DNA of 42,538 nucleotides, taken from Candidatus Sulfotelmatobacter sp. Lineage in GTDB: Bacteria; Acidobacteriota; Terriglobia; Terriglobales; Acidobacteriaceae. The notes beneath the pieces are model-generated. The model was not told the DNA's origin. It searched no databases and was given only the letters and a program-made list of their open reading frames with translations. Each line of letters starts with the position of its first letter. Positions within the stretch are counted from its first letter, which is position 1. Of this stretch, positions 1-42,538 are shown piece by piece. The stretch lies in NCBI GenBank assembly GCA_036521895.1, contig DATDGW010000560.1, positions 1 through 42,538 on the forward strand, in the 5' to 3' direction. The position numbers were made by a program, and so were the translations under genes.

Positions 1-89
1 TCGCGGCGCAGGGCCGACATGGGTTCATCGATCCAGTCATATTCGGCGGGGTTGTAAATCCAAAAATGCTGGTGGGCGTCGATGTGCAT
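1..89 (-). CDS. amidohydrolase-family (Amidohydrolase_2/lactonase-like) protein, 5' end only, runs off the left edge
   Basis: A minus-strand ATG at 89..87 opens [29 protein letters not shown]. The IDxHxHFW metal-binding start is typical of TIM-barrel amidohydrolases. Only 29 codons are visible, and the ORF is absent from the track because the window edge truncates it. Confidence 0.45.
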
Positions 90-131
90 GGAAGGAACTT
101 ATCAGCGAAAACTCTCGTGCAGACAGCAGTG

Positions 132-1300
132 CTACTTCTTCAGCTCTGCCGGCCAGTTGAGCACCAGCGTGAGGGATCGCTGCCCTCTTTCAGGTTGCCG
201 ATGTTGACCAGAAACTTCTTGCCGTCGGCGGTAGCATCGAAGGGGCCGTTCTGCCGCTGGATGGCGCTGGCCTGAAACAATGTATGGGGCACGCCCATCT
301 GAGGCGCACTGCCGGAGAGGCTCACATCGACGGCTACGATGTCGTCGGTTGGATCGAGGAAGAATAATTCCTTGCCGTCCTTGCGCCACCGGCCAGCAGA
401 CCCGCCATTGGTCGAGACCTGCCACTTTGCGCCACCCGCCGGAAATGCGGTGATATAGACCTCGTTTCGCCCGGATTCGTTCGTGCTATAAGCGCGCCAC
501 TTCCCATCGGGCGAAACTGCTGGCCAGGTCTTCAAGAAAGGTGTCTGAACAAGAGGGAAAGGCTTACGGTCGCCAAACAATGGCAGAACCCACAAGTCAG
601 TGCTGGGCTGGCCACCGGAACGCCGCAAGTAAACCAGATAACGCCCGTCTGGTGAGGTCGTCGGCACTCCCCCTTCTGCATCCTTGCTCTCGATGACTAC
701 CTGGTCCGAGCCGCTGCCGTCCGGAGCCTTAGCGTAGAGGTGGAATCCTCCGTTGCTGTTGGATTGGTAGAACACCGTCTTGCCGTCGGGCGACCATGCG
801 GGCGACAACTGGCTCGCGGTTCCGAAGGTCAGGCGGGTTTTGGTTCCGCGGGCCAGATCGAGAATCCAGATCGCTTGCGTGCCCTGCGTGCTGTTGAAGA
901 GGTTGATGGCCAGTCTCGTGCCGTCGGGAGAGAGCGCGGGATAGAAATAGCGGTCGGGGTCACCGACCGTACTCACCGGCTTTCCGTCTCTTGTGAACCA
1001 CTGCAGATTCCAGTTTCCCGCGGTCGGCCCGGCTTCGTACACCATGGTTCCATTCTCAGAGACGGGAAAAATTGGTCGGGTGACCGCTCCGTTGATGGCG
1101 ATGTGTTCGGCAACCGGAACGGCCTCACCAGTAACGTCGAGTGTGCGCGGGTTGAAAGGGCGCGCCATCAAGGTCTGCTCCCGCATGAACAGCAGTGGCC
1201 GGCGGCGTACTCAGCCATGGTCTCGCTTTTCATCAACGCTTTCGCATTAAGACAGTTCAACTCTCCCACATCCAGCATGCTAGTGCCATGGGTGCGCCTG
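132..1300 (-). pseudogene. decayed, 5'-truncated paralog of the Ser/Thr-kinase/TolB-propeller genes; only the C-terminal beta-propeller survives, with two frameshifts
   Basis: ORF 140..1186 aligns by eye to the C-terminal propeller of the 9509..12205 product (SPDG.. blades, ELYITSFP/EVYITAFP). Homology continues upstream of its ATG in another frame (..KSETMAEYAAGH | LLFMREQTLMARPF versus AAEYASGYLLYPANTALVAQTF), which implies a 1-nt indel near 1195. The family C-terminus ..SLTLVLNWPAELKK sits in the frame of ORF 132..425, which implies a second 1-nt indel in the C-run at 183..185. No kinase domain, TM segment or first propeller is present. Homology ends next to the stop codon of the neighbouring gene (1348). 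Confidence 0.65.
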
Positions 1301-1347
1301 ATTATAGACCAGGCGTGCCGTTTGGATGATTCTATGCACTGCGAACA

Positions 1348-4300
1348 CTAGCGCTGGCGCACCTCCAGTTGGACCGGTCGTGCGATCGAGCTGACGTCCG
1401 GGTCATAGTACTCATAGACGCGCGACTGGAACGTCTGCGCGCGGATGGGGTACTTGGCTCGCAGGCGAAAATGCAACGTGAGTGTGTCGCCGGGAGCGAT
1501 CGAATCGAAGTAGAGAATTGCTTGTGTCGCGGTGAGTCTGAACTTCTCCAGGCGACCACTCTTAAGGCCGGCGCTTTTCTCAACATGGGTTTGCAAGTCC
1601 TCGCTGAGCAGATCGAATCCGGGCGGGATTCCCAGGTCAACCATCACCATGTTCGCGGCCTTGGGCAAATTGTTTCTGACGGTAGCGGTGGCAGTGGCGA
1701 TGTCATCCTGGGACAGATGAGTGCGATCGTAGGCCACGTTGATGGACATCGGTTCGTTCGCGGGTTTCTCGTCCCAAGGGAGAAAGTAGCTGCCGACCAC
1801 CTGGTAGGCCAGGCCACCCTTACCTTCGAATCGAAGTTCGACGGTGTTGGAGTCCTCCGAACCGATGGATGTTGCCTCGACCCCCTTGAACACGAACTGA
1901 TGCAGCAAGTCATTGTTCTCTGGAGTCAGAGTGAGTCTCTCGACGGGCTTGCCGTTGAGCAGGACCTCCAGCGTACCTTGAACGTCGGCTGTGCCCTTCT
2001 CAGTTGCGAGCAGCAGAGCCCGCAGCGCCATGATTGTCGCTTGTGTCGTGCCCCATATGCCGGAAGCGTCTTTCTTGGAAGCGATGTAACTGAGGGCCTT
2101 GCGCGCAGTGCCGGATGCCTCGCCCCACTTGAGCAGCGCTTGTACCGCGAGCGCCGTGGTTTCAGCGCTCGCACTGGCGCCGGTGGCATAGACACCGGTT
2201 TCGTCTGAGTTCCACCAGGCCTGCTCGTCTTTTTCAGTGCGCGCGTCGAGCAGAAGCTGCATGGCCTGGCGAGTGAAGGCTCGATCCTTTTCACCATTGC
2301 CGGATCCAAATTCTGTGGCAAAGTTGGCGACGATGGCCAGCGTGTAGCTGTCGACCTTGGCGCTCATGTGGCTCTCGATAAACGGCTTCGCTTTTTCGAC
2401 TGCTGGGCCTTGGTACCCAGTGTTCTCAAGCGACCATGCGATGTAGGCGGTGATGCGAAGGACGTCGGAGTTGTAGCGGTTTGTGGCTCCCTCATTAATG
2501 AACTGCGTATCGGGCTTCCAACTTCCATCGGCTTGCTGCTGCGATGCGAGCCACTGCTGGATTCGTGCGATCAGTCGTGGATCTAGGTCGTAGACCTTCG
2601 ACATGTCGCTGAACTCCATAAGACCGTACGCCGTCAGGATCTTGTTGGCGGGTACGTTGCCGAACCAGGAGAAACCGCCGCCCGGAACTTCAAACGTCAG
2701 GAGGCGTTGATAGCCGTTGGCAATGTAACCTTCGGCTTTGGCGTGGACTTCGGGAGTCAGTTTCTTCGTGCGCTTCATGTACTCGAGCGCCAGAACGTTC
2801 GGGTAGGTGCTGGAGGAGGTCTGCTCAAAGCAACCGCCCGGCATGCGAAGAATGCTGTCCATGCCTTCGATCACCTGGCTCAGGGGGCCCGGGTAGAGCC
2901 TGACAAAAATCCTGCTGGCGTCAGGAACGGAACTCGCGGGGAAGATGAGTTCGTGTTGAACCGTGTTTTCCAGGCGTCCGTTAAAGACCATGTTCTGTTC
3001 GCGGCCGTTGGGAATGACTTCGATCTCGCGGACAACGATGTCGGCGCGTTCTGCGCCGCCCTTCATGCGGGCCGAAAGCGTCAGCTTGAACTTGCCGATG
3101 CGCCGGGCTTCGAGAGTGAACTGAGATCCACCGACGCGGGCAGAGTCCACTGCGACGGACTTGTCGGACACATCATCGACCAGTGAGAACCAGTCGTCCG
3201 GTTGCAGTTTCAGGATGACGTCTCCACGCGCACCTGAGTAGTTGTACACGGCTACGGGGATCGAGACTCGATCGCCTTCGGTGAGCGTGACAGGCAGATC
3301 AAGGTCAACGAAGAAGTCTTGGAAGACTTTCAGGCTCGACGTGGCACTGCCTAACGCCCCGTGGGTGGTGGATGCGAGCATTGCCATCCGCCATGTGGTG
3401 ATGGAGTCCGCCACAGGAATCGTGATCGTCGCCGCGCCGCTTTGGTCGGTGACGATCTCGGGATTGATGTAGAGCGCCTCGGGGAAGTAGGAGCGGACGT
3501 GAGCGGTGGGGCCGGGATCCTCTTTCTTGTCCTTGGCGCGAATCGCAATGTTCAAGGTTGTGGCTGTTCCCATGTCGATCGGGCCCGCAACTGGCGCTTG
3601 AGGCATCGCAAGGTCCATAAAATCGCGGCCATTGACGGCAAGGGCGGCCTCGCCCACATTGCCGCCAATGGCCTTAGCGAGTCCATTGCGGGATTCAACA
3701 ATTACACTGGCCGCGTTGACTTCGACGGTCTCGCTCACGGACCCAACAGACAGAACCGTAGAGACCACAGCGCGATCGCGCGGGCGAAGGGTGAGTCCAC
3801 GCCAAGCAGTCTTGAATCCCGCCAAAGACACTCGCAGGTCGTAGCGGCCGGCGGGCAGACCTGCCAGAGTGAATTGCCCTGCACCATTTGCGGCCACGGT
3901 TCGTGTTTTTCCCGTGGAGGTGTCGCGAATCGTGACGCTGGCTCCCGCGACCATTGCGCCGGAGGGGTCGGCGACTGTGCCTACAATTTCCGCGAGGCCG
4001 TTGAAAGGTCCGCGGTCATGTTCGAGGTTGAGGGTAATCGCGTCCGAATCTGGGTGGCCAACGATCTTCCCGCTGCGAACCGCTACATAGGCCGCCATAT
4101 CGTCGGGGCTGTCGAAGCGGTGATCGGGGCCCGCACTGCGCACGATGTAGTGGGTCTTGTCGCGATACCACTGCACAGATTCGAGGCGAAACTGGGTTCC
4201 CCAGGAGTCGAAAAGGTCGGTCCCGCCGGTCTTCGAGATTCTCGCGAAAACCCTGGTCAGATCATCCTTCTCCGGATTGTCGCGGTAGGCACGACTGAGG

Positions 4301-6696
4301 CGTTCGGCCAACTGGTGGACCTGATCCATGAAACGGGCCTGATAACGAGCGGCATAGTCCGGGTATTTCGTCATGGGCAGGGTCCGGCCGAACTCCGTCT
4401 CAAATTTGTTTGCCCCGACTAATTCTGTGTTTGAAAACAAGGCACGCGCAGCGCGGTTGCGCTGTTCGATTTTCGACTCTTCCACCGGTTTGACGATTTC
4501 CGACATCCCGATGGAGTGGATCTCATAGCGGGGCTTCATCACCTCTTGCTCGAGGTAGAAGAACACTTTGGCGAAGCCGGGCTGCTTCTCGGCCAGCGCG
4601 AAGACGGCCTCATCGACGACTTGGACGCCGAGCGCCGCGCTCACGCCTTCGCCTCGAGAGTTGGTCACGTGGAAGCGGATGCGGGCTTCGCCGCCGGGTT
4701 TGTACGCGGAAGCATCGGCCACCGCATCGATCTTGAGTTCATCTGCCGGTTGCACGAAGACGAGGCGGTGATCGGCGATCGCTTGGGCATTGCGCCCAAA
4801 AAGATAAGCATTGAAGTCCACGGTTCCTGCCAGTTCCGGGGTCGCGGTGAGGGAGAATGCGGCGTGGCCGTTCTCGATGTCGAGATCCCGGGTCAGCACC
4901 GTCTGGCCGTCCTTGACGATGTCGAGATAAGCGGCGCCCTGTTTCTTGGTGGAAAGGATTCTCAGGTCAATGCGGTCCCCCGCCTGGTAGATTGCGCGTT
5001 CTGGGCGCAGAAGAATCTGATCCTCACCCTGACGGGTTTGCAGTTGAACCGTGCTCGACGCGTGGTTTCCTTCATCGTCCTGACCTTCGATCTCGAGGGC
5101 CCCTGTTGCGGTAATGGGGCTGATGGTGACCATGGCAACGCCGCCTGCATCGGTGGTCGCACGCTGGTCGACATTGCCTTCCGCGTGGACCTTGAGGCTT
5201 GCGCGGGCCGGTGTTCCGTCGGGGTAAGAGGTCACGATGAAAACCTGATTGTCGAGATTGGGGACAAGCGCGCCTCCCTCCGGAACCGCCATGATGAGTA
5301 GAGGAGATTCGCTGACGGTAATCGGCTCGCCACGAGTCTCGGCGTGCTCCGCGGAATCTTTCACCGTGGCCTCAATCAGCACGCGGGCTGCGCCCTGACT
5401 GAGAGAACGGCCAGCGAAATACTTAGGCAGGGTCAGATCGAAGTGGTAGGTTCCCTCGTGGTCGGTCTTGCCTTGCACGAAGGCCACTTCGAAAACAGAC
5501 ACATCCATGCTGGAGGCTTTGACGGTGATCCCCGCGTCGTCGACCGGTTTGCCAAAGAAGTAGTAGGCACGAACCGTGCCGGTGACGTGATCGCCGGGGC
5601 GGTAGCCGCGCTTCGCCTTGTTGCCGTTACCCGCGAAATCGATGGCGACCTTGAATTTCGGCAGCACGTAGCGTTCGACGTTGAGGGCGATCTCGGCGGT
5701 GTTCGTGGGCGCTTCGCTCTCACCCATCAAAGCACGGAGATGGTAGGTGCCCAAGTTGACTTCATCGGCGAGTCCAAATTCTGCGGAAGCAATTCCGAAC
5801 CGGTCGGTTTGTGTCGCCTTCTTGAATACCTTGTTGCCGCGAGAGTCTTCGACTTCAAAGGTCAGCTTGCGGTTCGCGGCGGCCTCGCGATTGGAACGAT
5901 CGAGCGCCAACGCGCGCACATGAATCGACTGTCCGGGCTGGTAAATCGGTTTCTCGGTGGTGAGAAGAATTGCAACCTTATCTTCGAGCCGTACCGCCTG
6001 CATGAACTCTGTTGACCCAATCGGGGTGTCGACCGAGTAGCGCAATTGATAATTGCCTTCTACGCCGGCCGGGAACCGGAATTGCGCTTCGGTTGTTCCT
6101 CGCCGATTGAGCCGTCCTGAGAAGAGCAAGCGGGATTTCTGCTCGGGCATCAGCAGGTCGACCTGCACAGAGTTGCGCCCGGCAATGACCTCGTCGTGGG
6201 AATCAGTGACGATGACGCGCACCGCAGCATCGCCACCTGTCAAGTAGGATTGCTGGCCCAGAATGTGGAGCACTCGTGTGCGCAGGATTTGAGAGATGGA
6301 TTCCGTGCCTTCGATCGCGGTCGTCTTGCTGTCGCTGTATTCGAAGCGGTAGTGCACGCGGTGCCACACTAGTTCGTCAAGGGCCAGCGGCTTCGCCAGC
6401 TTGATCTGTTCGCGCCAGCTCCCCGGGCCCCCAGCGACCTGGACGTGCTGTTCCACGTGCCCGAGGACTTGGTCCTCCGGATCCAGAATCTCCATGGTGA
6501 GTCGACCCATACCGGAATGAGCCGCGTCGTAGGGAATTACCAGGTTCACGACGCCGTGCCCATAGGTGGCATTGGCGGCCCGTTCGCGGTTGCTGGCCTG
6601 GAACTGTTGAACGGTCACGATTGCAGCAACAATTAGTAGGGCAGGAAGGAACAACAACCGAAGTCTGGATGCGGCGTGTCCATCGGAATCTTCCAT
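1348..6696 (-). CDS. alpha-2-macroglobulin family thioester protein, membrane-anchored, with inserted GspG-like and CarboxypepD_reg-like modules
   Basis: 1782-aa ORF with GGAG 6 nt before the ATG. It has an N-terminal hydrophobic anchor (LLFLPALLIVAAIVTV, no lipobox Cys) and the A2M signature RSYFPEALYINPEIVTD..DSITTWRM. The thioester motif GCFEQT is intact (CFEQ = 2821..2832). A helical TED-like region follows (YIANGYQRLL..GGFSWF..DGSW). Confidence 0.9.
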   Translation of the reverse strand: MEDSDGHAASRLRLLFLPALLIVAAIVTVQQFQASNRERAANATYGHGVVNLVIPYDAAHSGMGRLTMEILDPEDQVLGHVEQHVQVAGGPGSWREQIKLAKPLALDELVWHRVHYRFEYSDSKTTAIEGTESISQILRTRVLHILGQQSYLTGGDAAVRVIVTDSHDEVIAGRNSVQVDLLMPEQKSRLLFSGRLNRRGTTEAQFRFPAGVEGNYQLRYSVDTPIGSTEFMQAVRLEDKVAILLTTEKPIYQPGQSIHVRALALDRSNREAAANRKLTFEVEDSRGNKVFKKATQTDRFGIASAEFGLADEVNLGTYHLRALMGESEAPTNTAEIALNVERYVLPKFKVAIDFAGNGNKAKRGYRPGDHVTGTVRAYYFFGKPVDDAGITVKASSMDVSVFEVAFVQGKTDHEGTYHFDLTLPKYFAGRSLSQGAARVLIEATVKDSAEHAETRGEPITVSESPLLIMAVPEGGALVPNLDNQVFIVTSYPDGTPARASLKVHAEGNVDQRATTDAGGVAMVTISPITATGALEIEGQDDEGNHASSTVQLQTRQGEDQILLRPERAIYQAGDRIDLRILSTKKQGAAYLDIVKDGQTVLTRDLDIENGHAAFSLTATPELAGTVDFNAYLFGRNAQAIADHRLVFVQPADELKIDAVADASAYKPGGEARIRFHVTNSRGEGVSAALGVQVVDEAVFALAEKQPGFAKVFFYLEQEVMKPRYEIHSIGMSEIVKPVEESKIEQRNRAARALFSNTELVGANKFETEFGRTLPMTKYPDYAARYQARFMDQVHQLAERLSRAYRDNPEKDDLTRVFARISKTGGTDLFDSWGTQFRLESVQWYRDKTHYIVRSAGPDHRFDSPDDMAAYVAVRSGKIVGHPDSDAITLNLEHDRGPFNGLAEIVGTVADPSGAMVAGASVTIRDTSTGKTRTVAANGAGQFTLAGLPAGRYDLRVSLAGFKTAWRGLTLRPRDRAVVSTVLSVGSVSETVEVNAASVIVESRNGLAKAIGGNVGEAALAVNGRDFMDLAMPQAPVAGPIDMGTATTLNIAIRAKDKKEDPGPTAHVRSYFPEALYINPEIVTDQSGAATITIPVADSITTWRMAMLASTTHGALGSATSSLKVFQDFFVDLDLPVTLTEGDRVSIPVAVYNYSGARGDVILKLQPDDWFSLVDDVSDKSVAVDSARVGGSQFTLEARRIGKFKLTLSARMKGGAERADIVVREIEVIPNGREQNMVFNGRLENTVQHELIFPASSVPDASRIFVRLYPGPLSQVIEGMDSILRMPGGCFEQTSSSTYPNVLALEYMKRTKKLTPEVHAKAEGYIANGYQRLLTFEVPGGGFSWFGNVPANKILTAYGLMEFSDMSKVYDLDPRLIARIQQWLASQQQADGSWKPDTQFINEGATNRYNSDVLRITAYIAWSLENTGYQGPAVEKAKPFIESHMSAKVDSYTLAIVANFATEFGSGNGEKDRAFTRQAMQLLLDARTEKDEQAWWNSDETGVYATGASASAETTALAVQALLKWGEASGTARKALSYIASKKDASGIWGTTQATIMALRALLLATEKGTADVQGTLEVLLNGKPVERLTLTPENNDLLHQFVFKGVEATSIGSEDSNTVELRFEGKGGLAYQVVGSYFLPWDEKPANEPMSINVAYDRTHLSQDDIATATATVRNNLPKAANMVMVDLGIPPGFDLLSEDLQTHVEKSAGLKSGRLEKFRLTATQAILYFDSIAPGDTLTLHFRLRAKYPIRAQTFQSRVYEYYDPDVSSIARPVQLEVRQR

Positions 6697-6949
6697 GGAG
6701 TCTCCGTGATGCCTTCCGCCATGCTGCTACTGACTGGCTTGCAATCACCATAAGAACGGGCTGTTCCGTTGCTCTTGCGAAGAAGTTAGCTCGCGCGCCA
6801 TGGGCCCGAATCAGTGGGATGGAAAGGAGACTTTTGTTGCGGGGCTTCGTAACTACGCTTTGGTAGCTGCGGTGGGGAGTATCCCCTGGAGGCTCTAATC
6901 GGGGGTGGAAGCTTTGCTCCGCGGTGGAGGTGGGACTTTAAAGACCACA

Positions 6950-6991
6950 CAAGAAAAGATGGCTGACGGGGGTTCCTATCGCTCCGTCAGC
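6950..6991 (-). terminator. candidate intrinsic terminator downstream of the small peptide gene
   Basis: The minus-strand RNA reads gGCUGACGG, a 14-nt loop, CCGUCAGCc, then CAUCUUUUCUUGUGUGG. That is a 9-bp GC-rich stem followed by a U-rich tail. It starts about 80 nt after the stop codon at 7074..7076. Confidence 0.45.
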
Positions 6992-7073
6992 CCAAAGATT
7001 GCGAACCCAAAGATTCGGCTCAATGACGACCGCTGGTTTCGTCTGCGCGGTCGGCGTTTTGGCCGTCAGCTTA

Positions 7074-7247
7074 CTAGCTCAACGGCGGAAGGGTCGTCGA
7101 GCAGTTGGGCTGGCGGGGTGGGCACAGAATGAGTGGGCCCCCGTCTGCGGCGGAAATGGGTTGAACACTTGCAGCGATGAAAGTACCTACCATCCCTACG
7201 GCCAGAATCGCGATCCTGATTGCCAACTTTGCATTCATCTTTACCAT
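7074..7247 (-). CDS. small secreted Cys/Pro-rich peptide precursor (57 aa), family unknown
   Basis: AAGGAG (7260..7255) is followed by 7 nt and then ATG at 7247. The product is MVKMNAKLAIRIAILAVGMVGTFIAASVQPISAADGGPLILCPPRQPNCSTTLPPLS, with a basic n-region, a hydrophobic core and an A-x-A-like cleavage site, leaving about 24 mature residues with C-x6-C. The 89-aa version in the track starts upstream of the sigma-54 promoter, so the shorter form is preferred. Confidence 0.55.
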   Translation of the reverse strand: MVKMNAKLAIRIAILAVGMVGTFIAASVQPISAADGGPLILCPPRQPNCSTTLPPLS

Positions 7248-7316
7248 CGTCTTGCTCCTTAGTTCCTGGGATTTTGTTTCCTTGCTCGGGCCGTCCGTCG
7301 CAAGTGACTTTAGTAA

Positions 7317-7332
7317 TGCAAGCCGCATGCCA
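7317..7332 (-). promoter_or_regulatory. sigma-54 (RpoN) -24/-12 promoter
   Basis: The minus strand reads t-TGGCATG-CGGC-TTGCA-tt, against the consensus YTGGCACG-N4-TTGCW. That is 15/16 core matches with exact GG/GC spacing. It lies about 70 nt upstream of the peptide ATG and 145 bp from the divergent sigma-54 activator gene. Confidence 0.6.
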
Positions 7333-7379
7333 AACCCGACCAAGATGGTGTGTGCGGTGCTGACAACCGCAATTTGCCG

Positions 7380-7394
7380 GAAAACCGCGTTTTC
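7380..7394. promoter_or_regulatory. perfect palindrome GAAAAC-CGC-GTTTTC, possible activator or IHF-region operator
   Basis: A 6-bp inverted repeat with a 3-bp spacer lies about 50 bp upstream of the -24 element, inside the divergent intergenic region. Confidence 0.2.
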
Positions 7395-7475
7395 GGTCCT
7401 CGTCTCAGACCCCGGTCAAAGATCGTTCGGGGCCAACAGTCCAACAAAAGCGCTAGTGGGTAACACTTATGTTAG

Positions 7476-9476
7476 GTGGAAGGGATGTCGGGGCCGGTAG
7501 GGTCCGGGTATACTCATTGCGTCATGGGCGATTCGGGCGAAAAGGCTGTCGCCGCCATGGGTGGGGCGCGGCTCGAAGCGGTAAGTGGGCCCCTTAAAGG
7601 GACGCTCTTTCCCCTGATGGGGGATGAGATCTCGATCGGTCGAGATCCGTCCAATGAAATCTCGTTGCTCGATTCCCTGGTATCGCGGCGCCACTGCGTC
7701 ATCCGTAAGGAAGCGAGCGGATTCCGGCTTCAGGATCTGGAGAGCCGCAACAACACTTTTGTCAGCGGGGTCCCGGTAATGGATCGGGTGCTTGTGCACG
7801 GGGACCAGATCCGGGTGGGTAATTCGATCCTTGTCTTCCAAGGGTCAAATAGTGAGTCGGGTCTCGGCAATGCCTGCTTACAACTCGATGCGACTCCGGT
7901 GCCGGGCGCCGCGACCGTAATCCTGCGAAGGGAGGATGCCCGGTACCTGCAGCCTTCCCGGCCGGAAGGACTCCCCGCGACGGCTAAAACGGTTCGCGAC
8001 CTCAATGTGCTGCTCGAGTTCAGCCGGACGCTGAACTCGGTGCGCGGCCTGGCAGCTCTGCAAGAGAAGGTGCTGGAGGCGGTTCTGGCAATAGTCCCCG
8101 CGGATCAAGCTGCTGTATTGCTGACCGAAAAAGGAGTCGCTGGCTTCTCTTCGATTGTGGGTCAGCACCGCCGGCTGGGGCCCAATCAGCCGATCCATGC
8201 CAGCCAGACGATCCTGAACCGCGTGCTGGAGGAGAATCTGGCCGTACTTTCCAACGATGTCCAAAGCGACGACGCCTACCGTGAGTCCGAGAGCCTGCTG
8301 GAACGACGGGTCCACTCGGTCCTGGCTGTCCCGCTCGAAGTGCAGGAAAAGATTCTAGGAGTGATGTACCTGGACGCCAGTTCTCCGGGCGCGCGCTTCG
8401 ATTCGGACCTTCTGCAATTGGTGACGACGCTGGGAAACATCACTGCGCTCGCGATTGAAAACGCGGGGCACGTCGAGATGCTGGGAGGTGAGAACCGCCG
8501 ACTGAACGAGGAACTGAGCATACACCACAGCATGATCGGGGAAAGCAAGGCCATGCACGAGGTGTATGCATTCGTTTCCCGGGTTGCGGGGCGGGATTCG
8601 ACGGTCCTTATATCCGGCGAGAGCGGCACCGGAAAAGAACTGGTGGCGCGCGCCGTCCACATGAACAGTGGCCGGGCCGACAAGCCGTTTGTCGCTATTA
8701 ACTGCGCGGCCATTACTGAAACCTTGCTGGAAAGCGAGCTGTTCGGGCACGAACGAGGGGCGTTTACAGGCGCAGTCTCACAGAAGAAAGGGAAGCTCGA
8801 GGTCGCCGAAGGCGGCACCGTTTTTCTGGATGAGATCGGGGAGTTGGCGGTTCCGATGCAGGCCAAACTCCTCCGCGTTTTGCAGGAGAGGGAATTCGAA
8901 CGAGTAGGCGGTACCCGTCCCATCAAACTCGACGTCCGACTGATCGCCGCGACGAATCGCGAGCTGAAGGAGGCATCGCGCACGGGAGCTTTTCGACCGG
9001 ACCTCTATTATCGCCTCAATGTGGTGGCGCTTCATATGCCGGCGCTCCGCGAGCGGCGAGAGGATATCCCAATGCTGGCGGCATTCTTCGCGACGCAATA
9101 TGGCGAAAAAGTGAAGCGGAAGGTAGCGGGCATCTCTCCGCAGGCTCGTGCCTGCCTAACGAGCTATGCTTGGCCGGGCAACGTACGCGAATTGGAAAAC
9201 GCTATCGAACGAGCCGTGGTGCTGGGCTCAACCGAATTAATCCTCGCCGAGGACTTGCCGGACTCGATTTTGGAAGAAACCGCCGCCACTGGGGAACCAG
9301 TGAGCGCGCTGCACGATGGCATCCGCGAGGCGAAGAAGGTGCTGATCGAGAGGGCCATCGAGCAGGCGAATGGAAATTACACCGATGCTGCGAAAATCCT
9401 GGGAGTGCATCCCAACCATTTATTTCGTTTGGTTCGCACGCTCAACCTCAAGCCAAAAAGGCAGCGACAAGGGTAA
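7476..9476 (+). CDS. sigma-54-dependent transcriptional activator with FHA-GAF-AAA+-Fis HTH architecture
   Basis: The FHA signature is [29 protein letters not shown]-like middle region follows. The AAA+ domain has Walker A GESGTGKE and the sigma-54 contact loop GAFTGA (8757..8774). A C-terminal Fis-type HTH is present ([18 protein letters not shown]). The ORF maximum starts at GTG 7476; the true start is more likely ATG 7524 or 7557 ([15 protein letters not shown]). Confidence 0.9.
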
Positions 9477-9508
9477 GCGGAATGATCCGGCTATAATTAC
9501 CCGATCCT

Positions 9509-12205
9509 ATGGCTCTTTCCTCAGGCACCCGATTCGGTCCCTACGAAATCCTCTCTCCTGTTGGCGCTGGCGGGATGGGGGAGGTCTATCGGGCCAAGGA
9601 TACCCGCCTCGACCGCACTGTCGCCATTAAGGTTCTGCCCGCGCATCTTTCCTCTGACCCGGAATTGAAACAGCGCCTGGAGCGCGAGGCCAAGGCTATT
9701 TCTGCGCTGCAGCACGCGAATATCTGCACGCTTTACGATATCGGCACGCAGGACGGCACCACCTTCCTGGTCATGGAGTTTCTCGAAGGCCAGACTCTTG
9801 CGGAGCGTCTGGCAAAAGGTGCACTGCCCCTAGATCAGGTTCTGAAGATCGGTACGGAAATCGCGCAGGCCCTGGAGAAAGCGCATCAACAAGGAATTGT
9901 CCACCGTGATCTGAAACCGGCGAACGTCATGCTGACGAAAGCCGGCGCGAAGCTGATGGACTTCGGACTGGCGAAGCCCGAGATGTCGATTGCGTCGAAG
10001 GCCGCCGGGCCGTTTACTCCCTCGACGCCCACGATGAATCTTGCTTCGCTCACAGCGGCTACGTCGCCGCTCACGCAGAAGGGTTCCATCGTCGGAACCT
10101 TTCAATATATGGCCCCGGAAGTTCTGCAAGGAGCAGAAGCCGACGCGCGCAGCGATCTGTTCAGCTTCGGCTGCGTTCTCTACGAAATGGTGACCGGTCG
10201 CCGCGCATTCGAAGGCAAATCGCAACTCAGCGTATTCACTGCCATTTTGGAAAAAGATCCGGAGCCCATCAGGGCCAGCCAGCCTTTGACGCCGGCCATG
10301 CTTGAACGCGTGGTGGGCGCATGCCTCGCCAAAGATCCCGCCGATCGGTTCCAATCGGCGCACGACGTTGCGATGGATCTGCGCTGGCTCGCGGAAGCTG
10401 CGCCGGCGGAATCCGCAAGACCAGCTTCGCTGTTCAACAAGTCCTGGACTGCCGGATGGGCAGCCTTTCTGTTTGGATTCGTTGCCCTCGCCGGACTCGC
10501 CGGATACCGCTGGGCAAGATCCTCAGGGGATCGTGTATCGATCCACGCCGAAGTTCCCATGTCGGACAAGTTTTCCCTGGATGCCACCGGGGACGCAGGG
10601 GGCATGCCCGTGCTTTCCCCACAGGGCGACAAAATCGCCTTCGTCGCTCACTCGGGTGAAACCAAGCTGCTGTGGGTGCGCTCGCTCAGCACCGATTCGG
10701 CGCAAGCCCTCGAAAGCACCAACGGCGCTGTGCATCCTTTCTGGTCACCGGATGGCCGCTACATCGGGTTCTTTGCTGACGGCAAGTTGATGAAGATCGC
10801 CGCCACGGGGGGCCCGGTCGCGGTCTTGGCCGATGCTCCCAATTCACGCGGAGGAACTTGGGGCGTCAGCGACGTGATTGTGTTCAGCCCAGATTTTCAA
10901 GGTGCGCTGGCAAAAGTAGGCGCCCAGGGGGGTCCAGCAACCCCAGCGACGGTGATCGATAAAGCGAAGCACTCCACGCATCGCTGGCCCTGGTTCCTGC
11001 CCGACGGCAAACATTTTATTTTTCTGGCAACTAGTCACAGCGGAGGCGATCCCAAGCAGAACGGAATCTACTTCGGGTCAATCGACAGCTCGGAGACCCA
11101 CCTGGTGGTGGTGTCCGATGCGGCGGCAGAGTATGCATCTGGCTATCTCCTCTACCCGGCCAACACGGCTCTGGTGGCACAAACTTTCGATCCACAAAAG
11201 GGCAGATTGTCCGCGTCCCCCATTCCGCTGGTGAACAACCTGCGCAACGATGTGGGTGTGTGGCGCAGCATTTTCGCGGTCTCGCAGGACGGACTCTTGA
11301 TCTACCAGGCGGGCCGGGCGGCCGCGGCAAACAGCCGGATGGTGTGGTTCGACCGTTCGGGCAAGGCGCTAGCGGACTTCGATCCTCATGAGGCCTCGGT
11401 GATTGATGTGCGCCTCTCACCCGATAACAAGCGAGTTGCATTCGCAAGCGGACTCGGTATTTGGACGTTCGACCTTGAGCGCAAGACCAAGACGCGCATC
11501 ACCTTCGACCAACAGTTGGTGCGGGAACCCGCATGGTCTCGGGACGGCAAAGCGCTGGTATTCTCAGCGCAAGTCACCGCAGGCGGCGGCAACGTTGAAA
11601 TCCGCTCCAAAGCCGCCGATGGCAGTGGCAGCGAAAAGACATTGTTTGCCGAGCAGAACAACTTCCACTTCCCGGACTGGTCGCCCGACGGGAAATACCT
11701 AACCTACCTTTGGGGCGATGGCGAAAAGATGGTGTCGCTGTGGATACGCCCCGCCACCGGAGAGGGCAAGCCGGTTGCAGTCGTGGAACCGCCATCGCAG
11801 CAATCCAATATTTACTTTTATCGAATTTCGCCGGATGGCCACTGGGTCGCCTACGCGTCGGACGAATCCGGACAGCAGGAGCTTTACATCACGAGCTTCC
11901 CGGAGGGCAAAGGGAAATGGAAGATTTCATCGGGTGGCGGGTATTACGCAGCCTGGAGCGGAAATAGTAAAGAACTCTTCTATTCGGCTCTGACTGACGA
12001 CTTCTACGCTTGTCCCGTAACCCCAAAGGGAGCGGAGATCGAAGTCGGCACACCGCAGCATCTGTTCCACACCACGTTGCCCGCGGTCGGCGTATTGTTC
12101 GACGTGTCGTCCGACGGAAAGCGGTTGCTGGTGAACCACGCGGAGGAGGAGGCGCAAGCTCCGCTGCGGTTAGTCACGAACTGGCTCGCGGAGTTGAAGA
12201 AATGA
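9509..12205 (+). CDS. Hanks-type Ser/Thr protein kinase with one TM segment and a periplasmic TolB/DPP-IV-N-like double beta-propeller
   Basis: Kinase motifs are GAGGMGEVYRA, VAIK, HRDLKPANVM, DFGLAK and the APE-like YMAPE. The TM segment is WAAFLFGFVALAGLAGY. Repeated SPDG/SPQG..F blades follow, and the C-terminus is LRLVTNWLAELKK. The gene starts 32 nt after the activator stop on the same strand. Confidence 0.9.
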   Translation: MALSSGTRFGPYEILSPVGAGGMGEVYRAKDTRLDRTVAIKVLPAHLSSDPELKQRLEREAKAISALQHANICTLYDIGTQDGTTFLVMEFLEGQTLAERLAKGALPLDQVLKIGTEIAQALEKAHQQGIVHRDLKPANVMLTKAGAKLMDFGLAKPEMSIASKAAGPFTPSTPTMNLASLTAATSPLTQKGSIVGTFQYMAPEVLQGAEADARSDLFSFGCVLYEMVTGRRAFEGKSQLSVFTAILEKDPEPIRASQPLTPAMLERVVGACLAKDPADRFQSAHDVAMDLRWLAEAAPAESARPASLFNKSWTAGWAAFLFGFVALAGLAGYRWARSSGDRVSIHAEVPMSDKFSLDATGDAGGMPVLSPQGDKIAFVAHSGETKLLWVRSLSTDSAQALESTNGAVHPFWSPDGRYIGFFADGKLMKIAATGGPVAVLADAPNSRGGTWGVSDVIVFSPDFQGALAKVGAQGGPATPATVIDKAKHSTHRWPWFLPDGKHFIFLATSHSGGDPKQNGIYFGSIDSSETHLVVVSDAAAEYASGYLLYPANTALVAQTFDPQKGRLSASPIPLVNNLRNDVGVWRSIFAVSQDGLLIYQAGRAAAANSRMVWFDRSGKALADFDPHEASVIDVRLSPDNKRVAFASGLGIWTFDLERKTKTRITFDQQLVREPAWSRDGKALVFSAQVTAGGGNVEIRSKAADGSGSEKTLFAEQNNFHFPDWSPDGKYLTYLWGDGEKMVSLWIRPATGEGKPVAVVEPPSQQSNIYFYRISPDGHWVAYASDESGQQELYITSFPEGKGKWKISSGGGYYAAWSGNSKELFYSALTDDFYACPVTPKGAEIEVGTPQHLFHTTLPAVGVLFDVSSDGKRLLVNHAEEEAQAPLRLVTNWLAELKK

Positions 12206-12343
12206 TTCGAGTGCGGGATTCTGTAAACGAATCTGGGTTGCGTGGGGGACATGCACCGGTCAGTCTTGAGGATACGAACCTTCTGGGATAAGTGACATCG
12301 GGCAACACGGCTTCTTTTTAATCCCTACAAGGAGGTCTAACAG

Positions 12344-12736
12344 ATGCTCAAATCGATCGCAGTCGTGGTTGGCGCGTACCTGCTGTCGGTTGTTCTAGTC
12401 GTGTCATCGGACCCATTGCTTTCTCGGCTGTTCCCGGGCGATTTCGTCCGAGGCCGCGTCCCCTCTGACACTGCCCTCATGGCGAGCACCGGGTTCTTCG
12501 TCGTCGTCTCGATCCTGTGCGCCTGGCTCTGCGCCCGCTTTGCGCCGAAACCGGCAGCGCGCCATCTGCTCTGGTTCTTCATCATCGGGGAAGTGATGGG
12601 AATCGTCGCGACTATTCCCAATTGGGGCAAGGGCTGGCCGCACTGGTACTGGTTGTCCTGGTTGCTTACTTGGCCGGTGAGCTGCTGGATGGGCCTGCTG
12701 CTGGCTGGACGCCGGACTGAAGCGCGGACGGCGTAA
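12344..12736 (+). CDS. small integral membrane protein (about 4 TM), function unknown
   Basis: A strong RBS (AAGGAGG) lies 8 nt before the ATG. Four hydrophobic stretches are visible. No family was recognised. Confidence 0.7.
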   Translation: MLKSIAVVVGAYLLSVVLVVSSDPLLSRLFPGDFVRGRVPSDTALMASTGFFVVVSILCAWLCARFAPKPAARHLLWFFIIGEVMGIVATIPNWGKGWPHWYWLSWLLTWPVSCWMGLLLAGRRTEARTA

Positions 12737-12762
12737 GTTCTCACGCAGTGTTGGAGTGGAGT

Positions 12763-15324
12763 TTACTTCAGGCCGCGCACCAGAAACAGATTGGCAAGAT
12801 CACGCTGGAAGGTTGTCGCGCAAGCCTTTCCGTCTGCTGACAACGCCAATGGCCCGAGGAACTGAGCTCCTGGTTCAGGAACCTTCACTACCAGCCAAGG
12901 TTCTTTGCGACGCGTGGTCACCCCGAGACGGCTGATCTTGATGCTGGCGGGCCCGCGCTGTTGCAGGAACAGGTATCGTCCGTCACCGCTCCATCGCACG
13001 ACGCTTTCTCCTTGCAAGTCGGCGATGGTTTTGGAATCTCCGCCGCCAACCGGAGAGAGCAGCAGCTTGTGCGGGTCCACGGTGATGAACCACTTGCCGT
13101 CGGGCGAGACCCGCGTGCCACGCGTTCCTTCGGGCGTGAGAGGAGTCGATTTGTTTGTTTCCAGGTCGTACATCCACGTGCGGGTTGTGTGACCGGTTTC
13201 ATTGCCAGTGAACAGGATGTGCTTGTTGTCGGGGAACCACTCCACGCCATCGAAGTGCATGCCTTCAATTTTTGGGAAGCGCGATTCCCCGGGGCCGGTC
13301 GGAAGCAACATCAGACTCGACGTCCCCCCCTCATGGTGGATGCAGGCCACCCACTTCCCATCCGGCGAAAGCGAAGGCCGGTTCCCGGAGCCCAGCTGTA
13401 TGGCGGGAGAACCGTCTGTCTTCCTCAAATAGATTGCGGAGTTGCGCCCCTGGCCGCTGGAAAGCTCGACGAAGACAATGGATTGGGCGTCACTGGAAAG
13501 GTCATACATCAAGGAAGAATCGAGCCACGCCAGATCGCGTTGTGCCGTCCCGTTCGGCGGTAAATAGTGGATGCCTAGACGGGAATTGACCGTGGTCAGC
13601 AGGACGCGGCCATCCCGGGCTACATCCTGCATCACAATCATTCCGCCAGTTTGAGAAACCAGTCGCTGCGCACCGGAGAGGGTCACCGCGTAGAGTGCGG
13701 GATCGCCGCCGGGCTGGCCACCAGAGAACCAGACTTCGCGATTGTCCGGTGACCAGTTCAAGGCGCCGATGGCACGCCATCCCCGGGAAAGAACCTGCCG
13801 CGGATGGTTTGGTCCAATCACGCAGAGGGCATAGTCGCCGACTTCGACGTCAAAATCGAAGAACGCAACCAGCTTTCCGTCCGCCGAAACTCGCGGCATC
13901 ATGGGTGGCCGCTTTTCCGTCTCGTACAACACCGTCCCGATGGGATATTCGAGCCGGAACTTTCCGCCGACAACGCGCACTACGGCGAGCGACTCCCCGT
14001 CCGGCCCCCAATCCGCGCCGCTCACGCCTTCAAGCACCTCGCGCGGAGCTCCGCCACCAAACGGCACGCGGGCCAACGTGCCGACATCCTCTCCCCCGAG
14101 AAGAATCGCCATCTCGCCGCTGGGCGAGATCGCGAGCACGCGCCCACTGGGTAGCACCAAGGGCTGGGCTTCGCGATTGCCAGGCTGCGCGGAAAATAAC
14201 GTGGAGGGTGCGCCATCCCACTCGGCACTGTAGACAACCGTGTCCCCGGGAGCGAACTTGGCGGAGGTGACATCCCCACGGCGAAACGTCAAACGCCGGT
14301 ATGACGGTGGCTCGGGAGGTGGACTGTATCTCCGTTCATAGGAGATGCGCAACCCGAGCCCAAGCAAGATTCCAGCCAGCAACCCTGCGCCGATCCAGAG
14401 CCGGATGTGAGATGTGTTACGTGGGCGTGGATTTGGCGCGAGTGCGAAGTTACTGAAATCCATTTCTTCCCGCAACTCTTCGAGGGCCACTTTCACGTCC
14501 GCCATGGTTTGCCAGCGGCGTTCAGGATCTTTCTTCAGGCAGCGGCTGATGATGCGGTCTAGCTCCGGCGGAACATCCGCTACGGCTTGCGAGGCCGGTT
14601 GTGGATCCTTGTAGAGCACCGCCGATAGCGACGACAGCTTGGAGCCACCCGCGAACGCACGTTGGCCCGTAGCCATTTCATAGAGCACGGAGCCGAACGA
14701 AAAAACGTCGGACCGGGTGTCGACCTTCTTGCCGTCGGCCTGCTCGGGAGACATGTAGGCGACGGTTCCGAGGATAGTACCTTCCTCAGTGAGCGGGGAC
14801 GCTTCGCCGTGCAGAGTTTCGGCGTAGGCGTCGGCACCGGCTGGTTCGCTGAGCTTGGCCAATCCGAAATCCAGAATCTTGACTACGCCCAGCGGCGTGA
14901 CGATCACATTCGAGGGCTTCAGATCGCGATGCACGATTCCAGCCGCGTGCGCAGCGGCCAACGCATCCGCGATCTGCACGGCATACTTCAACACATCGCG
15001 GATCCGGAGCCCCTTGCGCCCGATCAGGTGATCGAGCGTATCTCCCGCCACGTACTCCATGGCGATGTATTGGATCGGCTTTCCGTCGACTTCCTGCGTG
15101 TCGATGTCGTAGATCGTGACGATGTTCGGATGGTTGAGAGATGACGCGGCCTTGGCTTCCTGCACGAAGCGTCGTTCGCGGTCTGCATTCAGGGCGGCCG
15201 TGGAGAGAATCTTGATGGCAGCAGTTCGGCCAAGACGAGAATCCACCGCCCTATAGACCACACCCATGCCACCGGCCCCCAACTTGGCCTCAATGCGGTA
15301 CGAGCGAAGTGATTTGCCGATCAT
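12763..15324 (-). CDS. Hanks-type Ser/Thr protein kinase with a TM segment and a TolB-like beta-propeller sensor (second paralog)
   Basis: Kinase motifs are GAGGMGVVYRA, AAIK, HRDLKPSNVI, DFGLAK and YMSPE. The TM segment is IGAGLLAGILLGLGL. SPDG/SADG blades follow. The ORF maximum is 15354; ATG 15324 (MIGKSLRSYRI) gives the usual short N-terminus. Confidence 0.9.
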   Translation of the reverse strand: MIGKSLRSYRIEAKLGAGGMGVVYRAVDSRLGRTAAIKILSTAALNADRERRFVQEAKAASSLNHPNIVTIYDIDTQEVDGKPIQYIAMEYVAGDTLDHLIGRKGLRIRDVLKYAVQIADALAAAHAAGIVHRDLKPSNVIVTPLGVVKILDFGLAKLSEPAGADAYAETLHGEASPLTEEGTILGTVAYMSPEQADGKKVDTRSDVFSFGSVLYEMATGQRAFAGGSKLSSLSAVLYKDPQPASQAVADVPPELDRIISRCLKKDPERRWQTMADVKVALEELREEMDFSNFALAPNPRPRNTSHIRLWIGAGLLAGILLGLGLRISYERRYSPPPEPPSYRRLTFRRGDVTSAKFAPGDTVVYSAEWDGAPSTLFSAQPGNREAQPLVLPSGRVLAISPSGEMAILLGGEDVGTLARVPFGGGAPREVLEGVSGADWGPDGESLAVVRVVGGKFRLEYPIGTVLYETEKRPPMMPRVSADGKLVAFFDFDVEVGDYALCVIGPNHPRQVLSRGWRAIGALNWSPDNREVWFSGGQPGGDPALYAVTLSGAQRLVSQTGGMIVMQDVARDGRVLLTTVNSRLGIHYLPPNGTAQRDLAWLDSSLMYDLSSDAQSIVFVELSSGQGRNSAIYLRKTDGSPAIQLGSGNRPSLSPDGKWVACIHHEGGTSSLMLLPTGPGESRFPKIEGMHFDGVEWFPDNKHILFTGNETGHTTRTWMYDLETNKSTPLTPEGTRGTRVSPDGKWFITVDPHKLLLSPVGGGDSKTIADLQGESVVRWSGDGRYLFLQQRGPASIKISRLGVTTRRKEPWLVVKVPEPGAQFLGPLALSADGKACATTFQRDLANLFLVRGLK

Positions 15325-15687
15325 GCGTATAGCCCTGGAACCCTTTGGCCGCACCTTGCGGGGGCACGAAATCTACTGATTCGCGGCCGCAACAAATCAA
15401 AAATTCAAATGAAGGTCGTCACAAGACGACAAAGAAAGAACTCAAGAGAAGCAGGTGCGGACGACGATATGCTCATGCTTGCTGAGCCTGTGTGACAGCA
15501 ATTCTACCGCAGAAGGGCGGTATCTTGCTCTTTACTGTGCGGGTCACATTATTCATTTGCCGAAGGACCCCCATGCGAGATCGGGCGTTGCCTTTTCATG
15601 CGCGCTGCCATTCGTTCGATGCCCTACACGGGGTGCGCCCTTTGCAACACTACACAACTGGTGGATGTCATGCTCATTGATTGAGTC

Positions 15688-15715
15688 TTGACATCGGGGC
15701 TGTGGCAAATAGAAT
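15688..15715 (+). promoter_or_regulatory. candidate sigma-70 promoter for the TonB-dependent receptor
   Basis: TTGACA, a 16-nt spacer, then TAGAAT, about 35 nt upstream of the ATG at 15750. It lies inside the N-terminal extension of the track ORF, which argues for the 15750 start. Confidence 0.35.
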
Positions 15716-15749
15716 GACTGACACTTCCAAATTCATCGAGGAAAATGTC

Positions 15750-18700
15750 ATGAGGGCCTGCTACGCGCTGCGGGTGGTCTTGCTAACGATTTTTGTCTCT
15801 TCTGCACTCGCTCAATCGGGAACCAGTTCGGTAGGCGGCATCGTGCTCGACAAATCGGGCGCGGCGGTGGCCGGTGCGAAGGTGACCATCTCCAATAATG
15901 GCCAGGCGCTGCAGCGCGAAACGCAAACCGACGACTCGGGTGGATACCGCTTTCTGGCCCTGCCGCCGGGAAACTACGCTCTGACCGTAGAAAAAGCCGG
16001 GTTCCGCAAGTTCCAGCAAACCGGTCTTGAGCTTTTGGTGAACGTTGCTGCCACCAGCAACGTAAAAATGGACGTGGGAAGCGCTTCGGAGAAGGTGGAA
16101 GTTTCGGCGCAGTCTGAAACGGTGAATACCACCGACGCCTCTCTGGGCAATGCCTTCAGCGAAGTGCAGGTAAAGCAACTGCCGCTAGAAAGCCGCAACG
16201 TTCCTGACCTGCTGAGCCTGCAAGCTGGAGTGCTCTATACCGGCGGCAATCCAGACATTGACACCACCAAGGATACGCGCAGTGGAGCAGTCAACGGTGC
16301 GCGAAGCGACCAAAGCAACGTGACCCTAGACGGCATTCCGGTGAATGACAAGGGCGCCGAGGCATTCACTTCTGTGCTACCGGTCACGCTGGACTCAGTG
16401 CAGGAATTTCGGGTCACGACCACGAATTACGGCGCCGATCAAGGAGTTTCGTCCGCTGCCCAGGTCGCACTCGTTACCAAGAGCGGCACGAATTCTTTTC
16501 ACGGCTCGCTTTACGAATACAATCGCAACTCTTATTTCAGTGCCAACGAGTACTTCATTAAGGCGTCGCAGATCGATAGCGGATTGCCCAACAAACCACC
16601 GCAACTCAACCGTAATATTTTCGGCGTGTCGGTCGGCGGTCCAATCCTCAAAGACCGTTTCTATTTCTTCGCGAATTTCGAAGGCTATCGCGATTCCGAA
16701 GCTATCAGCGAGGACCGAACCATCCCGACAGCGTCTTTCCGCAATGGTGTCGTCCAATACTACTGCCTTAACGGAAATACATCGACGTGCCCGGGCACTC
16801 CGGTCACTGTCAACGGGGTGACCTACACTCCTCCCGCAGGATACATGGCGCTTACTCCCGCGCAGATCACTGCGATGGATAGTCATAGCCTTGCTCCGCA
16901 ACCGGGGCCAAATTCCGTTGTGATGCAATACATGGCGACCTATCCACTGCCCAACGACTTCACTGTCGGTGACGGGCTTAACACCGCGGGATACCGTTTC
17001 CGGGCAGCCACTCACACGAAGAAGAACTGGTACGTCGTCAAACTGGATTACAACCTGACGGCGAACGGGCAGCACCGGTTGTCGCTCAGCGGGGCTCTGG
17101 CCAATGAAAACGCAGCGGGTGCGCCTTTCCTGCCCAGCACACCGCCGGAGGCGACTACAGTAAACTTCAACAAAGGCCTGATCGCCAGCTACTCCGCGGT
17201 CTTCTCGCCGACATTGCTGAACAACTTCCGTTACGGCTTCGTGCGGCAAAGTCTAGGCAACCTGGGAGACTCGAACGTGCCTTGGAATTATCTGAACTTC
17301 GACCAAGGCGTCACCCGCTCTTCTTCATTCCAGCGCCCGATCAACAACTTCACGGACGATCTATCCTGGGTGCACGGTAAACATACCTGGCAATTCGGCG
17401 TTCAGTTGGCCTTCCTGCGAAATCCGGAAAGCAATCTGAACAATTCCTTCAGCGCCGGCTTCGCCAATCAGGACTGGATGCTGAACTCCGGCATATCGCA
17501 ATCTACCAACACGGATCCGCTCAATCCACTAAACAACAAACTTCCAGGAGTGGACCCTTCGTTCGTTAGCAACTACGACAGTTCCATCGCGGGTCTGCTG
17601 GGAATGATCACGTTGGGAAATGCGGTTTACAACTACGACCGCAGCGGCGGCACGCTGGCTCCAGGGGCGCCAGTCGCACGTCGTTTCGCTGAAGATTCTT
17701 ACGAGATGTATGCCCAAGACACCTGGAAGGTGAAGCCGAATCTCACGTTGACTCTCGGCCTGAGATACTCACTGTTCTCTCCGCCTTGGGAAACGAATGG
17801 TTTGCAAGTCGGCACCAACATCAATCTCGGGAACTGGTTCAACGCGCGAGGCGCGGGCATGCAGCAGGGCATCCCCTCCAACGCCCAGCCGCTGATTTCG
17901 TACGATTGGGCCGGCCCCGCCAACGGCAAGCCCGGCTACTACGGCTGGGACCACAAGGACTTTGGTCCTAAAGTCGCCTTCGCCTGGTCTCCGAATTTTT
18001 CCGGTGGATGGCTGGAGAAGATCTTTGGGGCCACCGGTACCAGCAGCATTCGCGGCGGATTCGGGATGGTGTACGACCGCGCTGGAGAAAGCTTGGTCGA
18101 TACGTTCGATCAGAATGGGTCGTTCGGTCTGTCGACCCAGCTGAACAATCCGTCGGACCACGAAACCTCTGTGATCGCGCCGCGGCTCACCAGCATGAAC
18201 GCGATTCCGCAAAATGACTATCAGGGCACGCACATTATCGAACCGGCGCCCCCCGGTGGCTTCCCGCAACAGTATCCAGTGGGATTGGGCGCGATTAGCT
18301 GGGGCATCGATCCGAACCTGAAGACGCCGTATTCTTACACCTTGGATTTTGCAGTGAGCCGCCAGCTGAAATCGAATTTCAGCCTGGATCTCGCCTACGT
18401 GGGGCGGATGTCTCATCGCCTGCTGGCGCAGGACGATCTGGCCATGCCGCTCGACATCGTTGATAAGCAGTCAGGGCTCGATTACTTCACAGCGGAGAGA
18501 GGGCTGGCGCAGGTGTTCCGTCCGCAATTGCTGGCCGGGGTACCGAACCCAACCCAATCGTTCAATCCGAGTCAGGTTTCGGCCAAAGTGCAACAGTTCT
18601 GGAGCAATCAGATTCAACCGTTGGTCGCCGGAGGTGCTTATCCGCTGACTGGCTGCACCGGTGGAGCAAACCTAAGCACGCAGAATCCAGTGATCTTCGC

Positions 18701-19697
18701 GTTCGACACTTTCTGCGGGACGGCCTTCAACGACTCTCTGGCCCTCTACAACCTGGATTACAACGGTTTCACCGACGCTAACATTCCGAGCCAGACGTAC
18801 TTCACGTCGGGCGGACAGTATTCCTACTACGCCCAGCAATTCAGTTCGCTCTTTGCGTGGCGTTCGATGGCTTGGTCAAACTACAACGCTCTGCAGGCGA
18901 CCTTGCGCCATGCCATGTCGCATGGTGTCCAATTCGACCTGAACTACACCTATTCCAAGGCGATTGATATTTCGTCCGACGCGGAGCGGGTCGGCCCCGC
19001 CAGCAGCGGCAGCCTGCTGGGTTTGAATAACAACATCATCAACGCCTGGAATCCAGCGGCGCAAAAGGGCGTGGCATCGTTTGACGCGACACATCAGATC
19101 AACTCCAACTGGGTGGTGGAGCTCCCCTTCGGCCGCGGTCGGTTGCTGGGAAAAAATTCCAACCGTGCGCTCGACGCGATCATCGGCGGATGGCAGGTCT
19201 CCGGGGTCTTCCGCTGGACCAGCGGTTTCCCGGTCACCGTCGATAACGGCTTCAGCGCCTTCCCCACGAACTTCGAGATGGAGGGAAACGCCGACCAGGT
19301 TGGTCCCGTGAAGACCGGAGTGTATCTGAACACTCCCACGCAGACTGCCGGGGTGCTGAATCCTGGTCCTAATATCTTTGCGAACGGTGAGTTGGCCATC
19401 AATTCTTTTTCCTACGCATGGGCCGGCGAATCGGGTGCGCGCAACCCGATTCGGGGTGACGGCTATTTCGGAATTGACCTCGGCCTGGCCAAGCGCTGGA
19501 TCATGCCCTGGAGCGACAAACAGAGCCTGCAGTTCCGCTGGGAAGCATTCAACCTCACCAACACTGCGCGTTTCGACGCGCAATCAGCCTTGCTCTCGGA
19601 CTCGCTGGGACTGGGCAGCGCCAGCTCGTTCGGGAATTACTCGGGGTTGTTAAACAATCCTCGCATCATGCAATTCGCGCTCCGGTTCGAGTTCTGA
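15750..19697 (+). CDS. TonB-dependent receptor with N-terminal CarboxypepD_reg-like domain (large acidobacterial type)
   Basis: GAGGA lies 7 nt before ATG 15750. The signal peptide is MRACYALRVVLLTIFVSSALAQ. The CarboxypepD_reg fold reads GIVLDKSGAAVAGAKVTISN..GGYRFLALPPGNYALTVEKAGF, and a plug-like segment reads LPLESRNVPDLLSLQAGV. A long beta-barrel ends in the terminal aromatic ..MQFALRFEF. Confidence 0.9.
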   Translation: MRACYALRVVLLTIFVSSALAQSGTSSVGGIVLDKSGAAVAGAKVTISNNGQALQRETQTDDSGGYRFLALPPGNYALTVEKAGFRKFQQTGLELLVNVAATSNVKMDVGSASEKVEVSAQSETVNTTDASLGNAFSEVQVKQLPLESRNVPDLLSLQAGVLYTGGNPDIDTTKDTRSGAVNGARSDQSNVTLDGIPVNDKGAEAFTSVLPVTLDSVQEFRVTTTNYGADQGVSSAAQVALVTKSGTNSFHGSLYEYNRNSYFSANEYFIKASQIDSGLPNKPPQLNRNIFGVSVGGPILKDRFYFFANFEGYRDSEAISEDRTIPTASFRNGVVQYYCLNGNTSTCPGTPVTVNGVTYTPPAGYMALTPAQITAMDSHSLAPQPGPNSVVMQYMATYPLPNDFTVGDGLNTAGYRFRAATHTKKNWYVVKLDYNLTANGQHRLSLSGALANENAAGAPFLPSTPPEATTVNFNKGLIASYSAVFSPTLLNNFRYGFVRQSLGNLGDSNVPWNYLNFDQGVTRSSSFQRPINNFTDDLSWVHGKHTWQFGVQLAFLRNPESNLNNSFSAGFANQDWMLNSGISQSTNTDPLNPLNNKLPGVDPSFVSNYDSSIAGLLGMITLGNAVYNYDRSGGTLAPGAPVARRFAEDSYEMYAQDTWKVKPNLTLTLGLRYSLFSPPWETNGLQVGTNINLGNWFNARGAGMQQGIPSNAQPLISYDWAGPANGKPGYYGWDHKDFGPKVAFAWSPNFSGGWLEKIFGATGTSSIRGGFGMVYDRAGESLVDTFDQNGSFGLSTQLNNPSDHETSVIAPRLTSMNAIPQNDYQGTHIIEPAPPGGFPQQYPVGLGAISWGIDPNLKTPYSYTLDFAVSRQLKSNFSLDLAYVGRMSHRLLAQDDLAMPLDIVDKQSGLDYFTAERGLAQVFRPQLLAGVPNPTQSFNPSQVSAKVQQFWSNQIQPLVAGGAYPLTGCTGGANLSTQNPVIFAFDTFCGTAFNDSLALYNLDYNGFTDANIPSQTYFTSGGQYSYYAQQFSSLFAWRSMAWSNYNALQATLRHAMSHGVQFDLNYTYSKAIDISSDAERVGPASSGSLLGLNNNIINAWNPAAQKGVASFDATHQINSNWVVELPFGRGRLLGKNSNRALDAIIGGWQVSGVFRWTSGFPVTVDNGFSAFPTNFEMEGNADQVGPVKTGVYLNTPTQTAGVLNPGPNIFANGELAINSFSYAWAGESGARNPIRGDGYFGIDLGLAKRWIMPWSDKQSLQFRWEAFNLTNTARFDAQSALLSDSLGLGSASSFGNYSGLLNNPRIMQFALRFEF

Positions 19698-19713
19698 GGA
19701 GGGACGGCTCGTT

Positions 19714-20877
19714 TCACTTGATGCTTTCGGGCGCCGGAACGTCGACCCAGCCGCGCGTGCGATGGCTTCGCATTTCGGCATCGAGGATCCTCAACTGCCG
19801 CAACCCATCGGCGAACTGCGGATACTCGAGCGCTACGCCGGTTGCACCAATGGAAGAGTAGAAGCGCCGGAAGACTTGCTTGAATGTGTCGTCGTAACCC
19901 TCGCTGTGGCCGCCAGGCAGGTCGGCGAACCCGCGCGCCGCGGGTTTCAGCAGTGAAGGATCCTTGATGAAAATCCGGTTGCCGTCATCGCGGTGACCGG
20001 ACCAGAGTTCGTCGGGCCGCTCCTGGTCCCACGCGACGGAAGAACGCGTGCCATAGACTTCAATGCTGAGACGGTTCTTGCGTCCAGCGGAGACCTGGCT
20101 GGCCGTGACGCAGCCTCGCGTACGTGTTCCCATGCGAAAGATCACGGCTCCGAAGTCTTCCGTATCGACCGGCGTCTCAATGTAGTCTTCCGGGCCCAGC
20201 AGTTTGTTCGCGAAGGTTTCGACGGAATGCTTGGGCTGCTTTCGCGTGGGATGGAAGGTCTGAAGATCGGCACAGAGCGACTTCACGCGCAGGCCAGTGA
20301 TGTGCTCGGCCATATCAAACCAGTGCGAGCCGATATCCGCCATGCAACGCGAGGGGCCTCCGGCCTTGGTCTCGACGCGCCAGTTCCAATCTGTGTCGTA
20401 CAGCAGCCAGTCTTGGGAATAGGTGCCCTGGACAACCAGAATGTCACCCAGATCTCCAGCTTCGCGCATCGCGCGCATCTGCTGCACCACAGGGTAGTAG
20501 CGCAAGTTGTGGCAGACGCAATTCCGCAATCCCAGCTTCGCGGCCAGTGAAACCAGCTCTCCGCCTTCTTCCACGCTCGTGGCCAGCGGTTTTTCGCAGA
20601 GCACGTGCTTGCCTGCGTTGAGGGCATCCTTCGCCATGGAGAAATGCTGCGCGTTGGGCGTGCAAATGTGGACTGCGTCGATGGCCGGATCTCGCAGGAT
20701 CTCGCGGTAGTCGGTGGTAATGGTGGGGACGGAAAAGCCCGTGCCGAGTCTTCGCGCTGCGTCGGCACTTCTGCCCGCGATCGCAGCCGCCTCGACGGAT
20801 TCCGTCCGCCGCACCGCCTCAAGATGTACGCGGCCCATAAAGCCGGTGCCGAAAATCGCTGTTTTGATCTGCTTCAT
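19714..20877 (-). CDS. Gfo/Idh/MocA family NAD(P)-dependent oxidoreductase (ThuB-like)
   Basis: The N-terminal Rossmann motif is KTAIFGTGFMGRVH and the family motif is EKPLA. Length is 387 aa and there is no signal peptide. Confidence 0.9.
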   Translation of the reverse strand: MKQIKTAIFGTGFMGRVHLEAVRRTESVEAAAIAGRSADAARRLGTGFSVPTITTDYREILRDPAIDAVHICTPNAQHFSMAKDALNAGKHVLCEKPLATSVEEGGELVSLAAKLGLRNCVCHNLRYYPVVQQMRAMREAGDLGDILVVQGTYSQDWLLYDTDWNWRVETKAGGPSRCMADIGSHWFDMAEHITGLRVKSLCADLQTFHPTRKQPKHSVETFANKLLGPEDYIETPVDTEDFGAVIFRMGTRTRGCVTASQVSAGRKNRLSIEVYGTRSSVAWDQERPDELWSGHRDDGNRIFIKDPSLLKPAARGFADLPGGHSEGYDDTFKQVFRRFYSSIGATGVALEYPQFADGLRQLRILDAEMRSHRTRGWVDVPAPESIK

Positions 20878-20927
20878 CGTGGTTTCTCTCGCTCCCAGTC
20901 GGTCAAGACGACGCTAAGCCATTCAAG

Positions 20928-21887
20928 CTAGGTCCACCAGGCAGCACCCGGCTTTTCGCGGATGACGATCCCGTTTAGAAAAATGGCCGCTTTGGTCAAT
21001 CCCTCCTCTGGGGAGAGCAGACTGTCCTCGTGCTCGATGGAAACAACGTAATCGTAGCTAAACATGCGCAAGGTAGAAATCAGCTCGCTCCAGAACTCGA
21101 CACCGTGCCCGTAGCCGCAAGTACGGAAGATCCATGCGCGGTCACGCTCTTGCGTGTAGGGTTTGGTGTCGAGCACGCCCGTGCGCGGAAGGTTGCTGGC
21201 GTACATCTGAGTGTCTTTTGCGTGAACGTGGAAGATAGCTTCCTGAAGCACACGCACGGCGGCGATGGGGTCGATGCTCTGCCAGAAGAGATGGCTTGGA
21301 TCGTAGTTGCATCCCACATTCGGTCCAGCAATGGAGCGTAGCCGCAACATCGTCTCAGGGTTATACACGACGAACCCGGGATGCATCTCGACCGCAATCT
21401 TCACGCCGTGGTCGGCGGCGAACTTCGCGTGCTCGATCCAATAGGGCGCGACTACTTCACTCCACTGCCAGTCAAGCACCTTGAGGTAGTCGGGCGGCCA
21501 TGGGCACGTGACCCAGTTGGGAGCCGTAGCATTGGGCGAGTCGCCTGGACATCCGGAAAAATCGACCGTGATGGGGACGCCGAGCTTCTCGGCCAGCAGA
21601 ATCGTCTTACGGCTCACTTCACGATCCTGCCTCGCGCGGTCCTTATCGGGATGCAGTGGGTTGCCGTGACAACTCAGCGCGCTGATCTTCGTGCCGTGAT
21701 CCGCCAGAACCCTCTGAAACTCCACAAGGGCGGCGGGATTTTCGAGCATCGAGAGTTTGCAGTGTGCATCGCCCACGTAGTTCCCCGTGCCCAGTTCGAC
21801 GGTATCAATATGGAGTGCAGCGAGTTTCTTGAGGACGACCGTCAGCGGCAGTTGCGACAGCAGAGGAGTAAAGACCCCAACGCGCAT
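20928..21887 (-). CDS. sugar phosphate isomerase/epimerase (xylose isomerase-like TIM barrel)
   Basis: 319 aa with TVELG, VEMHPG, HVHAKD and IEHED-type metal-ligand segments typical of the AP_endonuc_2 / xylose-isomerase-like fold. It lies 50 nt upstream of the oxidoreductase on the same strand. Confidence 0.85.
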   Translation of the reverse strand: MRVGVFTPLLSQLPLTVVLKKLAALHIDTVELGTGNYVGDAHCKLSMLENPAALVEFQRVLADHGTKISALSCHGNPLHPDKDRARQDREVSRKTILLAEKLGVPITVDFSGCPGDSPNATAPNWVTCPWPPDYLKVLDWQWSEVVAPYWIEHAKFAADHGVKIAVEMHPGFVVYNPETMLRLRSIAGPNVGCNYDPSHLFWQSIDPIAAVRVLQEAIFHVHAKDTQMYASNLPRTGVLDTKPYTQERDRAWIFRTCGYGHGVEFWSELISTLRMFSYDYVVSIEHEDSLLSPEEGLTKAAIFLNGIVIREKPGAAWWT

Positions 21888-21970
21888 ACCTGTTCTCTCC
21901 TGAAATCGACCGGCAACATTCTATCGCAGACGCCTTATGTTACCTTTTAGATCGACTGGACTCGGCTTTC

Positions 21971-22894
21971 ATGCCCAGACAGTCTCACGAAACGAATTTG
22001 TTGGAGGGAGATCGCTTGCGTCCAGCTCGAATCGCTTCCATCCTCATTCTGTTTTTGCCTGTGCTGATAGCCGCGCAGAATCAGGCGGCCGTGGATCCCT
22101 CGCTCCCGCCTCCACCGCATGAGAAGCAGGTGCGTCTCAAGCACGTGCTGGTAATCGGTCAGACCAAAGGATTTGAGCACGACTCGGTTTCCGATGGGAT
22201 GGTTGCCATCTACAACCTGGGCCGTGAAAGCGGCATCTGGGATGCCACCCTACGCACGGATGTCGAGCTGATCACGAAAAAGGATCTGGGAAGAAACGCG
22301 AAGAATCTCAATTACTTCGATGCCCTGGTCTTTGTGAGCACGACGGGCGAGCTTGACCTCGACGACGGCCAGAAGGCCGATATGATGTCGTTCATCCAAG
22401 ACGATGGAAAGGGCTTTGTCGGGGTTCACGCTGCGCTCGATACCAACTACAAATGGCCAGAATACGGGGAAATGATCGGCGGATGGTTCGATCAGCATCC
22501 GTGGTCCACGTTCAACGCCCCGATCGTCAACGAAGACCAGACCTTTCCCGCAGTGCGCCATTTTCCCAAAGCATTTCTGAAGTACGATGAAATCTATCAG
22601 CCGAAGGAATGGTCGCGCGATAAGGTCAATGTGCTGCTCAGTCTCGATCCGTCGAAGCTGAACTATGCCAACAACCCGCGCATCCACCGAACCGATCATG
22701 ATTTCGCAGTGGCTTGGGACAAAATGTATGGCAAAGGGCGCGTTTTCTATTCGACTCTTGGCCACACGGAGGAAGCGTGGAGTGACCCGGATATCCGCAA
22801 GATGTATTTTGAAGCGATCAAGTGGGTGCTGGGCATGACCGAAGGAAGCACAACATCTCATCCGCGGCGGCAACCGTCGGCTGACCAGCACTGA
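21971..22894 (+). CDS. exported ThuA-domain protein
   Basis: The signal peptide is IASILILFLPVLIAAQNQAA. ThuA hallmarks are GFEHDS, GKGFVGVHAA, WPEY..IGGWF..HP and YGKGRVFYSTLGH. Confidence 0.85.
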   Translation: MPRQSHETNLLEGDRLRPARIASILILFLPVLIAAQNQAAVDPSLPPPPHEKQVRLKHVLVIGQTKGFEHDSVSDGMVAIYNLGRESGIWDATLRTDVELITKKDLGRNAKNLNYFDALVFVSTTGELDLDDGQKADMMSFIQDDGKGFVGVHAALDTNYKWPEYGEMIGGWFDQHPWSTFNAPIVNEDQTFPAVRHFPKAFLKYDEIYQPKEWSRDKVNVLLSLDPSKLNYANNPRIHRTDHDFAVAWDKMYGKGRVFYSTLGHTEEAWSDPDIRKMYFEAIKWVLGMTEGSTTSHPRRQPSADQH

Positions 22895-22901
22895 GGCCCA
22901 G

Positions 22902-23738
22902 ATGAGCTTTCGACATTCAACTCAACATAGTTCCACTCTAGCGGTGTTGCTCGTGAGCGCTGCGGTTTGCGCGGCGCAAGCCCCGGCCAACAGCAAGCCA
23001 GTCAACGGGGTCGAGCAAATCGCGGCCGCGGCGAAAGCGTACTCACCAGATCTGGTGCAGCAAGGGAGGGCCCTGTTCCGCAAGGATTGCTCTTTTTGCC
23101 ACGGGCGCGATGCCGGCGGCGGAGAGAGCGGCCCAGACCTGACGCGCTCAAAGCTGGTGACTGCCGACATTGATGGAGACAAGATCGCGCCGGTCGTGCG
23201 CAATGGACGGCCCGACAAAGGTATGCCGCCCTTTGATCGTTCGGATCAGGAAATTGCCAGTCTCGTGGCCTTTATCCACACTCAGCAAAACAATGCGCTC
23301 GCGAGCGGCGGACGCAAAAGTGGTGGACGGAAGGGTGTGGATGCATCGGATCTGCAGACCGGAAACGCCGACGCTGGCAAGCGCTACTTCGAGGGCGCGG
23401 GCGGATGTGCAGGGTGCCATTCGCCAACCGGCGACCTTGCGGGAATCGCATCGCGTTACACCGGTCTTGAACTCGAGGAGCAGATGCTGTATCCGAAGCA
23501 CGCGAAATCGAAGGTCTCAGTTACCCCTGCTTCTGGTCAAACCATCACCGGCACTTTGGGATATCTCGATGAGTTTACCGTTGGCCTTATCGATTCCACG
23601 GGTACCTATCGATCGTGGCGGACTCGCGATGTGCAATACAAAGTGGACGCGGCTCTCGATGCTCATGTGGAACAGTTCCCGAAATACACCGATGCCGATG
23701 TCCACAATCTGATGGCGTATTTGCAAACTTTGCGCTAG
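22902..23738 (+). CDS. exported dihaem c-type cytochrome
   Basis: The signal peptide is TLAVLLVSAAVCAAQA. There are two CxxCH sites (CSFCH and CAGCH). The gene starts 7 nt after the ThuA-like gene. Confidence 0.85.
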   Translation: MSFRHSTQHSSTLAVLLVSAAVCAAQAPANSKPVNGVEQIAAAAKAYSPDLVQQGRALFRKDCSFCHGRDAGGGESGPDLTRSKLVTADIDGDKIAPVVRNGRPDKGMPPFDRSDQEIASLVAFIHTQQNNALASGGRKSGGRKGVDASDLQTGNADAGKRYFEGAGGCAGCHSPTGDLAGIASRYTGLELEEQMLYPKHAKSKVSVTPASGQTITGTLGYLDEFTVGLIDSTGTYRSWRTRDVQYKVDAALDAHVEQFPKYTDADVHNLMAYLQTLR

Positions 23739-23784
23739 CGCGAAACTCTGTTTCTGGTGAGAAGTCTGGGGGATATCTTTCGAT

Positions 23785-25341
23785 ATGAATTTTGCGAGAC
23801 GTGCCTGTTTAGTTGCCGTGAGCGCCCTGGTCGCGCTCGCGTGGTCTGGTGTGGTACTGGCGCAAGGGGCGGATGAGCAAATGCTTCTGCATCCGCCGGC
23901 CGACAGTTGGCCGGGGTACCACGGGGACTATTCCGGCAGACGGCACAGTTCACTGAATCAGATCACGCCGCAGAACGTAGGTGCTCTCACTCTGGCCTGG
24001 GCTTTTCAGACGAATCAGGGTTCGCCCATCAAGTCTTCGCCGTTGCTGGTCGATGGCATTCTCTACTTCACTGTTCCCGACAATATTTGGGCCGTAGACG
24101 CGCGCTCTGGTCACCTGATCTGGCGCTACAACAAACCGACGACCCAAGGTGAGCACATCGGGAATCGCGGCGTAGCGATATACAAAGGTTCTCTCTTCTT
24201 CTCGGCACCCGATGCACACCTGGTATCGCTCAACGCGAAAGACGGAACCGTCCGTTGGAAAGTTGAGGTTGGAGACGTCACGAAGGGATATTGGACCAGC
24301 ATGGCACCTCTCATTGTGGGAAACCATGTGCTCATCGGGGTCTCCGGCGACTTTGATAATTTGAGCGGTTATCTGCGGTCGATTGATCCGGAAACGGGCG
24401 CAACGCAGTGGCAGTGGGATTCCACGCCTCCAGCTGGAAGGCCGAATCAAACGACCGGCGGTATGACGTGGATGACAGGCACGTATGATCCCGCTCTCAA
24501 TCTTGTGTACTGGGGAACGGGAAATCCGACTCCTGTGCTGAACGGCTCAACCCGGCCCGGCGACGATCTCTATACGTGTTCCATCGTTGCGCTCAATCCC
24601 GATACAGGCAAACTCGTTTGGTCTTTCCAGCCCTCGCCGCACGACACGCACGACTGGGATGCGGTGGAGACTCCAGTACTGGTGGATGGAGATTTTCACG
24701 GCGAGCGGAAGAAGATGTTGATGCAGAGTTCGCGGAACGGCTACTTCTTTGTTCTCGACCGCACCAATGGGAAGAACCTGTTGACCGTTCCTTTCGGGCC
24801 GGTGAACTGGACCCTCGGAGTGGATAGGCAAGGTCGCCCGATTCCAAATCCTGCCAAGGAGCCGGCTCCCGATGGACGGCTCATTGCGCCCGACGAGGGT
24901 GGCATGACCAACTACCGTTCCCCCAGCTTCGACCCCAAGAATGGCTTATTTATTGTCAGCGCCCATCCCAGCTGGAGCCTTTACTTCGCCAAGCCGGCCG
25001 ACGGAGTCTACGGATGGGCGGGCGCGGACTATGACGTCTGGGGCCAGGGCGTGATCGATGCCATCGACTACCAGACGGGCAAGATACGCTGGAGCCATGA
25101 ACTTGGGCCCGAGGGGTCGGGCTCGGGGGTGTTGACGACGGACTCTGGTCTCACCTTCACCGGCGATGCGATGGGCAACTTCCTGGCGTTGGATTCGAGC
25201 GACGGCAAGACGCTTTGGCACGCAGGTTCAGGCTCGCATATTGTGAGTTCACCGATTACCTACGAACTCGACGGGCGTCAGTTCGTGCTGTCCAGCAGCG
25301 GCAGCGTGCTGTTTGCGTGGGCGCTCCCGCAAGGGCACTAA
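23785..25341 (+). CDS. exported PQQ-binding beta-propeller dehydrogenase (quinoprotein family)
   Basis: The signal peptide is ACLVAVSALVALAWSGVVLAQGA. Quinoprotein N-terminal motifs are W..YHGDYSGRRHSSLNQI and SSPLLVDGILYF. Repeated W-docking propeller blades follow. Confidence 0.85.
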   Translation: MNFARRACLVAVSALVALAWSGVVLAQGADEQMLLHPPADSWPGYHGDYSGRRHSSLNQITPQNVGALTLAWAFQTNQGSPIKSSPLLVDGILYFTVPDNIWAVDARSGHLIWRYNKPTTQGEHIGNRGVAIYKGSLFFSAPDAHLVSLNAKDGTVRWKVEVGDVTKGYWTSMAPLIVGNHVLIGVSGDFDNLSGYLRSIDPETGATQWQWDSTPPAGRPNQTTGGMTWMTGTYDPALNLVYWGTGNPTPVLNGSTRPGDDLYTCSIVALNPDTGKLVWSFQPSPHDTHDWDAVETPVLVDGDFHGERKKMLMQSSRNGYFFVLDRTNGKNLLTVPFGPVNWTLGVDRQGRPIPNPAKEPAPDGRLIAPDEGGMTNYRSPSFDPKNGLFIVSAHPSWSLYFAKPADGVYGWAGADYDVWGQGVIDAIDYQTGKIRWSHELGPEGSGSGVLTTDSGLTFTGDAMGNFLALDSSDGKTLWHAGSGSHIVSSPITYELDGRQFVLSSSGSVLFAWALPQGH

Positions 25342-25350
25342 AGCTCTCCA

Positions 25351-25375
25351 AAGCAAGTCTTTGAAAGACATGCTT
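25351..25375 (+). terminator. imperfect hairpin just after the quinoprotein stop, weak terminator candidate
   Basis: AAGCAAGTCTTT / AAAGACATGCTT forms a 12-bp stem with one mismatch, followed by TCCTCACTT, which is only weakly U-rich. Confidence 0.3.
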
Positions 25376-25569
25376 TCCTCACTTGGGGAAGCAAATCGCC
25401 GAATTGGTCACTCCGCGGCGGTTTCTCGCCGCGCCGAACGTAAAAGACCGATACGAACTCTGAATCCTTTTTACGGGTGCTGAAATCTATTGCGGATAAC
25501 TGCGCGTGCTGTGTCCGACCGCCGCCTGACAACAACCAATTGTTTTTGTTCCAGATTTGGGAGAACTGT

Positions 25570-26697
25570 ATGGCGAAGAGAATGATCCTGATGTTAGTCG
25601 TGATGGCCGCACTTTTAGGGGGCCTCGGATTTGCAAAATTCCGGCAGGTTGAAGCCGCGATTGCCCAGGGCGCAAGCTTTCAGCCCCCGCCAACTGCCGT
25701 GACCACAGTGGTCGCTCAGAAACAGACATGGCCCTCGACGTTGTCGATCATCGGTACGGCAGCCGCGATCGAGGGGGTTACGGTGAGTGCCGACCTGCCG
25801 GGCACGATCGACAAAATTCATTTCGAATCGGGCCAATGGGTGCACGAGGGGGACATTCTGGTCGAACTCGACACCCGCCAGGAACGGGCGCAGTTGGCCA
25901 GTCTGGAGGCGCAGCGCGATTTGGCCAGGATCAACTACGGCCGGGCTCAGGAACTGGTAAAGGCGGGTGTTATTTCCCGTTCGGAGTATGACAATGCCTC
26001 CGCCCAGCAGAAGGCCACTGAGGCACAGGTCGGTGACATTCGCGCCGCGATTGCGCGTAAGACGATCCACGCTCCGTTCGCGGGATTGTTGGGAATTCGT
26101 CAGGTCAGCCTGGGACAGTATCTCGCGGCGGGCCAGGCGATTGTTCCCCTGCAATCTCTGAGTCCGATCTATGTGAACTTTGGCGTGCCCCAGCAAGAGA
26201 CACCCAAAGTGATACCCGGTCATGTTCTACGCGTCACGAACGGCGATCTGCCAGGCATGGCTTTCACCGGCCGGATTACTGCACTCGATTCGATCATCAA
26301 CGAACAGACGCGAAACATTCAGGTGCAGGCCACGGTCACGAACAAAGACAACAAATTGCGTCCTGGAATGTTTGTGCAAGTCGAACTGCCGTTGGGCCAG
26401 CCGCGCCAGGTGGTTCCGTTGCCCGCGTCGGCTATTAACTATGCGCCCTACGGGGACTCGGTGTTCATCGTCGCCGAAATGAAAGACGCGAAGGGGAACA
26501 CATATCGCGGGGTGCGCCAGCAAGTGGTCAAAGTCGAGGGCTCTCGCGGCGATCAAGTTGCCATCACTTCTGGTATCAACCCGGGAGATGAGGTTGTGAG
26601 CTCTGGAGTGTTCCGGCTGCGCAATGGCGCGCCGGTTCAAGTGAACAACACGGTGAAACCCGAAAACAGTGCCAGTCCCAAGCCTGAGGATAGCTAA
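25570..26697 (+). CDS. RND efflux periplasmic adaptor (membrane fusion protein)
   Basis: ATG 25570 gives MAKRMILMLVVMAALLGGLGF as a signal anchor. HlyD/AcrA-like lipoyl and coiled-coil segments follow (GTIDKIHFESGQWVHEGDILVELD, AQLASLEAQRDLARINYGRAQEL). Confidence 0.9.
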   Translation: MAKRMILMLVVMAALLGGLGFAKFRQVEAAIAQGASFQPPPTAVTTVVAQKQTWPSTLSIIGTAAAIEGVTVSADLPGTIDKIHFESGQWVHEGDILVELDTRQERAQLASLEAQRDLARINYGRAQELVKAGVISRSEYDNASAQQKATEAQVGDIRAAIARKTIHAPFAGLLGIRQVSLGQYLAAGQAIVPLQSLSPIYVNFGVPQQETPKVIPGHVLRVTNGDLPGMAFTGRITALDSIINEQTRNIQVQATVTNKDNKLRPGMFVQVELPLGQPRQVVPLPASAINYAPYGDSVFIVAEMKDAKGNTYRGVRQQVVKVEGSRGDQVAITSGINPGDEVVSSGVFRLRNGAPVQVNNTVKPENSASPKPEDS

Positions 26698-26737
26698 ACG
26701 TCACGGCTAAACCTGGCTTGTCCCGGGAGGAACGTCC

Positions 26738-29700
26738 ATGAAGTTCACGGATTTATTTGTTAAGCGTCCGGTTTTGGCGATCGTCGTAAACCTGGTCATC
26801 CTGATCGCGGGGTTGCAAGCGATTCGATCGCTCAGTGTGCGACAGTATCCGCGCAGCGATATTGCGGTCGTGCAGGTTACGACGGTTTATGTCGGCGCGA
26901 ACGCCGATCTGGTTCGTGGTTTCATTACGACGCCGATCGAGCGTGTCATTGCCAGCGCGGATGGCATCGACTACATGGAGTCGACGAGCGCACAGGGCTT
27001 GAGCACGATCCAGGTGCACCTGAAGATCAACTACGACACAACCACGGCTTTGACTCAGATCCAGGCGAAGGTAGCGCAGGTCCGCAATGATCTTCCTCCG
27101 GATGCTCAAGTTCCGGTGATCGATCTGGAGACCGCCGACACTCAGTTTGCGGCGGTGTACCTTGGATTCTCCTCCGCCGACCTCGATCAAAATCAAATCA
27201 CCGACTACTTGACGCGTGTAGTGCAGCCCAAGCTGAGCGCGATCAGCGGTGTGCAGCGCGCCGACATCTTGGGAAACCGCACGTTCGCGATGCGCATCTG
27301 GCTGAAGCCCGAGGAGATGGCTGCGCGTGGGGTCTCTCCCTCCGATGTGCACGACGCCCTGTCGCGCAATAACTATCTGTCGGCTCTTGGGAGCACCAAG
27401 GGTTCCATGGTCTCGGTGAATCTGGTGGCTAACACTGACCTGCGGACCCCCGACGAATTTCGCCAGATGGTGGTGAAACAGCAGAACGGCGTGGTTGTTC
27501 GACTCGGAGAAATTGCGGATGTGGTGCTGGGCGCCGAGAACTATGACCAGGATGTCCGCTTCAACGGCGAGACCGCCACATTTATGGGTGTCTGGGTTCT
27601 ACCCACTGCCAATTCGCTGGAAGTAATTCGCAACGTACGCCAGGCGCTGCCGGCCATTCAGCAGCAATTGCCCACAGGCATGAAGCTGGGAGTTCCGTAC
27701 GACTCAACGGAATACATCCAGGACGCGATCAACGAAGTGCTGCACACGTTGGTGGAGACGCTGTTGATCGTGGTGGTCGTGATCTTCCTGTTCCTCGGTT
27801 CGTTCCGTTCCGTGCTGATTCCGGTGATTGCGATTCCGATCTCGCTGATCGGAGCCGTGTTTCTCATGCTCCTGGCCGGTTTCACGATCAATCTTCTGAC
27901 GCTGCTGGCGATTGTGCTTTCAGTGGGCTTGGTGGTGGACGATGCGATCGTCATGGTGGAGAACGTCGAGCGCCACCTGCACTTGGGCAAGTCACCATTC
28001 CAGGCGGCGAAGGACGCCGCTCGTGAACTGGTCGGACCGATCATCGCCATGACGATTACGCTCGCTGCGGTCTACGCGCCGATCGGGATTCAAGGCGGGT
28101 TGACGGGCGCGCTGTTCCGCGAGTTCGCATTCACGTTGGCTGGCGCGGTCGTCGTGTCGGGCATCGTTGCTCTTACCTTGTCGCCGATGATGGGTTCGAA
28201 GCTGCTGCGCTCCGGGGACACGGAGCGGGGTTTCGCCGGAATCGTCAACCGGCGCTTCGAGAGCGTGCGCATCGTGTATGCCCGGCTGCTGGAGGGCACG
28301 TTAAAGTATCGTCCGGTGGTGCTCACGCTTTGGGCGATTGTGGCTGTGCTGATGATTCCGTTTTATATGTTTTCCCAGCGGGAACTGGCCCCGGCAGAGG
28401 ATCAAGGGGTGGTGTTCGGCGTAATTCAATCGGCTCCCAACGCCACCCTGGACCAGACAAATCTGTTCACTCAGCAGGTCTACGACGTGTATCACTCGTT
28501 CCCGGAAAGCGCGAGCGTCTTTCAGATCACGAATCCCAATGGAGGCTTCGGGGGCATGGTCACCAAGCCGTGGAGCCAGCGCACGAAGACGACGCAACAG
28601 TTGCTTGTGGAGTCAAGCGGCGCGCTGTCCAAGATTTCTGGAGTGCGGGTCATTCCGTTGACGCCACCACCTCTTCCCGGAGGAGGTAATTTCCCGGTCG
28701 ATTTCGTGATTGCATCCGCGGCTGAGCCGGAGCAGGTCAGCCAACTGGCCGAGCAGATCGTAAAGAAGGCTATGGCCAGCGGCATTTTCATCTTTGCCGA
28801 CACGGATGTGAAGTTCGACCAGCCACAAACGGAAGTTGTCTTTGACCGCGACAAGCTTCGTTCGCAGGGCGTAGATCTGAGCCAGGTTGGTCAGGACCTC
28901 TCCACCATGCTGGGCGGAAACTACGTCAACCGCTTCAGCATTCAGGGCCGCAGCTACAAGGTGATCCCGCAGGTAAAACGCGTGGAGCGGCTGACTCCAG
29001 ATCAGCTGTCACAAATTTACGTGAAGGGTTCTTCAGACAAGCTTGTGCCGCTCTCGACGTTTGCCAGTCTGCGAACGACGACCGAGCCCCGATCGCTCAA
29101 CAAGTTTCAGCAGCTGAACGCAGTGCGCATTCAGGGCGTTATTCCGCCGCCGGTGCCTCTCGATCAGGCGCTGACGTTTCTGGAAAACGAAGCCAAGCAG
29201 GTTCTGCCCCAAGGGTTCACCGTCGACTACGCGGGTGAGTCTCGCCAATTGCGGGTGGAAGGCAGCAAATTCCTGGGCACGTTCTTGCTTTCTGCCGTCC
29301 TGATCTATCTGGTGCTCGCGGCGCAATTCGAAAGCTTCCGCGATCCCTTCATCATTTTGGCTGGTTCTGTTCCGCTGGCCATCTCGGGCGCGCTTGCGTT
29401 CTCGTTCCTGGGGTTCACGACTCTCAACATCTACAGCCAGGTCGGATTGATCACTCTCGTCGGTCTGATTGCCAAGAACGGAATTCTGATCGTGGAATTC
29501 GCAAACCATCTGCAGGAAACTGGCCTCAGCAAGCTTGAGGCCATTGCCGGAGCTGCGAGCACGCGGCTACGTCCGATCCTGATGACCACCGCCGCAACTG
29601 TCTTCGGACATTTCCCGCTCGTGCTGGCGAAGGGTCCGGGTGCAGGAGCGCGAAACAGCATCGGCATCATGCTGGTGAGCGGCATGATTATCGGCACGGT

Positions 29701-29812
29701 TTTCACGTTGTTTGTGGTGCCGTCCATTTACATGCTGGTTGCGAAGACTCACGTACGGATCGAGAGCGAAGAAGAGGTCCCTCTCGGCGAGCCGGCTGAA
29801 ACTGCAGCCTGA
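26738..29812 (+). CDS. RND efflux permease (AcrB/MexB-like, HAE1 type)
   Basis: 1024 aa starting MKFTDLFVKRPVLAIVVNLVILIAG. It has 12-TM topology with two large periplasmic loops and the conserved VGLVVDDAIVMVEN motif. Confidence 0.95.
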   Translation: MKFTDLFVKRPVLAIVVNLVILIAGLQAIRSLSVRQYPRSDIAVVQVTTVYVGANADLVRGFITTPIERVIASADGIDYMESTSAQGLSTIQVHLKINYDTTTALTQIQAKVAQVRNDLPPDAQVPVIDLETADTQFAAVYLGFSSADLDQNQITDYLTRVVQPKLSAISGVQRADILGNRTFAMRIWLKPEEMAARGVSPSDVHDALSRNNYLSALGSTKGSMVSVNLVANTDLRTPDEFRQMVVKQQNGVVVRLGEIADVVLGAENYDQDVRFNGETATFMGVWVLPTANSLEVIRNVRQALPAIQQQLPTGMKLGVPYDSTEYIQDAINEVLHTLVETLLIVVVVIFLFLGSFRSVLIPVIAIPISLIGAVFLMLLAGFTINLLTLLAIVLSVGLVVDDAIVMVENVERHLHLGKSPFQAAKDAARELVGPIIAMTITLAAVYAPIGIQGGLTGALFREFAFTLAGAVVVSGIVALTLSPMMGSKLLRSGDTERGFAGIVNRRFESVRIVYARLLEGTLKYRPVVLTLWAIVAVLMIPFYMFSQRELAPAEDQGVVFGVIQSAPNATLDQTNLFTQQVYDVYHSFPESASVFQITNPNGGFGGMVTKPWSQRTKTTQQLLVESSGALSKISGVRVIPLTPPPLPGGGNFPVDFVIASAAEPEQVSQLAEQIVKKAMASGIFIFADTDVKFDQPQTEVVFDRDKLRSQGVDLSQVGQDLSTMLGGNYVNRFSIQGRSYKVIPQVKRVERLTPDQLSQIYVKGSSDKLVPLSTFASLRTTTEPRSLNKFQQLNAVRIQGVIPPPVPLDQALTFLENEAKQVLPQGFTVDYAGESRQLRVEGSKFLGTFLLSAVLIYLVLAAQFESFRDPFIILAGSVPLAISGALAFSFLGFTTLNIYSQVGLITLVGLIAKNGILIVEFANHLQETGLSKLEAIAGAASTRLRPILMTTAATVFGHFPLVLAKGPGAGARNSIGIMLVSGMIIGTVFTLFVVPSIYMLVAKTHVRIESEEEVPLGEPAETAA

Positions 29813-29969
29813 TTGAGTAGCTCCAAGAGACCAGGTGTGATTTCGGCGGCGCTACGCTTACGCTCCGGAATCGCCATTCATTGAACTAGAAGAGCCATTC
29901 CGAGCGACTTCTTCGGATAGACTGTTTGGACCGAGTGGTCACAGTCGGCCGGGGGAGTTGCTCATTTTC

Positions 29970-31061
29970 ATGAAACTCGATCAAGGATTACTGCACAGCC
30001 TTCCCAAGGTTCTCTTGCACGAGCATTTGGATGGTGTGCTGCGGCCTCAGACGGTAATTGAGTTGGCCAGAGACGCGCATTATACCGACCTTCCAACAGA
30101 CTCGGCCCAGGCCTTATCCGAGTGGTTCTTTCGCGGAGCAAATCAAGGGAGTCTGGCGAAATATCTTGAGGGCTTTGCTCACACCATCGCCGTGATGCAG
30201 ACCGAAGAGGCGCTACAACGCGTCGCGTATGAGCAAGCCGAGGATCTGAGCCGGGATGGAATGGTATATTTCGAGACTCGCTTTGCGCCCGTTTTTCATG
30301 CCCAGAAGGGATTGACGCATCAGCGGATTGTTTCGGCAGTGCTGAAAGGACTGGAGCGGGGACGAAAAGACTTCGGGATTTCCTCCGGGTTGATCATCTG
30401 CGCGATGCGCAACATGAATACTTCACTGGAAATGGCGGAACTTGCTGTCGACTTTCGCGCGCGCGGAGTGGTCGGTTTCGATCTGGCGGGCGAGGAAGGT
30501 GGGTATCCACCCAAAAAACATGTGGACGCCTTTCATTACATCCAGCGCGAGAACTTCAACATCACGATTCATGCCGGCGAGGGCTACGGGAAAGAATCGA
30601 TCTGGCAGGCGATTCAATATTGCGGGGCGCATCGCATCGGGCATGGAACGCGCCTGATCGACGATATTGCGGTGGTCGACGGCAAAGCGGTGAAGTTGGG
30701 CGACCTGGCTCAATATGTTCTCGACAAGCGCATTCCGCTCGAGATCTGCCTGCTTAGCAACGTTCATACCGGCGCTACTCCCAGCCTGGCGGAGCATCCC
30801 TTCAAGATTCTTTATCAAGAAAAATTCCGAGTGACTTTGAATACGGACAACCGCTTGATGAGCCGTACTTCGATGACTCAGGAATTTGAGGCCGCTGCGG
30901 AAACCTTTGGACTCTCCCTGGCGGACTTTGAAAAGATCACCATCAACGCGATGAAGAGTGCGTTCCTGCCTTACACGCAGCGCTGCGATTTTATCTACTC
31001 AGTTATCAAGCCCGGTTACGCCCGAATCCGGGAGTCGATAGCATCCCAAACTTCCCATTAA
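29970..31061 (+). CDS. add: adenosine deaminase
   Basis: Motifs are LPKVLLHEHLDG, FDLAGEE, HAGE and NTDN. The track ORF begins at TTG 29958; ATG 29970 (MKLDQ) is preferred. Confidence 0.9.
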   Translation: MKLDQGLLHSLPKVLLHEHLDGVLRPQTVIELARDAHYTDLPTDSAQALSEWFFRGANQGSLAKYLEGFAHTIAVMQTEEALQRVAYEQAEDLSRDGMVYFETRFAPVFHAQKGLTHQRIVSAVLKGLERGRKDFGISSGLIICAMRNMNTSLEMAELAVDFRARGVVGFDLAGEEGGYPPKKHVDAFHYIQRENFNITIHAGEGYGKESIWQAIQYCGAHRIGHGTRLIDDIAVVDGKAVKLGDLAQYVLDKRIPLEICLLSNVHTGATPSLAEHPFKILYQEKFRVTLNTDNRLMSRTSMTQEFEAAAETFGLSLADFEKITINAMKSAFLPYTQRCDFIYSVIKPGYARIRESIASQTSH

Positions 31062-31085
31062 CTTCGCGCAGTGCACGGAGATTTC

Positions 31086-32159
31086 ATGTGCAATCGCCCT
31101 AGGCATCTGTGCTTAACACTCGCGCTATATGCGATCTGTTGCAGCCATCTTTCGGGCCAGGCCGCAATGCAGGCTGGGCCGATACGAATCAAAGTCGTCG
31201 TGGTGACCATGTTTGAGCGTGGCGAGGACACTGGCGACACTCCGGGCGAATTCCAGCTCTGGGTCGAACGTGAGCATCTCGATCAGATTGTTCCGCTACC
31301 TTCGGGGTATCACCACGTGCGCTTGAATAAGGCCGGAGTTCTCGGCATGGTCACTGGAGTGGGAACCGCCAAGGCCGCGGCATCGGTGATGGCATTGGGC
31401 CTCGACCCACGTTTCGATTTGTCCAAGGCTTACTGGATTGTCGCAGGTATTGGCGGTGGAGATCCGGCGGACGTCTCGGTTGGGTCAGCGATTTGGGCGG
31501 ATCATGTGGTGGATGGCGACCTGGCGTTCGAGATCGACGCGCGTCAGATTCCTGCGAGTTGGCCGACCGGCTATGTTCCTCTGCGGAAGGGGACGCCTTA
31601 CGAACCACCTGCCGCTGACCTCTACGGGGAAATCTACACCCTCGACCCGGGACTAGTAGGCTGGGCGTTCCATCTCACACAAGACGTCCCGCTGGGCGAT
31701 TCCGATTCCTTACGCAGGTCACGGGCACGCTTTGCAGGATTCCCGAATGCGCTGAAGCCCCCGTTCGTTGCGAGAGGCGACACCTTATCGGCGAGTACTT
31801 TCTGGCATGGTTCCAAGATGGATGAATGGGCCAATGCGTGGACTCGCTACTACACCGGCGGCAAAGGAAATTACATGGTTGCAGCGATGGAAGATTCGGG
31901 CACTCTGCAGGCTCTCACGTTTCTGAATCAAGCTGGGCGCGTTGATCTGCAACGGGTTCTCGTCTTGCGAACGGTCAGCAACTACGACCGCGAAGCGCCC
32001 GGAGTGCCGGTTTCGGAAAGCCTGCAAGAGATGGTTTCCGGGAACTACTCAGCTTATTTGCCGGCTCTGGAAGCTGCGCAGATCGTCGGAGATAAAGTGG
32101 TGCGCGATCTCGTGGGGCATTGGGCGGATCGGGAATCGACGATTCCTCATCTCCCTTAG
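31086..32159 (+). CDS. NUP-family 'purine nucleoside permease' homolog with signal peptide
   Basis: The signal peptide is MCNRPRHLCLTLALYAICCSHLSGQA. The family start is IKVVVVTMFERGEDTGDTPGEFQLWVERE, and VAGIGGGDP is also present. The track ORF starts at GTG 31071. Confidence 0.8.
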   Translation: MCNRPRHLCLTLALYAICCSHLSGQAAMQAGPIRIKVVVVTMFERGEDTGDTPGEFQLWVEREHLDQIVPLPSGYHHVRLNKAGVLGMVTGVGTAKAAASVMALGLDPRFDLSKAYWIVAGIGGGDPADVSVGSAIWADHVVDGDLAFEIDARQIPASWPTGYVPLRKGTPYEPPAADLYGEIYTLDPGLVGWAFHLTQDVPLGDSDSLRRSRARFAGFPNALKPPFVARGDTLSASTFWHGSKMDEWANAWTRYYTGGKGNYMVAAMEDSGTLQALTFLNQAGRVDLQRVLVLRTVSNYDREAPGVPVSESLQEMVSGNYSAYLPALEAAQIVGDKVVRDLVGHWADRESTIPHLP

Positions 32160-32180
32160 TTATGGCTGGTTCGGAGCGCC

Positions 32181-33419
32181 TCACGCGGACAGAGTCGCGA
32201 GGGTCTCAGCCAGTATAAGCGTTCCACGAGCAATATCTTCCAGGGACGCGTACTCGTCGGGACGATGGCTGTACCCGTTGCGGCAGGGGATGAACAACAT
32301 GGCGACGGGGGCGATGCGCGCCATGAAAAGCGAATCGTGGTAGGCGCGACTGACCATGGGAATGAAGTTCATTTTGTGTTTGCGACACGATTGAGAAAGC
32401 GTCTCGATGATTTCTGGAGCGCAGTCCGCGGGGGCGTCGGCGTTGACCAACTCGCTGTTAACCGACACTTGCCGCTTTGCCGATATCGAACGACAAGTGG
32501 CTGCAATCGCACGCATGACGAGATCGCGGCGTTGCAGATCCGTGTCACGGATATCCACGGAAAGGCGAACCCGGCCCGGAATACTATTGACGGCGCCGGG
32601 AAACACATCGCAAATGCCGACGGTCGCGACCGTGTCGATGGCTCCACTAGTACGTGCAGCGTTTTCAATTGCCAGAATCAACTCAGCTGCAGCGCAGAGT
32701 GCGTCGTGGCGGTCGGGCATGAGAACACCACCGGCGTGTCCACCCGAACCTTCGATCAGAATGTGCAGGCTCGCAGGGGCTGCGATTTTCGCAACGATAC
32801 CGAGAGGAATCTGCTGCTGCTCCAGCAACGGACCTTGCTCGATGTGCAGCTCCAGGAACGCTTTGTAGTATCCAAGCGGCAGCTTTACCTGCTCAAGTTC
32901 ACCCGCAAACCCGGCCCGCTTGCGAACCTCGTCCACCGTCGTGCCGTCGTTGTCTTTTAGTCCTCGGGCTGCCTCCGGCGAAAGCGTGCCCGAGAGTAAC
33001 CGGCTTCCCAGACATCCGATTCCGAAGCGTGTCGGTTCTTCCGAGGTGAAAATTAGCAACTCTATCGAATGCCTGGGGCGAAACCCGCTCTGCTGCAAAG
33101 CCCGGACCGCTTCCAAACCTCCCATCACGCCCACAACGCCGTCGTATTTCCCGGCGTTTGGAATCGCATCGAGATGCGAGCCAGTTCCGACTGCCGAGGC
33201 AGACGGATCAGCGCCATTCCAGCGTGCGAAAGTATTTCCAACGGCATCCTGGCGCACGGCCAGGCCGGCATCCTCACACCGCGTTTTCATCCATGCACGT
33301 GCCTTTAGATCAGACGGGGTGAAAACCACTCGAGTCACAACCGGCGGCTTAGCCTCAGAGATCAAAGCCAGAGCTTCAATTTCGGACTGCAGCCGATTTC
33401 CATTGATCTTCAGGCTCAT
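32181..33419 (-). CDS. M20-family amidase of the allantoate/ureidoglycolate amidohydrolase (hydantoinase/carbamoylase) group
   Basis: Motifs are GSHLDAIPNAGKYDGVVGV, FTSEEPTRFG, ELHIEQGPLLE and GGHAG. ATG 33419 overlaps the upstream stop as ATGA. The longer track ORF (to 33557) would overlap the cupin gene. Confidence 0.85.
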   Translation of the reverse strand: MSLKINGNRLQSEIEALALISEAKPPVVTRVVFTPSDLKARAWMKTRCEDAGLAVRQDAVGNTFARWNGADPSASAVGTGSHLDAIPNAGKYDGVVGVMGGLEAVRALQQSGFRPRHSIELLIFTSEEPTRFGIGCLGSRLLSGTLSPEAARGLKDNDGTTVDEVRKRAGFAGELEQVKLPLGYYKAFLELHIEQGPLLEQQQIPLGIVAKIAAPASLHILIEGSGGHAGGVLMPDRHDALCAAAELILAIENAARTSGAIDTVATVGICDVFPGAVNSIPGRVRLSVDIRDTDLQRRDLVMRAIAATCRSISAKRQVSVNSELVNADAPADCAPEIIETLSQSCRKHKMNFIPMVSRAYHDSLFMARIAPVAMLFIPCRNGYSHRPDEYASLEDIARGTLILAETLATLSA

Positions 33420-34162
33420 CGATGCGAGCCCGCCAAGGGATGGCGGTTCCAATCTTTGTAAATGAGATATTTTGCGGGAACCTTGCCGATCGCTCCGAAC
33501 CACTGCGGGCACCACGGTCCCATCCAGATGAAGTCTCCCGTGCTCACGGGATACCAAGAGTCGCCGAGCCGGTAAATTCCGCCACCTTCGAGCATGAGGA
33601 GCCCGTGCTCCATCACATGCATTTCAACCATGCTCAGTGCGGCCCCGGGCTGATAGACCATGGTATTCACGGCGAAGTCGAAACTCACCTCATCTGGCAG
33701 CAGACACTTGACCTGCAGGTCGGGATCGTCGCCGAGCGGATGTGACGAGACCGCATCTTCGCTCGAGATAATCAAGTGAGGTGGCTCGGTCGAGTCGAGA
33801 TGGAGATAGCTCTTCTCGATGACCGCAAGACGGCTCACTTTTGTAGCCACTACTTCATGACGGAATCCTTCGGGAAAGTACGCGTAACCGTTCGGGCCAA
33901 GCGTCTTCGATTTGCGATCGCCTTCTACCTTCGCGCCGCCTGCGATCACGAAAATGAAGCGTTGCGCAGAAGTAGGCCCGAGTTCTCCGCCAACTTCGAA
34001 CTCAGCTGTGTACTGGGTAAACTTGGCGCCCACGGCCGGGCTGACGTGCACGATCGCGGCGCCGCCCTTCATTCCCGGCAGAGTTGTGCGCACAAAAGTA
34101 TCGGGAGTCAGCAGCAGATGGTTCGGTTTTTGCGAGCTTCGAGTCCGGCCAAGATTATGCAC
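33416..34162 (-). CDS. allE: (S)-ureidoglycine aminohydrolase (bicupin)
   Basis: The segment GRTRSSQKPNHLLLTPDTFVRTTLPGM resembles the YlbA/UGlyAH N-terminus. Two cupin halves are present (..GGAKVEGD.. and HVMEHGLLMLEGGGIYRLGD). GTG 34162 overlaps the allC stop by 8 nt. The 289-aa track ORF would overlap allC by 130 nt in another frame. Confidence 0.8.
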   Translation of the reverse strand: MHNLGRTRSSQKPNHLLLTPDTFVRTTLPGMKGGAAIVHVSPAVGAKFTQYTAEFEVGGELGPTSAQRFIFVIAGGAKVEGDRKSKTLGPNGYAYFPEGFRHEVVATKVSRLAVIEKSYLHLDSTEPPHLIISSEDAVSSHPLGDDPDLQVKCLLPDEVSFDFAVNTMVYQPGAALSMVEMHVMEHGLLMLEGGGIYRLGDSWYPVSTGDFIWMGPWCPQWFGAIGKVPAKYLIYKDWNRHPLAGSHR

Positions 34163-35417
34163 AGTTTGTCCTTTTGTAGAATTCGGGGGACGAAGCGAGC
34201 TGATCAAGAAGATGTAAGCCACATACAATCGCCTTCTCAACGTCGTCTTGTGTGACCGATTCAGCGGGATCGTGGCTGATTCCACCGGGGCTGCGGAGAA
34301 AAATCATCGCGCTCGGAACTTTCTCAGCCATGATCATGGCATCGTGACCAGCACCGCTCACCATCCGATGCCGCGTGCATCCCGCCTTGGCGATCGCTTG
34401 TTCGATCTCCCCAATGAAGAACGGGTCCAGGGAGACAGCGGGCTGGCTCAACAGGCGACTTTCGCGGACGGTTAGCCCGCGATGAGTAGCGATTCCTTGA
34501 GCTTGGCGAAGGAGTTCCCCTACCGCGCGAGTGCGAATCTCGTCAGAAAGGTGGCGAACGTCGAGTGTCAGGCGTGCTTGACCGGCGATGACGTTGGTGG
34601 CTCCGGGCTTTGCGTCGATCTTTCCAACCGTTGCCACCAGACCGGGGACTTCTAGGGCACAACGTTCTACCACGCCGATCCACTGTGCCGCGCCGGCGAT
34701 CGCATCGCACCGAAAATGCATCGGCGTTGTGCCGGCATGGTTGGCATGGCCCAGGAATGTCAACTCTAACCGGGTCTGTCCGGCGATGCCTTCGACTGCT
34801 GCGAGGGGAAGATTCAATCTTTCGAGAACGGGTCCCTGCTCGATATGAAACTCGAGATAACCGATAACGTCGCGTTGCAACTCCGCCCGAGAAATCTCAG
34901 CGGGATCGAGTCCGAACTCTTGGATTGCTTTTCGCATCGAGATGCTTCGCGCATCCTGAAGGTCGAGAAGTTCTTCATCCAACCGGCCCACCAGTGCACG
35001 GCTGCCGATAAACGGAGTTCCGAAACGCACGCCTTCCTCCTCCGAAAAGCCGACGACCTCGATCGCGAAGGGAAGTCGCCGTCCCCGAAGTTCTTCCAGC
35101 AGGGCGACCGCGAGCACAACGCCGAGGATGCCGTCATAAGCACCGGCGTTAGGAACCGTGTCGAGGTGCGAGCCAATCAGGAGACGCAGGGCGTTCGGCT
35201 GTGTAGCCGGATAGACTCCCCGCAAATTGCCGGCAGCATCGATGCGCACTTCGGAGCCAAGCGGTTCCATCCATCGCGCAATTTCCTGGTGGCAGTCGTG
35301 CATGGGGGGCGAGAGAAAGGTTCGGCGCGTGCTGCCCGAGTCCTCGGAAAACGATGCAAGCTTCAGACACCGTTGGATGACTTCCGCCGCTCGCGTTATG
35401 ATCTCGGTGGTCTGCAC
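34155..35417 (-). CDS. allC: allantoate amidohydrolase-type M20 amidase
   Basis: Motifs are GSHLDTVPNAGAYDGILGV, FSEEEGVRFG, EFHIEQGPVLE, GHANHAGTTPM, SGAGHDA and GGISHDPAE. The start codon is GTG. Confidence 0.85.
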   Translation of the reverse strand: MQTTEIITRAAEVIQRCLKLASFSEDSGSTRRTFLSPPMHDCHQEIARWMEPLGSEVRIDAAGNLRGVYPATQPNALRLLIGSHLDTVPNAGAYDGILGVVLAVALLEELRGRRLPFAIEVVGFSEEEGVRFGTPFIGSRALVGRLDEELLDLQDARSISMRKAIQEFGLDPAEISRAELQRDVIGYLEFHIEQGPVLERLNLPLAAVEGIAGQTRLELTFLGHANHAGTTPMHFRCDAIAGAAQWIGVVERCALEVPGLVATVGKIDAKPGATNVIAGQARLTLDVRHLSDEIRTRAVGELLRQAQGIATHRGLTVRESRLLSQPAVSLDPFFIGEIEQAIAKAGCTRHRMVSGAGHDAMIMAEKVPSAMIFLRSPGGISHDPAESVTQDDVEKAIVCGLHLLDQLASSPEFYKRTNCA

Positions 35418-35460
35418 TGGATTCCACTTTGAATGTCGAGTGCCCCCTCATGCCAGACGC

Positions 35461-36279
35461 TCAGGACTCCCGTATCACCTTCGCCGCCACCCAGCCGAGA
35501 AGCACGAGCGCAACCAGAACCTCCCAGCTGTAAGTGTTCCCATAGGTTGCGACCGGAAAGTGATTGCTGATCATGATAAAGACAACGGGAACCGCCATGA
35601 AAGTATTGTGTTTGGATCGCAGTTTGGCTTGAACACTGAGAGCCAACTCGAATGTCTCTCCGGCCGCTGCCGCCGCGATCATCTTGCGCTGGGAGGGGAG
35701 GATCCGGAGCCAAACATTGGCCGACATGATCGTTCCGAAGACCGCACCGAGGTGAATATAGGCCGCGCGTCCGCTGAATACATGCGTCAGTCCCCAGGCG
35801 AACACGGCAATCATGAGCAGAGAGAACACAGCAAACCCGCTCTCGGACCGGCCCAGGGGCGACCGCAGCGCGAGATCGTAGATGATCCAACCTCCCGTGA
35901 GTACCGCAAGCCCGATCGCGATCGCACGGGTTTGCGAAATGTCTGCAACGTCATGGTCAACGAGTCCACTGCTGGAGTAGTAAACCAGACCCAACAGCAC
36001 CATTCCGGTGAGCCAGGTTATGAGCGCTTCCCAGCGGAACCAATGAACCTGCTCGGGACCGACCTTGAGTGATTTCTGCCGGTCGACAGTGTAGAAGCCG
36101 CCGCTATGGACCATCCAGATCGACGGAGTCGGGCCTTCGGTCGCAGCCTTCTTGGCGAGCCGGTTGAACTGTCCGTCCAGCCACGTGAAATAGTAGGTTT
36201 GGCCGACCCACATGATTGCGGCAAAGACATGAGTCCAGCGCACCAACAGGTTCAGCCATTCCCGAATTGACGAGGTCAC
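35461..36279 (-). CDS. puuD: PuuD-like membrane urate oxidase, N-terminal (Urate_ox_N) domain only
   Basis: GGAG lies 8 nt before GTG 36279. The sequence WTHVFAAIMWVGQTYYFTWLD..WMVHSGGFY, followed by several TM helices, matches my recollection of the PuuD membrane domain. The gene sits between uraH and allC. The product contains no cysteine, so no CxxCH is possible. Confidence 0.7.
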   Translation of the reverse strand: MTSSIREWLNLLVRWTHVFAAIMWVGQTYYFTWLDGQFNRLAKKAATEGPTPSIWMVHSGGFYTVDRQKSLKVGPEQVHWFRWEALITWLTGMVLLGLVYYSSSGLVDHDVADISQTRAIAIGLAVLTGGWIIYDLALRSPLGRSESGFAVFSLLMIAVFAWGLTHVFSGRAAYIHLGAVFGTIMSANVWLRILPSQRKMIAAAAAGETFELALSVQAKLRSKHNTFMAVPVVFIMISNHFPVATYGNTYSWEVLVALVLLGWVAAKVIRES

Positions 36280-36305
36280 TTTATCGACTCCATCGGAATT
36301 GCCGC

Positions 36306-36650
36306 TCAGCTGCCGCGGTAGGTTGAATATCCGTTCGGGCTCAGAAGGAGCGGAATGTGGAAGTGCGATTCGCCCTGTCTTGCATGGAACATGACTTCCA
36401 CTGCCGGATACAGAGCCTCGACTTTCTGTCGCGCGAAATAACTGCCGGTGTCAAAGATCAAACGATAGACTCCGGCGGAGAGATCCTCGGCTTGGGGAAG
36501 CAACTGAGGGCATCGGCCGTCGTCGTCGGTGCGAGCTGAGGTCAGTAGTCGCCAGTCTCCGGCGCTATTCTGCTTCTCCAGTCGCACCGACACGGCTGCG
36601 GCAGGCTTGCCGTGCGTGAGGTCAAGAATGTGTGTCGAAATACGCTTCAT
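36306..36650 (-). CDS. uraH: 5-hydroxyisourate hydrolase (transthyretin-like)
   Basis: The product reads MKRISTHILDLTHGKPAAAV.. and ends in the diagnostic YSTYRGS. ATG 36650 overlaps the upstream stop as ATGA. The track start at 36662 is 4 codons longer. Confidence 0.92.
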   Translation of the reverse strand: MKRISTHILDLTHGKPAAAVSVRLEKQNSAGDWRLLTSARTDDDGRCPQLLPQAEDLSAGVYRLIFDTGSYFARQKVEALYPAVEVMFHARQGESHFHIPLLLSPNGYSTYRGS

Positions 36651-38044
36651 GGTTGGAGCCATTTCCTTAGCCGAATTTCTGTAATCTGCCGTTGCTGCTC
36701 GGCCGCTTCGTGAAGTTCAGTTTCGGCGTCGTTGCGGAGGCGGCGTTGAAGCATCTCCAGAATTTCCGACGCTGACTTGCCGGTGGCGCAAACAATAAAA
36801 GTGCGATTGAAACGCCGCTCGTATTCGCGATTGGCATTCGCTAGAGCAGTTCTCACCGCGGGGTCGGCATCCGTAACTTGCCTTTGCTCTTGGGCCGACC
36901 AGACCACCGATGGGGCGGACGGAGACTGGGGCGCGCGTGACTCGCCGATCCGCGGATGACTGTTGAAAGCTTCCCTCCAATGGGATGGGCCGAGGTTGCG
37001 CCACGTTTCGTTTGACGCAATCAGGAGCGCACCTAGGTCCGCAATAGGCCTTCGGGCGACGACACCCTGCCCCCAAGCCCTCGAACCGCAGCAGGGAAGA
37101 ATCGCGTTAACGGCATCGTCGGTCTTGAGGAGGTTCCATCGTGTCAGAATCTCCGATGTTTGGTTACGATTGGCTGATGGTTCAGAATTCAGGCGCTTCA
37201 GGAATTCGACCACCAGATTGCCTGCTACGGCCGCGCGATACCTCGCCGTCGAGCGAATGTCGTCGATCGGGCGGATCTCTCGAGTAGCTGCCGCTTTCGC
37301 CGCGCGCAACAAATCAGAATCAATCGACCGTCCTCTCACGACTCGTTCCGTTTCCCGTAGGCGAAGCGGAACCGGCGCGACACTCCCCAACGCGATTCGC
37401 ACATCGTCGACTAAGCCTTTCCCCGGCCGGCCGAGAGCGGCGATGCACACTTTGGAAATTGCTTGAGCGTTGCGCGCCCCGACTTTGCGGGCATGGCTAA
37501 CATATCCCGAGAACTGCCGAGGCAGGCACACGGCCCGAATCAACTCGTCCGGCGCCAGCAGAGTCTTCTTATATCCCGTGTGGAACGAAACATAAGGCAC
37601 GCGCCGCTCCCCTCGCACTGACACGAGAATCACTTCAGCTTCGTAAACGAGCAGTGCGGGCAGGGAATCGGCCGCCGGAGATGCGTTCACAATATTGCCG
37701 CCAATCGTCCCCCGATTCTGGTTTGCAATTCCACCTGTCCAGCGGGCGGCCGTCGTCAGAAGAGGGAACTCTTGTCCTACAACTTCGTGCCTGCGCACAT
37801 CCGTATAGGTGCATCCGGCCCCGATGCGAATCTCGCTCCTGTCGACTTCAATATGCCGCAATTCTGTGAGGTTCCAAATGCTGACCAGCTTTCTCTGCGG
37901 CAACGTCCCGGCCGCATATTGCACCATCACGTCGGTGCCACCTGCGATCGGGAGCCACATGCCAGGTTCTCTTGCTAGCAGCAAAACGATAGCCGGCAGA
38001 TTGCCGGGTGCGACCATTTCGTAGTCCGAGGGGTCCGATCTCAT
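36647..38044 (-). CDS. xanthine dehydrogenase FAD-binding subunit fused to OHCU decarboxylase
   Basis: The N-terminal ~290 aa carry the CoxM/XdhB-type FAD_binding_5 and CO_deh_flav_C domains (IAGGTDVMV, GGNIVNASPAADS, DDIRSTARYR). The C-terminal ~165 aa (about 36647..37180) form an OHCU decarboxylase (CCGSRAW, FNSHPRIGES, FIVCATGKSASEIL). Confidence 0.85.
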   Translation of the reverse strand: MRSDPSDYEMVAPGNLPAIVLLLAREPGMWLPIAGGTDVMVQYAAGTLPQRKLVSIWNLTELRHIEVDRSEIRIGAGCTYTDVRRHEVVGQEFPLLTTAARWTGGIANQNRGTIGGNIVNASPAADSLPALLVYEAEVILVSVRGERRVPYVSFHTGYKKTLLAPDELIRAVCLPRQFSGYVSHARKVGARNAQAISKVCIAALGRPGKGLVDDVRIALGSVAPVPLRLRETERVVRGRSIDSDLLRAAKAAATREIRPIDDIRSTARYRAAVAGNLVVEFLKRLNSEPSANRNQTSEILTRWNLLKTDDAVNAILPCCGSRAWGQGVVARRPIADLGALLIASNETWRNLGPSHWREAFNSHPRIGESRAPQSPSAPSVVWSAQEQRQVTDADPAVRTALANANREYERRFNRTFIVCATGKSASEILEMLQRRLRNDAETELHEAAEQQRQITEIRLRKWLQP

Positions 38045-38538
38045 GCGGTCAACCTGCGCCGCGCTGCCTCCGCCACGGCCTCGAGAATCTGGCTATAGCC
38101 TGTGCACCGGCAGAGATTGCCGGAAAGGCCTTCCCGGATCTCTTCGATGGTTGGCTCAGGTTTTTGATTGAGCAAGTGGCAGGCGGCGACAATCATCCCG
38201 GGAGTGCAGATGCCGCATTGCGCACCGCCGCATTCCAGAAAAGCCTCCTGCAGGACGTGCAGCTTTTCTCCGTCTGCCAATCCTTCAATCGTGACGATGC
38301 CGGTGCCTGCTGCCTGAAGAGCGGGTATCAGGCAGCTACTTACGAGCGTGCCATCCATCAACACCGAGCAGGAACCACACTCGCCTTCTCCACAACCTTC
38401 TTTCGCTCCGGTCAGTCCAAGTTCCATTCGCAGCACGTCGAGCAAGCGCGCCATCGGATACGTGCGCACGGTCTTCGGCTCACCGTTAACCGTGAATGAA
38501 ATCTCGACCTTGATGCTGCTCCCGCCAGAATCGGTCAT
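38041..38538 (-). CDS. xanthine dehydrogenase [2Fe-2S] small subunit
   Basis: The plant-type ferredoxin site is GCGEGECGSCSV. The second cluster site is QCGICTPG..NLCRCTGY. ATGA overlaps occur at both ends. Confidence 0.92.
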   Translation of the reverse strand: MTDSGGSSIKVEISFTVNGEPKTVRTYPMARLLDVLRMELGLTGAKEGCGEGECGSCSVLMDGTLVSSCLIPALQAAGTGIVTIEGLADGEKLHVLQEAFLECGGAQCGICTPGMIVAACHLLNQKPEPTIEEIREGLSGNLCRCTGYSQILEAVAEAARRRLTA

Positions 38539-40799
38539 CGGGCCCCGCTAGTAAGGGTTTCATCGTTTCGGCGCGATGGTTTGAGAAGTGCGTCCATGAT
38601 TTCTTCGGGAAGCAGGGGAATGGAATCGAAACGAGTCCCGAGAGCATCTTCCACAGCGTTCACGATTGCCGGAGCCGGGCCGTCCATCGGAAGTTCGCCA
38701 ATGCCCTTTGCTCCGTAAGCTCCGTGGACGTTTCCCAACTCTTCAAAGAACACGCGAATGGGTGGCAGATCGCTCGACGTGGGCATGATGTAGTTGGTCA
38801 TCTGACCGTTCTGCATACGCCCATTCTGCCAAACCACCTTTTCATAAAGGCTGAATCCGATTCCCTGGGCAATACCGCCGATGATTTGCCCCCGCGCAAG
38901 GAGCGGGTGCAGAACCTTACCAACCTCTTGGAGCGCGACGAAGTCATCCACCGATACGCTAAATGTCGTGAGATCAACAGAGACTTCCGCAATGTAAACG
39001 GCCCAGGCAAAAGCAGCGTAGGCTTCTCCTCGATACTTTTCGTCGTCCCAGAAAATGCCGCTCGGCGCTTCATAGCGTGACCAGCAACGGAATTGGCCAT
39101 GCTTGGCGACATGTTGCCGGCAGGCCGCGCGAAACTCATCGGCCGAATATCCTTGGCGCAGCACCTTGGAGGAAATCAACGTCTGTGCAATTCCAAGAGC
39201 GGCAGACTTTACCAGGCTTCCCACCACCATCACAGTGCGGGACGCCACGGTGGGGCCGCTGTTGGGCACTTCGAACGTATCCGGTTGGGCTACGCTCACG
39301 TTCTCGTACGGCAGACCGAGGGCTTCCGCCGCGATCTGGCTCAGGACGGTTTTTGTCCCTTGGCCAAACTCGGTGCTCGAAACTAGCACCTTCACACTGC
39401 CGTCAGCGCAACCTTCCACCCCGACCACTGACCTCAGGTAACGTTCACCCGATCCAGTAAATCCGGCTCCGTGCAGAAACGCTGCAATTCCCATGCCCTT
39501 CCTGGATGTGCCGACCTGATTCCGGGACGCGAAACTCTGTCTCTTCGAGTGATACTCAGAAATCTCCAATGCTTGGTCAATCAATTTTCCCAGATCAATC
39601 GGCTCCCTCACCACCTGCTCTGTCGTGGTGGTTTGTCCCGGTTGCAGAAAATTGCGGCGACGGATCTCGACCGGAGAAAGACCTACTGACTGCGCGATCC
39701 GGTCCATGTGCCGCTCCATGGCAAACAGACTTTGCGGCGCGCCAAAGCCGCGGAATGCTCCATGAGGCGGAGCATTGGTGGCGACGGCCTTGGCGCGGAT
39801 GCGAACACTCGGCCAATAATAAGGTCCTCCAGCGTGAATTGCTCCGCGGGAGAGGACCACCGAGGATAGTGTGGCATATGCGCCGCCATCAATGGTGAAG
39901 TCAATCTCTCCACCGAGAATCTTCCCGTCGCGGCTCACGGCGGTCCGATGGCGAGTGCGCGAAGGATGCCTCTTGGTAGTCGCCGCCATGTCCTCGAGGC
40001 GGTCATAAATAATCTTTACGGGTCTTCCGGCTTTGATCGCCAGCAGAGCAGCGTGCGCAGCGATCATCGAGGGATATTCCTCCTTCCCTCCGAAAGCGCC
40101 TCCAGTCTCCATCTGCACCACGCGAACTTGTTCTGCCGGCAAGTTGCAGAGCGCCATGAGCGCCTTATGAATGTAATAAGGACATTGCAGCGAGCCCCAC
40201 ACCGTGATCCCTTGGGCTGGGTAAAAGGCGGCAATCATCCCATTATTTTCGATGTAGAGCTGCTCCTGAGCGCCGGTCGTATACTCGCCTTCCACGATGG
40301 AGTCGGCTTTTTCCCAAACGCTGTCGAGATCGCCTTTCTCGATGACGTACGTTTTGAAAACGTTGTTCTCGCCCCAAATGATCTCGGTGTGGCGCTCACT
40401 CTCGTCAATCGTGAAGATGCCGGGCAAAAGATCGTATTCGAAGGATATCGCTTGAACCGCCTTCGGGAGGCGATGGCGATCGGGATGAGCCAAGAGCAGA
40501 ATCGGCTCTTCAGGATGATTCACGAAGTCAGTGGCCAGACAGGGTTGATCGTCGCCGATCAGCGAGATGCAATTCTTCCCCGGAATATCTTTGGCCGACA
40601 CGACGACGAATTGGTCCCAGGCAATGCCGGGGCCGAATGTGATCTTTTTGATCCGGCCGCGAGGAATCTGGCTGCGAACGGTTGCTCCGAAGAGCATGTT
40701 GGGCAGAGCCATGTCGTCGACGTATTGCGACCGTCCGGTCACCTTGTCGCGACCTTCCTTGCGCGGAACTGACTTGCCGACGATGGGATCGGTATTCAT
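38535..40799 (-). CDS. xanthine dehydrogenase molybdopterin-binding large subunit
   Basis: ATG 40799 gives MNTDPIVGKSVPRKEGRDKVTGRSQYVDD. GGAFGGKE and other aldehyde-oxidase/XDH a/b-hammerhead and Mo-binding segments are present. The track maximum (TTG 40886) adds 29 non-conserved residues. Confidence 0.9.
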   Translation of the reverse strand: MNTDPIVGKSVPRKEGRDKVTGRSQYVDDMALPNMLFGATVRSQIPRGRIKKITFGPGIAWDQFVVVSAKDIPGKNCISLIGDDQPCLATDFVNHPEEPILLLAHPDRHRLPKAVQAISFEYDLLPGIFTIDESERHTEIIWGENNVFKTYVIEKGDLDSVWEKADSIVEGEYTTGAQEQLYIENNGMIAAFYPAQGITVWGSLQCPYYIHKALMALCNLPAEQVRVVQMETGGAFGGKEEYPSMIAAHAALLAIKAGRPVKIIYDRLEDMAATTKRHPSRTRHRTAVSRDGKILGGEIDFTIDGGAYATLSSVVLSRGAIHAGGPYYWPSVRIRAKAVATNAPPHGAFRGFGAPQSLFAMERHMDRIAQSVGLSPVEIRRRNFLQPGQTTTTEQVVREPIDLGKLIDQALEISEYHSKRQSFASRNQVGTSRKGMGIAAFLHGAGFTGSGERYLRSVVGVEGCADGSVKVLVSSTEFGQGTKTVLSQIAAEALGLPYENVSVAQPDTFEVPNSGPTVASRTVMVVGSLVKSAALGIAQTLISSKVLRQGYSADEFRAACRQHVAKHGQFRCWSRYEAPSGIFWDDEKYRGEAYAAFAWAVYIAEVSVDLTTFSVSVDDFVALQEVGKVLHPLLARGQIIGGIAQGIGFSLYEKVVWQNGRMQNGQMTNYIMPTSSDLPPIRVFFEELGNVHGAYGAKGIGELPMDGPAPAIVNAVEDALGTRFDSIPLLPEEIMDALLKPSRRNDETLTSGAR

Positions 40800-40923
40800 G
40801 CGTCTGTGGCTCGAAAATATTCCCAACTCCCCGGCCCAACCGCGCGGATTCGGGGATGGGATAGTGTATGACAGACCGGTGAACAATGGCAGGGAAGTCT
40901 GCGCGAAGACAGATAGAAAATGG

Positions 40924-42297
40924 TTATGGCACCGATCGACGGCTTTGATTTGCGATGTACTCCCGCCCAGCGGGACTGCTGGGGAAAGCTCCTTCCGAGA
41001 AGACAGGGTTGCCTCGCAGATAGGTGGCTTTCACTACCCCGCGGAGGGTTTCTCCCAGATATGGAGAAACGGGATGGTGGTAATGCAATCTGTCTTCGGT
41101 TAGAGTGAATTCGCGATCGGGATCGAAGATAACGAAATCCGCGTCATAGCCAGCGGCAATACGACCCTTGCGGCTGTCGCAGCCTGCAAGTCGAGCCGGC
41201 CCGGCTGCCATCCACTGCACCAGATCGAGCAACGTGAATCCTCGTTTGCTGGCCTCAGTCCACATAAGAGGCAGCGCAACGGACAGGCTCGCAATTCCGC
41301 CCCAGGCGGTGCGGAAATTGCCCTCGCAGAGACGCTTCATGACTGGAGGACAGGGCGAGTGGTCGGTGACTACAAAGTCGATCGTTCCATCCTTGAGGCC
41401 GCCCCATAACTCCTCACGATTCTCGCGGCTGCGGATTGGCGGCGCGCACTTGCTTAGCGTGGCTCCATTCGCGATTGTTTCAGCGGACAGGTGCAGGTAG
41501 TGTGGACAGGTCTCTACACTTACTGGCAGTCCCTCCGCTCGTGCGGCGTGCAAGTCGGGAAGTGCATGGCTGGAAGAGAGATGGACGATGTGCAGGTGAA
41601 AGCCGTATTCACGGCACAATGACAGCATCAGGCGGATGGCAGCCAGTTCCGCTTCGTCCGGACGCGACTGGAGATACGTGGAGTAATGGCTCCAATCTGC
41701 ATCGGCCAGAGCGTCGGTGGCGCGATCGATCGGACCTGCGAGTTCCGCGTGAACCAGCAGTGGAAGCCCGGTCCGGGCAACATGCGGGAGAGCCAATCGC
41801 AGTTCCTGCTCGGTAACCATGGTGAAGCCATCGATTCCCGGGTCGATCAGGAAACACTTGCAGCCGGGGACTCCCGCAGCCGCGAGTGCTGCGATGTGCT
41901 CTTGATTGTCGTGGACCACGCCGCCCCAGGCCGCCCAATCAACACGGCATTTGCCGCGCGCTGCCTCACGCTTGGCCTTCAGCGCGGCGACCGTCGTTGT
42001 CGCGGGAAGGCTATTCAAAGGCATGTCGACAAGCAGCGTGTAGCCGCCCGCCGCTGCGGCGCGGGTCGCGGTTTCGAAGCCCTCCCATTCCGAGCGGCCA
42101 GGATCGTTGATGTGCACATGGGAATCGACGAGTCCAGGAAGGATGGCCGAGCCGCCAAAGTCGTGGATTTTGTAATGATCAGGTACTTGATCGGGTGCGA
42201 CGATGGATTGGATCTGCTCCTGCTCCACAAGGATGGCCGCAGGGCGGATGCCCGTGTGAGTCACCACGCGCTGAGCGACGAAGGCCTGCAAATCCAA
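40924..42297 (-). CDS. allB: allantoinase (cyclic amidohydrolase)
   Basis: Motifs are PGLVDSHVHINDPGRSEWEGFETATRAAAAGGYT, the carboxylated-Lys region GCKCF, and DHSP. AAGGAG (42311..42306) followed by 8 nt and TTG 42297 gives MDLQAFVAQRVV. The ORF maximum is TTG 42336. Confidence 0.88.
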   Translation of the reverse strand: MDLQAFVAQRVVTHTGIRPAAILVEQEQIQSIVAPDQVPDHYKIHDFGGSAILPGLVDSHVHINDPGRSEWEGFETATRAAAAGGYTLLVDMPLNSLPATTTVAALKAKREAARGKCRVDWAAWGGVVHDNQEHIAALAAAGVPGCKCFLIDPGIDGFTMVTEQELRLALPHVARTGLPLLVHAELAGPIDRATDALADADWSHYSTYLQSRPDEAELAAIRLMLSLCREYGFHLHIVHLSSSHALPDLHAARAEGLPVSVETCPHYLHLSAETIANGATLSKCAPPIRSRENREELWGGLKDGTIDFVVTDHSPCPPVMKRLCEGNFRTAWGGIASLSVALPLMWTEASKRGFTLLDLVQWMAAGPARLAGCDSRKGRIAAGYDADFVIFDPDREFTLTEDRLHYHHPVSPYLGETLRGVVKATYLRGNPVFSEGAFPSSPAGREYIANQSRRSVP

Positions 42298-42344
42298 AAT
42301 TTCAGCTCCTTGCGGTTGTCGCAAGACCACGATCAAATCAACAT

Positions 42345-42373
42345 TTTACGAAATTCCAAGTCCGGCTTATACT
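42345..42373 (+). promoter_or_regulatory. weak sigma-70-like promoter candidate facing the right-edge gene
   Basis: TTTACG, a 17-nt spacer, then TATACT, in the divergent intergenic region. Confidence 0.2.
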
Positions 42374-42497
42374 CGCTTCTCAGCGAAGCGGCTGCGAAAG
42401 AGTCCATGTCGACTGAGTTGCGGGTTCGCGGGATGCTGACGCGAACTGCCCTTCACGATTACGCATAGATAGAGCCAACACGTGGACAATCCTTTCA

Positions 42498-42538
42498 TGG
42501 CTCGCGCCATTCAGTTGTCGATCGATAACGTCCAGTCA
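42498..42538 (+). CDS. possible CDA-fold nucleoside/guanine deaminase, first 13 codons only
   Basis: ATG 42498 gives MARAIQLSIDNVQ.., which resembles the helix-1 start (..A[IV]xLSxxNV..) of guanine/cytosine deaminase-like proteins. The purine context fits, but the evidence is very thin. Confidence 0.3.

Follow-up and report, generated by a model that had tools for sequence, protein, structure and literature searches.

Comparative evidence for a conserved cassette of a Sec-type peptide, an FHA-GAF sigma-54 activator and a propeller kinase in uncultured Acidobacteria

In the ZraP/ZraSR system (PMC4987338, and Appia-Ayme 2012 cited there), a sigma-54 activator works with divergent sigma-54 promoters, and a small exported product feeds back on the sensor. 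The cassette described here resembles Zra in that the activator gene is divergent from the gene of a small exported protein, its main local target. Zra, however, comprises a histidine kinase, a receiver-domain activator and, in ZraP, a zinc-binding chaperone of ~140 aa, whereas the cassette combines a Hanks-type propeller kinase encoded outside the activator operon, an activator with FHA and GAF inputs, and a predicted ~23-aa unit with one disulfide loop. MgrB, at 47 aa, has a hydrophobic N-terminal segment and conserved cysteines in its periplasmic part; it is induced by its pathway and modulates PhoQ (PMC2789325). The peptide of the cassette is likewise a very small, cysteine-bearing product with an N-terminal hydrophobic segment. 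MgrB differs in that it is retained in the membrane, belongs to a two-component system (PhoQ-PhoP) and is transcribed from a sigma-70 promoter, whereas the cassette peptide has an AxA-type cleavage site.

The pairing of kinase and activator also has described relatives. In Mycobacterium tuberculosis, the transmembrane Hanks kinase PknH adjoins the FHA-dependent transcription activator EmbR (PMC8636726). As in the cassette, the genes of an FHA-bearing activator and of a Hanks kinase with an extracellular sensor are neighbours, but EmbR belongs to the SARP type of sigma-70 activators, carries its FHA domain at the C-terminus, and has neither a peptide target nor a link to sigma-54. Closer in this respect are the sigma-54 activators of Myxococcus xanthus that use an FHA input domain; Jelsbak et al. 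(2005, in PNAS) are said to have described this domain as N-terminal and to have proposed that these proteins receive Ser/Thr kinase signals. The M. xanthus proteins differ in acting in developmental cascades with many targets, and we know of no fixed kinase–activator–peptide cassette in that organism, nor of a GAF domain described there in such an arrangement. In the peptide quorum-sensing systems Agr and ComCDE, as in the cassette, an exported peptide is encoded beside a sensor kinase and a regulator, and its own gene is regulated. Agr and ComCDE use dedicated processing and export proteins and histidine kinases and show fast pherotype divergence, whereas the cassette peptide bears a Sec signal, lacks an exporter of its own and varies in its loop while its N-terminal core is strongly conserved. 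Finally, the canyon of the TolB propeller binds short disordered colicin peptides with a DG[ST]GW core (PMC2821528). The ectodomain of the cassette kinase, here called K2, structurally matches TolB, and the mature peptide opens with an invariant A-D-G-G-P. The likeness between the TolB box and DGGP is nevertheless weak, with only D-G and one G in common, and K2 differs from TolB in that its propeller is a kinase ectodomain with extra, poorly modelled N-terminal sequence.

Our starting point was one stretch of 42,538 nt (the window), compared with about 170 related loci, every one of them from a MAG or a metagenome contig. The hosts of the related loci are uncultured Acidobacteria of peat and soil, habitats in which this phylum is among the commonest bacteria. 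Genomes of Acidobacteria code for a great many orphan Ser/Thr kinases whose ectodomains are TolB-like. An earlier note on this DNA had listed a macroglobulin with an intact thioester, a sigma-54-driven secreted peptide, a divergent FHA-type sigma-54 activator, two full-length propeller kinases (here K1 and K2) and a decayed third copy. Each of these was recovered (Table 1), the third copy just outside the interval in which it had been placed.

Table 1. Coordinates of the features in the window
Feature	Position	Strand	Basis or remark
Truncated K1-like propeller fragment ("decayed third copy")	140..1186	-	alignment to K1
Thioester alpha-2-macroglobulin (A2M), 1782 aa	1348..6696	-	neighbour with own upstream region, outside the conserved cassette
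Intrinsic terminator, GGGCTGACGG / CCGTCAGCC then ATCTTTTCTT	6951..6993	-	fold and comparison
Peptide gene, 57 aa, MVKMNAKLAIRIAILAVGMVGTFIAASVQPISAADGGPLILCPPRQPNCSTTLPPLS	7074..7247	-	Sec-type N-terminus, two cysteines; sequence and homologues
Ribosome-binding site AAGGAG, 7 nt before ATG	7255..7260	-	AGGAGCA kept in 61 distinct loci
5'-UTR block CACTTGCGACGG...CCGAGCAAG, predicted short stem-loop near transcript 5' end	7280..7306	-	nearly invariant
Sigma-54-type promoter TGGCATGCGGCTTGCA (-24 GG, -12 GC)	7317..7332	-	unique motif and conservation
Second conserved intergenic block CCAACAAAAG (orthologue consensus CAAACAAAA)	7441..7450		alignment
Palindrome TAACA-N4-TGTTA, candidate activator site (UAS/operator)	7461..7474		~130 bp upstream of -24 element
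-10-like TATACT, 9 nt before conserved ATG at 7524	7509..7514	+	block conservation
FHA-GAF-AAA+(sigma-54)-HTH_8 enhancer-binding protein (activator)	7524..9476	+	profiles, motifs, orthologues
K1, paralogous kinase, PD40 propeller, one transmembrane helix	9509..12205	+	33 nt downstream of activator
Small membrane protein, 130 aa, 3-4 transmembrane helices	12344..12736	+	occasional K2-activator insert
K2, conserved partner kinase: Hanks Ser/Thr kinase, one transmembrane helix	12763..15324	-	profiles, motifs, linkage, structure

The peptide gene and its cis elements

A homology search recovered 159 homologues of the peptide, and its core (DGGPxxLCPP) gave a dN/dS of 0.07 with synonymous sites saturated; on these two grounds the short ORF is a real gene. 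The family comprises ~70 clusters at 50% identity. All the named members that we examined are annotated as hypothetical only, and the peptide matched no Pfam or NCBIfam profile. The mature unit is predicted to be ~22-23 aa long with a single Cys-x6-Cys loop and follows the consensus ADGGP(L/I)xLCPP-x4-C-xxLPP, in which A-D-G-G-P..C.P....C..P was invariant across the alignment. The interior of the Cys loop was hypervariable, with a pN of 0.48 (used in place of dN/dS because synonymous sites are saturated) and 23 loop variants among 51 sequences. Some activator-linked precursors hold 2-4 mature units in tandem, and these occur in complete cassettes in which the activator, promoter, palindrome and terminator are all present. 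Such tandem-repeat precursors are themselves undescribed. Together with the AxA-type cleavage site, they point to release of the unit rather than anchoring.

Several other readings of the peptide were considered and set aside. A double-glycine leader does not fit the N-terminus, which is a classical Sec-type signal, and a lipobox does not fit "LILC", where position -1 is Leu and the Cys is distant from the hydrophobic core. A Bowman-Birk-like protease-inhibitor loop was rejected because the would-be P1 Arg is unconserved among the loop variants. Modification and export genes that would mark a RiPP were absent, and no modification enzyme, immunity gene or ABC exporter, as would accompany a RiPP or bacteriocin, recurred in the variable flanks. 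The cassette also departs from peptide quorum sensing of the usual kind, with a Sec-type signal and no conserved exporter or protease gene in or beside it.

The peptide ORF starts 70 nt downstream of the promoter element TGGCATGCGGCTTGCA, the sole match to TGGYAY-N5-TTGCW in the full 42.5 kb of the window, where 0.13 would be expected by chance. TTGG-N9-TGC[AT]T was found at the same position in 60/60 distinct orthologous upstream regions, in all of which the -24 GG and -12 GC, with exactly 10 nt between them (GG-N10-GC), were invariant. By element and spacing (TGGCAC-N5-TTGCA), the promoter is predicted to be of the sigma-54-dependent type, at which transcription would require RpoN and an ATP-hydrolysing activator. 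The palindrome TAACA-N4-TGTTA likewise occurs once in the window (0.22 expected by chance), and of the 54 copies counted across 2.5 Mb of related loci, 52 were at the fixed intergenic position. Rfam gave no match either for the whole window (gathering threshold) or for 6850-7500 (E≤1); the conserved 5'-UTR block is therefore not a known RNA family.

At the other end of the transcript, a GC-rich hairpin and T-run lie ~60-130 nt past the peptide stop codon in 54/64 distinct loci, and the stems differ in sequence between loci with pairing retained. A simple terminator scan overlooked the structure in the window because its loop is 14 nt long; folding and cross-locus comparison reveal it. We conclude from these features that the peptide gene is predicted to be monocistronic, with its own conserved terminator.

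Linkage of the activator and K2

The activator ORF opens at 7476, but conservation places its start at the ATG at 7524. This ATG belongs to the conserved block CG.GTATACTCAT..CGT.ATG, upstream of which the sequence varies in length. The -10-like TATACT so close to the start suggests a near-leaderless activator mRNA. The protein matched the Sigma54_activat (E=3e-72) and HTH_8 profiles and contains GAFTGA at 428, Walker A and B motifs and the arginine finger RPDLYYR, features that assign it to the NtrC/NifA class of bacterial enhancer-binding proteins, Fis-type HTH included. Its FHA domain (PF00498, E=9e-17) keeps the phosphothreonine-pocket residues GR(55-56), SRRH(70-73) and NNT(92-94). Orthologues of the activator were 79-93% identical.

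The K2 ORF opens at 15354, and its likely start is Met11, since orthologues begin MIGKSL. Complete sets of Hanks motifs were found in K2 (GAGGMG, AAIK, HRDLKPSN, DFG, SPE) and in K1 (GAGGMG, VAIK, HRDLKPAN, DFG, APE), by which both are predicted to be active Hanks-type Ser/Thr kinases. The 523-aa ectodomain of K2 gave PD40 and TolB profile matches. Its AlphaFold2 model was all-beta and of moderate quality, with a pLDDT of 67 overall, 80-93 over the C-terminal 300 aa and an unreliable first 100 residues, and was used for fold class only. Foldseek searches with this model returned TolB and S9-peptidase propellers at E ~1e-11 with TM scores of only 0.3-0.47, and on this modelled fold the ectodomain is classed as a TolB/S9-peptidase-like beta-propeller sensor. 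It is at least 83% identical among orthologues.

The activator gene was divergent from the peptide gene in 72/72 activator-linked loci, and 57 of the 60 informative loci seeded with K2 carried the activator. Three gene orders were seen: K2> <EBP pep> in 42 loci (EBP, activator; pep, peptide gene), <EBP pep> K2> in L029 and L133, and K2> <pep EBP> in L145, with which L144 is consistent (its contig stops short of the activator). The K2 and activator genes converge and are not co-transcribed. The gap between the two ranged from 13 bp to 6.5 kb and was occupied by unrelated inserts; no family, be it a phosphatase, exporter or protease, recurred there in more than 4 loci. K2 was absent within 10 kb in L001/L010, L022, L027, L090, L095 and L137, and in L024 a BON-domain kinase different from K2 stood in its place. 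Synonymous sites were saturated across the set (pS 0.55-0.76), and the synteny therefore does not simply reflect recent descent. Together, these results indicate that the conserved unit is very probably the peptide, the activator and K2, to the exclusion of A2M. We found no description of the cassette or of the peptide family in the literature searched, and the peptide–activator–K2 signalling unit is to our knowledge undescribed.

Linkage of this kind could be one of position and not of function, with K2 merely travelling along and the activator run by a GAF ligand or by other Ser/Thr kinases. The convergent orientation is in keeping with this, as are the roughly 5-15% of loci that lack K2 near the activator, the occasional presence of K1 or the BON-domain kinase in the neighbourhood, and the very large family of propeller-kinase paralogues (7366 matches to the K2 ectodomain). 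However, adjacency outlasts three gene orders and many independent insertions, with both outer flanks changing, and persists at saturated synonymous divergence, and the activator FHA domain retains its phosphothreonine-binding residues. We consider a purely positional association improbable, and K2 would, on these linkage and domain data, probably signal to the activator. With so many ectodomain homologues, the FHA domain could instead be the docking site of some other kinase. The main input of the activator could also be its GAF domain, a possibility that counts against the proposed pathway.

Proposed signalling through the cassette

The best explanation, which we put close to an even chance but below it, is a pathway from K2 through the FHA-activator to the peptide, with the freed peptide acting back on K2. 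As its domain content suggests, the TolB-like propeller of K2 would sense a periplasmic cue, and K2 would autophosphorylate on threonine. The FHA domain would then read the phosphothreonine of K2, or the activator would itself be phosphorylated, and the AAA+ ATPase would be released, a step suggested by the domains and the linkage of the two genes. A second, small-molecule input could come from the GAF domain. The activator would bind TAACA-N4-TGTTA and open the sigma-54 promoter ~130 bp away, consistent with the conservation and position-specificity of these cis elements. The sole product, as judged by sequence conservation, would be a monocistronic peptide mRNA of ~370 nt, bearing a stem-loop at the 5' end and closed by a terminator of its own. 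The peptide would be exported by Sec, and a ~22-23 aa unit with one disulfide loop would be freed, in some lineages from 2-4 tandem units. The freed unit may then close a feedback loop, of either sign, by serving as ligand or modulator of the K2 propeller, and a TATAAT-driven paralogue elsewhere in the genome would supply basal peptide. The peptide gene may in this way be controlled by the very pathway that its product would modulate; promoter, palindrome and activator are conserved in cis. Feedback of the peptide on K2, taken by itself, is a tentative proposal about which we have somewhat greater doubt. It has precedents in ZraP/ZraSR and MgrB/PhoQ, and the match of K2 to the peptide-binding propeller of TolB, together with the invariant DGGP of the mature unit, weak as that likeness is, counts in its favour. 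The distances of the mature peptide and the K2 ectodomain showed no specific co-variation in a mirror-tree analysis with partial correlation (partial r ~0.18, as for the kinase domain). The hypervariability of the Cys-loop interior, while the K2 ectodomain stays so highly identical, also counts against feedback.

Alternatively, the peptide may be an output only. K2 and the activator would sense an unrelated envelope or environmental cue, and the peptide would be an effector (protective, metal- or redox-active, antimicrobial or surface-modifying) without action on K2. This reading accommodates the lack of co-variation and draws on a second class of peptide genes (class 2), whose mature sequence is nearly identical and which have a TATAAT-type promoter. 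Among 55 distinct class-2 upstream regions, no kinase or activator was present within 10 kb, and the neighbours were conserved metabolic and redox genes. The TATAAT paralogue would then be the housekeeping copy and the sigma-54 copy the stress-inducible one. Precursors with tandem units are, moreover, also known for effector peptides. On the other hand, a bacteriocin or RiPP would need an immunity, transporter or modification gene, none of which is conserved beside the peptide; a whole kinase–activator pathway with a 23-aa peptide as its sole conserved cis target fits feedback or autoinducer designs better; and the sensor fold of K2 is of a peptide-binding kind. We regard an output-only role as a serious possibility, though a rather doubtful one. 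A canonical TTGACA-N17-TATAAT promoter was set aside for class 2, where only 7-9 nt separate an upstream TTGAC from the conserved TATAAT.

Returning to feedback on K2, Hanks kinase and sigma-54 components may together form a peptide loop, a reading to which the tandem-repeat precursors and the TolB-like fold of the sensor lend weight. In its fullest form, it would be a self-contained autocrine or quorum circuit that operates without a two-component system: the ADGGP...C-x6-C...LPP unit would be the ligand of the K2 propeller, threonine phosphorylation would be read by the FHA-GAF activator, the peptide gene would be the only target of this activator, tandem units would bind multivalently, and the TATAAT paralogue would set the basal level. 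We consider this complete circuit unlikely, and we know of no described peptide-signalling loop that runs through Ser/Thr phosphorylation and sigma-54. If such autoinduction is true, a ligand would be assigned to one propeller kinase among the great number that are orphans in Acidobacteria. In any event, the cassette puts forward a defined peptide as a candidate ligand. It is also a rare and clean case, in which a single kinase, a single FHA-type sigma-54 activator, a single promoter with a defined palindrome and a single tiny exported product make signalling from a kinase to an FHA-activator directly testable by reconstitution.

The macroglobulin and other passenger genes

The earlier note had joined the macroglobulin, the peptide, the activator and the kinases, all within 14 kb, into one four-part module, an envelope-attack response in which A2M would be a protease trap induced by read-through. 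The repeated co-localisation that it proposed as a check was borne out for the peptide, the sigma-54 promoter, the FHA-activator and K2, and not for A2M or K1. In the window, A2M lies 373 nt downstream of the peptide gene on the same strand, and the intervening terminator has a large loop that escapes a simple scan; both would suit read-through. However, only 3 related loci also have A2M after the peptide (L005, L006 and L091; 76-86% identical). A2M followed the peptide in 1/30 informative K2-seeded loci, being missing from the other 29, and in 2/~25 genome loci; L004 has a peptide that is 96% identical, yet no A2M downstream. The peptide terminator is conserved, and the A2M gene has a conserved upstream block of its own. 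The orthologues of A2M in four other genomes (72-78% identity) each have a different, unrelated set of neighbouring genes, from which the peptide, the activator and K2 are absent, and the window contains no second sigma-54 motif or palindrome. Given this distribution, the terminator and the separate upstream block, read-through induction of a protease trap is unsupported, and a four-part module, largely refuted by the comparative data, is very improbable. What these data delineate is a three-gene unit with passengers, among them the macroglobulin that gave the locus its look of "envelope surveillance".

A2M, K1, the small membrane protein and the truncated propeller are lineage-specific genes that interrupt or flank the cassette. 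K1 had an orthologue at the matching position in one other locus only (L009), and on this comparison is regarded as an insert specific to its lineage, outside the conserved cassette. The small membrane protein was found in L005, L009, L084, L115 and L143. The truncated ORF aligned to K1 residues 547-890 (36% identity); it lacks a kinase domain as well as any transmembrane helix or signal peptide.

A2M itself showed MG2, bait-region (A2M_BRD), A2M, TED (E=2e-41) and receptor-binding (A2M_recep) domains, with the thioester motif GCFEQ at residue 1289. With MG domains, a bait region and a TED bearing CxEQ, it is by sequence a thioester alpha-2-macroglobulin, and it shares these features and an N-terminal hydrophobic segment with the bacterial proteins of the ECAM/YfhM type, which pair with PBP1c, and of the MagD type. 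It differs in that its single hydrophobic segment has no lipobox Cys. Genes for pbpC, transglycosylases or transpeptidases were found neither in the window nor beside the four A2M orthologues, and the Mag operon is absent from the window. The protein is accordingly not classed as ECAM/YfhM-type, for which a lipoprotein anchor and PBP1c pairing would be predicted. A sequence search of solved chains gave 37 A2M matches at E ≤ 1e-10, none of them named bacterial; the C-terminal half of the window protein matched metazoan A2M, CD109, TEP and complement structures.

The peptide, activator and K2 cassette

The window has a G+C content of about 58–59%, and the MAGs most closely related to it carry the labels Acidobacteriaceae or Candidatus Sulfotelmatobacter (Terriglobales, Korobacteraceae). 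The components listed by the earlier note (an alpha-2-macroglobulin, A2M; a sigma-54-driven peptide; an FHA-activator; two propeller kinases, K1 and K2) were all found in the sequence, where domains, motifs and promoter were confirmed. Both kinases retain all catalytic motifs, in K2 with K48 as the lysine of AAIK; in each, a single transmembrane helix precedes a PD40/TolB-like ectodomain. The activator has the GAFTGA motif, Walker A and B, an arginine finger and the pThr-pocket residues of the FHA domain, R56 and S70 among them.

Features of the window
Feature	Position	Strand	Basis or remark
PD40 propeller fragment	140-1186	-	long ORF
Alpha-2-macroglobulin, 1782 aa	1348-6696	-	MG2, bait-region, A2M, TED and receptor-binding domains
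Peptide terminator GGGCTGACGG...CCGTCAGCC ATCTTTTCTT	6951-6993	-	hairpin + T-run
Peptide, 57 aa	7074-7247	-	ORF
5'-UTR block CACTTGCGACGG...CCGAGCAAG	7280-7306	-	nearly invariant; ~20 nt (~+10) after -12 element
Sigma-54-type motif TGGCATGCGGCTTGCA	7317-7332	-	sole match in window; 0.13 expected
CAAACAAAA block	7441-7450		conserved in aligned intergenic regions
Palindrome TAACA-N4-TGTTA	7461-7474		conserved in aligned intergenic regions; one copy in window, 0.22 expected
TATACT	7509-7514	+	9 nt before the conserved ATG at 7524
FHA-GAF-AAA+-HTH_8 activator	7476/7524-9476	+	ORF + domains
Kinase K1	9509-12205	+	catalytic motifs, PD40/TolB-like ectodomain
130-aa protein	12344-12736	+	3-4 transmembrane helices; no family match
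Kinase K2	12763-15354	-	catalytic motifs, PD40/TolB-like ectodomain
Outer-membrane beta-barrel protein, 1338 aa	15681-19697	+	OMP_b-brl_4, N-terminal CarboxypepD_reg, weak Plug match; Acidobacteria-typical
Purine-catabolism cluster	~30000-42336		~25 kb from A2M

In most genome loci carrying the activator-linked form of the peptide (class 1), a K2 orthologue stood tail-to-tail with the activator, its ectodomain being 85–97% identical. As a reciprocal test, a metagenome scan was seeded with the K2 ectodomain alone and yielded 80 loci of 83–97% identity. Loci L084–L163, like L005, came from palsa, bog and peat datasets. Flanks were long enough for a judgement in 60 loci, 57 of which had the activator, and these had the peptide too wherever the contig reached that far; three K2 loci lacked the activator–peptide pair. 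The gene order was K2> <EBP pep> (EBP, the activator) in 42 loci, <EBP pep> K2> in L029 and L133, and K2> <pep EBP> in L145, with which L144, where the contig stops before the activator, is consistent. No K2 was found within 10 kb of the activator–peptide pair in L001/L010, L022 and L027, or within reach of the sigma-54 peptide gene in L024. About 1 kb downstream of that gene, L024 encodes another Ser/Thr kinase (3104-5110, +), in which a BON domain takes the place of the propeller.

The gap between K2 and the activator ranged from 13 bp to 6.5 kb and held unrelated genes, with no family in more than four loci apart from the 130-aa membrane protein, which was the sole insert seen more than a few times (about 80% identical in L005, L009, L084, L115 and L143). 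In the window, the gap is filled by K1 and this small protein, and K1 occupied the same position elsewhere only in L009. The outer flanks of the cassette also varied; the TonB-dependent-receptor-like gene beyond K2 adjoins it only in the closest relatives (L004–L006 and L084). Together, these neighbourhood comparisons show a conserved unit of three genes, encoding peptide, FHA-activator and K2, with K1 outside it. The repeated co-localization that the earlier note's four-part module implied was thus borne out for the peptide, its sigma-54 promoter, the activator and K2, and not for A2M or K1. The observation was correct and the interpretation half so. At this locus, peptide, FHA-activator and propeller kinase make up a well-conserved and so far undescribed cassette, a variant of known signalling designs; A2M, K1 and the truncated propeller are neighbours specific to the lineage.

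The macroglobulin and the truncated propeller

A2M carries a GCFEQ thioester motif at residue 1289 and a single N-terminal hydrophobic segment without a lipobox cysteine. It followed the peptide only in L005 and L006 (86% identity) and in L091 (76%). Where a K2-seeded locus extended for 3 kb or more beyond the peptide, this amounted to one case in 30; A2M was absent from L004, where the peptide is 96% identical to that of the window. In the four loci with A2M, the 100 nt next to its start codon contain a conserved block that lies on the downstream side of the peptide terminator. Of 64 distinct class 1 loci, 54 have a GC-rich hairpin with a T-run about 60–130 nt past the stop codon of the peptide gene, the stems differing in sequence and keeping their pairing. 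A2M orthologues (72–78% identity) in four other genomes lay in four different neighbourhoods, with no peptide, activator or K2 nearby. Since A2M is rarely downstream, the terminator is conserved, A2M has its own upstream block and its orthologues lie elsewhere, the proposed induction of a protease trap by transcriptional read-through is unsupported. Sequence and comparison show the peptide unit to be monocistronic and A2M to be a passenger outside the cassette. The predicted peptide transcript is about 370 nt long, starting about 12 nt after the -12 element and ending at 6951–6993.

Two of the four orthologues adjoin a purine-catabolism cluster (L164:1-7742 and L166:1-7734), which hints at an older position of A2M there. 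The same cluster in the window comprises xanthine dehydrogenase subunits, urate oxidase, OHCU decarboxylase, amidohydrolase, adenosine deaminase and a nucleoside permease. The window gene survey revealed no pbpC. By sequence, the C-terminal half of A2M matched structures of metazoan A2M, CD109, insect TEP1 and complement C3/C4/C5 (E 1e-49 to 1e-11), and no solved chain named as bacterial was among its 37 matches at E ≤ 1e-10. The protein also has a receptor-binding domain and a CarboxypepD_reg domain inserted at residues 904–982.

The "decayed third copy" of the kinase mentioned in the earlier note corresponds to the propeller ORF directly after the A2M stop, just outside the range considered there. 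This ORF is 36% identical to K1 residues 547–890 and has no kinase domain, transmembrane helix or signal peptide; it is a propeller only and corresponds to the last 350 aa of a K1-like kinase, with the look of a kinase gene cut down when A2M arrived. No such fragment was found after A2M in L006.

Peptide classes, precursors and cis elements

The 57-aa peptide used as a query retrieved 159 proteins, all from metagenomes or MAGs and, wherever a source named them, called "hypothetical protein". The invariant positions are G21, A25, A26, Q29, A34-D-G-G-P38, C42, P44, C49 and P54. A scan with one genome per species gave 80 loci, which tblastn with the window's proteins split into two classes. Class 1 peptides (56–60 aa) are always divergent from an FHA-GAF activator orthologue (79–93% identical), and a GG-N10-GC promoter was at a fixed position in 60/60 distinct upstream sequences. 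Class 2 peptides (MKRAIRISILMVGLVGTFIAAAVQQVPAADGGPLILCPPRQPNCQTTLPPQ, about 51 aa, starting MKRAIR) have a nearly identical mature part and no activator, kinase or A2M within 10 kb; the sigma-54 motif was found in none of 55 upstream regions, all of which conserve TATAAT with TTGAC just 7–9 nt upstream. The class 2 neighbourhood differs from that of class 1 and is itself conserved: an E1 dehydrogenase, a DUF58 protein, an upstream 307-aa protein of unknown function and a convergent 744-aa DUF255/DsbH-like thioredoxin protein. Class 2 is the more widespread (L014, L018–L019, L026, L028, L030–L031, L034, L036–L081 and L083, with the peptide near 10001), and both classes occur together in at least eight MAGs. 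A clearly acidobacterial peptide or cassette also appeared in MAGs labelled Binatia, Verrucomicrobiia, Dormiibacterota or "proteobacterium" (L023, L033, L040, L058, L062, L064, L067 and L078), labels that probably reflect mis-binning.

Synonymous sites of class 1 genes are saturated (pS 0.55–0.76), and dN/dS is 0.07 in DGGPxxLCPP, 0.38 in the signal region and 0.36 in the tail; the four interior residues of the Cys loop are hypervariable. On sequence grounds, the peptide is a real gene. Its N terminus starts with a charged n-region; a hydrophobic core of about 18 residues comes next, and (I/V)-x-A stands ahead of A-D-G-G-P. This layout is compatible with a Sec signal cleaved by signal peptidase I, and the predicted mature unit in the window is ADGGPLILCPPRQPNCSTTLPPLS. 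A profile search over 1.84 billion representatives returned 71 clusters (50% identity level), among them at least two, P0403 and P0450, that were spurious repetitive sequences; the inspected sequences were mostly 42–60 aa with the common design DGGP(I/L)..C..C. Unexpectedly, some precursors carry two to four tandem mature units behind a single signal peptide: three copies of ADGGPILTCSPKDKDCKENLPV in P0401, four units in P0402, three in P0455, and two each in P0404, P0408, P0428 and P0458 (tandem-precursor genes at L168:2403-2798, L169:1363-1758 and L170:1278-1580). The ADGGP...C...C...LP units abut without a spacer (...LPV|ADGGP...). The P0402 and P0401 loci are complete class 1 cassettes with a divergent activator (69–78% identical), sigma-54 motif, 5'-UTR block and terminator; the P0402 loci have the strict palindrome, the P0401 locus a variant with one mismatch, TAACACAAATGCTA. 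The tandem precursors in complete cassettes argue for the unit of about 22 aa as the functional entity, and suggest that the product is released rather than membrane-anchored.

Alignment of 61 distinct activator–peptide intergenic regions gave a common order from the activator: ATG/TATACT, palindrome, CAAACAAAA block, a variable stretch, the -24/-12 promoter, 5'-UTR block, AGGAG and the peptide ATG. Since conservation begins at TATACT and ATG 7524 and the length farther upstream varies, the activator mRNA is probably near-leaderless, with translation starting from this ATG instead of the GTG at 7476, the first in frame. In 2.5 Mb of fetched loci, 52 of 54 occurrences of the palindrome were at the same fixed intergenic position. 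Lying about 130 bp upstream of the sigma-54 promoter, it is the obvious candidate for the activator binding site; the window scan detected no second palindrome or sigma-54 motif near K2, K1 or A2M. The 5'-UTR block could form a short 5' stem-loop (stem of 5+3 bp), matched no Rfam family and varies too little for covariation analysis.

Possible wiring and the sensor fold

The arrangement is consistent with a circuit in which K2 would autophosphorylate on a periplasmic cue, the FHA domain would couple the activator to K2, the activator would bind the palindrome and fire the sigma-54 promoter, and the peptide would be exported and released. In the most speculative step, the released unit may act back on the K2 propeller, a feedback that we propose tentatively. 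That the peptide is instead a pure effector seems only slightly less likely to us; the distance correlation of peptide versus K2 gave no preference between the two readings. The surveyed cassette neighbourhoods contained neither the dedicated exporter and processing enzyme typical of peptide quorum sensing nor the exporters, processing enzymes and immunity genes typical of RiPPs or bacteriocins.

The wiring resembles four known cases, but no described system is known to combine all these parts. The FHA-activator is similar to the FHA-type enhancer-binding proteins of Myxococcus, reportedly described by Jelsbak in 2005 (cited in PMC12288465). The divergent sigma-54 arrangement and exported product recall ZraP/ZraSR, where the sigma-54 promoters are divergent and the exported product acts as a repressor of its sensor (PMC4987338). 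The wiring is also similar to that of MgrB/PhoQ (PMC2789325), and the proximity of a Hanks kinase to an FHA-bearing regulator to that of PknH/EmbR, where the kinase gene adjoins the gene for an FHA-bearing transcription factor (PMC8636726). Neither Acidobacteria nor FHA inputs are mentioned in a cross-phylum review of sigma-54 regulons.

For the K2 ectodomain (residues about 341–863), AF2 run on a shallow 30-sequence alignment gave an all-beta model with a mean pLDDT of 67 (80–93 in the C-terminal 300 residues; the first 100 are unreliable). Foldseek against the PDB matched it to TolB, S9-peptidase propellers and LRP YWTD propellers (E about 1e-11, TM 0.3–0.47). In TolB itself, the propeller canyon is where disordered short peptides, the "TolB boxes" with their DG[ST]GW core, bind (PMC2821528); the invariant DGGP that starts the mature peptide resembles this core, a likeness that we take as a lead. 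Two Pfam families that were not among the matches in the Pfam scan of K2, PF26549 and PF26550, are placed on the ectodomain of its orthologues P0161–P0280 by precomputed annotations.

Follow-up and report, generated by a model that had tools for sequence, protein, structure and literature searches.

Organization of the locus

In a stretch of 42,538 nt from Candidatus Sulfotelmatobacter sp. (positions 1 to 42,538 of contig DATDGW010000560.1, assembly GCA_036521895.1; hereafter the window), we analysed a small minus-strand gene that encodes a 57-aa peptide precursor (MVKMNAKLAIRIAILAVGMVGTFIAASVQPISAADGGPLILCPPRQPNCSTTLPPLS), is preceded by a sigma-54 -24/-12 element and is followed by a hairpin with a T-run (Table 1). 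The gene is divergent from a gene for a bacterial enhancer-binding protein with FHA, GAF, sigma-54 AAA+ and HTH_8 domains, and two genes for receptor Ser/Thr kinases, STK1 and STK2, lie beyond the latter. All the sequence elements given in the preliminary description, namely promoter, Shine-Dalgarno sequence, start codon, open reading frame and stem-loop, were confirmed at their positions, and its reading of a compact promoter-RBS-ORF-terminator unit of about 380 nt, under putative sigma-54 control and encoding a putatively exported Cys/Pro-rich peptide next to a divergent FHA-type activator, is supported by comparative evidence.

Table 1. Coordinates of the features identified at the locus
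Feature	Coordinates	Strand	Sequence or architecture
Alpha-2-macroglobulin (A2M) gene	1348..6696	-
Intrinsic terminator	6951..6993	-	9-bp G+C-rich stem GGCTGACGG/CCGTCAGCC (6992..6984 and 6969..6961), 14-nt loop, followed by ATCTTTTCTT
3' UTR	6994..7073	-	Structured; hairpin CGAAU-N7-GUUCG
Precursor CDS	7074..7247	-	57 aa; ATG at 7247; stop TAG at 7076..7074, followed in frame by TAA
Residues 1-33	7247..7149	-	Basic n-region and hydrophobic helix (signal peptide or signal-anchor)
Residues 34-57	7148..7077	-	Core ADGGPLILCPPRQPNCSTTLPPLS, with C-x6-C
5' UTR	7248..7306	-	5'-terminal hairpin CUUGC-N14-GCAAG (7304..7281); motif AAUCCCAGG; AAGGAG (7260..7255), N7 before ATG
Predicted transcription start	near 7306	-
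Sigma-54 -24/-12 promoter	7317..7332	-	TGGCATGCGGCTTGCA
Conserved block	7455..7441		TAGCGCTTTTGTTGG
Palindromic operator, candidate enhancer (UAS)	7461..7475		CTAACATAAGTGTTA
FHA-GAF-AAA+ activator	7524..9476	+	ORF list start GTG 7476; probable start ATG 7524
STK1	9509..12205	+	Same architecture as STK2
STK2	12763..15354	-	Cytoplasmic Hanks-type kinase, one TM segment (residues 317-339), periplasmic PD40/TolB-like beta-propeller

The exact pattern TGGCAY-N5-TTGCW occurs only once in the window, against 0.08 occurrences expected, and 7 of 100 shuffled sequences gave at least one match, whereas, when one mismatch was allowed, the count was no better than chance. The motif alone is therefore only moderately significant, and its weight comes from conservation. 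The real start of the activator is probably ATG 7524, and not the listed GTG 7476, since the latter start overlaps the conserved palindromic operator, and the distance from promoter to activator gene is therefore about 190 bp rather than the 145 bp previously proposed. It had also been suggested that automated callers would probably miss or mis-call the small gene; however, most of the 120 listed database homologues have the 56-60-aa form and only a few carry spurious N-terminal extensions. The 89-aa version of the ORF is an artefact, as in-frame stops and indels that are not multiples of three occur in relatives, with in-frame stops located 24-66 nt upstream of the ATG in at least 9 loci.

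Conservation of the transcription unit

We observed the same layout in 27 orthologous loci from other Acidobacteriaceae/Sulfotelmatobacter genomes, plus two more distant family members: a divergent FHA-GAF-AAA+ sigma-54 activator, a unique palindrome (CTAACAnnnnTGTTA) about 150 bp upstream of -24, the -24/-12 element, a 5'-terminal hairpin, the ORF and a terminator. A TGG-N9-TGC element is present 80-87 nt upstream of the ATG in every one of the 27 orthologous loci and in loci L028 and L036 (L numbers designate the compared loci), with GG and GC invariant in the orthologous loci. Mean pairwise nucleotide identity is 0.80 for the promoter, 0.71 for the 5' UTR, 0.72 for the CDS and 0.75 for the palindrome block, against 0.40 for the spacer between palindrome and promoter and 0.25 immediately downstream of the terminator. 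The palindrome, which was not noticed in the preliminary description, occurs once in the window, 143 bp upstream of the -24 element, and at exactly one site per locus in 28 related loci, always in the activator-peptide intergenic region, and its distance to -24 is kept at 141-156 bp although the intervening sequence is not conserved.

The ORF is coding and under purifying selection, with codon-position diversities of 0.198/0.119/0.362 and a median dN/dS of 0.23. The terminator, a G+C-rich hairpin followed by AUCUUUUCUU, was not called by a simple consensus scan because of its 14-nt loop; nevertheless, 17 of 17 loci keep the stem, and one pair switches between GC (7 loci) and AU (5 loci), a compensatory change. 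The hairpin in the 3' UTR is partly conserved, with some compensatory changes. In the 5' UTR, RNAalifold found no covarying structure and the CUUGC/GCAAG stem never varies, so that there is no covariation evidence for it, and a role in mRNA stabilisation is only inferred. GGA triplets, considered as possible determinants of CsrA-type control, are not conserved across loci.

The unusually conserved and structured UTRs, together with the presence of the A2M gene on the same strand about 250 nt after the hairpin in the window and in L001-L009, raised the possibility that the promoter really serves A2M, the small ORF being a leader or attenuator peptide, or that the transcript is mainly a regulatory RNA. 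This is very unlikely and already largely refuted by synteny, since the A2M gene is absent downstream in L010-L027, L028 and L036, where promoter, ORF and terminator are all retained and the next gene is usually convergent. Moreover, codon-position bias and purifying selection extend along the whole ORF, and no Rfam family was matched at its gathering score (the best matches are 16.8 and 15.7 bits against thresholds of 90 and 80, the latter being Pxr, on the opposite strand). The gene is thus monocistronic.

The peptide family and its predicted processing

The peptide belongs to an unnamed family of 189 homologues (clusters at 90% identity), which spans 42-131 aa and for which Pfam, NCBIfam and PDB-sequence searches gave no match; literature searches also found no description of this family, or of the circuit proposed below, in Acidobacteria. 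Three long proteins retrieved in the profile search (P0124, P0161 and P0166) are low-complexity repeat artefacts, and P0147 and P0187 lie in unrelated gene contexts and may be only motif-level relatives. In the 120 listed homologues, DGGP and both cysteine residues are invariant. Some members carry tandem copies of the core (A-DGGP-x3-C-x4-9-C-..LPP), with four in L027 and P0121, three in P0122 and P0179, and two in P0123, P0125 and P0187, and in L027, P0121, P0122, P0123, P0125 and P0179 each core is preceded by [VLI]-A. The unit is therefore a roughly 22-aa Cys-loop peptide, present in one copy in the window gene, and L017 has two tandem genes. We also identified a second paralogue subfamily, with a nearly identical core, that lacks both the activator and the sigma-54 motif, so that the role of the peptide is not tied exclusively to the circuit discussed here. 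Neither the multi-core relatives nor this subfamily was noticed in the preliminary description.

A Sec-type signal peptide was proposed in the preliminary description, but its cleavage is not established. A basic n-region (K/K/K/R), an alanine at position -1 (before the Asp) in 112 of 120 members, a helix-breaking Q-P before it, and the repetition of the [VLI]-A-D-G-G-P junction before every internal core of the multi-core members, as expected for a processing site, all fit a Sec signal peptide, and release after Ala34 would yield a free peptide of about 23 aa (DGGPLILCPPRQPNCSTTLPPLS, minus 2 Da). However, position -3 is serine in 56 and proline in 55 of the 120 members, the latter being poor for signal peptidase I, and the hydrophobic segment is long (about 20 residues) and as conserved as the core (mean distance 0.21 for the N-terminal region and 0.25 for the core). 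The AF2 model shows a helix at residues 6-28, with high pLDDT, and only low-confidence coil for the rest, and the h-region motif persists even in distant members whose cores have diverged. It is thus possible, although we consider it the less likely reading, that the product of the same sigma-54 unit is not cleaved and is a signal-anchored single-pass small membrane protein (N-in, C-out), whose conserved helix (G-x-x-G, VGMVGTF) contacts a membrane partner such as the TM segment of the kinase, with the Cys-loop tail at the periplasmic face, as an MgrB/PspG-style modulator. The multi-core relatives would then be tandem-repeat ectodomains rather than polyprecursors.

There is no lipobox, the first cysteine being residue 42, preceded by L-I-L and 13 residues beyond the hydrophobic segment, and the arrangement is not that of a double-glycine leader, as GG is followed by proline and preceded by a transmembrane-like helix, and no ABC/C39 gene is conserved nearby. 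Bufferins, Sec-exported Cys-containing RiPP metallophores (PMC11626156), also have a small precursor with conserved cysteines, and a Sec-type signal and periplasmic destination that are only inferred for the peptide, but their defining MNIO (DUF692) and DUF2063 genes are absent from all loci examined, and the peptide has no DUF2282 or BUF_6/12Cys signature and a much shorter core with only two cysteines. Exported pheromone precursors (for example Bacillus Phr peptides) and multi-core precursors (cyanobactins; fungal Kex2-processed repeat proteins, PMC7329392) share with this family a short precursor with an N-terminal export signal (inferred for this family), a core that recurs in tandem with a constant junction, and gene and core copy numbers that vary between lineages; however, no processing protease, modification enzyme or dedicated transporter is conserved near the gene, and sigma-54/FHA control of such peptides, or their presence in Acidobacteriota, seems to be without precedent.

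A putative kinase-activator-sigma-54 circuit

The activator matches Sigma54_activat (E=3e-72), contains the GAFTGA loop and the FHA GR...SxxH...N residues, and is present and divergent in 27/27 loci, at 78-93% amino acid identity, as well as beside the distant multi-core members P0121 and P0125. STK2, whose synteny was not noticed in the preliminary description, is convergent with the activator in 23 loci, at 84-96% identity, although the kinase is not within 10 kb in a few loci (L014, L036). STK1, directly downstream of the activator, is a clade-specific insertion found only in the window and L001 (81% identity), with a 39%-identical relative in L013. The activator and the kinase are the only neighbours conserved across loci. 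Peptide distances track the kinase ectodomain after controlling for the kinase domain (partial Mantel r=0.50, p=0.001), but the signal is equally strong for the signal-peptide part of the precursor and such tests are inflated by shared phylogeny, and for this reason we regard it as weak support.

Based on these observations, we consider it more likely than not that the region 7332..6951 (minus strand) is a self-contained, sigma-54-dependent transcription unit and the single dedicated output of the neighbouring signalling module, although, in the absence of expression, transcription-start, binding, phosphorylation or peptide data, every functional step is inferred. We hypothesize that the activator binds the palindrome and remodels the E-sigma54 closed complex at the promoter, and that transcription starts just before the 5' hairpin. 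The activator would be switched through its FHA domain by phospho-threonine made by the candidate upstream sensor STK2, and by STK1 in this clade, with the GAF domain as a second input. The peptide would be exported by Sec, its two cysteines oxidised to a 6-residue loop, and it would probably be released by cleavage at the conserved hydrophobic-Ala|Asp-Gly-Gly-Pro junction. Since it is the only conserved target next to the regulator, it most likely acts in the periplasm or outside the cell as a feedback ligand, modulator or signal of the same kinase pathway.

The closest arrangement is that of zraP-zraSR of E. coli/Salmonella, in which a small exported protein, transcribed from a sigma-54 promoter divergently from the gene of its own activator, acts in the periplasm and represses its own signalling system (Appia-Ayme 2012; PMC4987338). 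Only the gene arrangement is analogous, as we found no Pfam, NCBIfam or PDB similarity to ZraP/CpxP/Spy proteins, ZraP has about 140 aa and binds zinc, and its input is a histidine kinase and receiver domain instead of a Hanks-type kinase and an FHA domain. FHA-domain enhancer-binding proteins of Myxococcus xanthus (Jelsbak, Givskov & Kaiser 2005; cited in PMC12288465) are probably controlled by Ser/Thr kinases, but seem to regulate developmental regulons, apparently without a dedicated adjacent small-peptide target or a syntenic receptor kinase, and the activator described here also carries a GAF domain. MgrB-PhoQ and PspF-psp may offer parallels, as a very small membrane or periplasmic protein with periplasmic cysteines (MgrB) and as a sigma-54/bEBP-driven envelope gene next to its activator (psp), but there is no homology, MgrB appears to be sigma-70/PhoP dependent, PspF appears to lack a sensory domain and neither seems to have tandem core repeats.

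The existence of zraP and of bufferins, together with the Cys-containing, putatively exported nature of the peptide and its expanded core and gene copy numbers, also led us to consider that it is an effector rather than a signal, such as an antimicrobial or bacteriocin-like peptide, or a periplasmic metal- or redox-binding peptide (bufferin- or ZraP-like) induced by envelope or metal stress sensed by the kinase-activator pair. This seems unlikely, since no MNIO/DUF692, DUF2063, immunity, exporter or modification gene is present among the conserved neighbours, the two cysteines are in a C-x6-C arrangement rather than in CxxC or His-rich motifs, and the core is strongly conserved, unlike typical arms-race toxins. 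A further possibility, which is not excluded but remains speculative, is that the peptide is a diffusible, disulfide-looped autoinducer that, once released from a precursor of 1-4 cores, binds the periplasmic TolB-like beta-propeller of the kinase and, through phospho-Thr/FHA activation of the activator, induces its own gene, with a paralogue gene lacking the sigma-54 motif supplying basal peptide. That would be a peptide-based autocrine or quorum-sensing loop in Acidobacteriota, and the first complete eSTK -> FHA-bEBP -> sigma-54 circuit with a known ligand and a known target.

FHA-domain sigma-54 activators and the many receptor-type Ser/Thr kinases of soil bacteria are mostly orphans, with largely unknown ligands, partners and direct targets. 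The locus described here offers a minimal module, conserved across many species, with one activator, one operator, one promoter and one tiny target gene, usually with one syntenic receptor kinase, which makes the whole pathway directly testable, and it also shows that small genes can be validated from sequence alone by phylogenetic footprinting. The peptide family, with its 1-4 cores and two differently regulated subfamilies, is unannotated and could be a new class of exported signalling or feedback peptides in Acidobacteriota, an abundant but poorly understood soil phylum.

The small ORF and its transcription unit

Reading of the minus strand confirmed every element of the preliminary description, namely a sigma-54-type promoter, a Shine-Dalgarno-like AAGGAG separated by seven bases from an ATG, a 57-codon ORF and a following hairpin (see table). 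The exact pattern TGGCAY-N5-TTGCW occurs only once in the 42.5-kb window, with a chance expectation of 0.08; however, 7 of 100 shuffled sequences also gave a hit and, when one mismatch was allowed, the count equalled chance, so that the motif alone is suggestive, but not decisive. The hairpin was not reported by a simple terminator scan, because its loop exceeds the 8-nt limit of that scan, but it was recovered by RNA folding as a 9-bp stem.

Coordinates of the features identified in the window and in related loci
Feature	Location	Strand	Sequence or remark
-24/-12 element	7332..7317	minus	TGGCATGCGGCTTGCA
Predicted transcription start	near 7306		about 12 nt after the GC
5'-terminal hairpin	7304..7281		CUUGC-N14-GCAAG
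AAGGAG	7260..7255	minus	seven bases before the ATG
57-codon ORF, start	ATG at 7247	minus	
57-codon ORF, stops	7076..7071	minus	TAG-TAA
89-aa version of the ORF, start	7343		TTG-initiated
3' UTR between stop codon and terminator	6994..7073	minus	two further hairpins, GACCGC...GCGGUC and CGAAU...GUUCG
Terminator hairpin	6992..6961	minus	GGCTGACGG-N14-CCGTCAGCC, followed by AUCUUUUCUU
Palindrome	7461..7475	matched on both strands	CTAACAnnnnTGTTA
Activator, listed start	7476		GTG
Activator, conserved start	7524		ATG (MGDSGEK...), preceded by TATACTCATTGCGTC
Segment around the activator starts	7476..7526		
Second receptor Ser/Thr kinase	9509..12205	plus	kinase-TM-PD40 propeller
Alpha-2-macroglobulin (A2M)	1348..6696	minus	1782 aa
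Stand-alone PD40 beta-propeller protein	140..1186	minus	
Remainder of the window	15681..42336		
Tandem peptide genes in locus L017	4914-5078 and 5194-5367		
Four-core precursor in locus L027	10001-10366		121 aa
Membrane protein of about 305 aa in locus L032	5763-6683		6-7 TM segments
Membrane protein of about 305 aa in locus L035	1976-2968		6-7 TM segments
Membrane protein of about 305 aa in locus L031	512-1429		6-7 TM segments

A protein search with the 89-aa translation returned 189 clusters, the great majority of those listed being 56-60 aa long, all annotated as 'hypothetical' or unnamed and, where a source names them, coming from Candidatus Sulfotelmatobacter and related Acidobacteriota. 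A genome scan returned 27 loci from 27 species-level genomes (loci are designated L hereafter), across which nucleotide diversity by codon position is 0.198, 0.119 and 0.362, and the median pairwise dN/dS is 0.23. The first ATG is the start, since relatives read MKVKTN... and the second Met is not conserved. In addition, at least nine loci have in-frame stops 24-66 nt upstream of the ATG, and the upstream alignment contains indels that are not multiples of three. The 89-aa version in the ORF list, and similar 82-117-aa calls in databases, are therefore artefacts of an open frame running through the promoter and the 5' UTR.

The regulatory architecture is also conserved. In every locus we observed a TGG-N9-TGC element 80-87 nt before the ATG, in which GG and GC are invariant, while the base after GG varies (TGGCAT, TGGTAC, TGGAAC). 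We also identified in all of them a 15-bp palindrome, located 141-156 bp upstream of -24, although the roughly 100 bp in between is not alignable; this palindrome occurs at a single site in the window and at one site per 20-kb locus. Mean pairwise nucleotide identity among 18 non-redundant loci is 0.75 for the palindrome block, 0.40 for the spacer between palindrome and -24, 0.80 for the -24/-12 element, 0.71 for the 5' UTR, 0.72 for the CDS, 0.61 for the terminator and 0.25 downstream of the terminator. Conservation therefore begins at the promoter and ends at the terminator, as expected for a transcript with those boundaries. The predicted start falls two bases before an invariant hairpin, and such a 5'-terminal hairpin is a plausible mRNA-stabilising feature, although this is an inference. 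The terminator stem is kept in 17 of 17 aligned loci, with one pair alternating between G-C (7 loci) and A-U (5 loci). The two further hairpins of the 3' UTR are partly conserved, and a processed 3'-UTR small RNA cannot be excluded.

Genomic neighbourhood

The divergent gene encodes a protein with FHA, GAF, sigma-54 AAA+ and HTH_8 domains, whose sequence carries the GAFTGA loop and the FHA GR/SxxH/N residues, and which is present and divergent in 27 of 27 loci at 78-93% identity. The activator ORF as listed, with a GTG start, overlaps the conserved palindrome; the conserved start is a downstream ATG, preceded by the invariant TATACTCATTGCGTC. The segment between the two has frame-breaking indels in relatives, and homologues are called at 649 aa. 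This ATG is preceded by TATACTCATTGCGTC and has no Shine-Dalgarno, which suggests a -10 box about 9 nt from the ATG and a near-leaderless mRNA. The palindrome would then sit at about -50 of the activator's own promoter, so autoregulation is possible.

The only other gene conserved in the neighbourhood encodes a receptor Ser/Thr kinase, with a kinase domain, one TM segment at residues 317-339 and a PD40/TolB-like beta-propeller, which is convergent with the activator and was found in 23 loci at 84-96% identity. A second kinase of the same build is inserted between the two only in this clade, being seen only in the window and L001, with a 39%-identical relative in L013.

Downstream of the peptide gene lies a bacterial thioester alpha-2-macroglobulin gene, whose product has a GCFEQ thioester motif and an inserted CarboxypepD_reg domain, followed by the gene of a stand-alone PD40 beta-propeller protein. 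The A2M gene is found in this position only in the window and its nine closest relatives (L001-L009); in L010-L027 the next gene is usually on the opposite strand (10 of 13 loci examined), and it is also convergent in L036, the locus of a more distant family member. So the peptide gene is monocistronic and is not a leader for the A2M gene. The rest of the window appears unrelated, comprising a CarboxypepD_reg/TonB-type outer-membrane barrel protein, sugar oxidoreductases, a PQQ dehydrogenase with cytochrome c, an RND efflux pair and a purine-catabolism cluster (adenosine deaminase, nucleoside permease, xanthine dehydrogenase subunits, urate oxidase, OHCU decarboxylase and M20 peptidases).

The peptide family

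In the 120 listed homologues DGGP and both cysteines (C-x6-C) are invariant, and the residue before Asp is Ala in 112. An exhaustive profile search found 75 representatives at 50% identity (family members designated P hereafter), ranging from 42 to 131 aa, three of which are spurious long repeat proteins. Several members carry tandem cores: four in L027 and P0121, three in P0122 and P0179, and two in P0123, P0125, P0147, P0149, P0154 and P0187. Each core is preceded by hydrophobic-Ala, the same junction that follows the N-terminal hydrophobic segment. In P0121 the four cores differ from one another (C-x5-C, C-x8-C, C-x6-C, C-x8-C), so one gene could yield several distinct peptides. L017 has two tandem genes, with slightly different N-termini and cores, of which only the first has the sigma-54 promoter, so they form a two-gene operon. 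The four-core P0121 and the two-core P0125 sit beside the same activator and, in L028 and L036, they have the same palindrome, -24/-12 element, 5' hairpin and terminator. The functional unit is therefore a peptide of about 22 aa, A-DGGP-x3-C-x4-9-C-x3-LPP, and the repeated junction suggests proteolytic release. However, AF2 models only a helix (residues 6-28, high confidence) and a low-confidence coil, the hydrophobic segment is long and as conserved as the core, and position -3 is often Pro. Cleavage by signal peptidase I is therefore not assured, and a signal-anchored form remains a serious alternative.

We also noticed a second subfamily, whose members begin with MKRAIRIAILMVGLVGTF... (P0096, P0153, P0156) and have nearly the same core, but a different context. 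These always lie downstream of a conserved membrane protein of about 305 aa, with 6-7 TM segments and no Pfam family (51-66% identity between contexts), and the two loci with enough flanking sequence (P0096, P0153) also have a DUF58 protein upstream. A DUF58 protein lies upstream in L032, L033 and L035, and a Thioredox_DsbH protein is convergent downstream in L032 and L033. There is neither an activator nor a -24/-12 motif; instead, a TATAAT-like box is present. The membrane protein could be a partner (receptor, processing or immunity protein) of the peptide.

Comparison with known systems and putative mechanism

The gene arrangement is analogous to that of zraP-zraSR, where a sigma-54-dependent periplasmic accessory protein is divergent from its regulator and feeds back on it (PMC4987338), and FHA-type activators are known from Myxococcus (Jelsbak et al. 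2005, cited in PMC12288465). Sec-exported Cys peptides are known as bufferins (PMC11626156), but the defining MNIO/DUF2063 genes and signatures are absent here. We found no sequence membership in any named family and no Rfam family, and literature searches found no description of this peptide or circuit.

The preliminary interpretation of a compact sigma-54-driven gene for an exported Cys/Pro-rich peptide is supported and extended; the comparative sequence data show a conserved transcription unit with a sigma-54 promoter, a coding small ORF, a dedicated neighbouring activator with a unique candidate operator, and a modular exported-type core. A partial Mantel test indicated that peptide-core distances track the kinase ectodomain beyond the kinase domain (r=0.50, p=0.001), but the signal-peptide region behaves the same and such tests are confounded by phylogeny, so we regard this as weak evidence. 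While the regulatory logic is of a type already known, the peptide family, its multi-core relatives and its coupling to an FHA activator and a receptor Ser/Thr kinase are new. The physiological role is inferred: we hypothesize that the receptor kinase acts through phospho-Thr on the FHA domain of the activator, which would activate E-sigma54, and that the peptide would then be exported, form a disulfide and probably be cleaved, acting in the periplasm or outside the cell on the same pathway.

Follow-up and report, generated by a model that had tools for sequence, protein, structure and literature searches.

A xanthine dehydrogenase-type FAD subunit fused to a predicted OHCU decarboxylase in a purine operon of Terriglobia

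The window, i.e. the whole stretch of 42,538 nucleotides that we analysed (Candidatus Sulfotelmatobacter sp., contig DATDGW010000560.1), carries a purine operon on its minus strand. In this operon a gene for the FAD subunit of a xanthine dehydrogenase (XDH)-type enzyme is joined to a gene for OHCU decarboxylase (UraD). The features are given below, starting with the first gene of the operon.

40924..42336, minus strand: AllB (allantoinase), with which the operon begins (TIGR03178, 535.8 bits, cut-off 357.85)
38535..40886, minus strand: molybdopterin large subunit with putative purine-type pocket residues, upstream of the FeS gene
38041..38538, minus strand: 2Fe-2S small subunit of a molybdenum hydroxylase (Fer2 and Fer2_2; Pfam/NCBIfam), immediately upstream of the fused gene
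36647..38044, minus strand: whole fused gene, 465 aa (P0001), stop codon at 36647-36649
37517..38023, minus strand: FAD_binding_5, residues 8-176 (Pfam 140.8 bits, GA 27)
37193..37489, minus strand: CO_deh_flav_C, residues 186-284 (Pfam 74.5 bits, GA 25.5)
37133..37192, minus strand: interdomain linker of about 20 residues, residues 285-304 (from column identity and model confidence)
36665..37132, minus strand: OHCU_decarbox, residues 305-460 (Pfam 142.9 bits, GA 24)
36956-36958, 36887-36889 and 36671-36673, minus strand: predicted catalytic-site residues H363, E386 and R458 (alignment to 2o70)
36306..36662, minus strand: HIU hydrolase UraH (TIGR02962, 140 bits, cut-off 87)
35461..36279, minus strand: PuuD-like membrane protein of 272 aa with Urate_ox_N only, presumed urate oxidase (Pfam 294 bits)
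34155-35417, minus strand: allantoate amidohydrolase, downstream (profile match)
33416-34285, minus strand: (S)-ureidoglycine aminohydrolase, downstream (profile match)
32181-33557, minus strand: second M20 amidase, downstream (profile match)

The fused gene is an unbroken open reading frame running from 38044 to 36647, with zero stops and zero frame changes throughout, including the linker region. Its ATG at 38044 overlaps the stop codon of the FeS-subunit gene, its end overlaps the start of the uraH gene, and the N-terminus of the protein is conserved among relatives. A plus-strand reading of the same interval yields only stops and was rejected. The initial annotation had described a single 465-aa frame at this place, consisting of a CoxM/XdhB-type flavoprotein part and a complete UraD domain, and had put the UraH and PuuD-like genes immediately downstream. 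All of this is confirmed by our analysis, which adds the missing strand. The proposed junction near 37185 corresponds to residue ~287 and thus falls within the linker. The gene encodes a genuine bifunctional polypeptide with two predicted functions.

For the N-terminal half, Pfam identifies FAD_binding_5 followed by CO_deh_flav_C, the C-terminal domain of the flavoprotein subunit. The FAD motifs AGGTD (34-38) and GGN..ASPAxD (115-126) are invariant in all 76 fused proteins that were aligned. A Foldseek search with the whole fused model gave only flavoprotein-subunit matches, the UraD half being outranked. The N-terminal part of the model matched 1ffv_C, 1n61_C, 1zxi_C, 4zoh_B and 1t3q_C (TMt 0.72-0.75, E 1e-14 to 1e-17), medium (flavoprotein) subunits of CODH/XDH-family enzymes. 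The gene adjoins those of its cognate 2Fe-2S and molybdopterin subunits, and the gene ends overlap. Separate adjacent genes for the Mo, FeS and FAD subunits are likewise found in E. coli XdhABC, B. subtilis PucCDE and the wider group of CoxLMS-type molybdenum hydroxylases, whose FAD subunits share both domains and the medium-subunit fold with the fused protein. Unlike the FAD subunits of XdhABC and PucCDE, however, the protein described here has an extra C-terminal enzyme domain. Since its FAD part scores below the NCBIfam equivalog cut-offs (XdhB_XDHase 195 bits vs 310, PucC 104 vs 306), the subunit represents, as far as its sequence tells, a divergent lineage of this family.

For the three-subunit enzyme, the most likely identity is that of a xanthine/hypoxanthine dehydrogenase, which would produce urate. 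A motif scan of the molybdenum subunit found GGAFGGK with E269, R347, FRGF at 378-381 (R379, F381) and GELP with E731, where R347 lies 32 residues before R379, the same spacing as from bovine R880 to R912. By motif spacing we take these residues to be the putative counterparts of bovine E802, R880, R912/F914 and E1261. Alternatively, the molybdoenzyme may not be an XDH and may act on another N-heterocycle or an aldehyde, in which case the fusion would not link urate production to allantoin. In favour of this, every XDH equivalog model scores under its cut-off, including pucD (434 vs 784) and XdhA (393 vs 780) for the molybdenum subunit. In a ranking of PDB sequences, moreover, XDH is no closer to this subunit than 4-hydroxybenzoyl-CoA reductase or aldehyde oxidoreductase, both of which come out marginally ahead. 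Against it stand the residues that putatively correspond to E802, R880, F914 and E1261 of the bovine pocket. The purine operon, in which the genes of the enzyme are flanked by those of allantoinase and UraH, with adenosine deaminase, NUP and allantoate pathway genes nearby, also speaks against it. We regard a non-XDH enzyme as unlikely. That xanthine is the substrate is what this gene context and the four putative pocket residues suggest.

The C-terminal half matches PF09349 over its full length (profile positions 2-155 of 155). It scores 151.2 bits with the NCBIfam equivalog-domain model UraD_2 (TIGR03180), above the cut-off of 139.4, and matches solved OHCU decarboxylases in sequence with E 2e-28. 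In zebrafish UraD, His67, Glu87 and Arg161 reportedly have active-site roles (Cendron et al. 2007). Numbering along chain 2o70 placed H67 on H363 and R161 on R458, while E87 coincided with E386 once the pairwise alignment had been shifted by 2 residues, with the S-x-x-E-Q motif also present in 3o7h and 2q37 as a guide. On the basis of these reported roles and the numbering match we take H363, E386 and R458 to be the active-site residues. They are present in 76/76, 75/76 and 76/76 fused proteins, respectively, so that the His/Glu/Arg set on which the initial annotation had made the UraD assignment depend is retained. Stand-alone UraD/HpxQ proteins (3o7h/5uou from Klebsiella, 2q37 from Arabidopsis, 2o70 from zebrafish) share the full-length domain, these catalytic positions and the motifs HP(R/Q)IG, S-x-x-EQ, F(I/L)(I/V)xA and I-T-x-x-R-L with the fused protein. 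They are, however, free proteins of ~170 aa, whereas here ~20 residues connect the domain to the C-terminal end of an XDH subunit.

The pathway context agrees with a UraD function: the operon also encodes UraH, the PuuD-like protein as well as AllB, and synteny is seen in 80 loci. The PuuD-like protein comes without a cytochrome c domain and has the same length in related loci; a search of the genome to which the window belongs found no match to Uricase PF01014. In that genome the fused gene is the sole match to the PF09349 profile, and the fused copy is also the sole OHCU_decarbox domain in five further genomes with the fusion, whose completeness is 96-100%. These observations bear on the idea that the domain has ceased to be a decarboxylase and serves as a ligand-binding or regulatory module, e.g. 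an allantoin or purine sensor that tunes XDH. Solved UraD structures bind purine-like ligands, which would fit such a sensor though not as direct support. The invariance of the catalytic residues and of the whole motif set, the TIGR03180 score above the equivalog-domain cut-off and the lack of a second UraD in six genomes that retain UraH, allantoinase and the remaining pathway make it highly improbable.

In an alignment of relatives the linker has a column identity of 0.50 compared to 0.76-0.87 in the domains, and the structure model has low confidence there, with pLDDT below 50 at residues 290-294. Its sequence varies among relatives and its length changes by whole codons, with the frame always kept. 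An unbroken fusion was found in 72 of 80 related species-level genomes, all of them Terriglobia MAGs that share a nine-gene purine operon, and the three-domain architecture in 120 of 120 metagenomic relatives among the matches listed (74-87% identical). Within a phylum-wide sample of 301 genomes full-length fusions were confined to the family of the window. Among the best 150 matches from 1.84 billion representatives the fusion occurred only in P0162, P0165, P0167 and some fragments, all 46-59% identical, and no more distant, independent XdhB::UraD fusion was seen among these matches.

Could the fusion nevertheless result from a sequencing or assembly indel that joined two separate genes in a fragmented MAG? 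The source genome, a MAG, is split into 842 contigs and 85% complete, relatives with a 4-nt gene overlap are one indel short of an apparent fusion, and a few related loci have frame problems (L055, L070, L073, L076, L069, L079, L081). The fusion is, however, carried unbroken by 72 independent species genomes from several projects, and the window retains no ATGA-overlap uraD start codon. Because of these genomes, the 120 listed relatives and the whole-codon variation of the linker, a frameshift or assembly artefact is, at the sequence level, effectively refuted for the clade of the window, and we give it next to no likelihood. Three of the loci with frame problems (L069, which is G619, L079 and L081) had initially been scored as fused. 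This was rejected, as a TGA at the junction is followed by ~35 garbled codons, and they were recoded or dropped.

About 30 family members, including G158 and G528 of the same genus, have separate adjacent xdhB and uraD genes. In ~20 of these 30 the two genes overlap by 4 nt (ATGA, GTGA or TTGA; 18 counted by script and 2 more by eye). The gene tree does not unite all fused genes in one clade but requires 11 changes of state. A single origin was rejected, the constrained tree being 559 lnL worse (AU p 2.5e-56). The tree contains 13 maximal fused groups. The largest, to which the window belongs, has 61 genomes; two others have 4 each and another has 2, and 9 are singletons. Fused and split states thus interchange many times. 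The nine singleton branches could also represent indel errors of MAGs.

The fusion would have arisen from adjacent, translationally coupled xdhB and uraD genes, which in relatives have an ATGA-type 4-nt overlap. Since such genes lie in different frames, a one-base indel near the stop codon would join both frames and yield the fusion. It thus appears that neighbouring genes with overlapping ends merged easily, which is no proof of substrate channelling.

Within the urate pathway, fusions that involve UraD are already known to be frequent. B. subtilis PucL is a fusion of UraD with uricase. NCBIfam holds models for allantoicase::UraD (PRK13797) and for UraD::M20 amidase (PRK13799), to which the fused protein scores far below the cut-offs (147 bits vs 814 and 32 vs 1087), with the UraD part alone matching. 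Allantoin synthase of plants and diatoms is a UraD-UraH fusion (PMC13751858). As in the present case, UraD is joined in these proteins to an enzyme of purine degradation, and several of them also combine non-consecutive steps. The partners differ, however: uricase, UraH, allantoicase or amidase in the known fusions, and here a redox subunit of the enzyme that presumably produces urate. Full-text searching of the literature found no description of a fusion between an XDH subunit and UraD, in line with the initial annotation, which knew of none; nor does it appear in the parts consulted of a 2026 review on uricolysis (PMC13751858) and of the PuuD paper (PMC4562309). The XDH-type FAD subunit is a new fusion partner for UraD.

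We consider it likely that the fused gene encodes a two-function polypeptide which arose by gene merger, in which both domains do their ordinary jobs and which does not channel substrate directly. The N-terminal 285 residues would serve as the medium subunit, of the FAD-binding XdhB/PucC/CoxM type, in a molybdenum hydroxylase of three subunits, and a flexible linker of ~20 residues would connect it to the C-terminal ~160 residues, a predicted catalytically competent decarboxylase converting OHCU to (S)-allantoin. Fusion would fix UraD and XDH at 1:1 by equimolar co-production and locate UraD on the XDH complex. Direct channelling is probably absent because urate oxidation and HIU hydrolysis, which intervene, belong to separate proteins, the PuuD-like membrane protein and UraH. 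Cleavage of the linker after translation is possible and would count against this picture of the polypeptide.

In the fusion the initial annotation had seen a hint of a urate-to-allantoin metabolon anchored on XDH. In such a metabolon UraH and the membrane-bound PuuD-like oxidase would dock on XDH, and HIU and OHCU would be passed on without release or racemisation. It is in agreement with the tight coupling of the operon with its overlapping gene ends, with the fused UraD being the only copy and with a pathway-partner fusion that recurs independently and persists across a clade of 61 genomes. We agree that the fused activities are three steps apart and that UraD is the last enzyme of the urate-to-allantoin conversion, but non-consecutive steps speak against a metabolon. 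Moreover, in none of the 80 loci does the fusion include UraH or the oxidase, close kin function with unfused genes, and the two states interchange. Finally, the fusions PRK13797 and PRK13799 of UraD with other non-adjacent pathway enzymes point to opportunistic fusion within purine operons; because such fusions exist, fusion alone is weak evidence for channelling. The metabolon is thus not supported, and we hold it to be rather unlikely. Selection for physical association could, however, lie behind the repeated independent fusion and its stable retention in the clade of 61 genomes, and this would speak for a metabolon.

A more specific version for Terriglobia appears improbable. Here UraH would be recruited by the UraD that is attached to the flavin subunit, and the resulting complex would bind to the PuuD-like membrane oxidase, which has no cytochrome. 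If it held, urate, HIU and OHCU would never be released, the electrons of both oxidations might share one site, and the repeated independent fusions would be a sign of selection for association.

The fused architecture occurs abundantly among Acidobacteria of peat and soil. Its current annotation reads only 'OHCU decarboxylase', which hides the XDH subunit. A proper name would be bifunctional XDH-family FAD subunit / OHCU decarboxylase. Under any name that omits the first part, the XDH would seem to lack its flavoprotein. Close relatives in which the genes are either fused or overlap by 4 nt, with many transitions between the states, constitute a natural experiment. The clade is therefore a good system to ask whether the fusion of pathway-enzyme genes is adaptive or nearly neutral.

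R. capsulatus XdhA and eukaryotic XOR, with their fused FeS-FAD or FeS-FAD-Mo chains, likewise show that other modules can be linked covalently to the termini of the FAD module. These chains join subunits of one enzyme, whereas the present fusion joins a different enzyme. Other long matches in the search of the representatives were FeS-FAD fusions (P0195, P0231) and a FAD subunit combined with His_Phos_1 (P0268).

The minus strand of 36647..38044 contains one uninterrupted reading frame of 465 codons, as the initial annotation had proposed without giving a strand, while translation of the plus strand gave no open frame. The start codon, an ATG at 38044, shares bases with the stop codon of the upstream gene. 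The encoded protein (P0001, to which residue numbers refer unless stated otherwise) joins a flavin subunit of the xanthine dehydrogenase (XDH) type to an OHCU decarboxylase (UraD), with the three Pfam domains in the order previously claimed:

Domains of the fused protein (Pfam)
residues 8-176: FAD_binding_5, 140.8 bits
residues 186-284: CO_deh_flav_C, 74.5 bits
residues 285-304 (37133..37192, minus strand): interdomain linker
residues 305-460: OHCU_decarbox, 142.9 bits

The junction, which had been placed near 37185, corresponds to residue ~287 within the linker. Residues 1-285 are similar to XdhB/PucC/CoxM-type flavoprotein subunits, and the C-terminal part scores above the UraD_2 equivalog-domain cut-off (151.2 vs 139.4; both NCBIfam). 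In an AlphaFold2 model (mean pLDDT 77, disordered at 290-294) the N-terminal half superposes on the medium subunits of CO dehydrogenase, quinoline oxidoreductase, glyceraldehyde oxidoreductase and XDH (TMt 0.72-0.75).

The UraD part matches the solved OHCU decarboxylases of Klebsiella (5uou/3o7h, E 2e-28), Arabidopsis (2q37) and zebrafish (2o70). The catalytic set of the zebrafish enzyme reportedly comprises H67, E87 and R161. Counted along chain 2o70, H67-P68 corresponds to H363-P364 in the HPRIG motif and R161 to R458 in the I-T-x-x-R-L motif. E87 corresponds to E386 once the pairwise alignment is corrected by two residues to fit the S-x-x-E-Q motif that P0001 shares with the Klebsiella and Arabidopsis chains. 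Among 76 fused proteins H363 and R458 are conserved in 76/76 and E386 in 75/76, and on the FAD side the motifs AGGTD and GGN..ASPAxD do not vary. The alignment agrees with the earlier reading of a complete UraD domain, and the His/Glu/Arg whose absence would have counted against that reading are present. A profile search found no second PF09349 match in the window's genome (85% complete) or in five fused-type genomes (96-100% complete), such that the fused domain is the sole predicted UraD source in these organisms.

Since the window's genome is a fragmented MAG (842 contigs, 85% complete), an indel artefact had to be weighed. Among the matches listed when 5.8 billion protein clusters were searched, at least 120 relatives (74-87% identity) all carry the same three Pfam domains. 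The UraD part searched alone among longer proteins gave 1144 matches, with the FAD-UraD arrangement in all of the best 120, four of which are fragments without one FAD-side domain. Scanning one genome per species returned 208 related stretches. The best 80 all belong to Terriglobia MAGs (Acidobacteriaceae, Ca. Sulfotelmatobacter, Ca. Acidoferrum and similar) from several independent projects and show the window's gene order (80/80), a few short or frame-disturbed contigs missing one or two genes. The fused ORF is unbroken (458-476 aa) in 72 of these 80; five others are truncated or frameshifted and another three carry a TGA where the two parts meet. Conservation is lowest in the linker (column identity 0.50 vs 0.76-0.87 in the domains), whose length varies by whole codons among relatives, as would be expected of a translated flexible tether.

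In the three loci with the TGA (L069, from genome G619, L079 and L081) it lies exactly at the xdhB/uraD junction, around locus position 8880, and is followed by ~35 garbled codons in that frame before homology returns. These junctions could reflect paired frameshifts, indel errors of long reads, or alleles in decay or transition. A locus labelled 'Candidatus Binatus sp.' (L015, DATHQJ010000085.1) shares the nine-gene operon and the fusion with the window (75% identity); the contig is probably mis-binned acidobacterial DNA, transfer being less likely.

The origin of the fusion was surveyed in 401 species genomes of the window's family. Eight, counting the window's genome, contain an unbroken fusion, and in about 30 xdhB is directly followed by a separate uraD (split type). 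We fetched 40 of these family loci. Split xdhB and uraD lie in different frames, with a four-base stop-start overlap (ATGA/GTGA/TTGA) in about 20 of 30 split loci (18 scored by script, L084 and L086 read by eye from sequence context) and an 8-base overlap in three more. A single-base gain or loss just ahead of the stop would join the frames. Merging of such translationally coupled neighbours would have produced the fused chain, which would set a fixed 1:1 stoichiometry and co-location of both parts. We consider it quite likely that an XDH flavin subunit and a UraD, both of the ordinary kind, came onto one chain in this way. Among 301 genomes sampled across the phylum, full-length fusions were confined to the window's family. 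Each tally takes in one unpublished genome (G024 among the 301, G322 among the 401), and none of the individual claims depends on either.

We calculated a tree from the concatenated XdhB and UraD parts of 76 rows (IQ-TREE quick, LG+G4). The window falls into a clade of 32 all-fused rows (SH-aLRT 99), and other fused rows are interspersed among split rows, with 11 parsimony changes once the three in-frame-stop loci were recoded. A single origin of the fused state was rejected by the AU test: forcing all fused rows into one group, defined after the tree had been seen, was 559 log-likelihood units worse (p 2.5e-56). With 109 usable rows (FastTree) we obtained 13 maximal fused groups, of 61 (including the window), 4, 4 and 2 rows plus nine singletons. 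Indel errors in MAGs could account for the singletons, but hardly for the four multi-genome groups. Separating gain from loss of the fusion takes a rooted species tree, and the purine operon was likely transferred between lineages. The window's genus is itself mixed, with the fused type, the split type or no such locus depending on the genome. Two of its genomes (G158, G528) have the overlapping split type, which belongs to another clade of the gene tree; in four more (G179, G587, G637, G681) a close homologue is missing. This patchiness suggests that the operon moves horizontally among Terriglobia. The evolutionary pattern of the fusion is unusually labile and well sampled.

The surrounding genes were assigned with Pfam and NCBIfam:

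Genes of the purine operon
40924-42336, minus: allantoinase
38535-40886, minus: Mo subunit
38041-38538, minus: 2Fe-2S subunit
36647-38044, minus: FAD::UraD fusion
36306-36662, minus: HIU hydrolase
35461-36279, minus: PuuD-like Urate_ox_N protein, 272 aa
34155-35417, minus: allantoate amidohydrolase
33416-34285, minus: ureidoglycine aminohydrolase
32181-33557, minus: second M20 amidase

An adenosine deaminase and a NUP-family protein adjoin the operon on the opposite strand. Given these neighbouring purine genes, the setting is a complete purine-to-glyoxylate route. HIU hydrolase and the PuuD-like protein lie directly downstream of the fusion, where the initial annotation had put them. The latter is the membrane domain alone (Urate_ox_N profile positions 3-263 of 295, cytochrome c domain absent) and has a constant length wherever found in related loci (L004-L083, about 9775-10590). 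According to PMC4562309, a cytochrome is always present in the full-length DUF989 proteins that purine clusters encode. Uricase (PF01014) was not found in the window's genome (85% complete), and the PuuD-like product is a candidate urate oxidase. There is a 131-nt overlap between the longest ORF of ureidoglycine aminohydrolase and that of allantoate amidohydrolase; as the NCBIfam profile match of the former starts only at residue 45, translation of that gene probably begins further downstream.

The XDH identity of the partner is the weakest link of the case. Every XDH equivalog model scores under its cut-off (NCBIfam), and the Mo subunit is roughly equally close in sequence to 4-hydroxybenzoyl-CoA reductase, aldehyde oxidoreductase and XDH. 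A motif scan found a Glu after GGAFGGK (E269), R347 at 32 residues ahead of the FRGF motif (R379, F381), and the GELP glutamate (E731). In their spacing these would correspond to bovine E802, R880, R912/F914 and E1261. Pocket motifs and operon context together make xanthine or hypoxanthine the very probable substrate. The longest Mo-subunit ORF has a TTG start 34 codons ahead of the first homology; translation more likely starts at an internal Met, residue 30 (MNTDPIVGK...).

The XDH and UraD activities are three steps apart. Because the enzymes of the intervening steps stay separate in all of the best 80 loci, and one of these enzymes is a polytopic membrane protein, the fused modules would not be able to channel a substrate directly from one to the other, judging from gene content. 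A larger XDH-centred assembly, the urate-to-allantoin metabolon at which the initial annotation had hinted, gains mild Rosetta-stone-type support from the recurrence of the fusion but appears unlikely, given that fused and split states swap readily and that UraD fuses opportunistically with other non-adjacent pathway enzymes. NCBIfam models exist for allantoicase::UraD and UraD::M20 amidase, and PucL is another UraD fusion. The UraH-UraD allantoin synthase is known as well (PMC13751858). The XDH FAD subunit is a new partner in this known fusion habit of UraD. Public data contain the architecture in abundance, under the JGI and NCBI name 'OHCU decarboxylase' only. Our literature search found no paper describing or discussing an XDH FAD subunit::UraD fusion, in line with the initial annotation, which was aware of none. 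A further fusion to the C-terminus of an XDH-family FAD subunit was seen in P0268 (464 aa, retrieved in the searches), in which FAD_binding_5 and CO_deh_flav_C are followed by His_Phos_1 (histidine phosphatase), suggesting that this C-terminus takes various add-ons.
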